DNA of 64,000 nucleotides from positions 24,556,848 to 24,620,847 of the forward strand of contig CM120643.1 in assembly GCA_051362555.1 (NCBI GenBank). Reading direction: 5' to 3'. A program made the position numbers and the translations under genes. Source of the DNA: Lingula anatina (lineage: Eukaryota > Animalia > Brachiopoda). This document shows, one piece after another, positions 1 through 64,000 of this stretch (position 1 is the stretch's first letter; each line of letters opens with the position of its first letter). The notes below the pieces were generated by a model. The model was not told the origin of the DNA and searched no databases. It worked only from the letters and a program-made list of their open reading frames with translations.

Positions 1-3000
1 TTTCAGTGGACTGCCTTCTACATAATTACCTTTATGTAAACATTTCTGCAAACTGGACACCCAATCTGGAACTTGGTCACTTAAAAATGGTTTAAGACGG
101 TCATGGTGCACGATCTTCATTTTACACTTAGGTTTGCCTTTCACTGCAAACAACAAATCACTGTGCTTTTTGACAACAACAAAAGGTCCTTGCCATATGT
201 CACGTTTCAGCTTTGGGCTCAGTCCCACTGTTCTAGTGCTATCTAGTAAGTACACCAAGTCACCAACTTTATAGTTATTTTTCGAAATACGGGTGTCATG
301 GTCTCTTTTCTGCCTTTGAAAGTCCTTTTTCAAATGCAATCTCACTATTTCATGAATTCTAGTCATTTTCTCTTGCAACATTTTGACATACTCTGAAGGA
401 GACGTCACAGATCGGTCTTCTGGTGGTTTTCCAAAGATCAGTTCTGTAGCTGTGTGAACTTCTCTGCCTAACATAAGCAAATTAGGGGAATAACCAGTGC
501 TTTCATGTTTACAGCACCTGTATGCTGCAGTCAATAAAGGCAAATGAATGTCCCAATCCCGTTGATCTTCTGACACATAAGCTGATATCATGTCACATAA
601 CACAATATTGAATCTCTCCACCATTCCATTTCCTGAGGGATGATAGCTGGATGTTCGGGTTTTATTTATTTCTAATAGTTGACATACTTGTTTGAATAAC
701 TGTGACTCATAGTTGCTACCTTGGTCTGAATGGAGATCAAGGGGTAGGCCAAATCTAGAGAAAAACTCTGTCACTAGCTTGTGTGCTACAGTTTTAGCTG
801 ATATGTCAGGGATGGCATAGCACTCCACCCATTTGGAAAACTGGTCCATTGCTAAAAGAATATATTTATTGCCTCTTTCACTGACTGGAAAAGGTCCTAA
901 GATGTCTGTTGCCACTCTGTCCATGGGAGCGCCTACAGCATATCTTATCAAAGGAGCCTTAGGTCTCGACCGTGGTCTTTTTCTCCCACCACAAATAGCA
1001 CATCTTCTTATGTAATCTCTTACACTTTCTTTCATCTTGTACCAGTAGAAGTGTCTTTTCAACTTGCTCACTGTTTTCTTGACGCCAAGGTGACCTGACG
1101 TGACTTTGTCATGCACGCCATTCATCACCTCGTTCCTCATCTCTCTCGGAACCAATATCTGTAAAAAGGAACCTGTCTTATCTAAAGTTTCCCATCTTTT
1201 ATATAAAATGCCCTCCTGCAGCTCAAGTTGGTCCCAAAGCAACCATAACTGTCGTACTGCAGGACTTTCTGCGGCCACTTTATCTCTTTCTGGTCTCTGT
1301 GATGACTGTTCCTTCCAGTACAGCACAGTCTTCAACTCAGGGTCTTTACACTGCAAATTAAACAATTCATTCACAGTGTAACTGCCCAGCCACTCGGCTG
1401 GAAGTCTATCTCTGTCACTCTCAGATTCACTGAGATCTGTATCTTCATCACCATGAGAAAAATCTTGATCCTTGAATGTCAAGTTTTCTCTAGGCAGCAC
1501 TTCCCTTTTCTTGGAAACTCTCATCCTTCGAAGAGAAAGTGCTCTAACTTCCTTAAAGATACACTTGAATTTCATGGTCACCCAGCTCAGGATTACAAAG
1601 AACAATGTCAGTAGGGTGTAAAGGCCTGTCAATAAAACTGAACAAGCTGCTGTATACACACGTTTTACTGGACATTTTCCTCGGTTTCCCGTTGCTTGAC
1701 CACTGCCACAGACTCCGTTGTCTGATTTTAGTTCTTTCTTTCGGTTTTCTGTCACTCGTCTGGTTACTAAAGGGACGACTTCTTCTTCCAGATATCTGGA
1801 CCATTGTTCATGTTTCTTCTTACACTGTACGCAACCCTCGCATGGCAATTTGCTTAAAATGGACTCCCCATCATAGCATGTACACTCATCTGGGTCGCAT
1901 GGAAATCTCGATATTGCATCTGCGTTACCGTGTCTGGCCCCTGCTCGGTGTTCTATTTTAAAATCAAACTGTGATAGCACTTCCAGCCATCTGGCCATCT
2001 GATCATTGGGCTCCTTAAAGGACATAACCCATCGGAGGGCACTGTGATCGCTTCGTACCAAAAACTGTCTACCCAATAAATGGTGTCTAAATTGTTGAAC
2101 AAAGGTAACAACGGCAAGCAGTTCTTTTCTAGTCACGCAGTAACGGCGTTGAGTTTTCGTCAATGACTTACATGTACTTGCATACGCGACTGGTTTCTCT
2201 ATTTCTTTCTGGGTCTTCTCACACCACTGTAACTGAGATAAAACGGCACCAATGCCCGTGGCTGAAGCATCAGTGTCAAGAATGTACAATCCTTCGTCTC
2301 TCGGATACGCCATTACCTCATTACCTGTAAGGGCACTTTTGAGGTCCTCAAATGCTGTCTGACAAGAGTCCGTCCAAGTAAACGCCTGGCCGGCCTGGAG
2401 CAGGTAATTAATTGGAGCAGCTCTTGTTGAAAATCCTCTAATAAATCTACGATAATATTAGCACAGTCCTAGAAAACTACGTACATCAGTCAGATTCCTG
2501 GGAACTGGCCATTTCTTTATACACTCTACCTTCTCAGGATCTGGTTTAACGCCATCTTGTGTCACTACATGTCCCAAAAACTGAACTTCAGTCTGGAACA
2601 ACCTGCATTTGCTTGGTTTCAGTTTTAGTCCTGCTTTCCCAAGACGATTAAAAACCTCGTCAAGTCTCTTATAGTGTTCTTCAAATGATTTACCAAACAC
2701 AATAATGTCATCGAGGTAAATCAACACTGTCTGCCACTGCAAACCACGTAAAATCAGTTCCATACACCGTTCGAAGGTTGAAGGAGAATTAGAAAGACCA
2801 AAAGGCATAACATTATATTCGTATAACCCATTTCTGGTCACAAATGCAGTCTTTGGCTTATCTTCTTCTGCTACCTCGATTTGATAATACCCGCTCTGGC
2901 AATCAGCTATTGAGAAGAAAATTGAACCACCAAGAGAGTCTAAACAGTCATTTATTCGAGGAAGAGGGTAAGCATCTTTCACTGTTACATCATTTAAGTG

Positions 3001-4230
3001 TCTATAGTCAACACAGGGTCTTGTTGTTCCATCCTTTTTCTTGACATAAACTAGTGGAGCTGACCAAGGTGAGGTGGACTCTCTAATAACACCATTTTGG
3101 AGCTGTTCCTGAATTATTTTCTCTTCTTCTCCAGCAAACGCTCTAGGGGGTCTTCTGGGCTGCTGTTTTATGGGTCTTGCATCACCAGTGACGATCTTAT
3201 GCTTCACGACAGATGTGTGACCCATGTCACTGGAAGACTTGGCAAAAACATCACTGTGCTTCTGCAGGAGTTTCTTTAATTCACATCTTTCAAAGTCAGT
3301 CAAATTCTCACCTGACTGTTTATAGAGGTCAGCCAGGTACTCAGGCAATTCTGGGCTATGAAGGGTTAAGTCTGACTTTTGTTTACCAGGGGTTAAGTCT
3401 GCTCGTAAGGTGGGCACAGAAAGGCTATCTTCAAGTTTATGACCAATCACATGGTCTACTTCATGTAAATGAGCAACGCAGGTGTCTTTCAAAAGTGAAA
3501 TGTCTTCATTAGAAGGGTTAAGGAGTCTCACAGGTATTTTATTGTCTCTTGTGAAAGGATCAACTAGCACATGTCCGATCAGAAAATCACTTGACTTCTC
3601 TGGAATTGCCTCTACCAGTCCCAATCCTGATTTTATTTTGCTAGAATCAACTGTCCCTTCTATGATCAACTCACTGTTTGCAGGAATAATAACATCATTA
3701 GTCACTGTCACTCTAAAGGCATGCTTTGGTTCCCTCTCAACCAAACAAGGCACTCTCTTCCCATTAAGTTTCAGTCCGTTCACACCCAGTGAAAAATCAT
3801 GATGGCACAGGAAGTCCATTCCTAACAAACCATCGTCCTTTATTTTTGCTACAAGCATGTCCCAAATAAACACTTCTTCACCAGACTGAAATTTTATTTC
3901 TACATGGCCTTCAATTTCAATGTTTCTACTGTCTGCAACCTGCAACTGCAATTTTCTATGAGTCTTTTTCAGTTCAGGTCTAAAATCATGGGGAATTTGT
4001 TCATAACTGTGGGTAGATATAATTGTTTTTGACGCACCAGTGTCTACAATAAAGTTCACTTCTTGGTCCCGAATCTTCACTGGCCAAGAAACACTAGCAT
4101 TTCTACAACTGATTGTTTCAATGTCACTGCCAACAGGTGTTTTTAGGGGTTCATTCTGGCCGGCTGGAATGCCCCTTCTCAGTTTCCCTGGTTGTTTACA
4201 TGCAGAGCCTCTTTCACAGGTGCCTTGCAT
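1..4230 (-). pseudogene. pol: Gypsy Pol (PR-RT-RNaseH-IN) with one premature stop
   Basis: Protease IVDTGAS and RT YLDD. TAA at 2458-2460 in FLGLC*YYRRFI. The same frame continues with RNase H (ILDTDAS, ELLAVV, SDHSAL) and integrase (GHLG..CAIC; DILGP, SDQG, VERFN; GPF) to the window edge. Confidence 0.92.
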
Positions 4231-5306
4231 TCTCTTGCCAGATGCCCATATCTATGGCACTTGAAACACTCTATGTTGTTCTTCCAATTTTCTGACTTGG
4301 GTGGTGGAGGACTTTTCGTGTCTTTTGCTTTCTCTTTCAATATCAAATCTTTAATTTCATCTAACTTCTTGTCAAACTTCTTTTCAAGCTGGTGTAGCTG
4401 ACTTTCTGTTACAACAGCCTCAGGATTTGCTGCCCTAACACTTGGTCTTTTCACTGCCTCTTCTCTTAGACTGTTATACATTTCAAGGGCCTCCCTTGCT
4501 TCGTCTAGATTTTTGGGCGTTTTCATGCCCACTGCCACGGCGGCTTGATGGTCTGGCAACCCTTTTATGAAGTGGCGCAATGCAATGGTCTCACGTGTGG
4601 TGCAGTCAGCTGTCGGGTAACCTTTTAACACTAACTTTCTAATATCGGATATGTACTCTGGCAGTTTCTCTCTTGAACTAAGCTTTCTATTTTCTAGCTC
4701 TGACAGATAGGAGCTTGTAGTACGCTTTTCTTGAAATCGGTTTTGCAACGCCCTCTGTAGCAGAGGGTAGGAATTTACCACTTCTGCTGACAACTGCACA
4801 AAGGCGAAATCAGCAGCCTCACCACGCAGACTGTTACATAATCTAAACAGTTTCTCAGACTCACTCCATTCACAAGTCTGGCTTAGTGCTTTGAATGGTT
4901 CAATGAAACCCTCCCAGGATTCTTTTCCACTAAAGAGAGTCTGTCTGGGCAAAGGTATTTCAAAGTTACTACGGCCGTTAATTCTGTGAAATGGGGTAAG
5001 TGTAGGGGTTATTGTTTCTGATATGCGGTCATTCTGGGCTCTGTGTTCTATTTCTGTCTCTTTCTGTCGCTCTAGGGCTCTGACTCTCTGTTCTGCAGCC
5101 TCAGCACGTGCCTCTAAGATGTCAGCATTCTCTTTAGCATTTCTTAGTAATCTTTCTTTTTCTGCCTCTGCTTCTTCTACAGCAACTTGTATTCTGTGAG
5201 TAGAATTTTCTTTTTCAGCTTCAAGAGCTCTGCAGGCTTCTTCTAACTGTTCCTCCAGGTTTCTCACTTCCTCCTGGTCAGATCTGTTGTCCTTTTTAGG
5301 AGGCAT
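4179..5306 (-). CDS. gag: Gypsy Gag
   Basis: 375-aa ORF with N-terminal coiled coil, capsid-like region and zinc knuckle CFKCHRYGHLAREC. Ends at slippery heptamer GGGAAAC (4182-4188) overlapping the pol frame. Confidence 0.92.
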   Translation of the reverse strand: MPPKKDNRSDQEEVRNLEEQLEEACRALEAEKENSTHRIQVAVEEAEAEKERLLRNAKENADILEARAEAAEQRVRALERQKETEIEHRAQNDRISETITPTLTPFHRINGRSNFEIPLPRQTLFSGKESWEGFIEPFKALSQTCEWSESEKLFRLCNSLRGEAADFAFVQLSAEVVNSYPLLQRALQNRFQEKRTTSSYLSELENRKLSSREKLPEYISDIRKLVLKGYPTADCTTRETIALRHFIKGLPDHQAAVAVGMKTPKNLDEAREALEMYNSLREEAVKRPSVRAANPEAVVTESQLHQLEKKFDKKLDEIKDLILKEKAKDTKSPPPPKSENWKNNIECFKCHRYGHLARECKAPVKEALHVNNQGN

Positions 5307-5388
5307 TTTGAATTTCTTGACTTTTTCTTTGATTTCTTGAGTTTTTCTCTTGGCGTGTTAAAGTCTGTATCCCAGCGCTTGCCACCAG

Positions 5389-6003
5389 TGTAAAGGTCTC
5401 CACTTTTCTGCCACCAGTGTACGGTTCTCTTACTTCGCTGCCACCAACAAAACAAGGTCTCTGTTTTGTAAACTTTATTTCTACGAATAACTCTCAACAC
5501 AAATGTACATGTTTCTGTATCTTTTACTAAACACTGTCTCTATTCTTGCTGTACTGCTGTACTTCTAATTTAAACAACTGCAACTCAGCTACAATAAACT
5601 AACTGGAACTATATTGTGAAACTGACTCAAACTAAGTTGTGAAACTAAGTCTGACACTATACTCTCACTGAGTACTGCCACTATACTCTACAGTAACTCT
5701 AACTGAACTCTAACTGGCCAACACTGCGAAGAGCAGCTGTATTTATACATTTCAAAAGTCGACGGCCTTGAATGGTTCACCGCTACTTTGACTGGCAGCC
5801 AGAGTAAAAGTGGACGGCCTTGAATGGTTGACCGCCAACCCCTCTACTGGACACCACAATCCCCTCTTTCGTAAACTGATACCACTTACAAGCCATTCCA
5901 ACTTAAGGTTCAAAGTTCAACAACACACTAGCCGAATGTAAACAAAAGGCTACAGCTTACTGTAGTAATTTTTCATGAATTAAAGCTATGTAAAACCGTT
6001 ACA
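5389..6003 (-). repeat. Gypsy 5' LTR (TGTAAC...TTTACA)
   Basis: TG...CA ends, TATA-like TATAAAT near 5742-5748 on the minus strand, followed by PBS-like CTGGTGGCAAGCGCTGGGAT. The inner end could instead be 5418. The second LTR is outside the window. Confidence 0.7.
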
Positions 6004-6007
6004 ATAC

Positions 6008-7055
6008 CAGTAAGCTTTGGATCATTCTGAATTTTTGCCATGATGTTCTATGATGTCTTTTGTCAAAGATCCAGTGTCACCTTTGGCACCAGGTGGTCCC
6101 TGACAGAACAAATAAGACATTAACATGTAAACAAACATGTTAGTGATGACAGTTATATTTAAAAGATTTTCTTTTTAATTACTTATACTGAGCGTTAGAT
6201 GATTTGAAGCATTTGCCAGTATTGGAACATGATTACATTAATTATGTCTTTTTATGCTTTGATAATCAAAATGAGAGAAACTTGTAATATACAAATTTAT
6301 CACCTGCAACCCCTCCCTTACATTTAACCCTGGGAGACTATCTCTACCATCTCGTCCATTTTTCCCATCTTTTCCTGGTGGACCTTGAGGACCCTGAGGA
6401 CCTTGTGGTCAGCAATGACTGCCAACTGAAAGTGGAGTTCCCAGTTGGTTCTGTTTAGGATGTGCTTACTTAATTTTGCACTTCAAATAATCTACCAGAG
6501 CATCTAGAATGCATGTCTGATTTCTTTATGCCAAAGATGCACAATGGTTGTTCGTTTATGCCCCTTTTTAAACATATTTAGCTTGTTATAAGTTACACAA
6601 GCCAAGCAAGTAAACTCCCACTTTATAAAAACTGTTGTGTTAGGATCCAACATTTTATATGACCCAAGAATAAATATTATGCAGTACTCACAGTTGCAAG
6701 GTACTTGTCTTTTGGTTAAGTAATGGGTTTTGTTATCACCATCATTTGAGTACTGGGAGGTAGGGTTTTCAGTGTTTGGTAACAGTTCTTCCAGTTTAAG
6801 GCTTATTTCCCGTATTTTTGCCTAAAATACGGTAGCTTTGTAGGTTATAAATTTAAAGATGTTCTTGGGCATCTTTTTTCAGCCTTTCCTTTGACAATAA
6901 AATCTTAAATCTTTTGCTATTTTCACAATTCTTTTATTTTAAAACAATGTGATATCATCTTGATTAAGATATTTTGTATTGCAATTCAATATATAAGCAA
7001 TCTGTGTGTTCTCAGTATGTGTCTGACAGTTGAAAAATTCTAGGAGGATATTCTT

Positions 7056-7110
<55 letters not shown>

Positions 7111-7431
7111 CTAAAGCAATACTATATTTATAATATGAATGTTAAAAATTTATAGCTCTAGCTCTGTTGCATATTTTTCTACCTTCATGTTTTTATTTTC
7201 TATTTTGAATGTGTGAACATCTGCTTCCAATTTCTTCAACTTGGAAATTTCTACTTTAAACCTGCGGTTTTCCTCCCTCAGCATTTGGCTTCCATGTTTT
7301 AGTCGGATTATCTCTTGTTCTTGTCTGTCTAGTCTTTCAACCAGTTTCATCAATGCATCATCACTGACTTCAACATGTTGTGCATTTGGTGTCATTGCTG
7401 TCATAACAACAGCAGTTATAATGAGAAACAT
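6008..7431 (-). pseudogene. Short-chain collagen C4-like paralogue A1 (5' part, disrupted)
   Basis: Exons 7183-7431, 6692-6821, 6304-6425, 6008-6099. TGA in exon 3 (C*PQG), Gly substitutions (RDSLPGLNVREG), 2-nt frameshift in exon 4 relative to copy A3, and Gypsy insertion at donor +5. Confidence 0.85.
7059..7106. repeat. (TA)n microsatellite
   Basis: Direct reading. Others at about 20803-20839 and 57144-57212. Confidence 0.9.
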
Positions 7432-8107
7432 ATATACTCTTCACCATGGTGTATGTCATTACAGTGATATGTCTGTGTAATGTATCACCCTATTCTGGGT
7501 CCCTGATGTAAAGTTTAAATATGATATGTAGTTGTTTATATAAAGAGAACCATGTGTCCATTAGTTTGTTTGACACAATTTGATATAAGGTGAGAGCTTT
7601 AAACTGCAAAGGTGGTCTTTTTTATGTATATCCTTAATCAAGATGTGTTGTGCACATTAAGTATAATGGTAAAACATGACATTAATTATTGCATTAAAGT
7701 ATGAAAAGGGACAGGAAAACTGTGCAGAAAAGAAAAAAGAAAAAAATAAGCTCTTCACAGTTACTTTATTTACTCTACATGCAGACACAAATCAAAAGCA
7801 TATAGTAATATTTGGAATATTTAATTCAATTTTCATGAATAAATCAAAAACCTAGACTACAGGGTACATGCAGGTCATTAAAATTTGCTGCTGAAAATTA
7901 AATGGAAATTGCCTGTAACATAAAGCAGTCCTTGAAGTAGTTCTAGCCTAATAAAAATTAAATATGTGTATCATTTATTTAGTAGTTTAAGTGGTAGCTA
8001 TAGGAAATAACACATTTTAATTCAACATTATTTAGGTCATATTATATGAAAAAACTGGCACTGATAAACCATTCTTCTGGTCATAGGTCATTCATTCAAC
8101 TTATTCA

Positions 8108-8445
8108 TATAGTCACTGTTTAGTGCAGACAGCACAGGTATGTCTCCTTATGGTCATTGTAAAATGTGGATCTTATTAACCATATTGAATATTATTGTCA
8201 CAACCGGTATTTAGAGCAGACAACACAGGTCAGTCTTGGTATGGTCACTATTTAGTACAGGCAACACAGGTCAGTCTTATTGTGATGGTCACTATTCAGT
8301 AAAGACAACACAGGTCAGTCTTATTGTTATGGTCACTATTCAGTAAAGACAACACAGGTCAGTCTTATTGCTATGGTCACTATTCAGTAAAGACAACACA
8401 GGTCAGTCTTATTGTTATGGTCACTATTTCGTACAGACAACACAT
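8108..8445. repeat. 44-bp tandem repeat derived from the last codons, stop and start of the 3'UTR
   Basis: Unit ATGGTCACTATTCAGTAAAGACAACACAGGTCAGTCTTATTGTT at 8241, 8285, 8329, 8373 and 8417, plus degenerate copies to the left. Confidence 0.85.
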
Positions 8446-9563
8446 GCTACTTCTCTTCCATCCACATATGGTGGACAGGGGAGGGAACCACATTTAACCT
8501 CAGCAGCATAGAACAGGCCACCATCTTTGTTTTCATGACCCCCAGCTACCACTTCTGGAGCTTCATCAAGGCAGACAAACTCTGATCTCTGCAGTGTGTC
8601 ATGATCTGATACCAGGTATCCATTGTACTCTGTTGTCCACCCAGCTGGACATGTCTTCTTGGCTGGTATCATCACATGACTGGGCCGTGTTTGGGTGTAG
8701 CATACTGCACAGGGGGCATCATGCTGAATAAATTCCTGACCTCCTGTATTGGATGTTGAAAAAATATTAGATTTAATATGTTCATATTCTACACCATGTA
8801 TGTAAGAACCTAAATCTTGCCCTCCATCTTGGTATTTCCCCCACTCTGGTGTCTGTGGCAAACACAGGTAATTACTGCCTCCTCCAGTTTTGCTGTAATG
8901 GGATCCAGCAGATATCCCTGATATTAAAAAAGATAAAATGAATTTTTTTAGATTTAAACTAACTATATAGGTGTAAAATTTAAAATAAAAATGTATGAAT
9001 ATATTTAAATAATTATTATTATTATCTTGAAGGCAAGTAAAACCTCACTTTAAAGGCCTGAGTTTTTATTAATTTACCTTTGTACAAAAGCTTTGAATGC
9101 GTTGAACAAGTTGTTCTGCCCCAACGTGTGTACACTGCCCCACCATGGCTGGTATTGGCTGGTAGACCTAAAAACATACAGTAAATCTAGACAAACATGT
9201 TGTATACACTGCCCCACCATGGCTGGTATTGGCTGGTAAACCTGAAAACATACATTAAACATAGAGAACCATATCGTGAACACTGCTCCAACATGGCTGG
9301 TATTGGCTGGTAAACCCGAAAACATATATTGAACCTAGAGAACCATATTGTATGCCCATTATGGCTGGAAGTGCTCTTACACAAGATACCATGAAAATGC
9401 ACACTTTCAAAACAGACATCTTTATGATCAACTTAATGTTGCCCAGCAATCTTTAGCCCATTCATCAGTATAGCTCTCTTATAAGGGTAAAACCTTCAAT
9501 AAAATGGAAAAAAATGAATCTTAGAAGTCAGTGCAGAGAAATGTAAAACGGATCCCCCCCCCC

Positions 9564-9596
<33 letters not shown>

Positions 9597-11994
9597 AACA
9601 TAATCAAAAGGAAGAGATTCATGTAGTTAAAGCACCAGACAAACCTGTAGGTGGCACTCCTATCTGAGCTCCAATTTGTCCCAGCATTTGTTTGAGTGTA
9701 TCCAATGTTAGAGATCCTGGGTCCCCTTTAGGTCCAGGTGGTCCCTTGGGAAATTGAACAAAAATATTGGAAATGCTATTATTACACATAGGAATGTATA
9801 TTAACAGAATTATAAACTGGTGATATCAATTATAGATCTGTTATCTATGAGTTGATTATTTGGAATAACATGTCAAGAACATTTTCAGAAGTATATCTCA
9901 TGGAACACTTAATATTTCCCATTTTTCATGATATTTTAAAAAAGTAGAAAACAGTTTAATGTGTATTTTTTGATATTTCAAGAATTGGATATCATAGTTC
10001 ATAGATTACATTATTGTCTAATTTTAAATCAAAACTAATATAAATATTCAACCATAATTTTGAATTACAAAACTAGCATAGATCGATATAGCCATCATGC
10101 TAAGTTTTACCTGTATTCCATCTCTGCCATCTTTACCATCTCTCCCAGGTAATCCCTGTGGACACTGAACACTGCTCCCTGAGGAATTGACAACTGAAAA
10201 GTATATATTAGTAATACATTTTTTTATTTCTTTGGATAATAACTTTGTCTTAGTGAAATCAATAAATGTATTTCATAATTACATATCAATTCTGACAGTT
10301 ACCTTACCATTCACAAGACATCAGTCAGTCATCTCAACTTGGGGCTAAACATAGCCCAGAGGTGACCTCACCCAAAATCAATCATTGTATAATACTAAGT
10401 AGTACAGGTAAATTGAAATATAATTTAAAATATCATTTTGTATCTTATATTCCACTGTTACTAGTAAGGGATTGTTCTTCATGATATTTGATATTTAAAA
10501 TGAATGTTTTATTGTTTAGAAAGATAGGGTATCATTGGATAAGACCTTATGTGGTAGCAAAATGTTTTCTGTTTTAAGTTATCATATAGAGTGCAGACCT
10601 TTACCATTACCTTGTAGTGGTGACTGATATCCAAGCAGTCCAATGATTTGCTTGAGACTGTCTACTGTTAAACCTGGGTTCTGTGGATTAATTAAGGTAT
10701 TTGTAAGATAAAGCTATGAAGTGTTCACATTTTGTCATTTCCCACAATAAGAACAAAAAATGGTATGTAGTGTTAAAATTAAATCATATCTACATAAAAA
10801 AAAAATATGTAAGATATTTATTTGGTATTTTTTCACTTTCAATTCCAACTTATTATGTCACATGTCCATGGATTCATACTGAAGAAGCAATTGTTAAATA
10901 TTATTACTAACAAAAATTATTTGTTATAGCACGTGATAGTCATGTAATTTATCACAATTGAAGATGAGTTAAATTACCCAAATTCCATCCTTCCCATCCC
11001 TGCCATCTTTTCCATCCTTACCATCCCTGCCATCTCTTCCTGGGGGTCCTTGGGGTCCTTGTACACAGCCTGAACTTACCACTAAAATACATATATTTTG
11101 ATGCTGAGTGTCAGCTTAGGGATACATGCTAATGTTATCTGTCATGTAAATATTTTCATATAGAAGGCAGGATTGTCCCACTTTGATATAAAATTTTTTC
11201 TGACATTGTAGGTGAATAGTTACCCCAACTTGAGGCCACAGCAATAACAGTCATAATCAGCAGATATTGCTTAAATACACCTACTACTTCTTATATTGTG
11301 GAACAACAGAAATAAGCATCCTATTAAATTGGGGTTTTATCATTCCCCATAATTAAATTTGGGGCATATTCCTTTAAACCTGCAGTATATTTTATCAAAT
11401 TTTGTGATATTTGGTTTTGTACCATTTTTGATTAATCAAAACTGGTGCAAAAAGTTAATATAAGACTTTAACAAATAATATTGTAACTTACAGTTTCCTT
11501 GCTGCACTTGTCTCTTGGTAATAGAATGGTGAAAGTTTGTTGCATTTTGCTCAGGAACAGTGACTGTTTGTGAATCTAGCTTCAACTTGATTTTCTGAAT
11601 ATCTGACTGATTAAAAAGATTTGATTAGTCTTTTACTATCATTTTTAATATATGGAAATTAAATTATGTAGGCTGTTAAAGATGTTAATTTTTGTTATTT
11701 GACTACAGTGAAGAGAGACAATTAAGGGATCAAACTATTGGAAAATTCACAATCATACAATTAGGCAAGTTGTGAAGCACAAAATACCTTAAGTTGTCTG
11801 TTTTCCTGTTTTACTGCAGCAACCTCCACCTCCAACCTTTTCAGGAATGCTATTTCTCGTTCTTGCTTGTCCAGTCTTTCAACCAGTTTCATCAACACAT
11901 CATTATTGACATCAGCATGATGTTGTAAAGTTGATGCAGAGACAGTAGCAACAATAAGGGCAGTGAATACATGAAAATACATGATGTGCAGCAT
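8424..11994 (-). CDS. Short-chain collagen C4-like (spongin-related) secreted protein, paralogue B1, 8 exons
   Basis: Exons 11788-11994, 11492-11606, 10978-11081, 10611-10680, 10111-10193, 9645-9744, 9078-9167, 8424-8917, all GT-AG and phase-compatible. Signal peptide, coiled coil, ITKR|Q, Gly-X-Y, NC1 (YTRWGRTTC..GGGSNYLCLP..PCAVC..MIPAK..CPxGW..LPCPPY..CVVCTK). Confidence 0.88.
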
Positions 11995-13936
11995 TTAAGG
12001 ACAGTCAAGATTATGACCTGGGTGAGGCTTAGAAAAGCTCTTTTATCAATTGATTGGCCCTTAATTTATCAATTGGACTTGTCAAACACGGACAGTGTGG
12101 GGCTTAATTAGCAACTCAGATTTTTACCAATATTTGAATAATGCTCTAGTGAGCATGTAGGACAGAAGCACATGGTTCAGTAATAAAGTCGGTTGTGAAG
12201 ATATTACAGTAAGCTGCTTGTATATTAATTTTTTCTATTAATCTCTCTTGACAAATTAACCAGTAACACATTCAATCACAAACCTCTTACTCCTCAGTTC
12301 TCCTGAATTAAACTCTTTAAAGTAGATTATGTGGGCACCACCAGGTACTCTTTACTCAAGATTTGACAGTTCATTTATCTTTTCACTTTAATATAGCTTA
12401 CTGATATCGTTCAAGCACATACAAGCACATGCTTCATTCTGCTCCTTAAATCTCAAATAAGAGTTGCATCTTCTATGTATATTAACTTTTACCTTTTACC
12501 CAAGTGCCAGCTCTTTTCCAGTATATGCCATGCAGTTGAACTGTCAGTGACAGTTTTTTTTCAGTTCCTACACTTTTTGCACTATATATTTCTTAGCTTA
12601 TTTCTGTATTAATTAACTTACTGTTTTCTTATAAATTTTTCATACCAATTACCGGTATGTTCTTCTAGATGCAAAAGATAATGTTGTTTCAGCAAGCTTT
12701 GTAATTTAGCATTAACATTTAGAAACTCAGAGAATTTTATATTTCAAATATTCAAAAATTATTCTAAAAAATATTAAAATTATAACAAGCCACATATAGA
12801 TGTCAGTCAAAAATCACAGGTGGTTAGAAAGCTGTGTTCTGAATGGGTCTTAATTGGTAAATTACACATGGGTTTAAACATTAATGAAATGCATTTTCAA
12901 AGATTCTTCTAGCACCTACTTTGCTGGCTTTGTCCCTTGGAATCTTGAAGTACACAAATATCAAATTTCTAAACATTTGTACTTCCAGCACCTGTTTTGC
13001 CAGCTTTACCTCCTGGAATGTGTTAGTTGTACTGTGCCTCAACCATTGTGACCAGATATCTGAGACATTGTGCTTACCATTCATGTTAATTTGTTAATTC
13101 TCAAGATACATGTACTTAAACCTTAAAAATTTTAATGCCTCTTTTTCAGATAACAATTCCCTTTTTTTCTTTAAAGGACATTACAAAAAAGGCATACTAA
13201 TTGATATGTCTGACCATGTACCAATTTAGGTGTCTGTCATGCTGTTGTCTGGAAAACCATTTTTAATGACTTACTTAAATTATCTTGTTTGCATTTAAAA
13301 ATTGGAAGGAGAATATTTTTTAGATAAAAAAAAATTAGTAAGTACTGAATGTAAAGTTAGATATGTAAACCTAGAATGTGAATTTTAAAATTAGTTTTCC
13401 ATTTTTAAAGGAGGCAGAAATTACTTAGCATTCTTTCATATAATTTTACAACACAAGGCATGTTTGCCACTAATTTGATTACAGGAAAAAAGGGAAAAAA
13501 CTGAATTTCTGCTCTTCATAGTTATTTATTTACTCCACAGACACAAAACAATAGATCAAAAGCATATAATTATATTTGAAATCTTCAATTCAATTTTCAT
13601 GAATAAATCAAAAACCTAGACTACATGTAGGCCATTTAAACATTTTTTCTTAATTTACTAATTTGCTGATGGAAATCGACTGGAAATTGCCTGTGACCAA
13701 ATATAAATTGAATGTATGTATATCTTTTGATGATTAGCTGTACTGGTAGCTATATTCTAGGAAATAACATATTTAAATTCAACAAAGACTATTCCTAAGG
13801 TCATTCTTCTCCTAGTCACAGGTCATTTTTTCAACACATTTGACACTGTTCAGTACAGACAGCGCAGGTATGTCTCCTTATGGTCATTGTATTTAGTGCC
13901 AATATTACATGTATGACCCATATTTTATGTTCTATA

Positions 13937-16900
13937 CTATTTAGTACAGACAACACATGCTAGTTCTCTTCCATCCACATATGGTGGACAGGGGAGGGTG
14001 CCACATTTAACTTCAGCAGTGTAAAACGAGGCAGCAATTTTGTCCTCATGGCCTCCAGCTACCACTTCTGGAGCTTCATCAAGACAGACAAATTCAGTTC
14101 TCGCATAGTCATCACGATTTGATACCAGGTATCCATTGTACTCTGTTGTCCACCCAGCTGGACATGTCTTCTTGGCTGGTATCATCACATGACTGGGGCG
14201 TGTTTGGGTGTAGCATACAGCACAGGGGGCATCTTGGTCAGGAAGATTATGACCTCCTGTATTGGACTTTGAAAATATGTTACTTTTAACATATTCATAT
14301 TGCACACCATGTATGTAAGAACCTAAATCTTGCCCTCCATCTTGGTATTTCCCCCACTCTGGTGTCTGTGGCAAACACAGGTAATTACTGCCTCCTCCAG
14401 TTTTGCGTTCGTCAGTTCCAGAAGCTATCCCTAAAGATAAAGTTATACAATTTAGACATTTTTAATTGTAAGCTTAGTTGCCTATATTTTTATGCAGAGG
14501 AAGATCAAGTATAAAATCTTTTAAAATGTGGTTCATGTACGGTATACCGAGTTATCCCTAGAAAACCTATTTGTTACAACATGCATTTTACCTTTGTACA
14601 AAAGTTTTGAATGTGTTGAACAAGTTGTCCTTCCCCAATGTATATACACTGCTCCACCATTGTTGTTATTGGCTGGTAGAGCTGAAAACATACAGAAAAC
14701 TATATTGTGAACACTACACTGCTACACGTATGTCTGGTAGTGCTTTAAGACCAGATAACATAAAAATGTACATTTAAAAACTGACGTCACACTCATTTTT
14801 GCACAACAACCTTTGTTACTTTCTATCAGGGCCACAGATTGATTTTTCACAGAATATTCACAGGTACATGTATGCCTTTAGATAAATAGACGGTCATTTA
14901 CTTATCTGATCCTGTAATGAAATCTCTAGGCTGATTACATGTCTGGTAATTGTTTGCATAACTGTCCAGGCTAAGTCACTTTGACAGCAATGAAGACGGT
15001 TATATTAATTGCTCTGATTTAAATCACTTGTTCTTTTGTGACAAATAAAAGTAGCCCCTTCTGAATACTGTAGCTTGTTACAACATATTGAAAATAATTG
15101 AGAAATCTCCTTAGTAGCTCCCTACAGAGCTGGTACAATTCCGCAGTGACGAGAAGGTTAAAATCATACTAAGCCCAGAAAATGAGAAAGAATTGTACGC
15201 TGTTGGTAAATACATTCAGAGGGCAACTTCCAAAAGAAATGAGCATCTGCCACACTGAAGTAGCCTCATCCTGCTATATATTATATGAACCATAAGTATG
15301 GCACATTAGATACATATAGCTATAAGCCTATCAATGAAAATGTGTGTTCCCTCAGTGTATTGAACTATTTACAATTGTAATAAGTATTTTAAACAACGTA
15401 TACACTGTTTTTAATAATCTTAAACACTGTATTAGTAGTAATCCATAGTGATGTATAACTATTTATTTATTTATATATTTGTAGTATAGAGGGCTAACAA
15501 ATGTAACTGTCACATTTAATGCTCGAATAAATTATTATTATAATTCCATCTGTGTGCGGGCAGATTTAACTGCTTCCATCTGGCCAAAAATCACACAGTG
15601 GTTTTTCCAATTTTTCCCTATATAATCTGCCACCCTGGTAGAGGGTAAACCTTTGTAACATTTATCAGAACAACTGTCTGTTTGCTAAAAAGTAAAACCT
15701 TCGATAAAATGGAAAAAATGAATTTGTTAATGAAGTCAGTGGACAGTAACATACAGAACAATTAACAAAACTAAAAGGAAGAGGTTCACATAGTTAAAGC
15801 ACCAGACAAACCTGTAGGTGGCACCCCTTTCTGAATTCCAATTTGTCCCAGCATTTGTTTGAGGGTATCCAATGTTAGAGATCCTGGGACCCCTTTAGGT
15901 CCAGGGGGCCCCTTAGAAAATAAAAAAATATCAATTATGAATTATTTTTATGAATTAATTACTAATTATTTATATGTTTTTACAAAAACAAGAACAAAAA
16001 TTATAATGTTGTAATTAAATTATATCTACATCAATATATATTTATTTGGTATTTTTTTACTATCGATTCCAACTTATGTATGTCACATCCCAAGCCTTCA
16101 TACTCTAGAAGCAATTTTTAAATATTGTATAATTATTATAATTATATATGATGGCATACAATTTTATTCAAGAAAGAAAATTTATTCTAAAAGTCATGGA
16201 ATTTGTCATAAGAGAAGATCAGTAAAGTTACCTGAATACCATCTCTGCCATCCCTGCCATCTCTTCCTGGGGGTCCCTGGGGTCCTTGTAGACAGCCTGA
16301 ACTTACCACTAAAATACAGGACACAGTGGTTTGAATTGCTGGTTTTTTAAACAGGATACAGATGCTGCACGTTGATACTCAACCATAAAATGCCTATTGT
16401 CACATATAATATTATCTAAAATCAATATATCCTCTTGATATATCTTATCAGGAATTGTATAAAATGTCAGTTCAAGACTTCTAACAAATGATAGCTTACA
16501 GTTTCCTTGCTGCACTTGTCGCTTGGTAATAAAATGGTTTCCATGGTGAAGGTTTGTTGCATTTTGCTCATGAACAGTGATAGTTTGTGCATCAAGCTTC
16601 AACTTGATTTTCTGAATATCTGACTATTTAAAAGATTACATTAGTCTTTATACTATAGATCTGTCATTTTCAGCATATGGAAATTGTTCAACATAGGTTG
16701 GTAAGATGTTAATTTTAGTGATAGTTAAGATATACCACGTGGGAAATTAACAATGTTGGGGTTGGGCGGAATTTCAAATACAAAATACCTTCAGTTGTTT
16801 GTTTTCCTGCCTCACTGCAGCAACCTCAGCTTTCAGTTTTTTCATCTCTTGTCCCTGCTTGTCCAGTCTTTCAACCAGTTTTATCAACACGGCATTACTG

Positions 16901-16980
16901 GCACTGTCATGATGATGTCTTAAAGTTGATGCAGAGACAGTAGCAACAAAAAGAGAAGTGAATAGTACATGAAAATACAT
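13937..16980 (-). CDS. Short-chain collagen C4-like paralogue B2, 6 exons
   Basis: Exons 16789-16980, 16500-16623, 16232-16308, 15812-15911, 14592-14681, 13937-14430. Open frame. Lacks the two middle exons present in B1. Confidence 0.87.
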
Positions 16981-17724
16981 GATGTACACCCGTCTGTAGC
17001 AGCCAAGATGCTAACCTGGGCGAGGCAAGGAAAACTCTTAAATTGCTGAAGCCATGATTTATCAAGTGGACATGTCAGATAATTACAATGTGGATCTTAG
17101 AAAGTTGGGTTTCTACAAATATTTGACCAGCGATAGTATAAGGGAAGCAGCTAATATTTCTTCTATAAATCATGTGTTACGTTTGACAACCAGTCACAAA
17201 TTCAATCATAAACCTCTCACTCCTCAGTTTTCCTTAACTAAAACTGTATACTCTTTAAGCTTCAGTGGTCACCACCAGGGACTCTTTTCTTGACATTTAG
17301 CATTTCCCTATTCATTTATACGTTAAGTTCATAAGTAACTTAAATTTCTCAGGAACATAGAAAAGGTGCAATGTGTCTTTAAGCACTTAACACTACATCT
17401 CTCTAATGTCTTATAAAATTTATAATGTAATGTGCATATGTTAACTATGTTATGATAATTTTTCTTGTCTTCCATGAGCTGCTTTTTAGTTATTTGTCTG
17501 ACTAGTTGATCTTTTTCAATGTACGTCAGTTCCTAAACTTTTTGCAATATTTATATTTTCGTTAATTTCTGTATGACTACCATTTTTTCATAACGAGCAG
17601 TTCATTTAATAACATTTTTCTAGATTAAAAGGACAGTATTATATTTCAATTAAAATATTAACAGTAGGAACAATAATTCTTTCTTCAATGAACTCCACTG
17701 TATGATGCTCCTGTGTCCTTGCAG

Positions 17725-18115
17725 ATGGAAATACAAGTTATTTGTCACCCCTAGTCACCTGGTGATGCTGACAGGAGCAGCACTGGCAGGCACATGTGGC
17801 TTTATAGCTGGAATAGTGGGTTTACTGCAGTGGAGAGAAAAGGTAATGGATCAGAATTCTTATTTATTTTATTTATTTTCATTATCAATATTTCACTTTT
17901 ATTTCAATTTATTATAATTGATATGACTGTTTTTATTTTTTTCATGCATTAAGCATTATCATTTGCCTAAATTGCTTTCAAGAGTTCACTCCCTAATAAC
18001 ATATAGGCAACAAAAGAAGGCCATCACAGTTTACAGGTTGATTAAAATTTGGCAAAGTTTTTGCTGCTTTGATTTATGACAAACCCAAAGAGATTATTTT
18101 TGAAATCAAGTCTTG

Positions 18116-18149
<34 letters not shown>

Positions 18150-18381
18150 TAATGATAAGGCATATTTTTTCCTTTGGTTAAAAAGTAGTTTTTTCTAAAG
18201 ACCATAAGTATTTTAATGCATGAGACATTTAGTCTCCTTAGAAATGACATATTTTTACATCATTTTTACAGATCTAGTTCAACGCAATATTTCCATTGTA
18301 AAAATTATCATTTCTTTTCAGAGAGAAGATCAGAAAGAAAAAAGACAAGAATCTCACAAATTTCATTTTGATGCTATGTAA
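17725..18381 (+). pseudogene. ITFG1: Orphan last two exons of ITFG1 (T-cell immunomodulatory protein / linkin), copy 1
   Basis: Exons 17725-17842 and 18322-18381 give WKYKLFVTPSHLVMLTGAALAGTCGFIAGIVGLLQWREK|REDQKEKRQESHKFHFDAM*, matching the ITFG1 TM plus HRFHFDAM-type tail. No upstream exons seen. 3'UTR-like sequence runs to AATAAA at about 19955. Confidence 0.88.
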
Positions 18382-18964
18382 CATGCAGAACACCCTTGCC
18401 TATGGCTCCTGGTGCTGAGGAACACTGGATATCCAGTTTCACTTTCATTTTAATGCAGTGACTGTAATGTACAGGATATGTAGTTCTATGTGACTATGAA
18501 AACTTCTCTTTCATTTTCATAACATGCCTGCAGTGTAAGGAAATTGATTTTCACTTTAGTGCTCTGTGCTACTTAGGCATCTACTGTCAGAAACTAAAAA
18601 CTAACCAATAATTTAAAAGCTGCATATTACTGGTATTTGATGTGTCTGGTGTGATTAGTAAAATTAATCTTTATGAAAGTGCAGTTTTCTAGTGGCCAAA
18701 AGTTGCAGAACTTTTTGTTTCTTTTGTCTTGTTTATTTATTTATTTATTTATTTATTTTTGTAGTGTCACATCCATGCTTAGAAAGAAACCGAAGGGAGC
18801 ACTTTGAGTGACAAATTGGATCAACCTGTAAGGTTGTGACATACAAAACTGGAACTACCAATATCACGCCATGCTATTTAAAAAGCAGGGTTCAGACAAA
18901 AAGGGCAAAAACAACAAATAGCTTTTTTCCTTACTTATTTCATATGGAAAATACATGACAGTCA

Positions 18965-19132
18965 CAGGGGCGGGTTGAGGCCGTCTTCTGGGTCTTCCGG
19001 AAGATGGTCAGATATTCAAGTTTACATTGACGGGTACCTAATTTTTTCTGTCGGAAGAGGGTCAAAAATGGAGGATGGGTCACCAAAGATAATTTGGAAG
19101 ACTGTCAGAAAATAGCTCTGGATCCGCCCCTG
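18965..19132. mobile_element. MITE with CAGGGGCGG.. TIRs (hAT-like)
   Basis: TIRs CAGGGGCGG / CCGCCCCTG. Absent from the paralogous UTR near 45650. Second copy at 23252-23418. Confidence 0.75.
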
Positions 19133-20269
19133 CTGTTATTATTTTGTACAATACCACTAGGAATGTGTGTGTGACTGAGTTCCTGTATACATGTTTGTGT
19201 GTGTGCATATAATCATGGTAGAATGGAAAATTCTTTTGACAATCTTATTTCTTCTGATAATGTTATTTATTATTGTTGAAATATTTTTGGTATAATACTG
19301 AAAACTTATTTATTCTGTTGTTTAGATTTTATGCAATGATATGAAGAAAAAAAACTGAATTTTTTTACAGATTTGAATTCAAGTGGGAAAGGAATAGTTA
19401 ACAGCGATGTTTTCAACATTTGAGACCTAGATTTATAAGCTAGATCAGTTTATTTATATAGAGTGATAATATTTGTTTCAGAAATTTAAACTGTCCGTTT
19501 TGTTTTTTTTAGCTCAGTATTATTTTTTATTTGTCTGCATTACTTAAAAAGAATGTTACCTATAAAAACATTTGATAGATGCTTAGCTTAGTTTTATATT
19601 ATATCAGTTGAAAACATGGCTGTATGGACTTTTTAATATTTAACTTTATTAATTTAGTCTTTTCAATTGGACGTTGGTAAAAAAACTTGTCATATTTAAT
19701 TATTTGAATGTTTTCTCTTTTGCCTTTTGAAGTAAATGCATTTAGTGCTCTTTAAGTTGAATATTAATGCTACTTGTATCTCTAACATTTAATTTAGTGA
19801 CTTTAGAGAAGTCAGCCTAAAGATATTTTCTTCATAAATTACAAATAATCAGTGATAAGTGTTAATTAGTTTGACATTTTAAAGCAAAGATCAGATGTAT
19901 ATGTAACCTTTTTCTTTTTACACTAAATTTATTTTATTTTATTGTCGATTGAACAATAAACAAAAGGATAAACCATGCTAGTTGTTATACAGGCATTTAT
20001 TGTCAGAGGTAAAGGATAAAATCACTGTCATTTGTTTAAACAATTTGCCTTATTAACTCATCTGCTGTTAAAATCAATTTAAGTTGATAAATATCTATTA
20101 TTGTTAAGTACTGGATATAAGTCACATATTAAATGGAAAAGTATATTTTAATAATTACTTATCAACATATTTCTTGGAAATACCACTTTAAATTTAACAT
20201 GGGCAGTTTGTATGGTCACTTAAAAAGTTTTTGAAGAACCAACTCAACTCGGTCTATATGTTATGGTCA

Positions 20270-20797
20270 CTATTTAGAGCAAACAACACAGGCCAGTTCT
20301 CTTCCATCCACATAAGGTGGACAGGGGAGGGTACCACACTTAGCTTCAGCAGTGTAGAACAAGGCCCCATTTTTGCCCTCATGGCCCCCAGCTACCACCT
20401 CAGGAGCTTCATCAAGACAGACAAACTCTGTTCTGTGGTGGACATCAAGATCTGATATCAGGTATCCATTGTACTCTGTTGTCCACCCAGCTGGACATGT
20501 CTTCTTGGCTGGTATCATCACATGACTGGGGCGTGTTTGGGTGTAGCATACAGCACAGGGGGCATCATGTTGTTGAAAATTTTGAACTCCTGTATGGGTT
20601 GTTGAAAATATGTTTGAGTAAATCCTTTCATATTCCACACCATGTATGTAAGAACCAGTACCTTGCCCTCCATCTTGGTATTTCCCCCACTCTGGTGTCT
20701 GCGGCAAACACAGGTAATTACTGCCTCCTCCAGTTTGACTGTAGTAGGTTCCAGCAGATATCCCTGATATAAAAAGTTATAAATTCCATTTTATAGA

Positions 20798-20841
<44 letters not shown>

Positions 20842-23683
20842 GATATCATTGTCGTTATCAGTGTTATTATAATATGGCTGAATGGTTTAATAGAACCATA
20901 CTTAAGAAAGATGTACTTTTGGCTCGATCTTTACCTTTGTACAAAAGTTTTGAATGTGTTGAACAACTAGTTCTGCCCCATCGTGTGTATACTGCCCCAC
21001 CATGGCTAATATTGGCTGGTAGACCTGAAAACATACATTTAACCTAGAGAACCATATTGTACTGGTATACACTGCCTCACAATGGCTGATATTGCTCATA
21101 AACCATGAAAATGTACCATGAAAATGTACACTATCAAAACAGACATCTTAATGATCAATTTAATGTTGCATAATCTTTATCCAGTTGATAAGTAGAGCTG
21201 TCTCATAACTAAAAAAAGTAAAACCTTCAAAAATGAATAAAAACTGAAGACACTAATGAAGTCGTATCAATGCAGTAAAATTGTAGAATGTATTCCCAAA
21301 CTAAAAGGAAGACATTCATGTAGTTAAAGCACCAGACAAACCTGTAGATGGCACCCCTATCTGAGCTCCAATTTGTCCCAGCATTTGTTTGAGGGTATCC
21401 AATGTTAGAGATCCTGGATCCCCTTTAGGTCCAGGTGGTCCCTTAGAAAATTTAACAAAATATTAAAACTGATATTCAACAAAGGAATAGGGATTATTAC
21501 ATATTAAGCATAAACTGATGCATTGTCCTATTATTTTATGAAATTGCTTTATACTCTAATTTTCAATTAAAAGTAAAAAATATAAATATTCAATCATAAT
21601 TTTGAATTACAAAACCATTGAATATATACCAATCATGCAAGGTTTTACCTGCATTCCATCTCTACCATCTCTCCCAGGTAATCCAGGTGGTCCCTGAACG
21701 CTGCTCCTTGAGGAGTTACCAACTGAAAAGTATATCTTTTGAATTCAGATAGATACTTTAGATAAAAACATTGTCTGTGTAGAATTAATGCATTTCATAA
21801 CTGCATGCTTTGTACAGTCACCTTACCATTCATAAGGCATCTTCAGTCATCACTACTTTGGGCCAAACATAACCAAAATCAATAATTGTATAATATTAAG
21901 TAGTACAGCTAAATTGAAATATGAATTAGCATTTCATTTTGCATCTGATAGTTTACTGTTACTACTAAGCAATTGTTCTTCATGCTATTTGTTATTTAAA
22001 ATGAAAAGTATATTGTTAAGAAGGAAAAGGCAGGCATTTCATAAGACCTTATGTGGTAGCAAAATGTTTTCTGCTGTAAGCTACAATAAAGAGCTGAGCA
22101 TCTCTACCATTACCTTGTAGTGGTGACTGATATCCAAGCAGTCCAATGATTTGCTTGAGACTGTCTACTGTTAAACCTGGGTTCTGTGGATTAATTTAAG
22201 ATATTTGCGATAAAATGTGGTTAAGATTTCATATTTTATCATTTTACACAAGTTGAATGTTACAATTCAATAACATATATGTCAAAAAGTATTTGTATAT
22301 GATGTACGTGTACTTGTCGTCATTTCACTATCAATTCCAATTGAAATAAAGGTTTCTATGTCAAATTTCCACATCTTCATACTCTAGAAGCAATATTTTT
22401 TAAAAATTAAAAAATTAAAAAAATGTTTTATAATTAATTTATTAAAAGAATATATATTATGGCATATGATTTTATTGTAGAAAGAAAAGTTATTCTAAAA
22501 GTCATCATGTTATTTGTTATAAATGAAGATATATAGAGTAAAATCACCTGAATTCCATCTTTCCCATCTTTCCCATCCTTGCCATCCTTTCCATCTTTCC
22601 CCGGGGGTCCCTGGGGTCCTTGTATACACGATGAACTCACCACTAAAACATAGGACACAGATGCTCAGTATAATACACTCTACTGTTATCTGTTACTTTA
22701 AATATTTTCTGGATTGTCCCATTGTGAATGCTGCACATTTTTGATAAACAATTTTCAGACATTGTGGGTGATTGGTTACCTCAATAACAGTCTTGGTCAG
22801 ATGAAAGGCTTCGATACACCTACTAGTTATTATATGTTGTGGTAGCATCTGTTAAATAAATTGGGGTTTTATGATTCCCCGTTATCAGATTTGGGGTATA
22901 TTCCTTTAATCCTGCAGTATTTTTATCAAGATTTATGATATTTGGTTTCGTAACAATTTTGGCCAAAAAGTCCATTTAAGTATTAACAAATAATGTTAGA
23001 GCTTACAGTTTCCTTGCTGCACTTGTCTCTTGGTAATGGAATGGTGAAAGTTTGTTGCATTTTGCTCAGGAACAGTGATAGTTTGGGCATCAAGCTTCAA
23101 CTTGATTTTCTGAATATCTGACTAATTAAAAAGGTTTGATAAGACTTTTTAGTATCTATGCCATTTAAATATATGGAAATAATAGAATGTAGGCTGTTTA
23201 AGTTGTCAAAATTTTTTATTATTGACAAGAGTGAAGAGAGACAAGGGATAGCAGGAGCGGATTCAGGCCGTCTTTTGGGTCTTCCGGAAGACAGTCAGAT
23301 TTTCAAGTTTACATTGACGGGTATCAATTTTTTTGTGGGAAGACGGTCAAAAATGGATGATGGATCAACAAAGTTAATTTGGAAGACTGTCAGAAAAACA
23401 TCTCTGGATCCGACCCTGGATATAACTTGGAAAATTCACAATCATACAATTAGGCAAGTTGTGAAGCACAAAATACCTTAAGTTGTTTGTTTTCCTGTTT
23501 TACTGCAGCAACCTCCGCCTCCAATCTTTTCAGGAATGTTATCTCTTGTTCTTGCTTGTCCAGTCTTTCAACCAGTTTCATCAACACATCATTATTGACA
23601 TCAGCATGATGTTGTAAAGTTGATGCAGAGACAGTAGCAGCAAAAAGAGCAGTGAATACATGAAAATACATGATGTGCAGCAT
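20270..23683 (-). CDS. Short-chain collagen C4-like paralogue B3, 8 exons
   Basis: Exons 23477-23683, 23007-23121, 22548-22642, 22114-22183, 21649-21722, 21342-21441, 20935-21024, 20270-20763. Open frame. Confidence 0.88.
23252..23418. mobile_element. MITE, same family as 18965-19132
   Basis: High similarity to 18965-19132. Absent from the paralogous B1 intron 1. Confidence 0.75.
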
Positions 23684-24694
23684 TTTGGGACAGTCAAGAT
23701 TATGACTTGGGCGAAGCTTAGAAAAGCTCTTTTATCAATTGATTGGCCCTTAATTTATCAATTGGACTTGTCAAACACAGACAGTGTGGGGCTTAGTACC
23801 AATATTTGATTAATGATATTTATAGGTAAGCTGTTGTCTATTTTTTCTATTAATCTCTCTTGACAATCAGTAGACAGTGACACATTCAATCACGAACCTC
23901 TTACTCCTCAGTTCTCCTGAATTAAACTCTTTAAAGTAGATTACGTGGGCACCACCAGGTACTCTTTACTCAAGATTTGACAGTTCATTTATCTTTTCAA
24001 TTTAATATAGCTTACCGATATCGTTCCGGTGCATAGAAGCACTTCATTTTGGTCCTTTAATATCAGATAAGATTTGCATTTTGTCCCTTTTACATTTTGC
24101 CCAAGTTCCAACTCTTTTCCAGTGTATGTCATGCAACTGAACTCTCAGAAACAGTTTTTTCAGTTCCTACACTATTTGCACTATTCATTTCTTAGTTTAT
24201 TCCTGTATTAACTTACTGTTTTCTTAAAAATTTTTATTACAAATGTTTTTCTAGATGCAAAAGATAATGTTGTTTCAGCAAGCTTTGTAATTTAGCAATT
24301 AGAAACGTAGTATGTTATTTTTCAAATATTCAAAAATTATTCTAAAAAATATTAAAATAATAGCAAGCAACATATATAGATGTCAGTGAAAAATCACATG
24401 GCTAGAAATTTAACCCTGGGAGACCATCTCTGCCATCTTGTCCATTTTTTCATCTTTTCCTGGTGGACCTTGACGGCAACAATTACTGCCAACTGAAAGT
24501 GGAATTCCCAGTTGGTTCTGTTAAGGAAGTTCTTCAAATAATCTACCACAGCATCTAGAATGCACGGCTGATTTCATTACGCCAAAGACACCTAACAGTT
24601 GTTCGTTTATGCCCCTTTTTTAAGAAAGTATTTAGCTTGTAAGTCACACAAGCCAAGCAACTAAACTCCTACTTCACAAAAACTGTTGGGTTAG

Positions 24695-25318
24695 TGGCCA
24701 GTCACAAATCAGTTGCGATGCGTCGGGGATGGGTAAAACCCGGGAAATTTGAACAAAATCTTGAGACAGATCTCACGATTTTGCACCCGTCGGAGGCGCT
24801 CTCCGGACGCCTGCGGGTTGTCGCAGATTTTTTCTACCACACCCGTCGCGGTCCCCAACTTTGAACTTAAATTTTAAGATTGCTCGCAAGATTTTTCACC
24901 CATTTTGGGCATCCCAGACACAATCTCCGATGACCTACGATGCCCTCTGATTAATCGGAGGCGTCCTCCGAATATTCTGAGACTAGTACAGTACAGTGTA
25001 CAGAGAGAAATACAGATGACCGAGGTCAGAAAACCCTCCTTTTCCCCCTCATATATACCCAGGGGGGAAAATTACAAGAAAAGACGCTCGCAGATATCGT
25101 CTCCGATTGCATCGGAGGCGATCGGAGACGATATCTGCGAGCTAACCCCACGATTTTTCGACAAAACCCGGTCAAAATCCTTGAAAAAATCTCAGACAAT
25201 GTGACTGCTCCACTTTTACTAGGATTATTGCTAGGATTGTTCAAGGATTCTTTATTTTCTACGACGACCCTCGGCTAAAACTAATCCCCGACAGATCGCC
25301 GACATTGTGACTGGGCCA
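24695..25318. mobile_element. Non-autonomous TIR element
   Basis: TGGCCAGTCACAA ... TTGTGACTGGGCCA inverted ends. GC-rich interior. Interrupts sequence that is contiguous in paralogous introns. Confidence 0.6.
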
Positions 25319-25320
25319 TT

Positions 25321-25799
25321 GGGGGCCGTAGCGATAGTCCGAAGGTTCAATAGTCCGAAGGTTCATTGGTCCGAAGGTTCAATGGTCCGAATGTGCATTG
25401 AAGGTTCATTGGTCCGAAGGTTCGATAGTCCGAAGGTGCATTGGTCCGAAGGTTCGATAGTCCGAAGGTGCATTGGTCCGAAGGTTCGATAGTCCGAAGG
25501 TTCGATAGTCCGAATGTAGGCCCGCTGTATAAGTGTATAGTGAATTACATGTACAGGGGCGGATCCAAGATTATTTGAAGGGGTGTCCGCGGATGCAAAG
25601 CCCCCACCCCCCTTGGTGTAGGATCTGGGGCCCGCTAAAGGGCCCCGAAAATTGTTGGTGTCTCAAAATGACCACCTATTTATCTAGAGACACATCTGTG
25701 AATATCTGTAAAAAATCTATCAGTCGCCCTGGTAGAGGGTTTAAAAGTTAGGTCTGCACGGGCAAAAATAATGTCAATACTAGCATATTACATTAGTTA

Positions 25800-25845
<46 letters not shown>

Positions 25846-26095
25846 AGATCTTGATGTTTTTCATGGGATTGGAAGTTGACGATATTTAACTGCTAAGGTT
25901 TATTTTGTAAAATCAAATGGAAATTTTCTCACGAGTCACGAGTGTATCTACTTTTTGCATAGTACGTTTTTCTTCGTTTAAATGAATTTGTTACAAAGAC
26001 AGCATTTTTGGTGTTGTTCATCAGATTAGAAGTTTAACTGTTTTAGAATATTTCAACATGTTCAAACTGCCTTCTCACTTGTATTTTACGTTTAA

Positions 26096-26130
<35 letters not shown>

Positions 26131-27520
26131 ATAGGCCCACCGGGTTGATATGGCGTTGTCAAATTTCTATTTCAGATTATAAACGTTTCAGCACCTTCAG
26201 TATTGCTGGGGAAGAGGGGGTGGAATTAAATATGTATTACTATTTGTGGATATTTGGATATTTGAGCATATTACTGTATTCTGATACAATTTTTAAGTTT
26301 AAAGCCCTAGTAAGGGAAAAGTTTGTTTTCGTAAATGCTCGTAATTTTTGTTTATATGCCAAGTTTACACTCCAGTTAATTTATCCTCATCCCTATGAGT
26401 AATACAATACTGCTGGCGGAACGGCTGTTTTTTCTTTTCTTTTTTTTTTTTTTTTTTTTTGGGGGGGGGGGGGGGGTATGGGAGTGGGCTGTGCGAACAA
26501 CAACATAGTTTGTTTGGAAATGCAATTATTCTATAACTTTTACATAATTTAAGAATTTAAGTAATGTGTAGGTTAGAATAATTTGAATTCTAATCATAGT
26601 ATCTTAAGACATCGTAAGAAACTCAAAGTAATTGTACCGACCTATTCATCCAGTCTTGAAAAGTCGATTATCACTGATTTTTTACGAAACTGTTGACTTG
26701 ATATTCATGAGTACAGGGTGGACGTGAACCGCAATCGGTCTCTAGAAAAACGGGACTCTCCCGCAATCCAAAAAATTTCGTAATTGAAACACCCGTTTTT
26801 TTCTTTTGAAAATAATCAGTGTGCGCTTAAAGGTAGCCTTGATGGAGCGTAAAACCACTTTTATCAGTTTCTTATACAATTCAAAAATAATACACAGGCC
26901 ATTCGATTAAATGTCATTATAAGCGTCCTCTCATTTTATGCGTTCCAATCTTTATTCAATATTTCATGTGAAACATGTATGGTGTTCATGAGTTGGAAAG
27001 GGTAGCCATTGCATATCCCCAAACTTCCCCACATTGTAAAGAGTAGTTCACGGAAACAATACGACCTATATGGATAATTTTCACGTGCGTTTCGGTCGCA
27101 CTCAAAACGAAATGATAAAGATTCTAGAAGCTGAGTTCACACGAAAGTTAATCACCCCCTAGCAGCTCCAGGATTGCTAATCTGATTGCATACAGTGAGA
27201 ATCCTGGTGGAGTTGGATCAATCAACGTAGAATGATAGTTTCGTTGGGAACGCACCCTTAGATTCCGTTTGTAATTATAATTCTTAAAATCGAAGAACAT
27301 CTTAAAATGTTTCGGACTATCGAACCTTCGGACTAATGAACCTTCGGACTATCGAACCTTCGGACTAATGAACCTTCGGACCAATGGACCTTTAATTTTC
27401 GGACTAATGAACCTTCGGACCAATGAACCTTTTTGTTGAAAATCTGATGAAAAATTTACGAATTTTCGGACCAATGAACCTTCGGACCAATGAACCTTCG
27501 GACTATCGAGACGCCCCCCC
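25321..27520. mobile_element. Foldback/MULE-like non-autonomous element with subterminal ~16-17 bp tandem repeats
   Basis: GGGGCCGTAGCGATAGTCCGAAGG left end and CCTTCGGACTATCGAGACGCCCC right end. Arrays of GTCCGAAGGTTC(A/G) at 25333-25515 and inverted at 27311-27508. Confidence 0.8.
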
Positions 27521-29804
27521 ATTAGGATGCAACATCTTACATGACCCAAAAATAAATAGTATATTCACAGCTGTGAGGTACCTGTACGTCTTTTGGTTAA
27601 GTAATGGGTTCTGTTATCACCATCATTAAAGTATTGGGAGGTAGGGTTTTCAGCGTTTGACGTCAGTTCTTGCATTTTACGGTTTATATTTCCTGTATAT
27701 GGGCATAAATTCAGGTATTTTTATTAATGCTGTAGGTTATGAAATATTTAAAGATATTCATAAGCATCTGTTTTCAGACTCTACTATTTCTTATTTTATA
27801 ATAAAATCTTAAATCTTTTGCTATTTTCAAATTTCTTTTATTCTGCAACTATGATATCATCTTGATTCAGATTTTTTATTGCAATTCAATAATAAGAATA
27901 TATATTATAAGAACATTTATAGTTCTAGTTCTGTTGCCTGCTTTTTCTAGTTCTCATTTTCTATTTTGATTGTGAAAACATCTGCTTCCAATTTCTTCAA
28001 GTTGGAAATTTCTGCTTTAAACCTGTGGTTTTCCTTTCTCATCATTTGTCTTACATATTTTAGTTGGATTATCACTAGTTGTTGCCTGTCAAGTCTTTCA
28101 ACCAGTTTCATCAGTGCATCATCACTAACTTCAACATGGTGTTGTGTATTTGGTGTCAGTGCTGTCATATCTACAGCATGGTTACAATGATAAACATGGT
28201 CTTCACCATGGTGTATGCCATTACAATGATTTGTATAAGTAATGTATGTAGTGTGTATAAATGCTGAAGGCTTGGACTTAATAAAGGACTTATAAGTTGG
28301 AACTGAAGATGTGAGTTTGTGGTTATATTCCCTCTCCCATGCATCAGTGACAAGTAAAATATTAGAAGAACCTGGGTAGGGAGGAACAGGGTCACTGCGG
28401 GGAAGGGATATATAGCTATGGATCCAACTTTGAAGATGAGTATGTGTATGAAGATGATGACTGGGATTCTGAAAAGGACTATAATATTAACGGCAGACTG
28501 GTAGATTGCCTATCCAAGCTAGCCGACTTGTTACAGAGACAATATGGCTGTTTGCAGCAACAGAATAATGACATTACTCCAGAATCTGAAATATAACAAG
28601 AAGTTAAAGAAAGAAACCAAGGCAAAGTAGATGAATTATTAGAAATGGAGAAGGGAACTAATGATGAGACACTGACTACAGCTAATGAGGATGGATGTAT
28701 AAATGAGATGAAGTTTGTAATCGAACATGATGTAACGGTAGATGAGGAAAATGATGGAAATGAATTCAACAAGAACATTATGATTATAAATGAACAAGAG
28801 GTAGAAAAGGGAACCGATTTCGTGAAAGGGGAGAAATGTGAAGGGTATGTCGAGAAAGAACAAGAGCTACGATTGAAAATTAACTGATGATGATGACAAC
28901 AGATTAATTGAAAGAGAGAGTAGAATAGGTGAACTGAAGTATTATGAGAAACCTGATGTAGTTGAAAAGGCTTTAACAGATGATGTAAAGAATACGGATG
29001 AAGGACTTGATGATGATGATGACCCAAAGTCTGTGGAGAAACATGGTGTAGATGAAAAGGCTGTAACGGATTATGTAAAGAAAGCTGATGAAGGACTTAA
29101 TGATGAACCGATGGAAATGGATTTTTCTAATTTCAAAGATACAGACAGAGACAAACTTACTGAAGTAGAGATGAAACAAAGTGCAGTGTAGAGAATGAAG
29201 ACAAACAATTAAGGTTCAGACACAGAAAATGTTTATGAGAATGCAAAAGAATGGACAGATGTAAAATGGGAATTTCACAGAGACAGCAAAAAGGTGCAGA
29301 GAAAGTTTATGGCAAAGAAACTAAAATGGGCACTTCTTCCACACTGCAAATTAAGATACGATTTGTTTTTTAATATTAAGTTAAAGGATGATACAATATT
29401 TGTCTGAGTTGTACTGTAGGTGTGAAAAAAAGAGATATATTGGATTTATAGAAATTTACCATTCGGCTAAGTATTTGATAGTCATGTTTCAATGTTTCAT
29501 AACTTCAATATTTGAAAACGATAAGATTTAAATGTGCTTACAACTTAGGTTAAAAACGAATTATATAGAATAAGTGAAAATATGTTTTTTTTCTATTAAT
29601 GGTAATTTGAATTCCAACATGTAGGGAAATTTCCAAGATATATGTGTCATGGAAGAAAGAAAATAGTTTAATTGTCAGCGACAGTTACTCAACTTCCCTA
29701 CTTAATGAACTCTGCCAATAGTGAACGCATTCAACACCGTAACTGAGCAGTTTTTGCGTCCAGCTGCTATATAAGCCGGACGTTTTCTACAGCGGTATGC
29801 AGTG

Positions 29805-30860
29805 CGGCCTACGACTCCGCGGTCACCCCGGCGGCTCGACAGCAGCGGTTGTCTCCAGCGCCTCGCACCGGCCTACGACTCCGCGGTCACCCCGGCGGCT
29901 CAACAGCAGCGGTTCTCTCCAGCGCCTCGCACCGGCCTACGACTCCGCGGTCACCCGGCGGCGCGACAGCAGCGGTTCTCTCCAGCGCCTCGCACCGGCC
30001 TACGACTCCGCGGTCACCCGGCGGCGCGACAGCAGCGGTTCTCTCCAGCGCCTCGCACCGACCTACGACTCCGCGGTCACCCCGGCGGCTCGACAGCAGC
30101 GGTTCTCTCCAGCGCCTCGCACCGGCCTACGACTTTGCAGTCACCCCGGCGGCTCGACAGCAGCGGTTCTCTCCAGCGCCTCGCACCGGCCTACGACTCC
30201 GCGGTCACCCCGGCGGCTCGACAGCAGCGGTTCTCTCCAGCGCCTCGCACCGGCCTACGACTCCGCGGTCACCCCGGCGGCTCGACAGCAGCGGTTCTCT
30301 CCAGCGCCTCGCACCGGCCTACGACTCCGCGGTCACCCCGGCGGCTCGACAGCAGCGGTTCTCTCCAGCGCCTCGCACTGGCCTACGACTCCGCGGTCAC
30401 CCCGGCGGCTCGACAGCAGCGGTTCTCTCCAGCGCCTCGCACGGGCCTACGACTCCGCGGTCACCCCGGCGGCTCGACAGCAGCGGTTCTCTCCAGCGCC
30501 TCGCACCGGCCTACGACTCCACAGTCACCCCGGCGGCTCGACAGCAGCGGTTCTCTCCAGCGCCTCGCACCGGCCTACGACTCCGCGGTCACCCCGGCGG
30601 CTCGACAGCAGCGGTTCTCTCCAGCACCTCACACCGGCCCACGACTCCGCGGTCACCCCGGCGGCTCGACAGCGGTCTACTCCTGCGCCACTCATCTGCC
30701 CTAGACTCGACGGTCACCCCGGCGGCTCGACAGCGGTCTACTCCTGCGCCACTCATCTGCCCTAGACTCGACGGTCACCCCGGCGGCTCGATATCGGTCT
30801 ACTCGACTCCTGCGCCACTCATCTGCCCACGACCCAGCAGTCATCCCGGCGGCTTACGAC
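29805..30860 (+). repeat. 64-bp GC-rich minisatellite in BEL 5' LTR
   Basis: About 13 full units of CGGCCTACGACTCCGCGGTCACCCCGGCGGCTCGACAGCAGCGGTTCTCTCCAGCGCCTCGCAC, then about 3 related units. Confidence 0.92.
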
Positions 30861-31053
30861 AGTGGTATCTCTCGATAGCAGTTTAACCGACAGCGATCCA
30901 TTTCGATTTGGTTTAATTTCATTTTCATTCAATTTTTGTAACCATTTATTCGCTATTAAATTATTTATTTATTTATTTTCTTTGTTCTTGTTGCTTCTAT
31001 CACCGTCTCGTCCTCAACATTGGTCTCGCGAGCCGGATTTCAACACCGACGGC

Positions 31054-34000
31054 ATGGATGAACGGAGATTGAAAGCCGCAAGAACCGGACGCCTGGCTGC
31101 CTTCACTAAACGTGTGCTGAAAGCAAGACAGCTCATCCACGATGAATCCACTAGAAAACATCGGTTGTCGGAGATGAAAGACGAAATAACTACTCTAAAA
31201 AAGGAATGCGAAACTGCTAACTTGAAATACATCGACATTCTGGAAGATGAAATGGCCATCACAGACGCCCAGATCTGGTTTGCTGACGTTGAAGAAACCT
31301 GCACAGATTGTTTGGGAGAAATCTCCGAGGTTATACAAGTGACCAAGGAACAGCCGCAGCCAATTCAACAGCCTATATCCCAAGAGCCCCAAGTCCATGA
31401 TGTTCTCGTCGCACCTACCCCAGCACCAATAGACGCATGGATTGATAAACTTGTTCCATATAGTGAGACTGTTTTAGCCACACCCAATGATTCAGACATT
31501 GTCAAGTCCTATGAAGAATTACTTCTGAAGTGCATGTTCGAGAAGGATGCTCCGCAAGCCTCCATATCGCCATTCAACGGGTCTGCACTAGACTGGCCAA
31601 GGTTTGCTGAACTATTTTACAAAGAAGTGCACAAGCAACCCTATTTTAAGGATACCCGGCGCATGTGGTTACTACAGAGCAGTGTAACTGGTCAAGCAAA
31701 ACAACATATCGCGGGATATGGAATCGATGGTGCAGCATATGCCATAGCCTTGAAAGCTCTAAAACACAGATTCGGACATAGATCGCTGGTGGCCCGAGCA
31801 TTTTTGGAACGAGTGACAGATGGCCCAACAATCAAGGACCGGGACCGGGTACAACTTGAATCGTTTTATGTCAACATCCGAGACTGTATTTTTATTCTAA
31901 AGCGGATGAATTATCAAGCAGACGTCATGAATTTGGAGACGGTACGACGTTGTACACTTCGCCTCCCACTACGTATGAGAGAACGTTGGGCTGAGTGCTG
32001 CCGTATTCTGCGAACAACCCACGAACCAACTCTAGAAGATTTGGAAGGCTGGTTATCAGACAGAGTAACTTCACTATTTGATCCACTCCTCGCAGAAGAT
32101 GTTTATGAGACGGTTCAACCCAGAAATCGTAAAGCGTCCTCCTTTCACACTACTCAGCCTGTTCCTGAGGAGAGAAAACCTGTTGACCATCCATTCTCCA
32201 AGACGCCATCTTCGAGACCCTCTTCGCAGTTCACCTGTGTTGTTTGTGGATGTCTCCATGCACTTTACAAGTGTGAACTTTATCTAACAATGACAACAAA
32301 GAAACGGTTTGAATGCGTCAATTCCCATCGACTTTGCAGGAATTGTCTACGGCAAGGACACATTGCATCTGATTGTACCTCCCCTGGGCGCTGCAGAGCT
32401 GATAATTGCAACAAGAGACATCACACAACTCTCCATGACGTCCCACAGGAAGTTTACCACCCTCGATCCACGTGTGTATCTTCCAGTGCAGTGCAGGCAG
32501 AAGTACAGGCCCCGTCAGCAACTGAAAAAGCTCAACCCAAGAGATCCTTTGCTACGCAAAATCCTAATTCTGAAGTTTATCTGCAAGTTGTTCCTGTGAT
32601 CGTGACGTCACCCACCGGTGAGAAGATCAACACTAGTGCCTTACTAGACTGTGGAAGTCAACTAACTATGATACGCCGTGATTTAGCCAGTCAGCTCAAC
32701 TTGTCTGGTCCAATGGAGATCCTACAGATGGGAACAGTAACTCGAGATGAAGATTGCCAGCGAGCACAGCTAGTCAGCTTTACCATTTCCTCAGCCATTG
32801 AAGACAATGATGCCTCTTTCCCAGTTCAGCAGGCATGGGTGGTAGACAAGTTGAACATACCCCCGCAACGCTCCGTCAAGATCAACAATTTGCCACACCT
32901 CCGAGATCTGAAAGATGTTTTACCAGACTGACCTGATATTGGCTTGTTAATCGGTGGTGATATACCTGACATCATGGTCCAGACAGACATCAGACGTGGT
33001 CCTCCGGGAACTCCCATAGCTATAAAGACTGGTCTTGGTTGGTCACTTCTTGGAAGATTGGCAGACCCGACTACGAAACAGCACCGTCTTCACGTCCTCC
33101 ACGCTAGTTTCAAGTCCATTGACAGAGGGGATGCTGATCAACTTGAGAAATTTTTCACGACAGAATCATTTGGTTGCAAGTTTGAAGGCAATGCAGCAAC
33201 TTCCGTAGATGACAGACATGCCCAGAGCCAGCTTGACCAGAAAACCAGCTATAAATCTGGACGTTACTCGGTTCCAATGCTGTGGAAAAACGAAGATACA
33301 GTTTTACCCTCAAACTACGTAATGGCTCTCAAGCGTTACCAGTTCCTGTGCCGCAAGTTGAGAACCAATCCAGAGCGATTCCGCAGCTACTCTGAAATTA
33401 TCAACACATGGCTGGAGAAAGGTTATGCCAGAAAGATGACGGACAGTGAAGTCCATACACAGAGCCCCATCACCTGGTATTTGCTGCATCATGACGTTTA
33501 CACTTCGAATAAGACCAGAGTCGTTCAAGACTGTGCAGCCAGATATGCAGGGACGTCGCTGAACGACAAGTTACTTACAGGTCCAGACCTCCTCAACAGT
33601 TTGACAGCAGTTCTACTGAACTTCCGACGGGGATCCATTGGTTTATCTGCAGACATTGAGTCCATGTTTCACAGAGTGCTGTGTTTGAAAACTGACAGAG
33701 ACTGTTTACGTTTCCTGTGGTCTGATGATCTACGCATTGAAAAGCCTGACACGTATCAGATGTGCGTTTATCCATTTGGTGCCAAGTCGTCTCCCACGTG
33801 TGCCAACTATGCTTTGCGCTGTACAGCAACTGACAACGCCGACAAGTTTTCTTCCCTAGCAGTTGAAACTACACTGCGGAACTTCTACATGGATGATTTA
33901 TGTACCAGTCAACCATCTGTGGGCCTCGCCATATCCTTATCCCATGAATTTGTGGATCTACTGAGCATTGGTGGATTTCGTTTGACGAAGTGGGTATCCA

Positions 34001-34122
34001 ACTCCAGAGATGTATTGTCCTCCCTCCCTGCATCAGAAGTTGCTATCAAGAACTTTGTCCTCTCTATGGATGCCTTGCCTTCCCAGCGGGTACTCGGCTT
34101 CATATGGGACACTAATGATTAA
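31054..34122 (+). pseudogene. BEL/Pao gag-pol polyprotein, nonsense codon and 3' truncation
   Basis: ATG at 31054. Three Cys/His knuckles (CVVCGCLH..C, CRNCLRQGHIASDC, CRADNCNKRHH), protease LLDCGS, in-frame TGA at 32929-32931, RT (PFGAKSSP, FYMDD), ends RVLGFIWDTND*. RNase H and integrase absent. Confidence 0.9.
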
Positions 34123-34313
34123 TTATATATTTAATTTTTGACACTGTCGCTTCCAGTTAGTCGTGTTACTGCGAGGGGGTATGTCAGCGACAGTTACTCA
34201 ACTTCCCTACTTAATGAACTCTGCCAATAGTGAACGCATTCAACACCGTAACTGAGCAGTTTTTGCGTCCAGCTGCTATATAAGCCGGACGTTTTCTACA
34301 GCGGTATGCAGTG

Positions 34314-34860
34314 CGGCCTACGACTCCGCGGTCACCCCGGCGGCTCGACAGCAGCGGTTATCTCCAGCGCCTCGCACCGGCCTACGACTCCGCGGTCACC
34401 CCGGCGGCTCGACAGCAGCGGTTCTCTCCAGCGCCTCGCACCGGCCTACGACTCCGCGGTCACCCCGGCGGCTCGACAGCAGTGGTTCTCTCCAGCGCCT
34501 CGCACCAGCCTACGACTCCGCGGTCACCCCGGCGGCTCGACAGCAGCGGTTCTCTCCAGCGCCTCGCACCGGCCTACGACTCCGCGGTCACCCCGGTGGC
34601 TCGACAGCAGCGGTTCTCTCCAGCACCTCGCACCGGCCCACGACTCCGCGGTCACCCCGGCGGCGCGACAGCGGTCTACTCCTGCGCCACTCATCTGCCC
34701 TAGACTCGACGGTCACCCCGGCGGCTCGACAGCGGTCTACTCCTGCGCCACTCATCTGCCCTAGACTCGACGGTCACCCCGGCGGCTCGATATCGGTCTA
34801 CTCGACTCCTGCGCCACTCATCTGCCCACGACCCAGCAGTCATCCCGGCAGCTTACGACA
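34314..34860 (+). repeat. 64-bp minisatellite in BEL 3' LTR
   Basis: About 5 full units of the same repeat plus related units. Confidence 0.9.
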
Positions 34861-35370
34861 GTGGTATCTCTCGATAGCAGTTTAACCGACAGCGATCCAT
34901 TTCGATTTGGTTTAATTTTATTTTCATTCAATTTTTGTAACCATTTATTCGCTATTAAATTATTTATTTATTTATTTTCTTCGTTCTTGTTGCTTCTATC
35001 ACCGTCTCGTCCTCAACATTAATGATATATCTGATATTAAATTGTTTAATTGAGGAGATTTTAAATGTACAGTCCATCAGAAAAGCTGTTTAAACAATCT
35101 GTATGACAACTGGACATTTTTCTTTGTCAAAATTAATATTTTGGAAACATTTAAAATTTAATTTCATTAAAATAATGACATATCTTTGTGCAGAAATGAA
35201 ATGGATAATGAACTGAATTAATTACCATTGTTAGTTAAAGTAATATTTAATAGAATAATATTTTTTTGTAGTTGAATCATGACATAGATATTTTGTATAA
35301 GTATTTAGCTGTTAAAATGTTATCTTTGAGTATTCTGTGGAATCTATATTTCAAAAAATTATGTATCCAT

Positions 35371-35406
<36 letters not shown>

Positions 35407-36304
35407 TGGGAAAAGAAGGAATATGTTAAGGTCCATGCACTGAAGGCAAGTGATAAACTCACTCCTCTACATATTATGTTTATATAATCAGTCAGCACAT
35501 TATCATTCACCTTGCTTCAGTCTTGAATGAATATCTAAAATCATCATCCTTTGTATATGTATACCTGATAAGTAGAACTGATATAACTTTCACTCACTTG
35601 TTATCTATTGCATTGCAATTAGTATTTAAATGAGTTGCTGCCACTGTGGCATGCAGAGAGATTCCCTGTAGATAGTGTGTACCAGTATAAATGCTGAAGG
35701 CTTGGACTTAATAAAGGACTTAAAAGTTGGAACTGAAGATGTGAGTTAATTGTGGTTATATTCCCTCTCCCATGCATTGACATAATTTGATATAAGAGAG
35801 CTTAAACTATTTAAGGTGATCTTTTTCATGTATAACCGTAATCAAGATATTATGTGTTGTGCACATTTAGTATAATGGTAAAAAATGACATAATTGTATT
35901 AAGACTATTAAAGTATGGAAAGGAACAGGAACACTGTGCAGAAAAGAAAAAAATAAGCTCTTCACAGTTACTTTATTACTTTACAGACACAAACAAACAG
36001 ATCAAAAACATATAGTTATATTTGGAATCTTTAATTCAATTATCATGAACATATCAAAAACCAATTAGGTCATTTAAACATTTTTGCTTAATTTACTATA
36101 TTGCTGTTGAAAATTAAATGGAAATTGCCTGTGACACAAAGCTGCCATTGAAGCAGTACTAGCCTAATGAAAATGTATCTTTTCATCAGCAATTTTACTG
36201 GTAGCTATATATATTCTAGGAATTAGCACATCTAAATTCAACATATCAGTAAGCTTTTACTTAGGTTATTATATTGAAAATTAGCACAGTCCATTCTTGT
36301 CTTA

Positions 36305-36519
36305 GGCTGTATTCCCAGAGCTTTTAGATCGATCTATCCCCGCGGGGAGTCTCACTAGATTACTGTCAGATAATCCGGCTTAAATGTCCGTCCCGCCTAC
36401 TACAAGCTGTAAGGGGGTAATTAACTTTCGTGTCCGCTCGGCTGACAGCTATTTAGCGTGAACCCCCAGGGAGTTAGGACGATCTAAAGTAGATCGATCT
36501 AATCTCTGGAAATGGGGTC
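36305..36519. mobile_element. MITE (PIF/Harbinger-like)
   Basis: Imperfect TIRs with TAGATCGATCTA, TTA on both sides. Inverted copy at 40836-41051 and a degenerate one near 51625-51810. Confidence 0.7.
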
Positions 36520-36644
36520 TTAGTCACAGTTGTGTCATTCACTCAGCTTATTTATTGTCACCGTTGAGTACAGACAACACAGTTCTGTTTCGTTTATGGT
36601 CATTGTAAAGTGCCAATATTATGAACCATATTAAATCTTCTTCA

Positions 36645-39271
36645 CTATTTAGTACAGACAACACATGCCAGTTCTCTTCCATCCACATATGGTGGACAGG
36701 GCAGGGAACCACACTGAGATTCAGCAGTTTGGAACAAGGCACCATTTTTGTTCTCTTGACCACCAGCTACCACTTCTGGAGCTTCATCAAGGCACACAAA
36801 CTCTGTTCTATGGTGATTATCATATTCTGATACCAGGTATCCATTGTACTCTGTTGTCCACCCAGCTGGACATGTCTTCTTGGCTGGTATCATCACATGA
36901 CTGGGGTGTGTTTGGGTGTAGCATACAGCACAGGGGGCATCATGTTGTTGAAAATTTTGACCTCCTGTATGGGTTGTTGAAAATATGTTTGAGTAAATAC
37001 TCTCATATTCCACACCATGTACAGGTATGTAAGAACCAGTACCTTGCCCTCCATCTTGGTATTTCCCCCACTCTGGTGTCTGTGGCAAACACAGGTAATT
37101 ACTGCCTCCTCCAGTTTGGGTCCAGTAAGTTCCAGCAGCTATCCCTGAAAAAGTTTATAAATTATCATAGGGGCCAACATTGAAAAGAAAAACTTTAATA
37201 CAAGTAAATTACTTATCTTTGGACACATATTTAGAAAAGAATTTCAAGTATTTACCTGCATACAAAAGCTGTGAATGTGCTGCACAGGTTGTTCTGCCCC
37301 AGCGTTTGTAAACTGCCCCACCAAGGCTGGTATTGGCTGGTAAACCTGAAAACATGCATAAAACCTAGGAGCCAAAATTTGTACACTGCTCCAACATGGT
37401 GCTCCAACATGGTGCTCCAATATGGCTGGTATCTAGTACCTCCGTTTTCGTCCTTTGGCCCCATCAAGATATTATGATTCCAGTACTAACTGATCAGCCA
37501 ACTAAATATGGCTGACCATATACTTCAAAAGAGATGCCCCTGATTCTCTATGGTCTCCCCACCTCCACACACAGCATCACTGCAGAGGTCTAGCAATTAA
37601 ACCTTGGAGCCAAGATTTAATCTGTTTAACACTGCGTGTGATGGCGGCAGAATGGGGCCTTACATGCTTATGGTACCCTTAACAGCCGCAAAAATATACA
37701 TGAAAATATACATTAAATTTAGACAAACATACTGTATATACCTGCCTCACCATGTTATATATACTGTGCCAACATTGTAATACATTTAGGTGATACATCA
37801 ATTGGTAACTTGGTATAATAAATTAATATATTTGGGCATGGCTGTAGAAGCTCTGACATATAGGACCGGTACATACCAGTAGGTTTAGGAACATTCTGAA
37901 GTTTTGCGATTATAAATTCTATGATGTCTTTTGTCAAAGATCCAGCGTCACCTTTGGCACCAGGTGGTCCCTGAAAGAACGAAAGAAACAGCTAACGTAC
38001 ATGTAATTGAAGATGTCATTGATAAAAATCATAGTTATTAAGTCTTTCTTTTTAATTATTTATAGTGAGCTTTAGATGATTTGAAGTTTTTGCCAGTATT
38101 TGAACATGATTACAGTATGTCTTTTTTATGCTTTGATAATCAAAATGAGAGAAATTTGTAATATAGAAGTCACCTGCAACCCGTCCCTTCCATTTAACCC
38201 TGGGAGACCATCTCTACCATCTCGTCCATTTTTTCCATCTTTCCCTGGTGGACCTTGAGGACCCTGAGGACCTTGTGGGTAGCAATGACTGCCAACTGAA
38301 AGTGGAGTTCCCAGTTGGTTCTGTTTAGGATGTGCTTACTTAATTTTGCACTTCAAATAATCTACCAGAGCATCTAGAATGCATGTCTGATTTCTTTATG
38401 CCAAAGATGCATAATAGTTGTTCGTTTATGCCCTTTTTTTAAACATATTTAACCTGTAAGTTACACAAGCCAAGCAAGTAAACTCCCACTTTATAAAAAC
38501 TGTTGTGTTAGGATCCAACATTTTAAATGACCCAAGAATAAATATTATACAGTACTCACAGTTGCAAGGTACTTGTCTTTTGGTTAAGTAATGGGTTTTG
38601 TTATCACCATCATTTGAGTACTGGGAGGTAGGGTTTTCAGTGTTTGGTGACAGTTCTTCCAGTTTAAGGCTTATTTCCTGTATTTTGGCCTAAAATATGA
38701 TAGCTTTATAGGTTATAAATTTAAAGATGTTCTTGGGCATCTTTTTTCAGCCTTTCCTTTGACAATAAAACCTTAAATTTTTTGCTATTTTCACAGTTCT
38801 TTTGATATCATCTTGATTAAGATATTTTGTATTGCACTTCAATATAAAAGCAATCTGTGTGTTCTCAATATGTGCCTAACAGTTGAAAAATTTTAGGATA
38901 TTCTTTAATATATATATACAGCTAAAGCAATACTATATTTATAATATGAATGTAAAAAATTTATAGCTCTTAGCTCTGTTGCATATTTTTCTACCTTCAT
39001 GTTTTTATTTTCTATTTTGATTGTGTGAACATCTGCTTCCAATTTCTTCAACTTGGAAATTTCTACTTTAAAAATGCTATTTTCCTCTCTCAGCATATGT
39101 CTTCCATGTTTTAGTTGGATTATCTCCTGTTCTTGTCTGTCCAGTCTTTCAACCAGTTTCGTCAATGCATCATCACTGACTTCAACATGTTGTGCATTTG
39201 ATGTCAGTGCTGTCATAACAGCAGCAGTTATGTACAATGAGAAACATACTCTTCACCATGGTATATGCCAT
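36645..39271 (-). pseudogene. Short-chain collagen paralogue A3, 6 exons, frameshifted signal peptide
   Basis: Exons 38995-39271, 38560-38689, 38174-38295, 37877-37970, 37256-37345, 36645-37144 are otherwise open. A 4-nt insertion near 39232 shifts frame relative to A4, and a 6-nt insertion adds PV in NC1. Confidence 0.7.
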
Positions 39272-39995
39272 TACAGTGATGTCTATGTGATGTATCACCC
39301 TATTCTGGGTCCCTGATGTTAAGTTAAAATATGATAAGTTGTTGTTTATATAAAGAGATCTTCAGTAGTTTGTTTGACACATTTTTAATAAAGCTTTAAA
39401 CTGTGAACTTCCAAGGTGATCTTTTTAATGTATATCCCTAATCCAAAATGAGTTGTACATAATAACACACTGTACAATTACATAATTGTATTAAAATAAA
39501 GAAAGAAAGAAAAAATAACAAAAATTCTGCTCTTTAAAAATTACTTTATTTACTATGCAGACACAAATCAACTAATCAAAAGCATTTTATTGTATTTGGT
39601 ATCTTTAATTCAATTTTCATGAATAAACCAAAAACCTACAGACTAGATGTATATTATATCATTTAAAATTTTTTGCTTACTTAACTAATTTGCTGCTGAA
39701 AATTGAATAGGCATTGCCTATGGTACAAAGCTGTCATTGAAGTAGTACTAGCCAAATAAATATCTTTCGATTAGTAAATTACTTATATTGTAGGAAATAA
39801 CACATTTAAGTTCATCAAAGGCTATTCCTAAGGTCATTTTATCAAAAATTAGCAAAGACAGGCCATCTTTCTCGGATCCTATTCACAGATTATAATTATA
39901 TTCATTCAACATATATATGAACTGTTTAGTACTGACAGCACTGATTATGGTCATTTTTAAGTGTCAATATTATGAACCATATTTTATGTTCTTCA

Positions 39996-42900
39996 CTATT
40001 TAGTACAGACAACACATGCCAGTTCTCTTCCATCCACATATGGTGGACAGGGCAGGGAACCACACTGAGATTCAGCAGTTTGGAACAAGGCACCGTTTTT
40101 GTTTTCATGACCCCCTGCTACCACTTCTGGAGCTTCATCAAGGCAGACAAATTCTGTTCTCTGGTAAATGTCACGAGCTGATACCAGGTATCCATTGTAC
40201 TCTGTTGTCCACCCAGCTGGACATGTCTTCTTGGCTGGTATCATCACATGACTGGGGCGTGTTTGGGTGTAGCATACAGCACAGGGGGCATCATGATTAA
40301 AAACATCTTGACCTCCTGTATTGGATATTGAAAATATGTTAGGATTAACATATTCATATTCCACACCATGTATGTAAGAACCAGTACCTTGCCTTCCATC
40401 TTGGTATTTCCCCCACTCTGGTGTCTGTGGCAAACACAGGTAATTACTGCCTCCTCCAGTTTTGTCATGGTCAGTTCCAGCAGATATTCCTGATATAGAA
40501 TTATAAAAGCCATTTTTAAAGATTTTAATTACTCTTTAACCATAGATGTCAAATTCAAAATTATAAATATATATATATATATATAATTCAAAAATTTGTA
40601 TTATTATTATCATTAACATTGTTATAATTATTTTGAATAGCACTTTACCTTTGTACAAAAGCTTTGAATGTGTTGAGCAAGTTGTTCTGCCCCAATGTGT
40701 GTATACTGCCCCACCATAGCTGGTATTGGCTGGAAGAGCTGAAAACACACATTAAACCTAGAGAAACATATTGGACTGGTATTGCTCATACACCAGATAC
40801 CATATGAAAACTTACACTTTCAGAACAGACATCTTACACCCCATTTCCATAGATTAGATCGACCTACTTTAGATCGACCTAACTCCCTGGGGGTTCACGC
40901 TAAATAGCTGTCAGCCGGGCGGACATGAAAGTTAATTACCTCCTTACAGCTTGTAATAGGTGGGACGGACATTTAAGTCGGATTTTCTGGAAGTAATCTA
41001 GTGAGGCTCCCTGCGGGGATAGATCGATCTAAAATCTATGGGAATAGAGCCTAAATGATCAACTTACTAGTAATGTTGCACAATCTTTATCCAGTTAATA
41101 GCTGTCTCTTAACTAAAAAAAGTAAATCATTAAAAAAATGGATGAAAATTGAATTCACTAATGAAGTCCTATCAATGCAGTTAAAGTGTAGAAAGTATTC
41201 CCAAACTAACAGGAAGACATTCATGTAGTTAAAGCACCAGACAAACCTGTAGGTGGCACCCCTATCTGAGCTCCAATTTGTCCCAGCATTTGTTTGAGGG
41301 TATCCAATGTTAGAGATCCTGGGTCCCCTTTAGGTCCAGGCGGTCCCTTATAAAATTCAACAAAAATATTGAAACTGCTATTTCACAAAGGAACATATAT
41401 TATTACATATTTAGTATAAACTGGTGCATTGTCAATATATTTCAAGAAGTGGATGTCTTGGTCTGTAGATTGCATTATACTCTAATTTTCAATCAAAATA
41501 AATATAAATTTTTAATCATAATTTTGAATTACAAAACTACTGAATATATAGCCACCATGCAAAATTTTACCTGTATTCCATCTTTACCATCTCTCCCAGG
41601 TAATCCCTGGGGTCCCTGAACATTGCTCCTTGAGGAGTTGACAACTGAAAAATAAATCTCAGTGATAATAATAATAATTTCTTTGGATAATGATTAAGTC
41701 TTCTGGAAATCAATGTATTTCATAAACACACGTCACTTTGGACAGCTACCTCATCATTCACAAGGCATCATTCAGTCATCACAACTTTGGGCCAAGCATA
41801 GCCAAAAGGTGACCTCACCCAAAATCAATAAATGTATAATACTAAGTATAGTACAGGTAAATTGAAATATGAATTAGCATTTCATTTTGCATCTGATATT
41901 TTACTGTTACTACTAAGTGATTGTTCTTCATGGTTTTTGTCATATTTAAAAAGAAAGAAAAGGCATTATTTGATAAGACCTTATTTGGTAGCAAAATGTT
42001 TTCTGTTTTAAGCTATAATATAGAGAGCAGGCCTACCATTACCTTGTAGTGGTGACTGATATCCAAGCAGTGCAATGATTTGCTTGAGGCTGTCTACTGT
42101 TAAACCTGGGTTCTGTGGATTAATTTAAGATATTTGTAATAAGAAACAATGAAGTGTCCACATTTTGTCATTTCCCACAATGAGAACAAAAAAGGATAAT
42201 GTTGAAATTAAATTATATCTACATAAAAAAATTATATATGATATTTATTTGGTATTTTTTCACTATCCATTCCAACTTATGTATGTCACATGTCCATGGC
42301 TTTATACTCTAGAAGCAATTTTTAAATATTGTATAATTATTATAATTATATATGATGGCATACAATTTTATTCAAGAAAGAATTTTTTTCTAAAAGTCAT
42401 GCAATTTGTCATAAGTGAAGATCAGTAAAGTAACCTGAATTCCATCTCTGCCATCCCTGCCATCTCTTCCTGGGGGTCCCTGGGGTCCTTGTAGACAGCC
42501 TGAACTTACCACTAAAATAGAGGACACAGTGGTTTGAATTGCTGGTTTTTAACAGGATACAGATGCTGCACATTGATACTCAACCATAAAATGCCTATTG
42601 TCACATATAATATTATATAAAATCAATACATCCTCTTGATATATCTTATTAGGAATTGTATAAAATGTTATTTCAAGACTTCTAACAAATGATAGCTTAC
42701 AGTTTCCTTGCTGCACTTGTCGCTTGGTAATGGAATGGTTTTCATGGCGAAGATTTGTTGCATTTTGTTCAGGGACTGTGATAGTTTGTGCATCAAGCTT
42801 CAACTTGATTTTCTGAATATCTGACTAATTTAAAAGATTAGTCGCTTTTTACTATAGATATGTCATTTTCAGTATGTGGAAGTTGTTGAAAATTGGCTGT

Positions 42901-43181
42901 TAATGATGTTAATTTTTATAATTGATGATAGTTAAGATATACCAACTTATGGGAAATTTACAATGATGGAATTGGACAGAATTTCAAGTACAAAATACCT
43001 TAAGTTGTTCATTTTCCTGCCTCACTGCAGCAACCTCAGCTTTCAGTTTTTTCATCTCTTGTCCCTGCTTGTCCAGTCTTTCAACCAGTTTTATCAACAT
43101 GGCATTCATGTCATGATGATGTTGTAAAGTTGAAGCAGAGACAGTAGTAACAAAAATGGCAGTGAATACATGAAAATACAT
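39996..43181 (-). CDS. Short-chain collagen C4-like paralogue B4, 8 exons
   Basis: Exons 42999-43181, 42701-42824, 42435-42511, 42043-42112, 41571-41644, 41247-41346, 40649-40738, 39996-40489. Open frame. Confidence 0.88.
40836..41051. mobile_element. MITE, inverted copy of 36305-36519
   Basis: Reverse-complement similarity. Absent from the paralogous B5 intron at about 60738. Confidence 0.72.
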
Positions 43182-44190
43182 GATGTACACCCGTCTGTAG
43201 CAGCCAAGACGCTGACCTGGGCGAGGCAAGGAAAACTCTTATCTTGCTTAAGCCATGTGGCCATGTTAAATGTTTGCAAAGTGAGACTTAGAAAGTTGGT
43301 TTTCCACAAATATTTGACTAATGATAGTTAACAGGATGCAGCTTACATTATTGACATCAGCATGATGTTGTAAAGTTGATGCAGTGACAGTAGTAACAAA
43401 AATGGCAGTGAATACATGAAAATACATGATGTACACCAGTCTGTAGCATCCAAGACGCTGACTTGCACTCTTTTCTTGGCATATAGCAGTTCCTCTTTTT
43501 ATATGTTTAAGTTATTAAGTTACTGGTAAGTAAATTTTCTAGGAACATAGAAAAGTTATGTGTCTTTAGCACTTAACACTACATCTCTCTAATGAAATTA
43601 ATAATGTATGTGTATATGTAAACTATGTTATGATAAAGTATATTTGTTCATGCTTACATGAGTTGCTTTTTAGTTTCCAATGTACATCATGCAATTTAAC
43701 AGACTATTAACGACATGCAGATAATGTAACAAACTCAAGTATGATGTTCATAATTTGGCCGATGATGGCCGCATTTATTGAAAGTCCCAATACTGAAAGA
43801 AATGAAGCAGATTAATGATAAACACTAATTAATGTGTGCGCCTGAAATATCTACATTTAAAATATAATTTCCAAAGAAATAGTGCACACATTTCAATTTG
43901 TGGGGCATTTGTTTCAGTTCTAAAACATTTTTGAAATATGAATATCTTTGTTAATTTCTGTAGACTACCATTTTTTTCATAATGAGTAGTTCATTTAATA
44001 ACATTTTTTTCTAGATTAAAAGGGTAATATTATATTTCAACAAAAATATTAATAGTTGGAACATCCTATAGCTGGAAAATTCTATTCTTTCTTCAATTGA
44101 CTCCACTGTATGATGCCTTTTTTTCTACTAAGTCCAAGACCTTTATCTTTGAGGTTTCATTTAGCTGAGCATCATACATGGCCAAACACA

Positions 44191-44365
44191 GGCCCCATTC
44201 AGAATAGGGGACTAATTAGTCTGAGGGTCAAATATGGCAAACCACAACAAAGCTTGTTGTATTATCTCCTAACAGACACTGAATAGATGTCCTGTGGGGA
44301 AGTATTCAAGTGGGTCAGCCATATTTGACCCTTGGACTAGTTAGTCCCCTATTCTGAATGGGACC
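44191..44365. mobile_element. MITE GGCCCCATTCAGAATAGGGGACTAA
   Basis: About 25-bp TIRs. Same element at 62856-63029, co-duplicated. Confidence 0.72.
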
Positions 44366-44439
44366 ATAGACCACCTTAACTCAGCCACTTATTTTATCTT
44401 TCCACATGTGAAAGAAATGTAACCTTTGTGTCCTTGCAG

Positions 44440-45088
44440 ATGGAAATACAAGTTATTTGTCACCCCTAGTCGCCTGGTGATGCTGACAGGAGCAGTACTG
44501 GCAGGTACATGTGGCTTTATAGCTGGAATAGTGGGTTTACTGCAGTGGAGAGAAAAGGTAATGGGTCAGAATTCTTATTTATATTATTTTATTTATTTTC
44601 ATTATCAATATTTCACATTTATTTCAATTTATTATAATCAATATGACTGTTCTCTTTTTCTTTGTTTCATGCATTAAGAATTGTCATTTGCCTAAATTGC
44701 TCTCAAGAGTTCAGGTGTTGCTAATAACATAGGCAACAAAAGAAAGCAATCACGGTTTACAGGTTGATTAAAATTTGGCAAAGTTACTGCTGCTTTGATT
44801 TATGACAAACCCATATCAGATTATCTTTGAATTTAAGTCTTGAGTTGTTTTTATTTGTAATGATAAAGCATTTTTTTCCCTTTGGTTAAAAGGTTTATTT
44901 TCTAAAGACCATAAGCATTTTTTATGCATGAGTCATTTAGTCTCCTTAAAAGTTACATATTTTTACATCGTTTTTACAGAACTAGTTCACCACAATATTT
45001 TCATTGTAAAATGTTCATTTCTTTTCAGAGAGAAGATCAGAAAGAAAAAAGACAAGAATCTCACAAATTTCATTTTGATGCCATGTAT
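44440..45088 (+). pseudogene. ITFG1: Orphan ITFG1 terminal exons, copy 2 (stop lost)
   Basis: Exons 44440-44557 and 45029 onward. FHFDAM is followed by TAT instead of a stop. Confidence 0.85.
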
Positions 45089-47635
45089 CATACAGAACAC
45101 CTTTGCCTTTGGCTCCTGGTGCTGAGGAACACTGGATATCTAGTTTCACTTTTATTTTAATGCAGTGACTGTAATGTACAGGTTGTGTAGTTCTATGTGA
45201 CTATGAAAACATTTTTTCTCTTTCATTTTTATGACATGCCTGCAGTGTAAGGAAATTGATTTTCATTTAAGCACTCTTTGACAGTAAGCTTTTACTGTTA
45301 GTAACTAAAAACTATTTAATAATTTAAAAGCTACATACTTCTGGTGTGATAGGTAAAATAAATCTTTAGGAAAGTGTAGTTTTCTCCAAAAAGTCACATA
45401 GCTCTTAGCTTCTTTTGTCTTGTTTATTTATTTATTTATTTATTTATGTAGTCTCACATCCATGCTTAGTAAGAAACCGAAGGGAGCAATTGGAGTGACA
45501 AATTGGATTAACCTATAAGGTTGTGAAGTACAAAACTGGAACTACCAATATTACGCATGCTATTTAAAAAGCAGGGTTCTGTCAAAAAGGGCAAAAACAA
45601 CAAATAGCTGTTTTCCTTACTTATTTCATATGGGAAATACATGACAGTCTGAGTTATTATTTTGTACAATATCACCAGGAATGTGTGTGTGTGTGTGACT
45701 GCGTGTCTGTATACATGTTTGTGTGTGTGCATATATAATCATGGTAGAATGGAAAATTCTTTTGACAATCTTATTTCTTCTGATAATGTTATTTATTATT
45801 ATTATTGTAATATTTTTGGTAATACTGAAAACTTATTTATTCTATTGTTTAGATTTTATGCAATGATATAAAGAAAAAAACAGTGAATTTTATACAGATT
45901 TGAATTCAAGTGGGAAAGGAATAGTTCACAGGGATGTTTTCAACATTTGAGACCTATATTTATAAGCTAGATCAGTTTCTTTATATAGTGATAATATTTG
46001 TTTCAGATATTTAAACTGTATGTTTTTTTTTTTCAGCTCAATATAATTATTTTTTCTTTGTCTGCATTACTTAAAAAGAATGTTACCTATAAAAACATTT
46101 GATAGACGCTTAGTTTTATATTATATCAATTAAAAACATGGCTGTTTGGACTTTTTAATATTTTACTTTATTTATTTAGTCTTTTCAATTGGACGTTGGT
46201 AAAAAAAAATTGTCACGTATTTTCTTTTTTGAATGTTTTCTCTTTTGCCTTGTGAAGCAAATGTATTTAGTGCTCTTTAATTTGAATATTAATGCTACTT
46301 GTATCTCTAACAATTAATTTAGTGACTTTAGAGAAGTCAGCCTAAAGGTATTTTCTTCATAAAGTACAAATAATCAGTGATAAGTGTTTGTTAATTTGAC
46401 ATTTTAAAGCAAAGATCAGATGTACATGTAACCTTTTTCTTTTTACACTAAATTATTTTATTTTTTTGTCGATTGAACAATAAACAAAAGGATAAACCAT
46501 GCTAGTTAATTGTTATACAGGCATTCATTGTCACAGGTAAAGAATAAAATTACTGTCATTTGTTAAACTTAACAAAGGGTTGAGCAAAGACAAGACATTT
46601 ATGAAATGCAGTTCAATATCACATATATGGTAAACTGTTTTAAACAAGGTTGAATTCTGAACTACCAAAACCATTAATACACCAAGTTAATCTGTCTCCA
46701 CTTCATTTTCTTCAGCCCTGCCCAGGAAGCATGGGACAAGGGGAAATCCTCCCAATCCCCTGAGCTTTTTATCTGCAGGCTCACTTGCCTGAGCTATATG
46801 TACAATGGGTCTTTAACCTGGGTCTCAGACTGAGAGTTGATATGATAAAATGTTATTTATTTTTAAACAATATTACTAAACCTAGCTACAGCTAATGTCA
46901 CCTTCATTATTTTGTTTGACACAGTTTAATATGAAGCCAAGGTTATAAACTAGTTTTTTTGAGTATCTCTCCAGTCCGCATGCGTTGTGCACATTCAGTA
47001 TGGTGATTCTAGGACAATTCCCCCACCCCCCGAACAATTTACCCCCAAGATCCCCCCCCACCCCCGCAGATTATATATTTATATACAAAGTAAAGAGTAT
47101 AAAGTTCAAAATATTTCATCCATTTCATTTATATTTTTAGTGTGATAATACAACTTCGTCGCTAAAAATTTTTTTATAAATTTCTTTTTCATTGAGTTCA
47201 AGTAGAGAAAGTATTATTAAATATCTTACAGAAGTATAACCACCTATTCTCCAGGGAAAGGTGGGGTAAACAGATGAACAGGTAAACATATTTTTAAAAT
47301 TATATTTTTAGTGTGGTGGGTAGTGGATAGGTGGATATATATAGTAGTCAAGCAATTAAAAGAGACAGATAATCAAAGTGATACCTGTGTAAGTGAGAGA
47401 ATCTGTTTACCCCACCTCTCCCTAGAGATGCACATGCCTTGATTCAAGGCTTACTTAATCAAGAGGGGAGGGGGGTAATTAAGCAATTAAAAGTAACACT
47501 TAATCCATCTAAGGGTTACCTGGATTTGTGAGATCATTTGCTTACCCCCACTTTACCTGGAGATATACTTTGATTAGATTTTTAATAAAATTTTATGTAC
47601 TTCAATTTCTGAAATTTTCTGTACTTGTACTCCAT

Positions 47636-48785
47636 CAGGCCTTCCCAACTACCAGACTCGGCACCTACGGGTCCAGTATAAACCGGTTTATCAGACCACA
47701 CTACCCGTTTGCAAGGTGTGTGTCAGATCGCATTACAGAGTATCAGCCACCACACCGATTTTGCCTGGTGCGCGATGTGATAGCAATGATCCTAAGCGGG
47801 GTTGGAAAGTAGTGCATCTCATCTAGGTTCATGCACTGCTGCAATTTTCTCTGTTTATGCTAAAATCTGACAGTACCGCAATTTTTAACATAAAATTTAG
47901 GTTCGGACATAGCCATTGATGTTTTGTAAATAAGAACTTGCAAACTTATATATTAATTTAGAAAAGTATACCTAATTTTGATAGCAGAAGCATATTCTGT
48001 CGAGGGTTAAATATTTTTGTGACTACCGGGATGGACGAGATTGAGGGCAGGGGTAATCCTAGAGAGGGGTGAGAAACGTCCATTGTTCTCGTCAGCGAGG
48101 CTGTCCTTTTTCAGGGTTTGTACGCACGGACAGAAAACTTAAGTATTGTGGGAACGTTACTAATGAAGCCACTGGTAGTACTAGTAGATATCAGCCTGTA
48201 GTCTTGAACAAGCGCCTCGATGACGAGTGAACAGTTGTCAAAAACAAAAGACCCAGGTGTGGTAGTTCAACTACTGTTGATGCGTGCCGCAACGACCAAA
48301 CCTAATTGCTCCTCAAGGTCACAAAACAATAACCGGTACTGACGGCTAGGCTCGTCTTAATCATATAAGTAGCGCGTTTCCACCCCCTGATTGAGGGAGT
48401 CGTACGTCTGTTGTATTCATGTGACTCCTACTTGACGAAAACGAGGCGCGATACCCGGATGACAGGTAGGCTTACAGAATTTGTGATAGGGTATGATACT
48501 CTTTTATGCGATCTGACATACACCTTGAAAACGGGTAGTGTGGTCAGATATACCGGTTTATTCTGGACCCGTAGGTGCCGAGTCTGGTAGTTGGGAAGGG
48601 GGCGTCACGATAGTCCGAAGGTTCATTGGTCCGAAGGTTCATTGGTCCGAAAAGTGGTAACGTTTTCATCGACTTTTTAATCAAGGGTTCATTGGTCCGA
48701 AGGTTCTATAGTGAACATTCGGACCAATGAACCTTCGGACTATTGAACCTTCGGACTATCGCTACGGCCCCGTTGGGAAGGCCTG
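47636..48785. mobile_element. hAT-like non-autonomous element with ~95-bp TIRs
   Basis: CAGGCCTTCCCAACTACCAGACTCGGCACCTACGGGTCCAG... and its reverse complement at 48505-48785, which is interrupted by a MULE-like MITE. Confidence 0.75.
48599..48771. mobile_element. MULE-like MITE, short form of 25321-27520
   Basis: Same termini and GTCCGAAGGTTC repeats. 9-bp TSD GTTGGGAAG (48590-48598 and 48772-48780). Confidence 0.82.
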
Positions 48786-49339
48786 TCCATGAAAATAATT
48801 TGTTTAATGAAATTAATATTCTCTATCTTCAAGTAACATCATCACACTAAGAAATATTCATACAATGGATGAAAAGATTTGAACTATATACTCTTTACTT
48901 TATATTTGTATATAAATATATAGTCTTTGGGGGAACCGTCCAGGGGAGAATTGTCCTGGGGGGGAATTGTCCTGATACCCATTACGGCATGTAAAATATT
49001 TTATCTCTATGTTATTCCAATTACATATACTATACAGACACTATAGAATTTGTTCAAAAGTTATTCTTTTCTTTTATTCACTTTCACAAAAAAAATTTAC
49101 AACCAAGACCAATAAAGTCATTTGCCTTATTTATTAATTTACCACTGAAATAAATTAAGTTTATAAAATGCTGTTGGTGTGAAGCACTGGATATAAAGCC
49201 AAATGTAAAGAAGAATTGTACATTTCAATAATTACTTACCACCATATTTCTTGGAAACACCACTTTAAATTAAACATGAACAGTGGTCATTTTATTTAAA
49301 AACTGGATCAACGTGAGTCAGTTATTATAGTTATGATCA

Positions 49340-52300
49340 TTATTTAGTACAGACAACACATGCTAGTTCTCTTCCATCCACATATGGTGGACAAGTGAGG
49401 GAACCACATTTAACTTCAGCAGTGTACCACAAGGCACCCCTTTTGTTTTCGTAACCGCCAGCCACCACTTCTGGAGCTTCATCAAGGCAGACAAACTCTG
49501 TTCTGTGGTGGACGTCAAGCTCAGATATCAGGTAGCCATTGTACTCTGTTGTCCACCCAGCTGGACATGTCTTCTTGGCTGGTATCATCACATGACTGGG
49601 GCGTGTTTGGGTGTAGCATACAGCACAGGGGGCATCATGGTAGCGAAACTTCTGACCGCCTGCATTGGATGTTGAAAATATGTTTTCAAAAATATACTCA
49701 TATTCCACACCATGTATGTAAGAACCAGTACCTTGTCCTCCATCTTGGTATTTCCCCCACTCTGGTGTCTGTGGCAAACACAGAAAATTACTGCCTCCTC
49801 CAGGTTGGTCCCAGAAAGTTCCAGCCGATATTCCTAATAAAAAAGTGAAGTCAAATTTTATTTGCTAGCATAGGTGCCAACGACGAAAAGAAATACAGAC
49901 AAATATTACTTAGGAAATGTAATGCAGTAGATTAATGTTTAGAAAAGGCATGTGTTTCAAGTATTTACCTGCATACAAAAGCTGTGAATGTGCTGCACAG
50001 GTTGTTCTGCCCCAACGTGTGTAAACTACCCCACCTTGGCTGGTAGTGGCTGATGAGCCTGAAACATACATTTAACCTAAGGAACCTTGTTGTTAGGCCT
50101 GTAGCCAGGGCAGCTTGGGGGTTTGAACCAACCGTCCTTTTTGCCAGGTAAAAGGTACACTCTTGGTAGAATTTGATTGGTTTCATGGTAAAAAAATCAA
50201 CTTAGAAATAAGAACTGCCCCTTGGGAAATGGTGGCTACAGGGCTGATTGTATACTGCCCCACCAAGGCTGGTATTGGCTGGTAAACCTGAAAACATATA
50301 GTAAATCTTCAGAACCACATTGTATACACTGCCCAACCATGGCTGGTATTGGCTGGTAAACCTGAAAACAGTATAAACATTAAGAACCACACTGGAAAAT
50401 GCTGGGGCTGATTGTATACCCTGCCCCACCCCCCTCCCATATGACTGGTACTGGCTGGTAGACCAGCAAACATTCATTAAATTTTGAGAAACATATTGTT
50501 AACACTATTCCACCACAGTTGGTATTGTATGGGGTATCAGTTCAATCTCATCTCCCAAGCTTATTCAGACAATCCCCCTCCCCACAATCCCCCCATCCAT
50601 TTGGTGAAATAAAAAAGTTAGTTACTTCCTAGCTTGCCACACAATTAAGCTGATTACTTTGACTGCTCTTAAGCAAGAATCCCTGCAGAGATAGCTAGAT
50701 CAGTCCTGCTTTATTCTGAATTCTCCCTTACGGAACCCTTGTACCTATCATTTCTATTTAGAAAAGACTCATTTATCAATAAAGAGATAAAAAGGGCAGA
50801 ATGAATGAATTCATTGTACGTTAATGTAGAGTATATTTTTTTCAACTTAAAGACAAAATTGACAAAAACGTAAAGGGCAATTAAAGAGCATATGACATTA
50901 GAGTTATTAGACAAACCTGTTGTAGTTGGCATGCCAATCTGAACTCCAATTTGCCGTAGCATTTGTTTCAGGTTGTCTAATGTTAGAGAAACTGATTCCC
51001 CTTTTGGTCCAGGTGGTCCCTTAAAATATCCAATGTATGAAACATACTTAGAGCGCATTTTCAACGAATTAAGCCAGGCTTTACAAAGCCGGTGACCTAA
51101 AAATGGCGGACGTACATGAAAGAAAAACCGCCTAATCTTTTAATAGTCTCTCCGCCTCCCCACACGTCGTCCCTGCGGGGTACAGTAATTAAATCGCGTC
51201 TCCGTTCGCCATGCGGAAGCTACCTGAGAAATATTAAGTGCGCATGCTCATCAGTTAAACTCGTGGTGAAGAAAGCATGGCGGCTGAAGGCGATCGAAGG
51301 AAAAAAGCTCTTCTGTTCTATTATCTTTGAAAACAGAGACGAAAAAGGAATAATTTGGCCCGTAGAGCAGCAATGAATCGACTGTCTACGGGGATAATAT
51401 CACCAGAGATATTCACGGAAATATTAATGTTCGGAGCCGAGATTTAATTACTGTAACCCGCAGGGATGACGTGTGGGGAGGCATGTGAGAGGCGGAGAGA
51501 CTATTAAAAGATTAGGCGTTTTTTCTTTCATGTACGTCCGCCATTTTTAGGTCACCGGCTTTGTAAAGCCTGGCTTAATTCGTTGAGAATGCGCTCTTAG
51601 CCTATTAGCTTCTATTACATTTAGACTGGGTTCCCTTGCTAGCTCGATCCATCTGAATCAGTCTAACTCCCTGAGGAGTCTCACTAAATTGCCATCAACT
51701 AACCAGCTTACAAGGCATGACAGACATTTAAGCTGGTTAAGTTGATAACAATTTAGTGAGATTCCCCAGGGAGATAGATCGTTCCAAATATCTGTGGGAA
51801 TTAATGATCCCTAAGAAACCTACATTGTACTATATGGTTACTGCTGTTACAATTATGTGCATCATCAGATAGATTAATTTTGCATACTAAGACAATTTGA
51901 ACGTTTATCTCAGGATAATCTATTTATTAATCAAATGTAATATATTTTCATGATAATTGAAGGTTTGAACAAGATGCAAAGTGTAAAAAATTATCAGTAC
52001 ATAGGTTACATGACTAACTGAGTTTGAATTATTATAATTGGTCCTAATTTTTAACCTACAGTGTACATCAAATCTGAGACATGTCTCTCCATTATAAAGC
52101 TAGGGAATAACCTTGCTTTTATTACATGTAGAAAAAGTTTTTTTATATCCTGTTCACACAAATATCAGATAACTCATAGTATTACGTGTATGTAAAGGAT
52201 TATTCTAATGGCTTTATATCTGTTTATAATCAACTTGTTTATGCCATAAGTATGAATCTTTTTGCTCTATCACCAGGCATGCTTTTTATAAAATTATTTT

Positions 52301-53415
52301 TTAGGATTATCATATATAATTTGTTTGCAAAATTAACTTATATAACTGTACATATTTTTAAATGGAAAAAGCTTTTTATTCTTAAATGATATCATGCACA
52401 TAATCATTTGTAAATTAAATTTGGAAAATTAAGTAAACCTGGAATCCGTCCCTGCCATCTCTTCCTGGGGGTCCCTGGGGTCCTTGTACACAGACTGAAC
52501 TAGCCACTAAAATATAGGACACAGATATAAGTTGATTTGAATAACTGGTTTTCAACAATGAGACTGATGCTGTAAGCTGTCCCTAAACTATTAAGCATAT
52601 TTTAAAGATATAAGACAGCCAAAAGGTACTGCTGAAATACTGCTAGGGGAATAACAGAATAAATAAACATTTGAATAAACATTTGAATGTATACTTAGAA
52701 ATTGGAGTTTAATGCATCTTCACATTTTTTTATTAACATAGGAACATATACTTTTAGTTGCTTTTTTTTATCATGTTCAGCAATATTTCTCAGGTTATAT
52801 TGTCTAAAAATGGTGTAAACAAGTCAACATAAGACCTATTACAAATAATTTAGCTTACAGTTTCCTTGCTGCACTTGTCTCTTGGTAATGGAATGCTTTC
52901 CATGGTGAAACTTTGTTCTATATTTTTCAGCAGCCATGGTGGTTTGCCCATCAAGCTTCACCTTGTCTTTCTGAATATCTGACTAATTTGAAAGTGAAAG
53001 AAAAATTATAGTTTTAACTGGTCTACAGATATGTGGTTTTTAAGTCATGGGAATTGTAGAACTTAAATTTTTAATTATTGTGTTTGTTTTAACTATTCAT
53101 TGACATTTAAGTTAATTATTGGTGCAAACCACAATCATGCTGAGAGACAAAATTCAAAGCTCAAAATACCTTAAGTTGTTTGTTCTCCAGTCTGACTGCA
53201 GCAACCTCAGCCTCAAGTTTTTTCATTTTTTGTTCTTGTCTGTTTAGTTTTCTAACTAGATTTTTTATCTCTAGTTCTTGCCTGTCCACTCTTTCAACCA
53301 GTTTCATCAAAGCATCATTATTGACATCAGCATGATGTTGTAAAGTTGATGTTACTACTGTTATAACAGCAGCAGATACAATTAGAAATATTAACTTGGT
53401 CATGGTGTACACCAT
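49340..53415 (-). CDS. Short-chain collagen C4-like paralogue C, 6 exons
   Basis: Exons 53170-53415, 52859-52982, 52439-52506, 50917-51019, 49969-50058, 49340-49833. Open frame. Confidence 0.87.
50096..50245. mobile_element. Small MITE
   Basis: TIRs AGGCCTGTAGCCA / TGGCTACAGGGCT within an intron. Confidence 0.6.
51051..51596. mobile_element. Palindromic PIF/Harbinger-like MITE
   Basis: Near-perfect TIRs over 100 bp (GAGCGCATTTTCAACGAATTAAGCC...), TTA TSD. Confidence 0.85.
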
Positions 53416-54072
53416 AAATTGTAGGTAATATATACATGTATACAGTTGGTCTTTAACCTGGGTCTTTGTCTCAGACTAGCAGTTGATAATATTTGTGTGT
53501 TGTTTACATAAATAGATACATATGTATCACAAGACCAAGTTGAAACTCATGCCACCGGCCTTCATATGTTTGTTTGACACAGTTTGATATGAAACCAAGG
53601 TTATAAACTAGTTTTTTCGCATATCTCTTAAGTCTACATGTACATGTGTTGTGCACATTCAGTATGGCCTGAAAATTATTTTTATCTCCAAGTTTAATCC
53701 AATTAAAATAACCAAAAATTATTGTACTTTATGGCTATTTTATATATTACTCAGACACAAGTGTGTATCAAAAGTATATTATGTTTTCTTTTATTCACTT
53801 TTCACAAAAAAACTTACAACCAAAACCAAGTCATTTGCCTTATTTATTAATTTGCTGTTAAAATCAATAAAGTTGATAAAATGCTATTGGTGTGAAGCAC
53901 TGGATGTAAAGCAAAACATGAAATGAAAAAGCATATTTTAATAATTACCCGGTACCTATCACCATATTTCTTGGAAGTGCCACTTGAAATTCAACATGGA
54001 CAATTTTTATGCATGTGTCAGTTTGTATGCAATTTGAAAAATCACAACAGGTCAGTCATTATGTTATGGTCA

Positions 54073-55864
54073 CTATTTACTACAGACAACACAGGCCAGT
54101 TCTCTTCCATCCACATATGGTGGACAGGGGAGGGTACCACATTTAACTTCATCAGTATGGAACAAAGCACCATTTTTGTTCTCCTGGCCCCCAGCTACTA
54201 GTTCTGGAGCTTCATCAAGGCAGACAAACTCTGTTCTCTGGTATTTATCATATTCTGATACTAGGTATCCATTGTACTCTGTTGTCCACCCAGCTGGACA
54301 TGTCTTCTTGGCTGGTATCATCACATGACTGGGGCGTGTTTGGGTGTAGCATACAGCACAGGGGGCATCATGCTGACCAGGATTCTGGCCTCCTGTATTG
54401 GTTGTTGAAAATATGTTTGAGTAAATCCTCTCATATTCCACACCATGTATGTAAGAACCAGTACCTTGCCCTCCATCTTGGTATCTCCCCCACTCTGGTG
54501 TCTGTGGCAAACACAGGTAATTACTGCCTCCTCCAGTTTGGGTCCAGTAAGTTCCGGCTGATATCCCTGAAAAAGTCCATAAATTTTTCATTGTCATAGG
54601 GGCCAAAATTGAAAAGAAAACTTAAGTACAAGTGATTTACTTATCTTTGGACACATGTTTATAAAAGGCATGTGTTTCAAGTATTTACCTGCATACAAAA
54701 GCTGTGAATGTGCTGCACAGGTTGTTCTGCCCCAACGTGTGTAAACTGCTCCACCTTGACTGGTAGTGACTGGTAGACCTGAAAACACACATTAAACCTA
54801 TGAGTCAAATTGTAAACACTGCTCCAACTCCAACCTTGTGGACCCTGAGGACCTTGTGGGCAGCAAAGACTGCCAACCAAAAGTGGAGTTATCAGTTGGT
54901 TCTGTTTAGGATGTGCTTACTTCAATTTGAACTTCAAATATCTACCACAGCAAAAGCTGTAAAATGCAGAGCTGCTTTCATTTTGTCATATGTACATGAA
55001 ATCAGTTCAGTTATTCTCTTTTTTAGATACTGAGCTTGTTAGTTACATAACCAATGCTAGTAATCTCCTACTATATACTGTTGACCCATGCAGCATCTTA
55101 CATATGACCCAAGATTAAATATTATACTCACGGCTGCCAAGTACTTGTCTTTTGGTTAAGTAATGGGTTTTGTTATCATCATCATTTGAGTACTGGAAGG
55201 TAGGGTTTTCAGTGTTTGATGTCAGTTCTTGCAGTTTAAGGCTAATTTCCTGTATCTTGACCTGAAATTAGGTATCTTTATATCTGTAGATTATAAATTT
55301 AAAGATATTCATGAGCATCTCTTTTCAGACTCTACTATTTCTTATTTTATAATAAAATCTTAAATTTTTTGCTATTTTCAAAATTCTGCAACGATGAAAT
55401 CATCTTGATTAAGATTTTTTATTGCAATTCAGTAAGCAGTCTCTGTTCTCATTTGTTTCTGACAGTTGAAATTCATGCTAGGATTAAGATATCCTTTATA
55501 CACATATACACACACACACAGCTAGAGCAATATTATATAATTATACAATAAGAACGTATATAGCTCTAGCTCTGTTGCCTATGTTTTCTACCTTCAAGTT
55601 CTCATTTTCCCTTTTGATTGTGTGAACATCTGCTTCCAATTTCTTCAACTTGGAAATTTCTACTTTAAACCTGCTATTTTCCTCCCTCAGCATTTGGCTT
55701 CCATGTTTTAGTTGGATTATCTCTTGTTCTTGTCTGTCTAGTCTTTCAACCAGTTTCATCAATGCATCATCACTGACTTCAACATGTTGTGCATTTGGTG
55801 TCATTGCTGTCATAACAACAGCAGTTATAATGAGAAACATACTCTTCACCATGGTGTATGCCAT
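54073..55864 (-). CDS. Paralogue A4: predicted collagen-less form (signal, coiled coil, KR|Q, NC1)
   Basis: Exons 55592-55864, 55132-55261, 54689-54778, 54073-54566 join in frame. The collagen exon is only a remnant with a mutated acceptor (about 54835-54877). Confidence 0.65.
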
Positions 55865-57138
55865 TACAGTGATATGTCTATGTAATGTATCACCCTATTC
55901 TGGGTCCCTGATGTTAAGCTTAAATATGATAAGTTGATGTTTATATAAAGAGATCTTCAGTAGTTTGTTTGACACATTTTGATAAAGCTTTAAACTGTGA
56001 ACTTCCAAGGTGATCTTTTTAATGTATATCCCTAATCCAAACGTGTTGTACATAATAACATGTTGAATAATTACATAATTGTATTAAAATAAAGAAAGAA
56101 AGAGAAAATATAACAAAAATTCTGCTCTTCAAAAGTTACTTTATTTACTATGCAGACACAAATCAACTAATCAAAAGCATTTTATTGTAATTGGTATCTT
56201 TAATTCAATATTCATGAATTAACCAAAAACCTACAGAATAGATGTATTTTATATCATTTAAAATTTTTTGCTTACTTAACTAATTTGCTGCTGAAAATTG
56301 AATAGGCATTGCCTATGGTACAAAGCCAAATAAAAATGGAACACATGTATCTTTTGATTAGTAAATTAGTAATATTGTAGGAAATAACACATTTAAGTTC
56401 ATCAAAGGCTATTCCTAAGGTCATTTTATCAAAAATTAGCAAAAACAGGCCATCTTTCTCGGATCCTACTCACAGATTATTATTATATTCATTCAACATA
56501 TATATTAACTGTTTAGTACTGACAGCACACCTTATGGTCATTTTTAAGTGTCAATATTATGAACCACATTTAATCTTCTGCACTATTTAGTACAGACAAC
56601 ACAGGCCAGTTCTCTTCCATCCACATATGGTGGACAGGGGAGAGAACCACACTTAGCTTCAGCAGTGTAGAACAAGGCACCGTTTTTGTCCTCATGGCCT
56701 CCAGCTACCACTTCTGGAGCTTCATCAAGGCAGACAAACTCTGTTTTATGGTTACCATCATGATCTGATACCAGGTATCCAATGTACTCTGTTGTCCACC
56801 CAGCTGGACATGTCTTCTTGGCTGGTACCATCACATGACTGGGACGTGTTTGGGTGAAGCATACAGCACAGGGGGCATCATGCTGAATAAATTCCTGACC
56901 TCCTGTATTGGTTGTTGAAAATATATTAGTCCTGACATTCTGATATTCCACACCATGTATGTAAGAACCTAAATCTTGCCCTCCATCTTGGTATTTCCCC
57001 CACTCTGGTGTCTGTGGCAAACACAGGTAATTACTGCCTCCTCCAACTTTGTTGTAGTAGGTTCCAGCAGATATCCCTGATATAAAATTATAAAAGCCAT
57101 TTTTAAAGATTTTACTCATAACCATAGATGTCAAATTC

Positions 57139-57216
<78 letters not shown>

Positions 57217-57280
57217 CAAAAATTTGTATTATTATTATCGTTAAGATATAGTTATTATTATTTTGAATAGCACTTTACCT

Positions 57281-60200
57281 AGTTTATTTAACTGTATTTG
57301 AGGCCTACAGGCCAAGTGTACATCAACTGAGTTCTATTTATAATAATACTGAGCTGACTAAACAGGAATATATATCATAAATGACACAAATCACACTAGT
57401 GGGCTTGATTTGGTCTTAAAGTGCAATTTAAGTTCACAAATAGTCTTACATGATCTTAAACCATGAGTAAGACCATTTCTAGTCTAACAGACAATTAAGT
57501 TGTCTCCCCTTACACGTTCTCCTATTGTGAGCAGAGGTGTTCTCTATTGTGAGGGGAGGTATCCCCCATTGTGAGGGGAGGAAACTGCTTGACCACATAA
57601 GTACTTGTAGGTGTTAGATCATTTTTAATCTTAAAAGCAGATTCAGTGCATTTTAAGACTACTGCTGTACTGATTAAGATCGTGTAAGATCACTTGTGAA
57701 CTTAAATTGCACTTAAAGACCAAATCCAGCCCACTAGTGTCACTTATCTAAAAAAACATCTCTTAATTCCTCAGCATGATATATGAAGGCCGCAAGTCTT
57801 TTTATAAAGTCAACATTATGTGATGACAGAGCAGTCGCTAGTGACAATGTTGTAATCTCGGGAATATAGCGTTCCCTCAGATGGCTATATAAACTACATG
57901 ACATTAACACGTTCCTCATTCTCAATAATTGTTATGCCATCAGAAAGGCATGCAGCACATACTCTATTTTCCCCATCTACACTGGCATACCGACCCTTCT
58001 CAATCTGTAAATTGTGGTTTGATATTCTGAACTTGCAGTAGGCCCTTCTATGCTCTGCTATGGACACAAAAGATAAGTATTCCTCAAATACCAAATCTAG
58101 TTTTTATGAGCTGAAGGTCCTTAGCTTGCCTGATTCGCGTACTGAGAAATACAAATTCTGCTTGCTTATATCCATTAATCATTGTCTAAACTGTTCTGTA
58201 AAATTTAAGTCCCACATTTCCACATCCTTGGTTTTCCCATACTACTCCAAATCCATATGAATACGTATAAAAGATGCTTGATGTCACTCGCCCATGTTTG
58301 CCTCCCACTACTATCTAAGTCAAATAGTAACTTGTAGCATGATTTCGGTAGCCTACCATCATCCATACACAAAAGCTTGAACCAATACTTAATACATTTG
58401 ACATGATAATCTATGTATAGAGGGTAACGACCACATTCCCCAAGAACTGCTTGTGTGCTTGCATTATCCGATACCATCAATAATCTTTTACAAAACTTAA
58501 CTTGAACATTCTCTATTGATTCGGATATTTCATTACCCCATATTTCTGCTCCATATGTAAGTATGGGTTTTATCATTGAATCAAATATCTTAAAACATAA
58601 GACGTGGGGCAAAGATCCCACATTTTTAAATAACCTGAAACATCTTCCATAGATTGCTTTGCTTGAGTTGATAAAGTTTGTTTTGCTTTGGACCAAGACA
58701 GCATTGGAGTAAACGTAATACCCAAGTACTTATAATGTGATACAGTCTCTAACTCCACACTGTCAAAAAACCATTTCTCGTAATGTCTAAGGTAACCACC
58801 ATTTCTGAAAACTATTACTTCGGTTTTATCAAAATTCACATTCATTTTCCAGCGTTTACAGAACAACGCTAAGTAATCTGAGAGTCTTTGCAGATTTCAC
58901 ACAGTTACAGCACAGTTTGCTAAGTCATCTGCATATAAAAGCGAGGTAATGTTCATGAACTCCAGATTTATATAAATACCTTGGCAGGAGAATTCTTCAT
59001 AAAGATAAATGAGATCAGTTATGAATAAGCAAAACAAAAACTGGCTGACCATGCATCCTTGCCTGGTACCAACACTACCGGTACATGTACATGAGAACGT
59101 TGATGTGTAACTTGATGTGTTTGGTAGCCTTATACAAGCTTGCAATTGTGCATACATAGACTTGAGAACACTGAGCATTTTGCCATGGATACCGTTTGCA
59201 CATATTTTAAACCAGAGGTACTGGTGATCCACGCAATCATCAAACATACAGTAAAATCTACCTCCCTTTTTCGACAAGTATTTTTGTATCATTGCTTGTA
59301 ATGAAAATATTTGGTCCTGTGTGCAATACCCTTTCCTAAAACCAGCCTGGCATTCACTGATAATATCCTCCCGAGTTGCCCAGGTATTTAATCTATTACT
59401 TAATAATTTAGTAAACACCTTGCCAACAACACTTAGTAATGATATGCCTCTGACGTTGTTTGGATCATTCGTGCTACTTTTTTATGCAAAGGAAAAATGA
59501 TGGCAACCGACCACGATTCAGGGAACTGTCCAGTGGAAAGAACACAATTAAATATATCACTCAAACACTGAATGCACGCATCGTTTGCATTTTTTAAGAA
59601 TTCACATGGAATGGCGTCCAGACCTGCCTCTTTACCATTCTTCATTTGTCTGATTACACTGCGAACTTCCTCAACTGTAATCACTTTATTCAATTTATAT
59701 GGTTTATTTTCGTCACAACAATCACAGTGTCCATTGTGCACTCTCAGACCTTCCATAACATCTTCATGAAAAACATCATCTATAACTGTGTTACCACTAT
59801 TCAATAACTCCTTAAAGTATTCATACCACTTCGTGGCAGAGATTTGTGTCTTTTGCGAGGTGTCCTAGTTAACTGTGCCACATTTGCCCAGAATGCCCTT
59901 GTATCATCTCAACTTTTAACAATTCTGCTTCTTGCCAGTTGCTGTTTGATATCCTTTTTTTTCACGACACGTCTGTCTGAACACTTTTTTTACTTTCTAT
60001 GTAGTCTTTAACAGTTGGCGCCGTTGGGTTTTTACGCATTTGATTTAACTTTCGATTCTTTACAGTCTGCATCCCACCAATCGGGTTGAGTTCTGTCCGC
60101 CTGTCGTCCGGTTTTGCCCTTAACCTTCATAGCTTCCGCAGCTCTGTAAAAGACTTGGTTAAGTAGCAATACAGACTCGTTTATGTTATTTTGCATTAAA

Positions 60201-60513
60201 TCAGAACACTGTTGAAGCATGTCTTTAGATATATTGTCGTCAAGAATATCTCTAAACTGGCTGGCTTTTGCAGCGTCCCATATAAACTGAAGCCCTTTTG
60301 TAACATTACTAGTCACGTTCTCATCCTCGTCCCCATCTGTGTGTGCCTCACATTGTATCACAAAAGACAAGGGGAAATGGTCCGAAAAGTCCATATCCAA
60401 AACATCAAAGTCAAGAATGCTATCAAATATCTCTGAGTCTGCTATCACATAGTCAACTAAACTTGCACCATTAATTGGTTGTAACATCGTTGTCAGTAAT
60501 ATAGTACAATAAT
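57281..60513 (-). mobile_element. 5'-truncated, frameshifted LINE (APE-RT-CCHC; possibly RTE-X, clade uncertain)
   Basis: APE end (SLVDYVI..SDHFP), RT (QAGFRKG, GTRQGC, LLYADD, YKYLG), C-terminal FRISNHNLQIEKGRY..C..C. 14-bp TSD ATAGCACTTTACCT (57267-57280 and 60514-60527). Confidence 0.9.
57393..57739. mobile_element. MITE inside the LINE 3' end
   Basis: About 68-bp TIRs ACACTAGTGGGCT..TTTGGTC..AAGTGCAATTTAAGTTCACAA. Confidence 0.8.
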
Positions 60514-62855
60514 ATAGCACTTTACCTTTGTACAAAAGCTTTGAATGTGTTGAACAAGTTGTTCTGCCCCAACGTGTGTAAACTGCCCCACCATGGCTGG
60601 TATTGGCTGGTAGGCCTGAAAACACACGTGCATTAAACCTAGAGAAACATATTGGACTGGTAAACACTGCCTCACAATGGCTGATATTGCTCATACACCA
60701 GATACCATATGAAAACTTACACTTTCAGAACAGACACATTAATGATCAACTTACTAGTAATGTTGCACAATCTTTATCCAGTTAATAGCTGTCTTTTAAC
60801 TAAAAAAAGTAAAACATTAAAAGAAATGGATGAAAATCGAATTCACTAATGAAGTCCTAGTATCAAAGCAGTTAAAGTGTAGAATGTATTCCCAAACTAA
60901 AAGGAAGACATTCATGTAGTCAAAGCACCAGACAAACCTGTAGATGGCACCCCTATCTGAGCTCCAATTTGTCCCAGCATTTGTTTGAGGGTATCCAATG
61001 TTAGAGATCCTGGGTCCCCTTTAGGTCCAGGTGGTCCCTTAGAAAATTGAACAAAAATATTAGAATTGATATTAAACAAAGGAACATATATTATTACATA
61101 TTTAGTATAAACTGGTGCATTGTCAATATATTTCAAGAAGTGGATGTCTTGGTCTGTAGATTGCATTATACTCTAATTTTCAATCAAAATAAATATAAAT
61201 TTTTAATCATAATTTTGAATTACAAAACTTCTGAATATATAGCCACCATGCAAAATTTTACCTGTATTCCATCTTTACCATCTCTCCCAGGTAATCCCTG
61301 GGGTCCCTGAACACTGCTCCTTGAGGAGTTGACAACTGAAAAATAAATCTAAGTGATAATAATAATAATTTCTTTGGATAATGATTAAGTCTTCTGGAAA
61401 TCAATGTATTTCATAAACACACGTCACTTTGGACAGCTACCTCATCATTCACAAGGCATCATTCAGTCATCACAACTTTGGGCCAAGCATAGCCAAAAGG
61501 TGACCTCACCCAAAATCAATAAATGTATAATACTAAGTATAGTACAGGTAAATTGAAATATGAATTAGCATTTCATTTTGCTTCTGATATTTTACTGTTA
61601 CTACTTAGTGATTGTTCTTCATGGTTTTTGTCATATTTAAAAAGAAAGAAAAGGCATCATTTGATAAGACCTTATTTGGTAGCAAAATGTTTTCTGTTTT
61701 AAGCTATAATATATGGAGAGCAGGCCTACCATTACCTTGTAGTGTTGACTGATATCCAAGCAGTGCAATGATTTGCTTGAGACTGTCTACTGTTAAACCT
61801 GGGTTCTGTGGATTAATTTAAGATATTTGTAATAAAAAACAATGGAGTGTCCACATTTTGTCATTTCCCACAATGAGAACAAAAAAGGATAATGTTGAAA
61901 TTAAATTATATCTACATAAAAAAAATTATATATGATATTTACATTTTGCCTATAAATCATGTGTAACTCTTGATAACCAGTGACACATTCAATCACCAAC
62001 CTCTTACTCCTGTTTTCCTCAACAATACTCTTAAGCTTTAATGTCCGCCTCCAGGCACTCTTTTCTTGGCATATAGCAGTTCCTCTTGTTATATATTTAA
62101 GTTATTAAGTTACCGGTACTTGAATTTTCTAGGAACATAGAAAAGTTGTGATCTGTCTTAAGCACTTATATTAACACTATACATCTCTATAATGAAATTA
62201 ATAATGTATGTGTATATATAAACTTATTAGGATAAAGTATATTTGTTCATGCTTACATGAGTTGCTTTTTAGTTTCCAATGTACATCATGCAATTTAACA
62301 GACTATTTATGTCTCCTTGATCTAAGCCAATTTGAATATAACAACATGCAGATAAAGTAATGTAAAAAACCAAGTATGATGTTCGAAATTTGGCCGATAA
62401 GGGCCGCATTTATTGAAAGTCCCAAAGAAAAAGAAATGAAGCAGATTAATGATAAACACTGAATAGTGTTGACAAATGACATTTTAATTAACATTAATGT
62501 GTGCGCCTGAAATATCTACATTTAAAATATAATTTCCAAAGAAATAGTGCACACATTTCAATTTAAGGGGTATTTGTTTCAGTTCCAAAACTTTCTTGAA
62601 ATATTAACATCTTTGTTAATTTCTGTAGACTACCATTTTTTTCATAATGAGTAGTTCATTTAATAACATTTTTTTCTAGATTAAAAGAGTAATATTATAT
62701 TTCAACAAAAATATAAATAGTTGGAACATCCTATAGCTGGAAAATTCTATTCTTTCTTCAATTGACTCCACTGTATGATGCCTTTTTTTCTACTAAGTCC
62801 AAGACCTTTATCTTTGAGGTCTCATTTAGCTGAACATCATACATGGCCAAACACA

Positions 62856-63029
62856 GGCCCCATTCAGAATAGGGGACTAATTAGTCTGAGGGTCAAATAT
62901 GGCAAACCACAACAAAGCTTGTTGTCTTATCTGCTAACAGACACTGATAGATATCCCGTGGGGAAGTACTCAAGTGGGTCAGCCATATTTGACCCTCGGA
63001 CTAGTTAGTCCCCTATTCTGAATGGGACC
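62856..63029. mobile_element. MITE, duplicate of 44191-44365
   Basis: Same TIRs and same flanks. Confidence 0.72.
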
Positions 63030-63112
63030 ATAGACCACCTTAACTCAGCCACTTGTACAGAATATTTCATCTTTCCACATGTAAAAGAAATGTACATTTT
63101 GTGTCCTTGCAG

Positions 63113-63898
63113 ATGGAAATACAAGTTATTTGTCACCCCTAGTCGCCTGGTGATGCTGACAGGAGCAGCACTGGCAGGCACATGTGGCTTTATAGCTGGA
63201 ATAGTGGGTTTACTGCAGTGGAGAGAGAAGGTAATGGGTCAGAATTCTTATTTATATTATTTTATTTATTTTCATTATCAATATTTCACATTTATTTCAA
63301 TTTATTATAATTAATATGACTGTTCTCTTTTTCTTTGTTTCATGCATTAAGAATTATCATTTGCCTAAATTGCTTTCAAGAGTTCACTCCTTAATAACAT
63401 AGGTAACAAAAGAAGGCCATCACAGTTTACAGGTTGATTGAAATTTGGCAAAGTTATTGCTGCTTTGATTTACGACAAACCCAAATGAGATTATTTTTGA
63501 ATTCAAGTCTTGAATTGTGTTTTTATTTGTAATGATAAAGCATATTTTTTCCTTTGATTAAAAGGTAGTTTTTTTCTAAAGACCATAAGTATTTTTATTC
63601 ATGAGACATTTAGTCTCCTTAGAAATGACATATTTTTACATCAATTTTACAGATCTAGTTCACCACTATATTTTCATTGTAAAAATTTCATTGTAAAAGG
63701 TAGTTTTTTTCTAAAGATCAAAAGCATTTTTTATGCATGAGACATTTAATTTCCTTAGAAATTGCGTATTTTTACATCATTTTTACAGATCTGGTTCACC
63801 GCAATATTTTCATTGAAAAAATTATTATATCTTTTCAGAGAGAAGATCAGAAAGAAAAAAGACAAGAATCTCACAAATTTCATTTTGATGCCATGTAG
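63113..63898 (+). pseudogene. ITFG1: Orphan ITFG1 terminal exons, copy 3
   Basis: Exons 63113-63230 and 63839-63898 (…FHFDAM*, TAG). No upstream exons seen. Confidence 0.85.
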
Positions 63899-64000
63899 CA
63901 TGTAGAACACCCTTGCCTATGGCTCCTGGTGCTGAGGAACACTGGATATCCAGTTTCACTTTCATTTTAATGCAGTGACTGTAATGTACAGGATATGTAG

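What the first reader, a model, noticed from the sequence alone, without database searches (positions are those of the whole stretch)
8424..57076. Array of spongin-like short-chain collagens with CDR-like hypervariable patches in an almost invariant NC1 head
Seen: eight NC1 exons (8424, 13937, 20270, 36645, 39996, 49340, 54073, 56583) are nearly identical over long blocks, even at synonymous sites (e.g. DAPCAVCYTQTRPSHVMIPAKKTCPAGWTTEYNGYL). They differ radically at about six short patches, listed in the same order. P1: HYSK/DERK/YYSQ/YWTQ/DHDK/FWDQ/YWTQ/YYNK. P2: DL or GT. P3: HIKS/YVKS/RIYS/SIYS/YVNP/YIFE/RIYS/NVRT. P4: QEFIQ/HNLPD/QNFQQ/QNFQQ/QDVFN/QKFRY/QNPGQ/QEFIQ. P5: DHDTLQ/NRDDYA/DLDVHH/EYDNHH/ARDIYQ/ELDVHH/EYDKYQ/DHDGNH. 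P6: NKDGGLFY/DKIAASFY/NKRGALWY and others. The patches are rich in Y/W/H/F/D/R. Established: this family is usually treated as a structural matrix collagen. Inference: here it behaves like a diversifying ligand-binding repertoire (innate immune or allorecognition lectin-like), analogous to mollusc C1qDC and FREP families but with a collagen-IV-related NC1 head.
Basis: partly seen in the sequence, partly recalled or inferred. Interest (0 to 1): 0.9.

Follow-up and report, generated by a model that had tools for sequence, protein, structure and literature searches.

The report
Short collagens with shuffled variable heads
A lamp shell (Lingula) carries eight tandem short-collagen genes whose heads are nearly alike except at six short, highly variable patches that are swapped between copies, likely a selected, variable binding surface for microbes in a protein family usually treated as structural.

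Summary
Eight minus-strand NC1 last exons of spongin short-chain collagen (SSCC) genes sit in a tandem array. The nearest proteins are from Lingula anatina (one matches a copy at 192 of 193 residues). Six copies are intact, two probably broken, and one is spliced without collagen. Replacement divergence is 0.37 in the patches and 0.045 in the framework. Gene conversion is clear (PHI p=0.0005), and patches recur in different copies. Better evidence for selection: silent divergence falls from 0.29 beside hypervariable sites to 0.03 far away; none of 17 neutral simulation settings reproduced the pattern; and the same positions vary in coral and tubeworm paralogue sets. By homology the patches likely lie on the face collagen IV uses for trimer-trimer docking; no trimer model was available. 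No ligand, tissue or immune data exist. Best reading (0.52): a conversion-shuffled repertoire of secreted binding heads for microbes. Rivals: relaxed loops (0.2), a self or partner code (0.16), adhesion (0.1). New variant of a known family.

The parts
8424..11994 (-). G1, intact 8-exon gene, 420 aa: signal-like N-terminus, coiled coil, TKRQV, two Gly-X-Y runs of 9, NC1 (exon 6 at 9078-9167, exon 7 at 8424-8917)
   Evidence: GT-AG sites, no internal stop
8889..8900 (-). Patch P1 in G1 (head codons 36-39); pseudo-symmetric twin of P5
8811..8816 (-). Patch P2 in G1 (codons 64-65); twin of P6
8769..8780 (-). Patch P3 in G1 (codons 76-79)
8724..8738 (-). Patch P4 in G1 (codons 90-94)
8589..8606 (-). 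Patch P5 in G1 (codons 134-139); codon 137 has 7 different residues in 8 copies
8508..8531 (-). Patch P6 in G1 (codons 159-166)
13937..16980 (-). G2, intact 6-exon gene, 358 aa, one Gly-X-Y run of 10; head matches RefSeq XP_013380289.1 (P0174) but for one residue
20270..23683 (-). G3, intact 8-exon gene, 414 aa, Gly-X-Y runs of 8 and 9; head matches XP_013399412.1 (P0001) at 192 of 193 residues
36645..39271 (-). G4, probable pseudogene: 4-base insertion in the signal-peptide exon, 6-base insertion in exon 7; identical to G5 over codons 162-192
39996..43181 (-). G5, intact 8-exon gene, 403 aa, Gly-X-Y runs of 6 and 9
49340..53415 (-). G6, intact 6-exon gene, 374 aa, one Gly-X-Y run of 8
54073..55864 (-). 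G7, collagen-less chain, 328 aa: exon 2 is spliced straight to exon 6 in frame
   Evidence: (19 reads in run X13 carry the exon 2 end next to exon 6)
56583..61805 (-). G8, probable pseudogene: exons 1-3 deleted, LINE in the last intron, 5 private framework replacements; flanks 0-9% different from G5, exon 7 patch windows 15-19%
6049..7460 (-). G0, 5' exons of a further copy with a stop in exon 3; no NC1 exon inside the window
24408..28222 (-). Gx, decayed 5' exon fragments of a further copy

Best explanation
This is a tandem array of spongin short-chain collagen genes in Lingula in which gene conversion homogenises the NC1 head and swaps six short variable patches between copies, and selection likely keeps those patches different because they are predicted to form the outward binding face of a secreted trimer that likely recognises varied microbes or parasites. 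Shown: the array, the exon structure, the mosaic patches, recombination, spliced expression of the family, and a collagen-less chain. Inferred: secretion (hydrophobic N-terminus by eye), trimer formation through the coiled coil and head, possible cleavage at the dibasic KR site, selection against conversions that erase patch differences together with faster replacement (toy simulation), and location of the patches on the face opposite the stalk (homology to collagen IV). Untested: the ligand. It would work like a collectin, ficolin or coiled-coil C1qDC protein with a collagen IV-type head, new specificities arising by shuffling patches among copies, pseudogenes possibly included.
For: Recombination: PHI p=0.0005, also outside the patches; G4/G5 identical over codons 162-192, global p=0.0005; nearest neighbour changes along the exon. 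Patch pN (0.33-0.52) exceeds silent divergence of the 5' exons (0.11-0.36) in 10 of 10 pairs tested. Forward simulation: 0 of 17 neutral settings gave patch difference near 0.59 together with far silent 0.05 and a threefold near/far ratio (best ratio 1.5); omega 2-3 at patches plus rejection of patch-erasing conversion reproduced all of these and the codon-model behaviour. Independent sets: patch distance exceeds that of family-variable control sites in 13 of 14 non-Lingula paralogue sets; 11 of the 20 most variable sites from 10 clusters fall in the patches, p=5e-5. 8 RefSeq Lingula heads vary at 27 of 29 patch sites and 7 of 38 control sites; RNA reads of other runs show further P1 and P5 variants. 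The head has two repeats with P1=P5 and P2=P6 (hhalign probability 93%); only collagen IV NC1 matches the model. At most 6-10 Gly-X-Y triplets per run in intact genes and none in G7, a poor fit to a fibre.
Against: No binding, tissue or challenge data. Omega is about 1 (1.02) when the fast class has its own rate; the M1a/M2a statistic drops from 52.5 to 6.8 with rate variation, and neutral fast sites gave 17-82 in 27 of 27 replicates. Patches were defined after seeing the data; with 20 independently chosen sites pN exceeds 5'-exon pS in only 8 of 10 pairs, by small margins. The gradient is not significant for 4-fold codons alone (rho -0.19, p=0.15, 56 sites). Only 2 of 14 non-Lingula sets (both Montipora) are individually significant, p=0.012; the sets are not independent; patch sites are variable family-wide (rho 0.38), as loose loops would be. 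The simulation is a toy on a small grid. The fold match is weak (Foldseek E 4.5e-4, TM 0.27; VIA Z 6.5, rmsd 6.3 over 160). Papers seen file the family under matrix, adhesion or shell.
Confidence: 0.52

Rival explanations
1. The patches are loosely constrained surface loops. Conversion homogenises the well-matched framework but stalls at mismatched loops, so loops keep the old divergence of the duplicates without any selection for diversity.
For: dN about equals dS in the patches (0.52 and 0.55); a fast class with omega at most 1 fits better than M2a by 5.8 log units, never seen in 34 replicates of true M2a; patch sites are variable across the family; independent-site pN is close to 5'-exon pS.
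Against: 17 neutral settings, 13 with a mismatch barrier, gave either low patch diversity or no homogenised framework. Patches do cross between copies as cassettes, so they are not sealed off. 30 of 59 family-variable sites are fixed in the array. Simulated selection plus conversion also makes the fast-neutral model win.
Confidence: 0.2
2. The variable face is a self or partner code. As in collagen IV, heads dock trimer to trimer, or choose their chain partners, and divergent patches keep paralogues, tissues, individuals or gametes apart.
For: By homology the patches fall where collagen IV NC1 trimers dock: residues 74-78, 175, 179, 187, 189 (PMC6527180 passages) and E40 beside R76 (PMC4878091 passages), with P1, P4, P5 anchored by HMMER alignments to Viking NC1. 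Selection against homogenisation is expected here too.
Against: Free shuffling of patches into new combinations and new variants in other animals would break fixed pairings. Lingula is solitary and spawns freely, so tissue allorecognition is not an obvious need (recalled).
Confidence: 0.16
3. The proteins are mucus, burrow-lining, pedicle or shell-matrix adhesives whose aromatic- and His-rich patches vary to bind different surfaces, food particles or matrix polymers.
For: Family members are up in the anemone pedal disc (PMC6626399 passages), called shell-related in oyster (PMC12040131 passages), gill-enriched in mussel (PMC4581086 tables) and mostly neuroglandular in Nematostella (PMC12549020 passages).
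Against: Abiotic targets do not change fast enough to explain continual new variants. The Lingula shell-proteome supplement held as text has no hit for five family terms (unnamed entries could hide one). The mussel gill list also holds C1qDC, apextrin-like and fucolectin transcripts.
Confidence: 0.1
4. The mosaic copies are an assembly artefact made by collapsing near-identical haplotypes or paralogues.
For: Near-identical blocks invite mis-joins; some RefSeq 'isoforms' on one scaffold may be chimeric gene models.
Against: Each copy has its own introns and flanks; G2 and G3 heads recur in an independent assembly; reads and contigs 99% or more alike to G7 exist in runs X13, X16 and X2.
Confidence: 0.02

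Closest known systems
Spongin short-chain collagens (SSCC; 'short-chain collagen C4-like')
   Same: Short Gly-X-Y region plus a two-repeat NC1 head with 10 cysteines; about 50% identity to amphioxus, coral, chiton and tubeworm members; family definition from PMC5395295 passages.
   Different: N-terminal coiled coil, only 6-10 triplets per run, one chain without collagen, and a conversion-shuffled variable head. None of my 10 paper searches showed such variation described; the papers seen treat the family as matrix.
Collagen IV NC1 (C4) domain
   Same: Only significant fold match (Foldseek E 4.5e-4; VIA Z 6.5-6.6); two internal repeats; shared cysteine and GY anchors.
   Different: No long helix or 7S region; 14-18% identity; no HSQ motif at the homologous place in repeat 2. 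The face that is a conserved docking surface in collagen IV is likely the variable one here.
Bivalve C1qDC proteins; collectins, ficolins, FREPs
   Same: Secreted, coiled-coil or collagen stalk plus globular head, tandem expansion, few hypervariable sites in a conserved fold (PMC6835236 passages; collectin, ficolin and FREP features recalled). RefSeq auto-names some Lingula relatives collectin-12 or macrophage scavenger receptor.
   Different: The head is not gC1q, C-type lectin or fibrinogen by Pfam; those RefSeq names likely come from the stalk. No ligand is known. 'Gene conversion' does not occur in the C1qDC paper.
Gene families under conversion plus diversifying selection (MHC, RHD/RHCE, plant R-gene clusters; recalled)
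   Same: Silent divergence peaks around variable functional sites; patches move as cassettes.
   Different: Soluble collagen IV-type head; function not established; only one haplotype analysed at DNA level.

Membership tests
Spongin short-chain collagens | C-terminal NC1 homologous to collagen IV NC1, built of two repeats | tested here: met
   hhalign of the halves, probability 93%, E 3.4e-7; fold searches return collagen IV NC1; hits named short-chain collagen C4-like at E below 1e-50
Spongin short-chain collagens | Ten NC1 cysteines (seven shared with collagen IV plus three; PMC5395295) | tested here: met
   10 invariant Cys in all 8 heads; which seven match collagen IV was not checked one by one
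Spongin short-chain collagens | Short collagenous domain before NC1 | tested here: met
   Runs of 6-10 triplets in G1, G2, G3, G5, G6 and 15 in G4; G7 is the exception, with none
Spongin short-chain collagens | No HSQ motif of collagen IV | tested here: met
   Absent where Viking has it in repeat 2; an HSQ in exon 6 of G4, G6, G7 lies after the first Cys, a different place
Spongin short-chain collagens | Forms a structural extracellular matrix | not testable with these tools
   No localisation data
Collagen IV | Long interrupted triple helix with 7S domain | tested here: not met
   Whole chains are 328-420 aa
Collectins, ficolins, C1qDC | C-type lectin, fibrinogen or gC1q head by sequence profile | tested here: not met
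   No such Pfam family among the 25 shown of 26 families for 119 alignment members; P0001 and four window exons match none
Collectins, ficolins, C1qDC | Such a head by fold | tested here: inconclusive
   Only collagen IV NC1 was listed; that C4 is classed with C-type lectin-like folds is recalled and was not confirmed
Collectins, ficolins, C1qDC | Signal peptide, oligomerising stalk, globular head | tested here: inconclusive
   Hydrophobic N-terminus, heptad-like segment and Gly-X-Y runs read by eye; no predictor run; trimer model not available
Collectins, ficolins, C1qDC | Binds microbial surfaces and opsonises or agglutinates | not testable with these tools
   Needs recombinant protein
Somatically diversified receptors (Ig CDR, FREP) | Somatic variants beyond the germline | not tested
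   RNA and DNA runs were of different samples
Conversion-plus-selection multigene families | Recombination among paralogues | tested here: met
   PHI p=0.0005; shared tract p=0.0005
Conversion-plus-selection multigene families | Selection at the variable sites | tested here: inconclusive
   Site models uninformative; silent gradient and simulations favour selection

The most novel reading that the evidence does not exclude
Spongin short-chain collagens are an overlooked, animal-wide class of soluble innate recognition proteins: a collagen IV-type NC1 head whose docking face serves as a variable binding site, diversified in parallel at the same loops in brachiopods, corals and tubeworms by tandem duplication and patch-shuffling gene conversion. 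This would add a fourth head type to the defence collagens and tie the basement-membrane fold to immunity.
Probability: 0.35. Interest if true: 0.88.

Novelty: new variant of a known kind. Interest (0 to 1): 0.62.

Why it matters
The function of SSCC proteins outside sponges is unknown; papers seen list them as matrix genes by name. A variable, shuffled, probably selected face makes the question testable: six intact heads differ mainly at 29 positions, so patch swaps can map specificity. If the ligands are microbial, brachiopods and corals have an unrecognised recognition repertoire. If the ligands are other heads, it shows how a collagen IV-type docking code diversifies. The locus also shows that a strong site-model result (omega 4.9) can be uninformative under gene conversion.

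Tried and rejected
No whole genome is held for this window, so copy number outside it is unknown. A profile search of protein representatives had not returned when I stopped, so family size is not given. Reads were laid on one copy only; expression of G1-G6 and G8 singly is open. Pfam has no model for the head. PDB sequence searches gave only weak Viking NC1 hits, E 0.24-0.36, and a galectin hit at E 0.055 that I reject as chance. The wide fold search listed 1 of 48,161 chains at Z 2 or more; other folds are not thereby excluded. An ESM Atlas ApeC cluster scored 0.80, within chance, and is a lead only. M1a/M2a and M7/M8 were rejected as proof of selection. My first intron distances (about 0.25) were near the shuffled baseline of 0.30 and were dropped; BLAST blocks gave 0.10-0.27 for 9 of 10 pairs, biased low. 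Mutually exclusive collagen exons were rejected once a spacer exon was found. Codon bias as the cause of silent identity is unlikely: invariant codons use mixed synonyms. A mutation hotspot was not simulated; the same protein positions varying in distant animals argues against it. Paper searches showed no report of hypervariable or immune SSCC heads; two searches were swamped by unrelated words, subscription journals are not covered, and Aouacheria 2006 and Exposito 1991 were seen only as citations. Searches of earlier findings returned nothing.
Full report
Observation. Each exon starts at an AG in phase 1 and ends at a stop. The codon table confirms every listed patch string. Variable codons cluster: 22 of 163 exon-7 codons have three or more residues, 18 in the patches, with 9 adjacent pairs against 2.8 by permutation, p=0.0005. 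Over 28 pairs pN is 0.373 in 29 patch codons and 0.045 in 157 others; pS is 0.388 and 0.161; codons 95-133 have pS 0.049. Patches are rich in Y, H, F, D, N and Q but not W or R.

Anatomy. The window holds eight genes with heads and two fragments. The plan is: exon 1, hydrophobic N-terminus and coiled-coil-like segment; exon 2, ending in TKRQV; one or two short Gly-X-Y exons, each followed by a short helix-like segment; exon 6 with the start of NC1; exon 7 with the rest. G1, G2, G3, G5, G6 and G7 give open spliced frames of 328-420 residues with GT-AG sites. G7 has lost its collagen exons. G4 has a 4-base insertion in exon 1; G8 lacks exons 1-3 and holds a LINE. Signal peptide, coiled coil and the KR cleavage site are read by eye, not predicted by a tool.

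Identity. The best of 367 hits is Lingula anatina XP_013399412.1, which equals the G3 head but for one residue; the next tier is short-chain collagen C4-like proteins of amphioxus, tubeworm, chiton and corals at about 50%. The AlphaFold2 model from 119 sequences has pLDDT 91. All 6 Foldseek matches at E up to 0.001 are collagen IV NC1, weak (TM about 0.27); VIA gives Z 6.5, rmsd 6.3 over 160 residues, the only one of 48,161 chains at Z 2 or more. With ten cysteines and a short stalk this meets the spongin definition in PMC5395295 (passages).

Expression. On G7 exons 6-7, 104, 203 and 427 reads were laid at 85% likeness from 12.4, 9.5 and 11.1 million records of three RNA runs; the intron is empty, the two stranded runs indicate the minus strand, and exon 6-7 joints are read. 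Only 0, 13 and 21 reads are 99% alike, so most come from other copies or alleles. Part of the exon 6 depth is from a more distant gene. Nineteen reads join G7 exon 2 to exon 6. Read ends show a P1 beginning NYD (31 reads) and a P5 THDNFH (8 reads), found neither in the window nor in the RefSeq heads (my hand translation). Tissues are not given.

Recombination. PHI on 71 informative sites gives p=0.0005 at three window sizes, and on the 32 outside the patches too. G4 and G5 are identical over codons 162-192 (global p=0.0005); G6 and G7 share a tract in exon 6 (p=0.04); the other 8 of the top 10 tracts are not significant. G5 and G8 differ by 0-9% in flanking 100-base windows but 15-19% in patch windows, and G8 shares P2 and P4 with G1. 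Among 13 close Lingula proteins retrieved, only the G2 and G3 heads recur; six other heads carry new patch combinations, though some RefSeq isoforms may be chimeric models.

Selection. My codon models give M1a/M2a 52.5, omega 4.9 at 8% of sites, M8a/M8 55. Against this: with overall rate variation the statistic is 6.8 (p=0.03), and a fast class with its own rate has omega 1.02. In bootstraps the observed 5.8-unit advantage of the fast-neutral model was reached in 0 of 34 true-M2a replicates, and neutral fast sites gave statistics of 17-82 in 27 of 27. So dN/dS cannot decide. Such a peak is the recalled signature of selection resisting conversion. In forward simulations (10 copies, 8 sampled, 5-8 replicates each) the target was patch difference 0.59, near 0.163, far 0.050, 15 codons with four or more residues. 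None of 17 neutral settings matched: one reached 0.71 but with far 0.27; the best near/far ratio was 1.5. Omega 3 with free conversion (4 settings) reached at most 0.47. Rejecting patch-erasing conversion alone (5 settings) reached 0.38-0.54. Both together (6 settings) gave 0.59-0.77; one gave 0.66, 0.15, 0.06, 13.7 and a fast-neutral advantage of -2.8 to 12.6, against 8.1 observed for exon 7. This is a small toy grid with patches fixed after the fact: it favours selection and does not prove it.

Other animals. I compared 14 non-Lingula sets: 10 clusters at 90% identity (at most 15 members listed each) and 4 species sets; rows under 110 aligned columns were dropped and duplicates merged. Patch distance exceeds that of 38 family-variable control sites in 13 of 14 (sign test p=0.0009, sets not independent); only the two Montipora sets are significant alone (p=0.012), Ridgeia p=0.055, and one set goes the other way. 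The 20 most variable sites from the 10 clusters include 11 patch sites, p=5e-5, mostly P1, P5 and neighbours. Loose loops could also do this, but 30 of 59 family-variable sites are fixed in the Lingula array.

Where the patches lie. The head is two repeats; P1 aligns with P5 and P2 with P6, so each pair should share a face. HMMER anchors put P1 near Viking residues 37-40, P4 near 99-103 and P5 near 146-151. In collagen IV, residues 74-78, 175, 179, 187 and 189 act at the trimer-trimer interface (PMC6527180 passages) and E40 contacts R76 (PMC4878091 passages). Placing P2 and P6 at 74-78 and 187-189 rests on my recall of the human chain. PMC8093946 passages added nothing on this. The inference is that the patches form the face opposite the stalk; it was not measured.

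What is known. Passages seen treat the family as matrix: primordial extracellular component (PMC5867623), pedal disc (PMC6626399), neuroglandular cells (PMC12549020), shell (PMC12040131), structural list (PMC13093298), tissue integrity in diseased sea stars (bioRxiv 2025.07.05.662347; its supplements were not seen), gill-enriched beside lectins in mussel (PMC4581086). The Lingula genome paper passages (PMC4595640) and its one supplement held as text do not name the family. Bivalve C1qDC genes are the closest working model (PMC6835236 passages). Ten searches showed no report of variable SSCC heads.

Verdict. The feature is real and a member of a known family behaving in an undescribed way. Conversion-driven shuffling is shown; selection for diversity is likely (about 0.75); microbial recognition is the most likely purpose (0.52) but untested. 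Interest 0.62.

Noticed in passing
window 2458-5357 (-): Ty3/Gypsy-like LTR retrotransposon frames (zinc knuckle, aspartyl protease, RT) just downstream of fragment G0.
   Followed up: partly
window 29673-35020 (+): BEL/Pao-like element (DUF1759, protease, RT fragment) whose terminal repeats hold GC-rich 64-base tandem arrays of 15.5 and 7.5 copies; the repeats are 98% alike over 707 bases.
   Followed up: partly
window 58205-60500 (-): Broken LINE with an RT fragment inside the last intron of G8, which is 3449 bases against 111-171 in the other copies.
   Followed up: partly
window 9127-9353, and upstream of exon 6 in G4 and G6: A 74-base tandem repeat duplicates the acceptor and start of exon 6, leaving partial pseudo-exons.
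   Followed up: no
window 8218-8444: 44-base tandem repeat, 5.2 copies, overlapping the G1 stop codon and 3' end.
   Followed up: no
window 38252-45019 against 54833-63692: A segmental duplication spanning the G4 5' end and G5 matches the G7 5' end and G8, so the array grew by two-gene steps as well.
   Followed up: partly
window 54234, run X10: Seven reads appear to join the end of exon 5 to the middle of exon 7, which would give a half head.
   Followed up: no
window 54721-54755, runs X13 and X16: Many reads from a more distant family member share only about 35 bases of exon 6, so other SSCC genes are expressed, as are expected from P0003 and P0167.
   Followed up: no
proteins P0131, P0129 and members (Montipora); P0077 and members (Ridgeia): Large paralogue sets, on one chromosome-length contig in each Montipora species, with strong variation at P1, P2 and P5; good targets for the same DNA-level tests.
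   Followed up: partly
protein P0054: A family member is labelled Salmonella sp. on a 982-base contig, probably animal contamination; left out of alignment A1.
   Followed up: no
window 63009-63314 (+) and 63559-63823: A short frame ending in a hydrophobic stretch with no Pfam match, and a 136-base duplication, in DNA repeated at 17712-18963 and 44427-45649.
   Followed up: no

What the first reader, a model, noticed from the sequence alone, without database searches (positions are those of the whole stretch)
8424..57076. Mosaic sharing of variable patches implies gene conversion or segment shuffling between paralogues
Seen: patch variants are shared in incompatible combinations. QDLGS occurs in B1/B2/B5, QEFIQ and SDHD in B1/B5, ISxLDVHH in B3/C, FQTAESQ in A3/B4, IYSNIFSTT in B3/A3/A4, TAEAKC in B3/B5, and terminal CSK in B3/A4. 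Sharing crosses the A and B N-terminal types. Inference: near-identical framework blocks act as homology arms that recombine loops, and damaged copies with open NC1 exons (A3, B5) could be donors.
Basis: partly seen in the sequence, partly recalled or inferred. Interest (0 to 1): 0.75.

Follow-up and report, generated by a model that had tools for sequence, protein, structure and literature searches.

The report
Loop-shuffled spongin-like genes in a brachiopod
A cluster of eight spongin-like collagen gene copies, most likely from the lamp shell Lingula, carries head-domain loops in mixed-and-matched combinations that no single family tree explains, likely because neighbouring copies swap short DNA stretches in the germ line, a pattern known from immune gene families and a hint that these proteins may recognise varied targets.

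Summary
The window holds a minus-strand tandem array of short-chain collagen C4-like (spongin-related) genes; the best hits are Lingula anatina proteins, up to 98% identical. All eight named patches lie where stated. Five have identical codons in their carriers, two differ at a few codons, and CSK is convergent. One tree is rejected: PHI p<5e-5, 0 of 750 single-tree simulations reach the signal, and the 5' intron and 3' flank group the copies differently. A3 and B4 share 106 identical bases. Sister copies B4/B5 differ at 2% upstream but 23% in the loops. Framework silent sites are homogenised (pS 0.045 against 0.31 in loops). A codon model finds positive selection at a few loop codons. Public protein models and RNA reads show further patch variants. 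Best reading: germ-line gene conversion plus unequal crossover, with likely diversifying selection on head loops. The damaged-donor idea is not supported: the one long tract leans towards A3 as recipient. Somatic shuffling and an immune role are untested. The mechanism is familiar; I did not find it described for this family.

The parts
8424..11994 (-). Gene B1, 8 exons, open 420-aa frame; last (NC1) exon 8424-8917
13937..16980 (-). Gene B2, 6 exons, open 358-aa frame; NC1 exon 13937-14430; public model P0156 differs by 1 residue in this exon
20270..23683 (-). Gene B3, 8 exons, open 414-aa frame; NC1 exon 20270-20763; B-type 5' side but a 3' flank like A4 and C; public model P0001 differs by 1 residue in this exon
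36645..39271 (-). Copy A3, damaged (frameshift in the signal exon, stop after 29 codons); open NC1 exon 36645-37144 with a private 6-nt insertion; A4-like 5' intron (90%) but B-type 3' flank
36638..36743 (-). 106-nt tract of A3 identical to B4 39989-40094 (FQTAESQ patch to 7 nt past the stop)
39989..40094 (-). The same 106-nt tract in B4
39996..43181 (-). Gene B4, 8 exons, open 403-aa frame; NC1 exon 39996-40489; recent sister of B5
49340..53415 (-). Gene C, 6 exons, open 374-aa frame; NC1 exon 49340-49833; B-like signal exon, A-like penultimate exon
54073..55864 (-). Gene A4, 4 exons, open 328-aa frame lacking the Gly-X-Y exons; exon 2 joined to the penultimate exon in 7 RNA reads of run X15; NC1 exon 54073-54566
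56583..61808 (-). Copy B5, damaged (signal exon and the next two absent; 3.4-kb last intron with LINE-like RT frames); open NC1 exon 56583-57076
8707..8752 (-). 46-nt identical run B1/B5 (QEFIQ patch; B5 56866-56911); pairwise P 0.066
20587..20626 (-). IYSNIFSTT region of B3 shared with A4 (54400-54429) and A3 (36962-36998)
20418..20443 (-). 26-nt identical run B3/C (VHH patch; C 49488-49513); pairwise P 0.023
20333..20365 (-). 33-nt identical run B3/B5 (TAEAKC patch; B5 56646-56678); pairwise P 0.046
5990..7470 (-). Remnant A1: A-type 5' exons with a stop, no NC1 exon, next to a Gypsy-like element
24400..28230 (-). Remnant A2: broken A-type 5' exons, no NC1 exon

Best explanation
Eight head-domain (NC1) exons of a tandem array of spongin-related short-chain collagen genes are patchworks of each other's segments, likely made by germ-line gene conversion and unequal crossing-over between neighbouring copies, with selection likely favouring new loop variants. 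Shown: the segments and the two non-coding flanks give incompatible trees; shared patches are mostly codon-identical; framework silent sites are far more alike than the introns or loops; recent sister copies have diverged most in the loops. Inferred: mispairing in the near-identical framework (blocks of 20-110 nt) starts exchange; short tracts (about 25-110 nt) move one or two loops, and crossovers inside the exon join a 5' half to a foreign 3' flank (B3, A3). Exchange runs among all copies, not from a dedicated donor set. Inferred and untested: the secreted proteins (signal peptide, coiled coil, short Gly-X-Y, NC1 head) use the variable loops to bind varied targets, in the manner of collectins.
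For: PHI p=5e-5 and incompatibility rising with distance. 0 of 750 single-tree simulations match. The 5' side groups A3/A4/C, the 3' flank groups B3/C/A4 against B2/A3/B4/B5; each flank rejects the other's tree (AU p 2.7e-36 and 1.4e-4), and the two 3' exon segments reject the whole-exon tree (p 0.004, 1e-4). 106 identical nt in A3/B4. Framework blocks 1-3 pS 0.045, loops pS 0.31; 32 of 46 four-fold framework sites invariant in all 8, while last introns of A and B types are 46-59% alike. B4 vs B5: 27 of 1181 differences upstream, 44 of 681 downstream, 43 of 186 in loops, 10 of 303 in framework. With 10 public Lingula models added, 26 of 66 patch pairs show all four combinations. M2a over M1a: 2dL 47.8 (one tree), 25.8 (four segment trees), omega about 5-6 at codons 7, 8, 107, 108; codons 7 and 108 are conserved in 75-80% of 129 distant homologues. 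The family is spliced and expressed in 3 of 3 RNA runs laid.
Against: Only 1 of 28 pairs passes the global run test. The two 5' exon segments do not reject the whole-exon tree (AU p 0.22, 0.17), and segment limits were set after viewing the alignment. In the window alone only 1 of 66 patch pairs shows four combinations. CSK is convergent. Pairwise loop pN (0.23) is below pS (0.31); the codon test is my own code with fixed relative branch lengths, and leftover recombination or multi-base changes inflate it. Loops are variable across the whole family too (mean conservation 0.48 against 0.70). Four of the ten public models are labelled isoforms on one scaffold and could be gene-model chimeras. 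Reads were not phased across loops. No call tests binding or immune function.
Confidence: 0.8

Rival explanations
1. Recombination is real but the loop variability is neutral: loops tolerate change, and once diverged they block conversion, so only frameworks stay homogenised. The proteins are ordinary matrix spongins.
For: Loop pN below loop pS. The same regions are variable among 129 distant homologues. Exchange also hits 5' exons and introns, e.g. 96% identity over 369 nt at the B1/B3 signal exons. Papers treat the family as matrix protein (PMC5395295, PMC6626399, passages).
Against: M2a beats M1a even on segment trees. Loops of the sisters B4/B5 differ 4-10 times more than their non-coding flanks. 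Two family-conserved positions vary here.
Confidence: 0.25
2. The mosaics are assembly chimeras between near-identical copies or haplotypes.
For: Frameworks of up to 110 identical nt can mislead assemblers; run X4's contigs do not show A3's private base at 36907; no listed contig spans the stretch laid.
Against: B2 and B3 match public models at 162 of 163 residues. An 81-nt contig with no difference bridges the start of the A3/B4 tract with 37 and 43 nt on either side (that run may be the window's own source). Each copy has its own introns and flanks. Degraded tracts (B3/C) are not what a chimera gives.
Confidence: 0.05
3. One duplication tree with convergent substitutions at hot loop sites.
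For: CSK arose twice with different codons; loops are fast-evolving.
Against: identical codons in five patches; the non-coding flanks also conflict.
Confidence: 0.02
4. Programmed, somatic conversion from damaged donor copies, as in chicken immunoglobulin genes (recalled), perhaps helped by AID/APOBEC-like enzymes.
For: Two damaged copies keep open NC1 exons. Lingula has AID/APOBEC-like genes (PMC7768089, passage). RNA reads carry loop variants absent from the window.
Against: The mosaics are in the genomic copies themselves; 6 of 8 copies are open genes; the long tract leans to A3 as recipient; A3's private base is in 0 of 89 RNA reads; new variants are equally explained by other alleles or paralogues.
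Confidence: 0.04

Closest known systems
[quoted passage not shown]
   Same: Short collagen segment plus a collagen IV-like NC1 head; 50-56% identity to proteins so named; 10 cysteines in the domain; best fold match collagen IV NC1.
   Different: Here a tandem array with DNA-level homogenised frameworks and shuffled, positively selected loops; one expressed copy has no collagen segment. The passages read (PMC5395295, PMC6626399) describe the family as matrix protein only.
Sea urchin Sp185/333 (SpTransformer) genes
   Same: Closely linked genes with shared sequence elements, thought to diversify by gene conversion, recombination and mispairing (PMC1988830, PMC5103432, passages).
   Different: Sp185/333 has almost no pseudogenes, flanking short repeats and a shown immune role; this array has 2 damaged copies and 2 remnants, a folded cysteine-rich head, substitution patches and no tested function.
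Plant R-gene clusters, KIR, MHC
   Same: Clustered paralogues making hybrid genes by unequal crossover and conversion (PMC5103432, passage); selection on exposed loops (recalled).
   Different: Different protein scaffolds; ligand recognition is shown there and only inferred here.
Collectins, ficolins, C1q-domain proteins
   Same: Secreted collagen plus globular head layout (family features recalled); some public models are auto-named collectin-12 or scavenger receptor.
   Different: The head is NC1-like, not a C-type lectin, fibrinogen or C1q domain: no Pfam family at E<=0.1 for 2 of 2 NC1 exons tested.
Chicken immunoglobulin gene conversion (recalled)
   Same: Short templated tracts bounded by conserved framework.
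   Different: That system is somatic, one-way and fed by pseudogenes; here the mosaics are genomic and most copies are open genes.

Membership tests
[quoted passage not shown] | Short collagenous segment joined to an NC1 domain (PMC5395295, passage) | tested here: met
   Present in 5 of 6 open genes; A4 lacks the Gly-X-Y exons
[quoted passage not shown] | NC1 homologous to collagen IV NC1 | tested here: met
   Model pLDDT 91; Foldseek top hits all collagen IV NC1, E 7e-4, TM only 0.23-0.29; VIA Z 6.7, rmsd 5.8 over 162 residues: remote
[quoted passage not shown] | Seven cysteines shared with collagen IV plus three of its own (PMC5395295, passage) | tested here: inconclusive
   Count fits (10 in P0001); position-by-position homology not checked
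[quoted passage not shown] | No HSQ motif (PMC5395295, passage) | tested here: inconclusive
   Absent in 5 of 8 copies; A3, A4 and C have the letters HSQ after the first cysteine; whether this is the collagen IV site was not tested
Collagen IV proper | Long triple helix and a Pfam C4 domain | tested here: not met
   Proteins of 328-420 aa with short Gly-X-Y runs; no Pfam hit for 2 of 2 NC1 exons, penultimate exon not included
Conversion-diversified tandem families (Sp185/333, R-gene type) | Tandem cluster of similar genes | tested here: met
   8 NC1 exons and 2 remnants, one strand, 56 kb
Conversion-diversified tandem families (Sp185/333, R-gene type) | Mosaic segments incompatible with one tree | tested here: met
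Conversion-diversified tandem families (Sp185/333, R-gene type) | Repertoires differ between individuals | tested here: inconclusive
   8 of 10 public models differ from every window copy by 6 or more residues; RNA runs show other loop variants, unphased
Conversion-diversified tandem families (Sp185/333, R-gene type) | Immune or recognition function | not testable with these tools
   No expression-by-challenge or binding data
Pseudogene-templated somatic conversion (chicken Ig type, recalled) | One-way flow from non-expressed donors into one expressed gene | tested here: not met
   6 of 8 copies open; long tract leans to A3 as recipient
Pseudogene-templated somatic conversion (chicken Ig type, recalled) | Somatic, deaminase-dependent | not testable with these tools
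   No matched DNA and RNA of one animal; reads not phased
Collectins / ficolins / C1q | C-type lectin, fibrinogen or C1q head (recalled) | tested here: not met

The most novel reading that the evidence does not exclude
The array is a recognition repertoire built on a collagen IV-type NC1 head, whose loops are recombined not only in the germ line but also somatically in immune or gut tissue, with Lingula's AID/APOBEC-like enzymes starting conversion between copies. A milder form (germ-line only, collectin-like recognition) I put at about 0.3, with interest 0.7.
Probability: 0.05. Interest if true: 0.9.

Novelty: new member of a known kind. Interest (0 to 1): 0.5.

Why it matters
Spongin-related proteins are widespread in invertebrates and are treated as matrix proteins of little-known function. 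Loop shuffling with positive selection is the signature of recognition families. If it holds, it points to a collagen IV-derived head used as a variable binding scaffold, names the residues to test (codons 7-8 and 107-108 of the last exon), and adds a candidate diversified receptor family in brachiopods. The recombination mechanism itself is ordinary for tandem arrays.

Tried and rejected
No whole genome is held, so copies outside the window were seen only as public protein models. Pfam gave nothing for the NC1 exons; the PDB sequence search gave one chance hit, E 0.25. The wide structural search was busy and the protein atlas unreachable: no verdict. No RNA holder was listed by the index: no evidence either way. 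B1-B3 and B5 were not covered by a read lay, so their expression and alleles are not checked directly; one stretch (A3, 861 nt) was laid with 4 of 21 listed runs, 6-25% of each RNA run read, and 103 difference rows, 29 loose ends and 116 contig pieces were not shown. Earlier scan findings: none. My first guess that A3 donated to B4 (one site shared with A4) was dropped after the full count. CSK rejected as a shared patch. Dropped before counts: A3's 6-nt insertion columns; P0155 (no NC1) and P0151/P0154 (same NC1 as P0124/P0125) from the four-combination test. Loop positions could not be mapped in 3D because no coordinates were returned. Literature searches that showed no report of this array or of conversion in this family: (swamped by 'sponging'); listings only, open-access library only; the 2006 family paper was seen only as a reference; supplements were not read.
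Full report
What the locus is. Six-frame translation shows eight long minus-strand frames of one family. A protein search with B3's last exon gave 868 hits among 890 candidates; the best is a Lingula anatina model at 98% identity, followed by proteins named short-chain collagen C4-like from amphioxus, corals, annelids and bivalves at about 45-60%. The species is inferred from these hits. Mapping public models back and splicing by coordinates gives six open genes with GT-AG introns: B1 420 aa, B2 358, B3 414, B4 403, C 374, A4 328. Each reads signal-like start, coiled-coil-like segment, short Gly-X-Y runs (absent in A4) and a cysteine-rich head split over a 90-nt exon and a last exon of about 494 nt. 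A3 has a frameshift in its first exon. B5 lacks its first three exons and has a 3.4-kb last intron with reverse-transcriptase frames. A1 and A2 are remnants without a head exon. The predicted head (pLDDT 91) is nearest to collagen IV NC1 (Foldseek E 7e-4 with low TM; Z 6.7). This fits the spongin-related family as described in PMC5395295 (passages).

The observation. Five of eight patches are codon-identical in their carriers, two are partly so, and CSK uses different serine codons. Of 492 aligned nt, 144 vary and 59 are informative.

One tree does not fit. Incompatibility between informative sites rises from 0.24 for neighbours to 0.67 beyond 200 nt; PHI gives p=5e-5 in all six versions, including codon-block permutation. 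Simulating on the whole-exon tree with fast loops and gamma rates never produced the signal (0 of 750). AU tests: the two 3' segments reject the whole-exon tree (p 0.004 and 1e-4); the two 5' segments do not (0.22, 0.17); limits were chosen after viewing the data. The run test finds one globally significant tract of 28 pairs, A3/B4 (P 0.006), which is 106 nt of exact identity reaching 7 nt past the stop. The nearest copy changes from segment to segment for every gene.

Non-coding DNA agrees, which selection on the protein cannot explain. The last intron joins A3 with A4 (90%), but the 3' flank joins A4 with B3 and C (76-77%) and A3 with B2, B4 and B5 over its first part. Each flank rejects the other's tree (AU 2.7e-36, 1.4e-4); alignments between groups are poor, within groups good. 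B3 and A3 therefore look like crossover products within or at the end of the last exon.

Framework homogenised, loops replaced. Silent divergence is 0.045 in the first three framework blocks, 0.10 over all framework and 0.31 in loops; 32 of 46 four-fold framework sites are invariant, though A- and B-type introns are only 46-59% alike. B4 and B5 are recent duplicates: 27 of 1181 differences upstream and 44 of 681 downstream, but 43 of 186 in loops and 10 of 303 in framework. Exchange is not confined to this exon: the B1/B3 signal-exon region is 96% alike over 369 nt.

Selection. Pairwise loop pN (0.23) does not exceed pS (0.31). A site model of my own prefers a class with omega near 5 (2dL 47.8 on one tree, 25.8 on four segment trees; codons 7, 8, 107, 108 in both). 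Leftover recombination can inflate this. Loops are variable across the family (0.48 against 0.70), yet codons 7 and 108 are conserved in 75% and 80% of 129 distant homologues and vary here. By secondary structure the variable patches lie mostly between strands, and codons 7-8 and 107-108 follow long strands in the two halves of the domain; whether they meet in space was not tested.

Evidence from outside the window. Ten distinct Lingula models include near-copies of B3 and B2 (1 difference each) and eight other forms. P0152 joins B5's QNVRTN to B4's QDVFNH and an A3-like SEYDNH; P0003 carries B2's NRDDYAR in other surroundings. All four combinations occur for 26 of 66 patch pairs, against 1 of 66 in the window alone. 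P0121, P0125, P0127 and P0156 are labelled isoforms on one scaffold and may be model chimeras; P0152 and P0003 are not so labelled. Laying three RNA runs and one DNA run on A3 showed spliced family transcripts in 3 of 3 RNA runs (88, 100 and 237 reads), mostly 90-99% alike, with loop variants not in the window. In X15, A4-like first loop (15 of 15), middle loop (15 loose ends) and 3' flank (11) come with a fourth loop unlike A4's (11 of 11 reads): this suggests an allele with a swapped loop, but reads are unphased. An 81-nt contig matches A3 exactly across the tract start; that run may be the window's source.

Damaged copies as donors. The A3/B4 tract is 7 changes from B5 and 11 from A4, so it more likely arose on the B side and entered A3; one site points the other way. 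Private framework changes of A3 (1) and B5 (3) are in no other copy. A3's private base is in 0 of 89 RNA reads at that place, and also in none of the four DNA contigs there, so A3 is silent or absent in those animals. No special donor role is shown.

Mechanism and comparison. Most likely: meiotic mispairing between tandem copies, short conversion tracts and occasional crossovers, with selection keeping new loop sets (0.8). This works like Sp185/333, plant R clusters and KIR (PMC1988830, PMC5103432, passages; PMC9546547, one passage) but is none of them. It fails the tests for collagen IV proper, collectins and pseudogene-fed somatic conversion. Lingula has AID/APOBEC-like genes (PMC7768089, passage), which keeps a somatic reading possible but unsupported. 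The passages of the genome paper that I read (PMC4595640, 12 of 15 places) do not mention this array; PMC13093298 and PMC6626399 (passages) list the family as structural. Seven searches showed no report of conversion in the family, within an open-access library.

Verdict. A real, well-supported mosaic; a known kind of mechanism in a family where I did not find it described; function untested. Interest 0.5.

Noticed in passing
window 54073-55864: A4 has lost its Gly-X-Y exons but stays in frame; the exon 2 to penultimate-exon joint is seen in 7 reads of X15: an expressed collagen-less family member.
   Followed up: partly
window 38250-45200 and 54830-64000: Segmental duplication B4+A3 / B5+A4, 95-99% alike over the middle exons and introns.
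   Followed up: yes
window 41050-41100 (and the matching B5 intron near 60770): Six X12 reads join an intronic piece to a B5-type penultimate exon: a likely cryptic exon or internal start; by eye it carries stops.
   Followed up: no
window 9200-9320, 50240-50370: Partial tandem copies of the 5' half of the penultimate exon lie in the intron upstream of it in B1 and C.
   Followed up: no
window 1-5400: Gypsy-like LTR retroelement on the minus strand (gag-like, protease, RT frames) next to remnant A1.
   Followed up: no
window 29673-34885: BEL/Pao-like element (DUF1759, zinc knuckle, protease, RT; family name recalled from this layout) with terminal repeats that hold a GC-rich 64-nt tandem unit.
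   Followed up: no
window 57290-60500: LINE-like RT remnants inside B5's last intron.
   Followed up: partly
window 36302-36518 and 40838-41054: A 217-nt element in two inverted copies, 92% alike, one just 3' of A3 and one in a B4 intron.
   Followed up: no
window 20800-20850, 40560-40590, 57150-57215: (TA)n repeats in the last intron of B3, B4 and B5, just upstream of the NC1 exon.
   Followed up: no
window 8200-8423: About 40-nt tandem unit in B1's 3' flank whose end resembles the gene's own stop region.
   Followed up: no
P0121, P0125, P0127, P0156: Public models labelled isoforms of collectin-12 or scavenger receptor on one scaffold are members of this family with different NC1 sequences; probably several tandem genes merged and misnamed.
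   Followed up: partly
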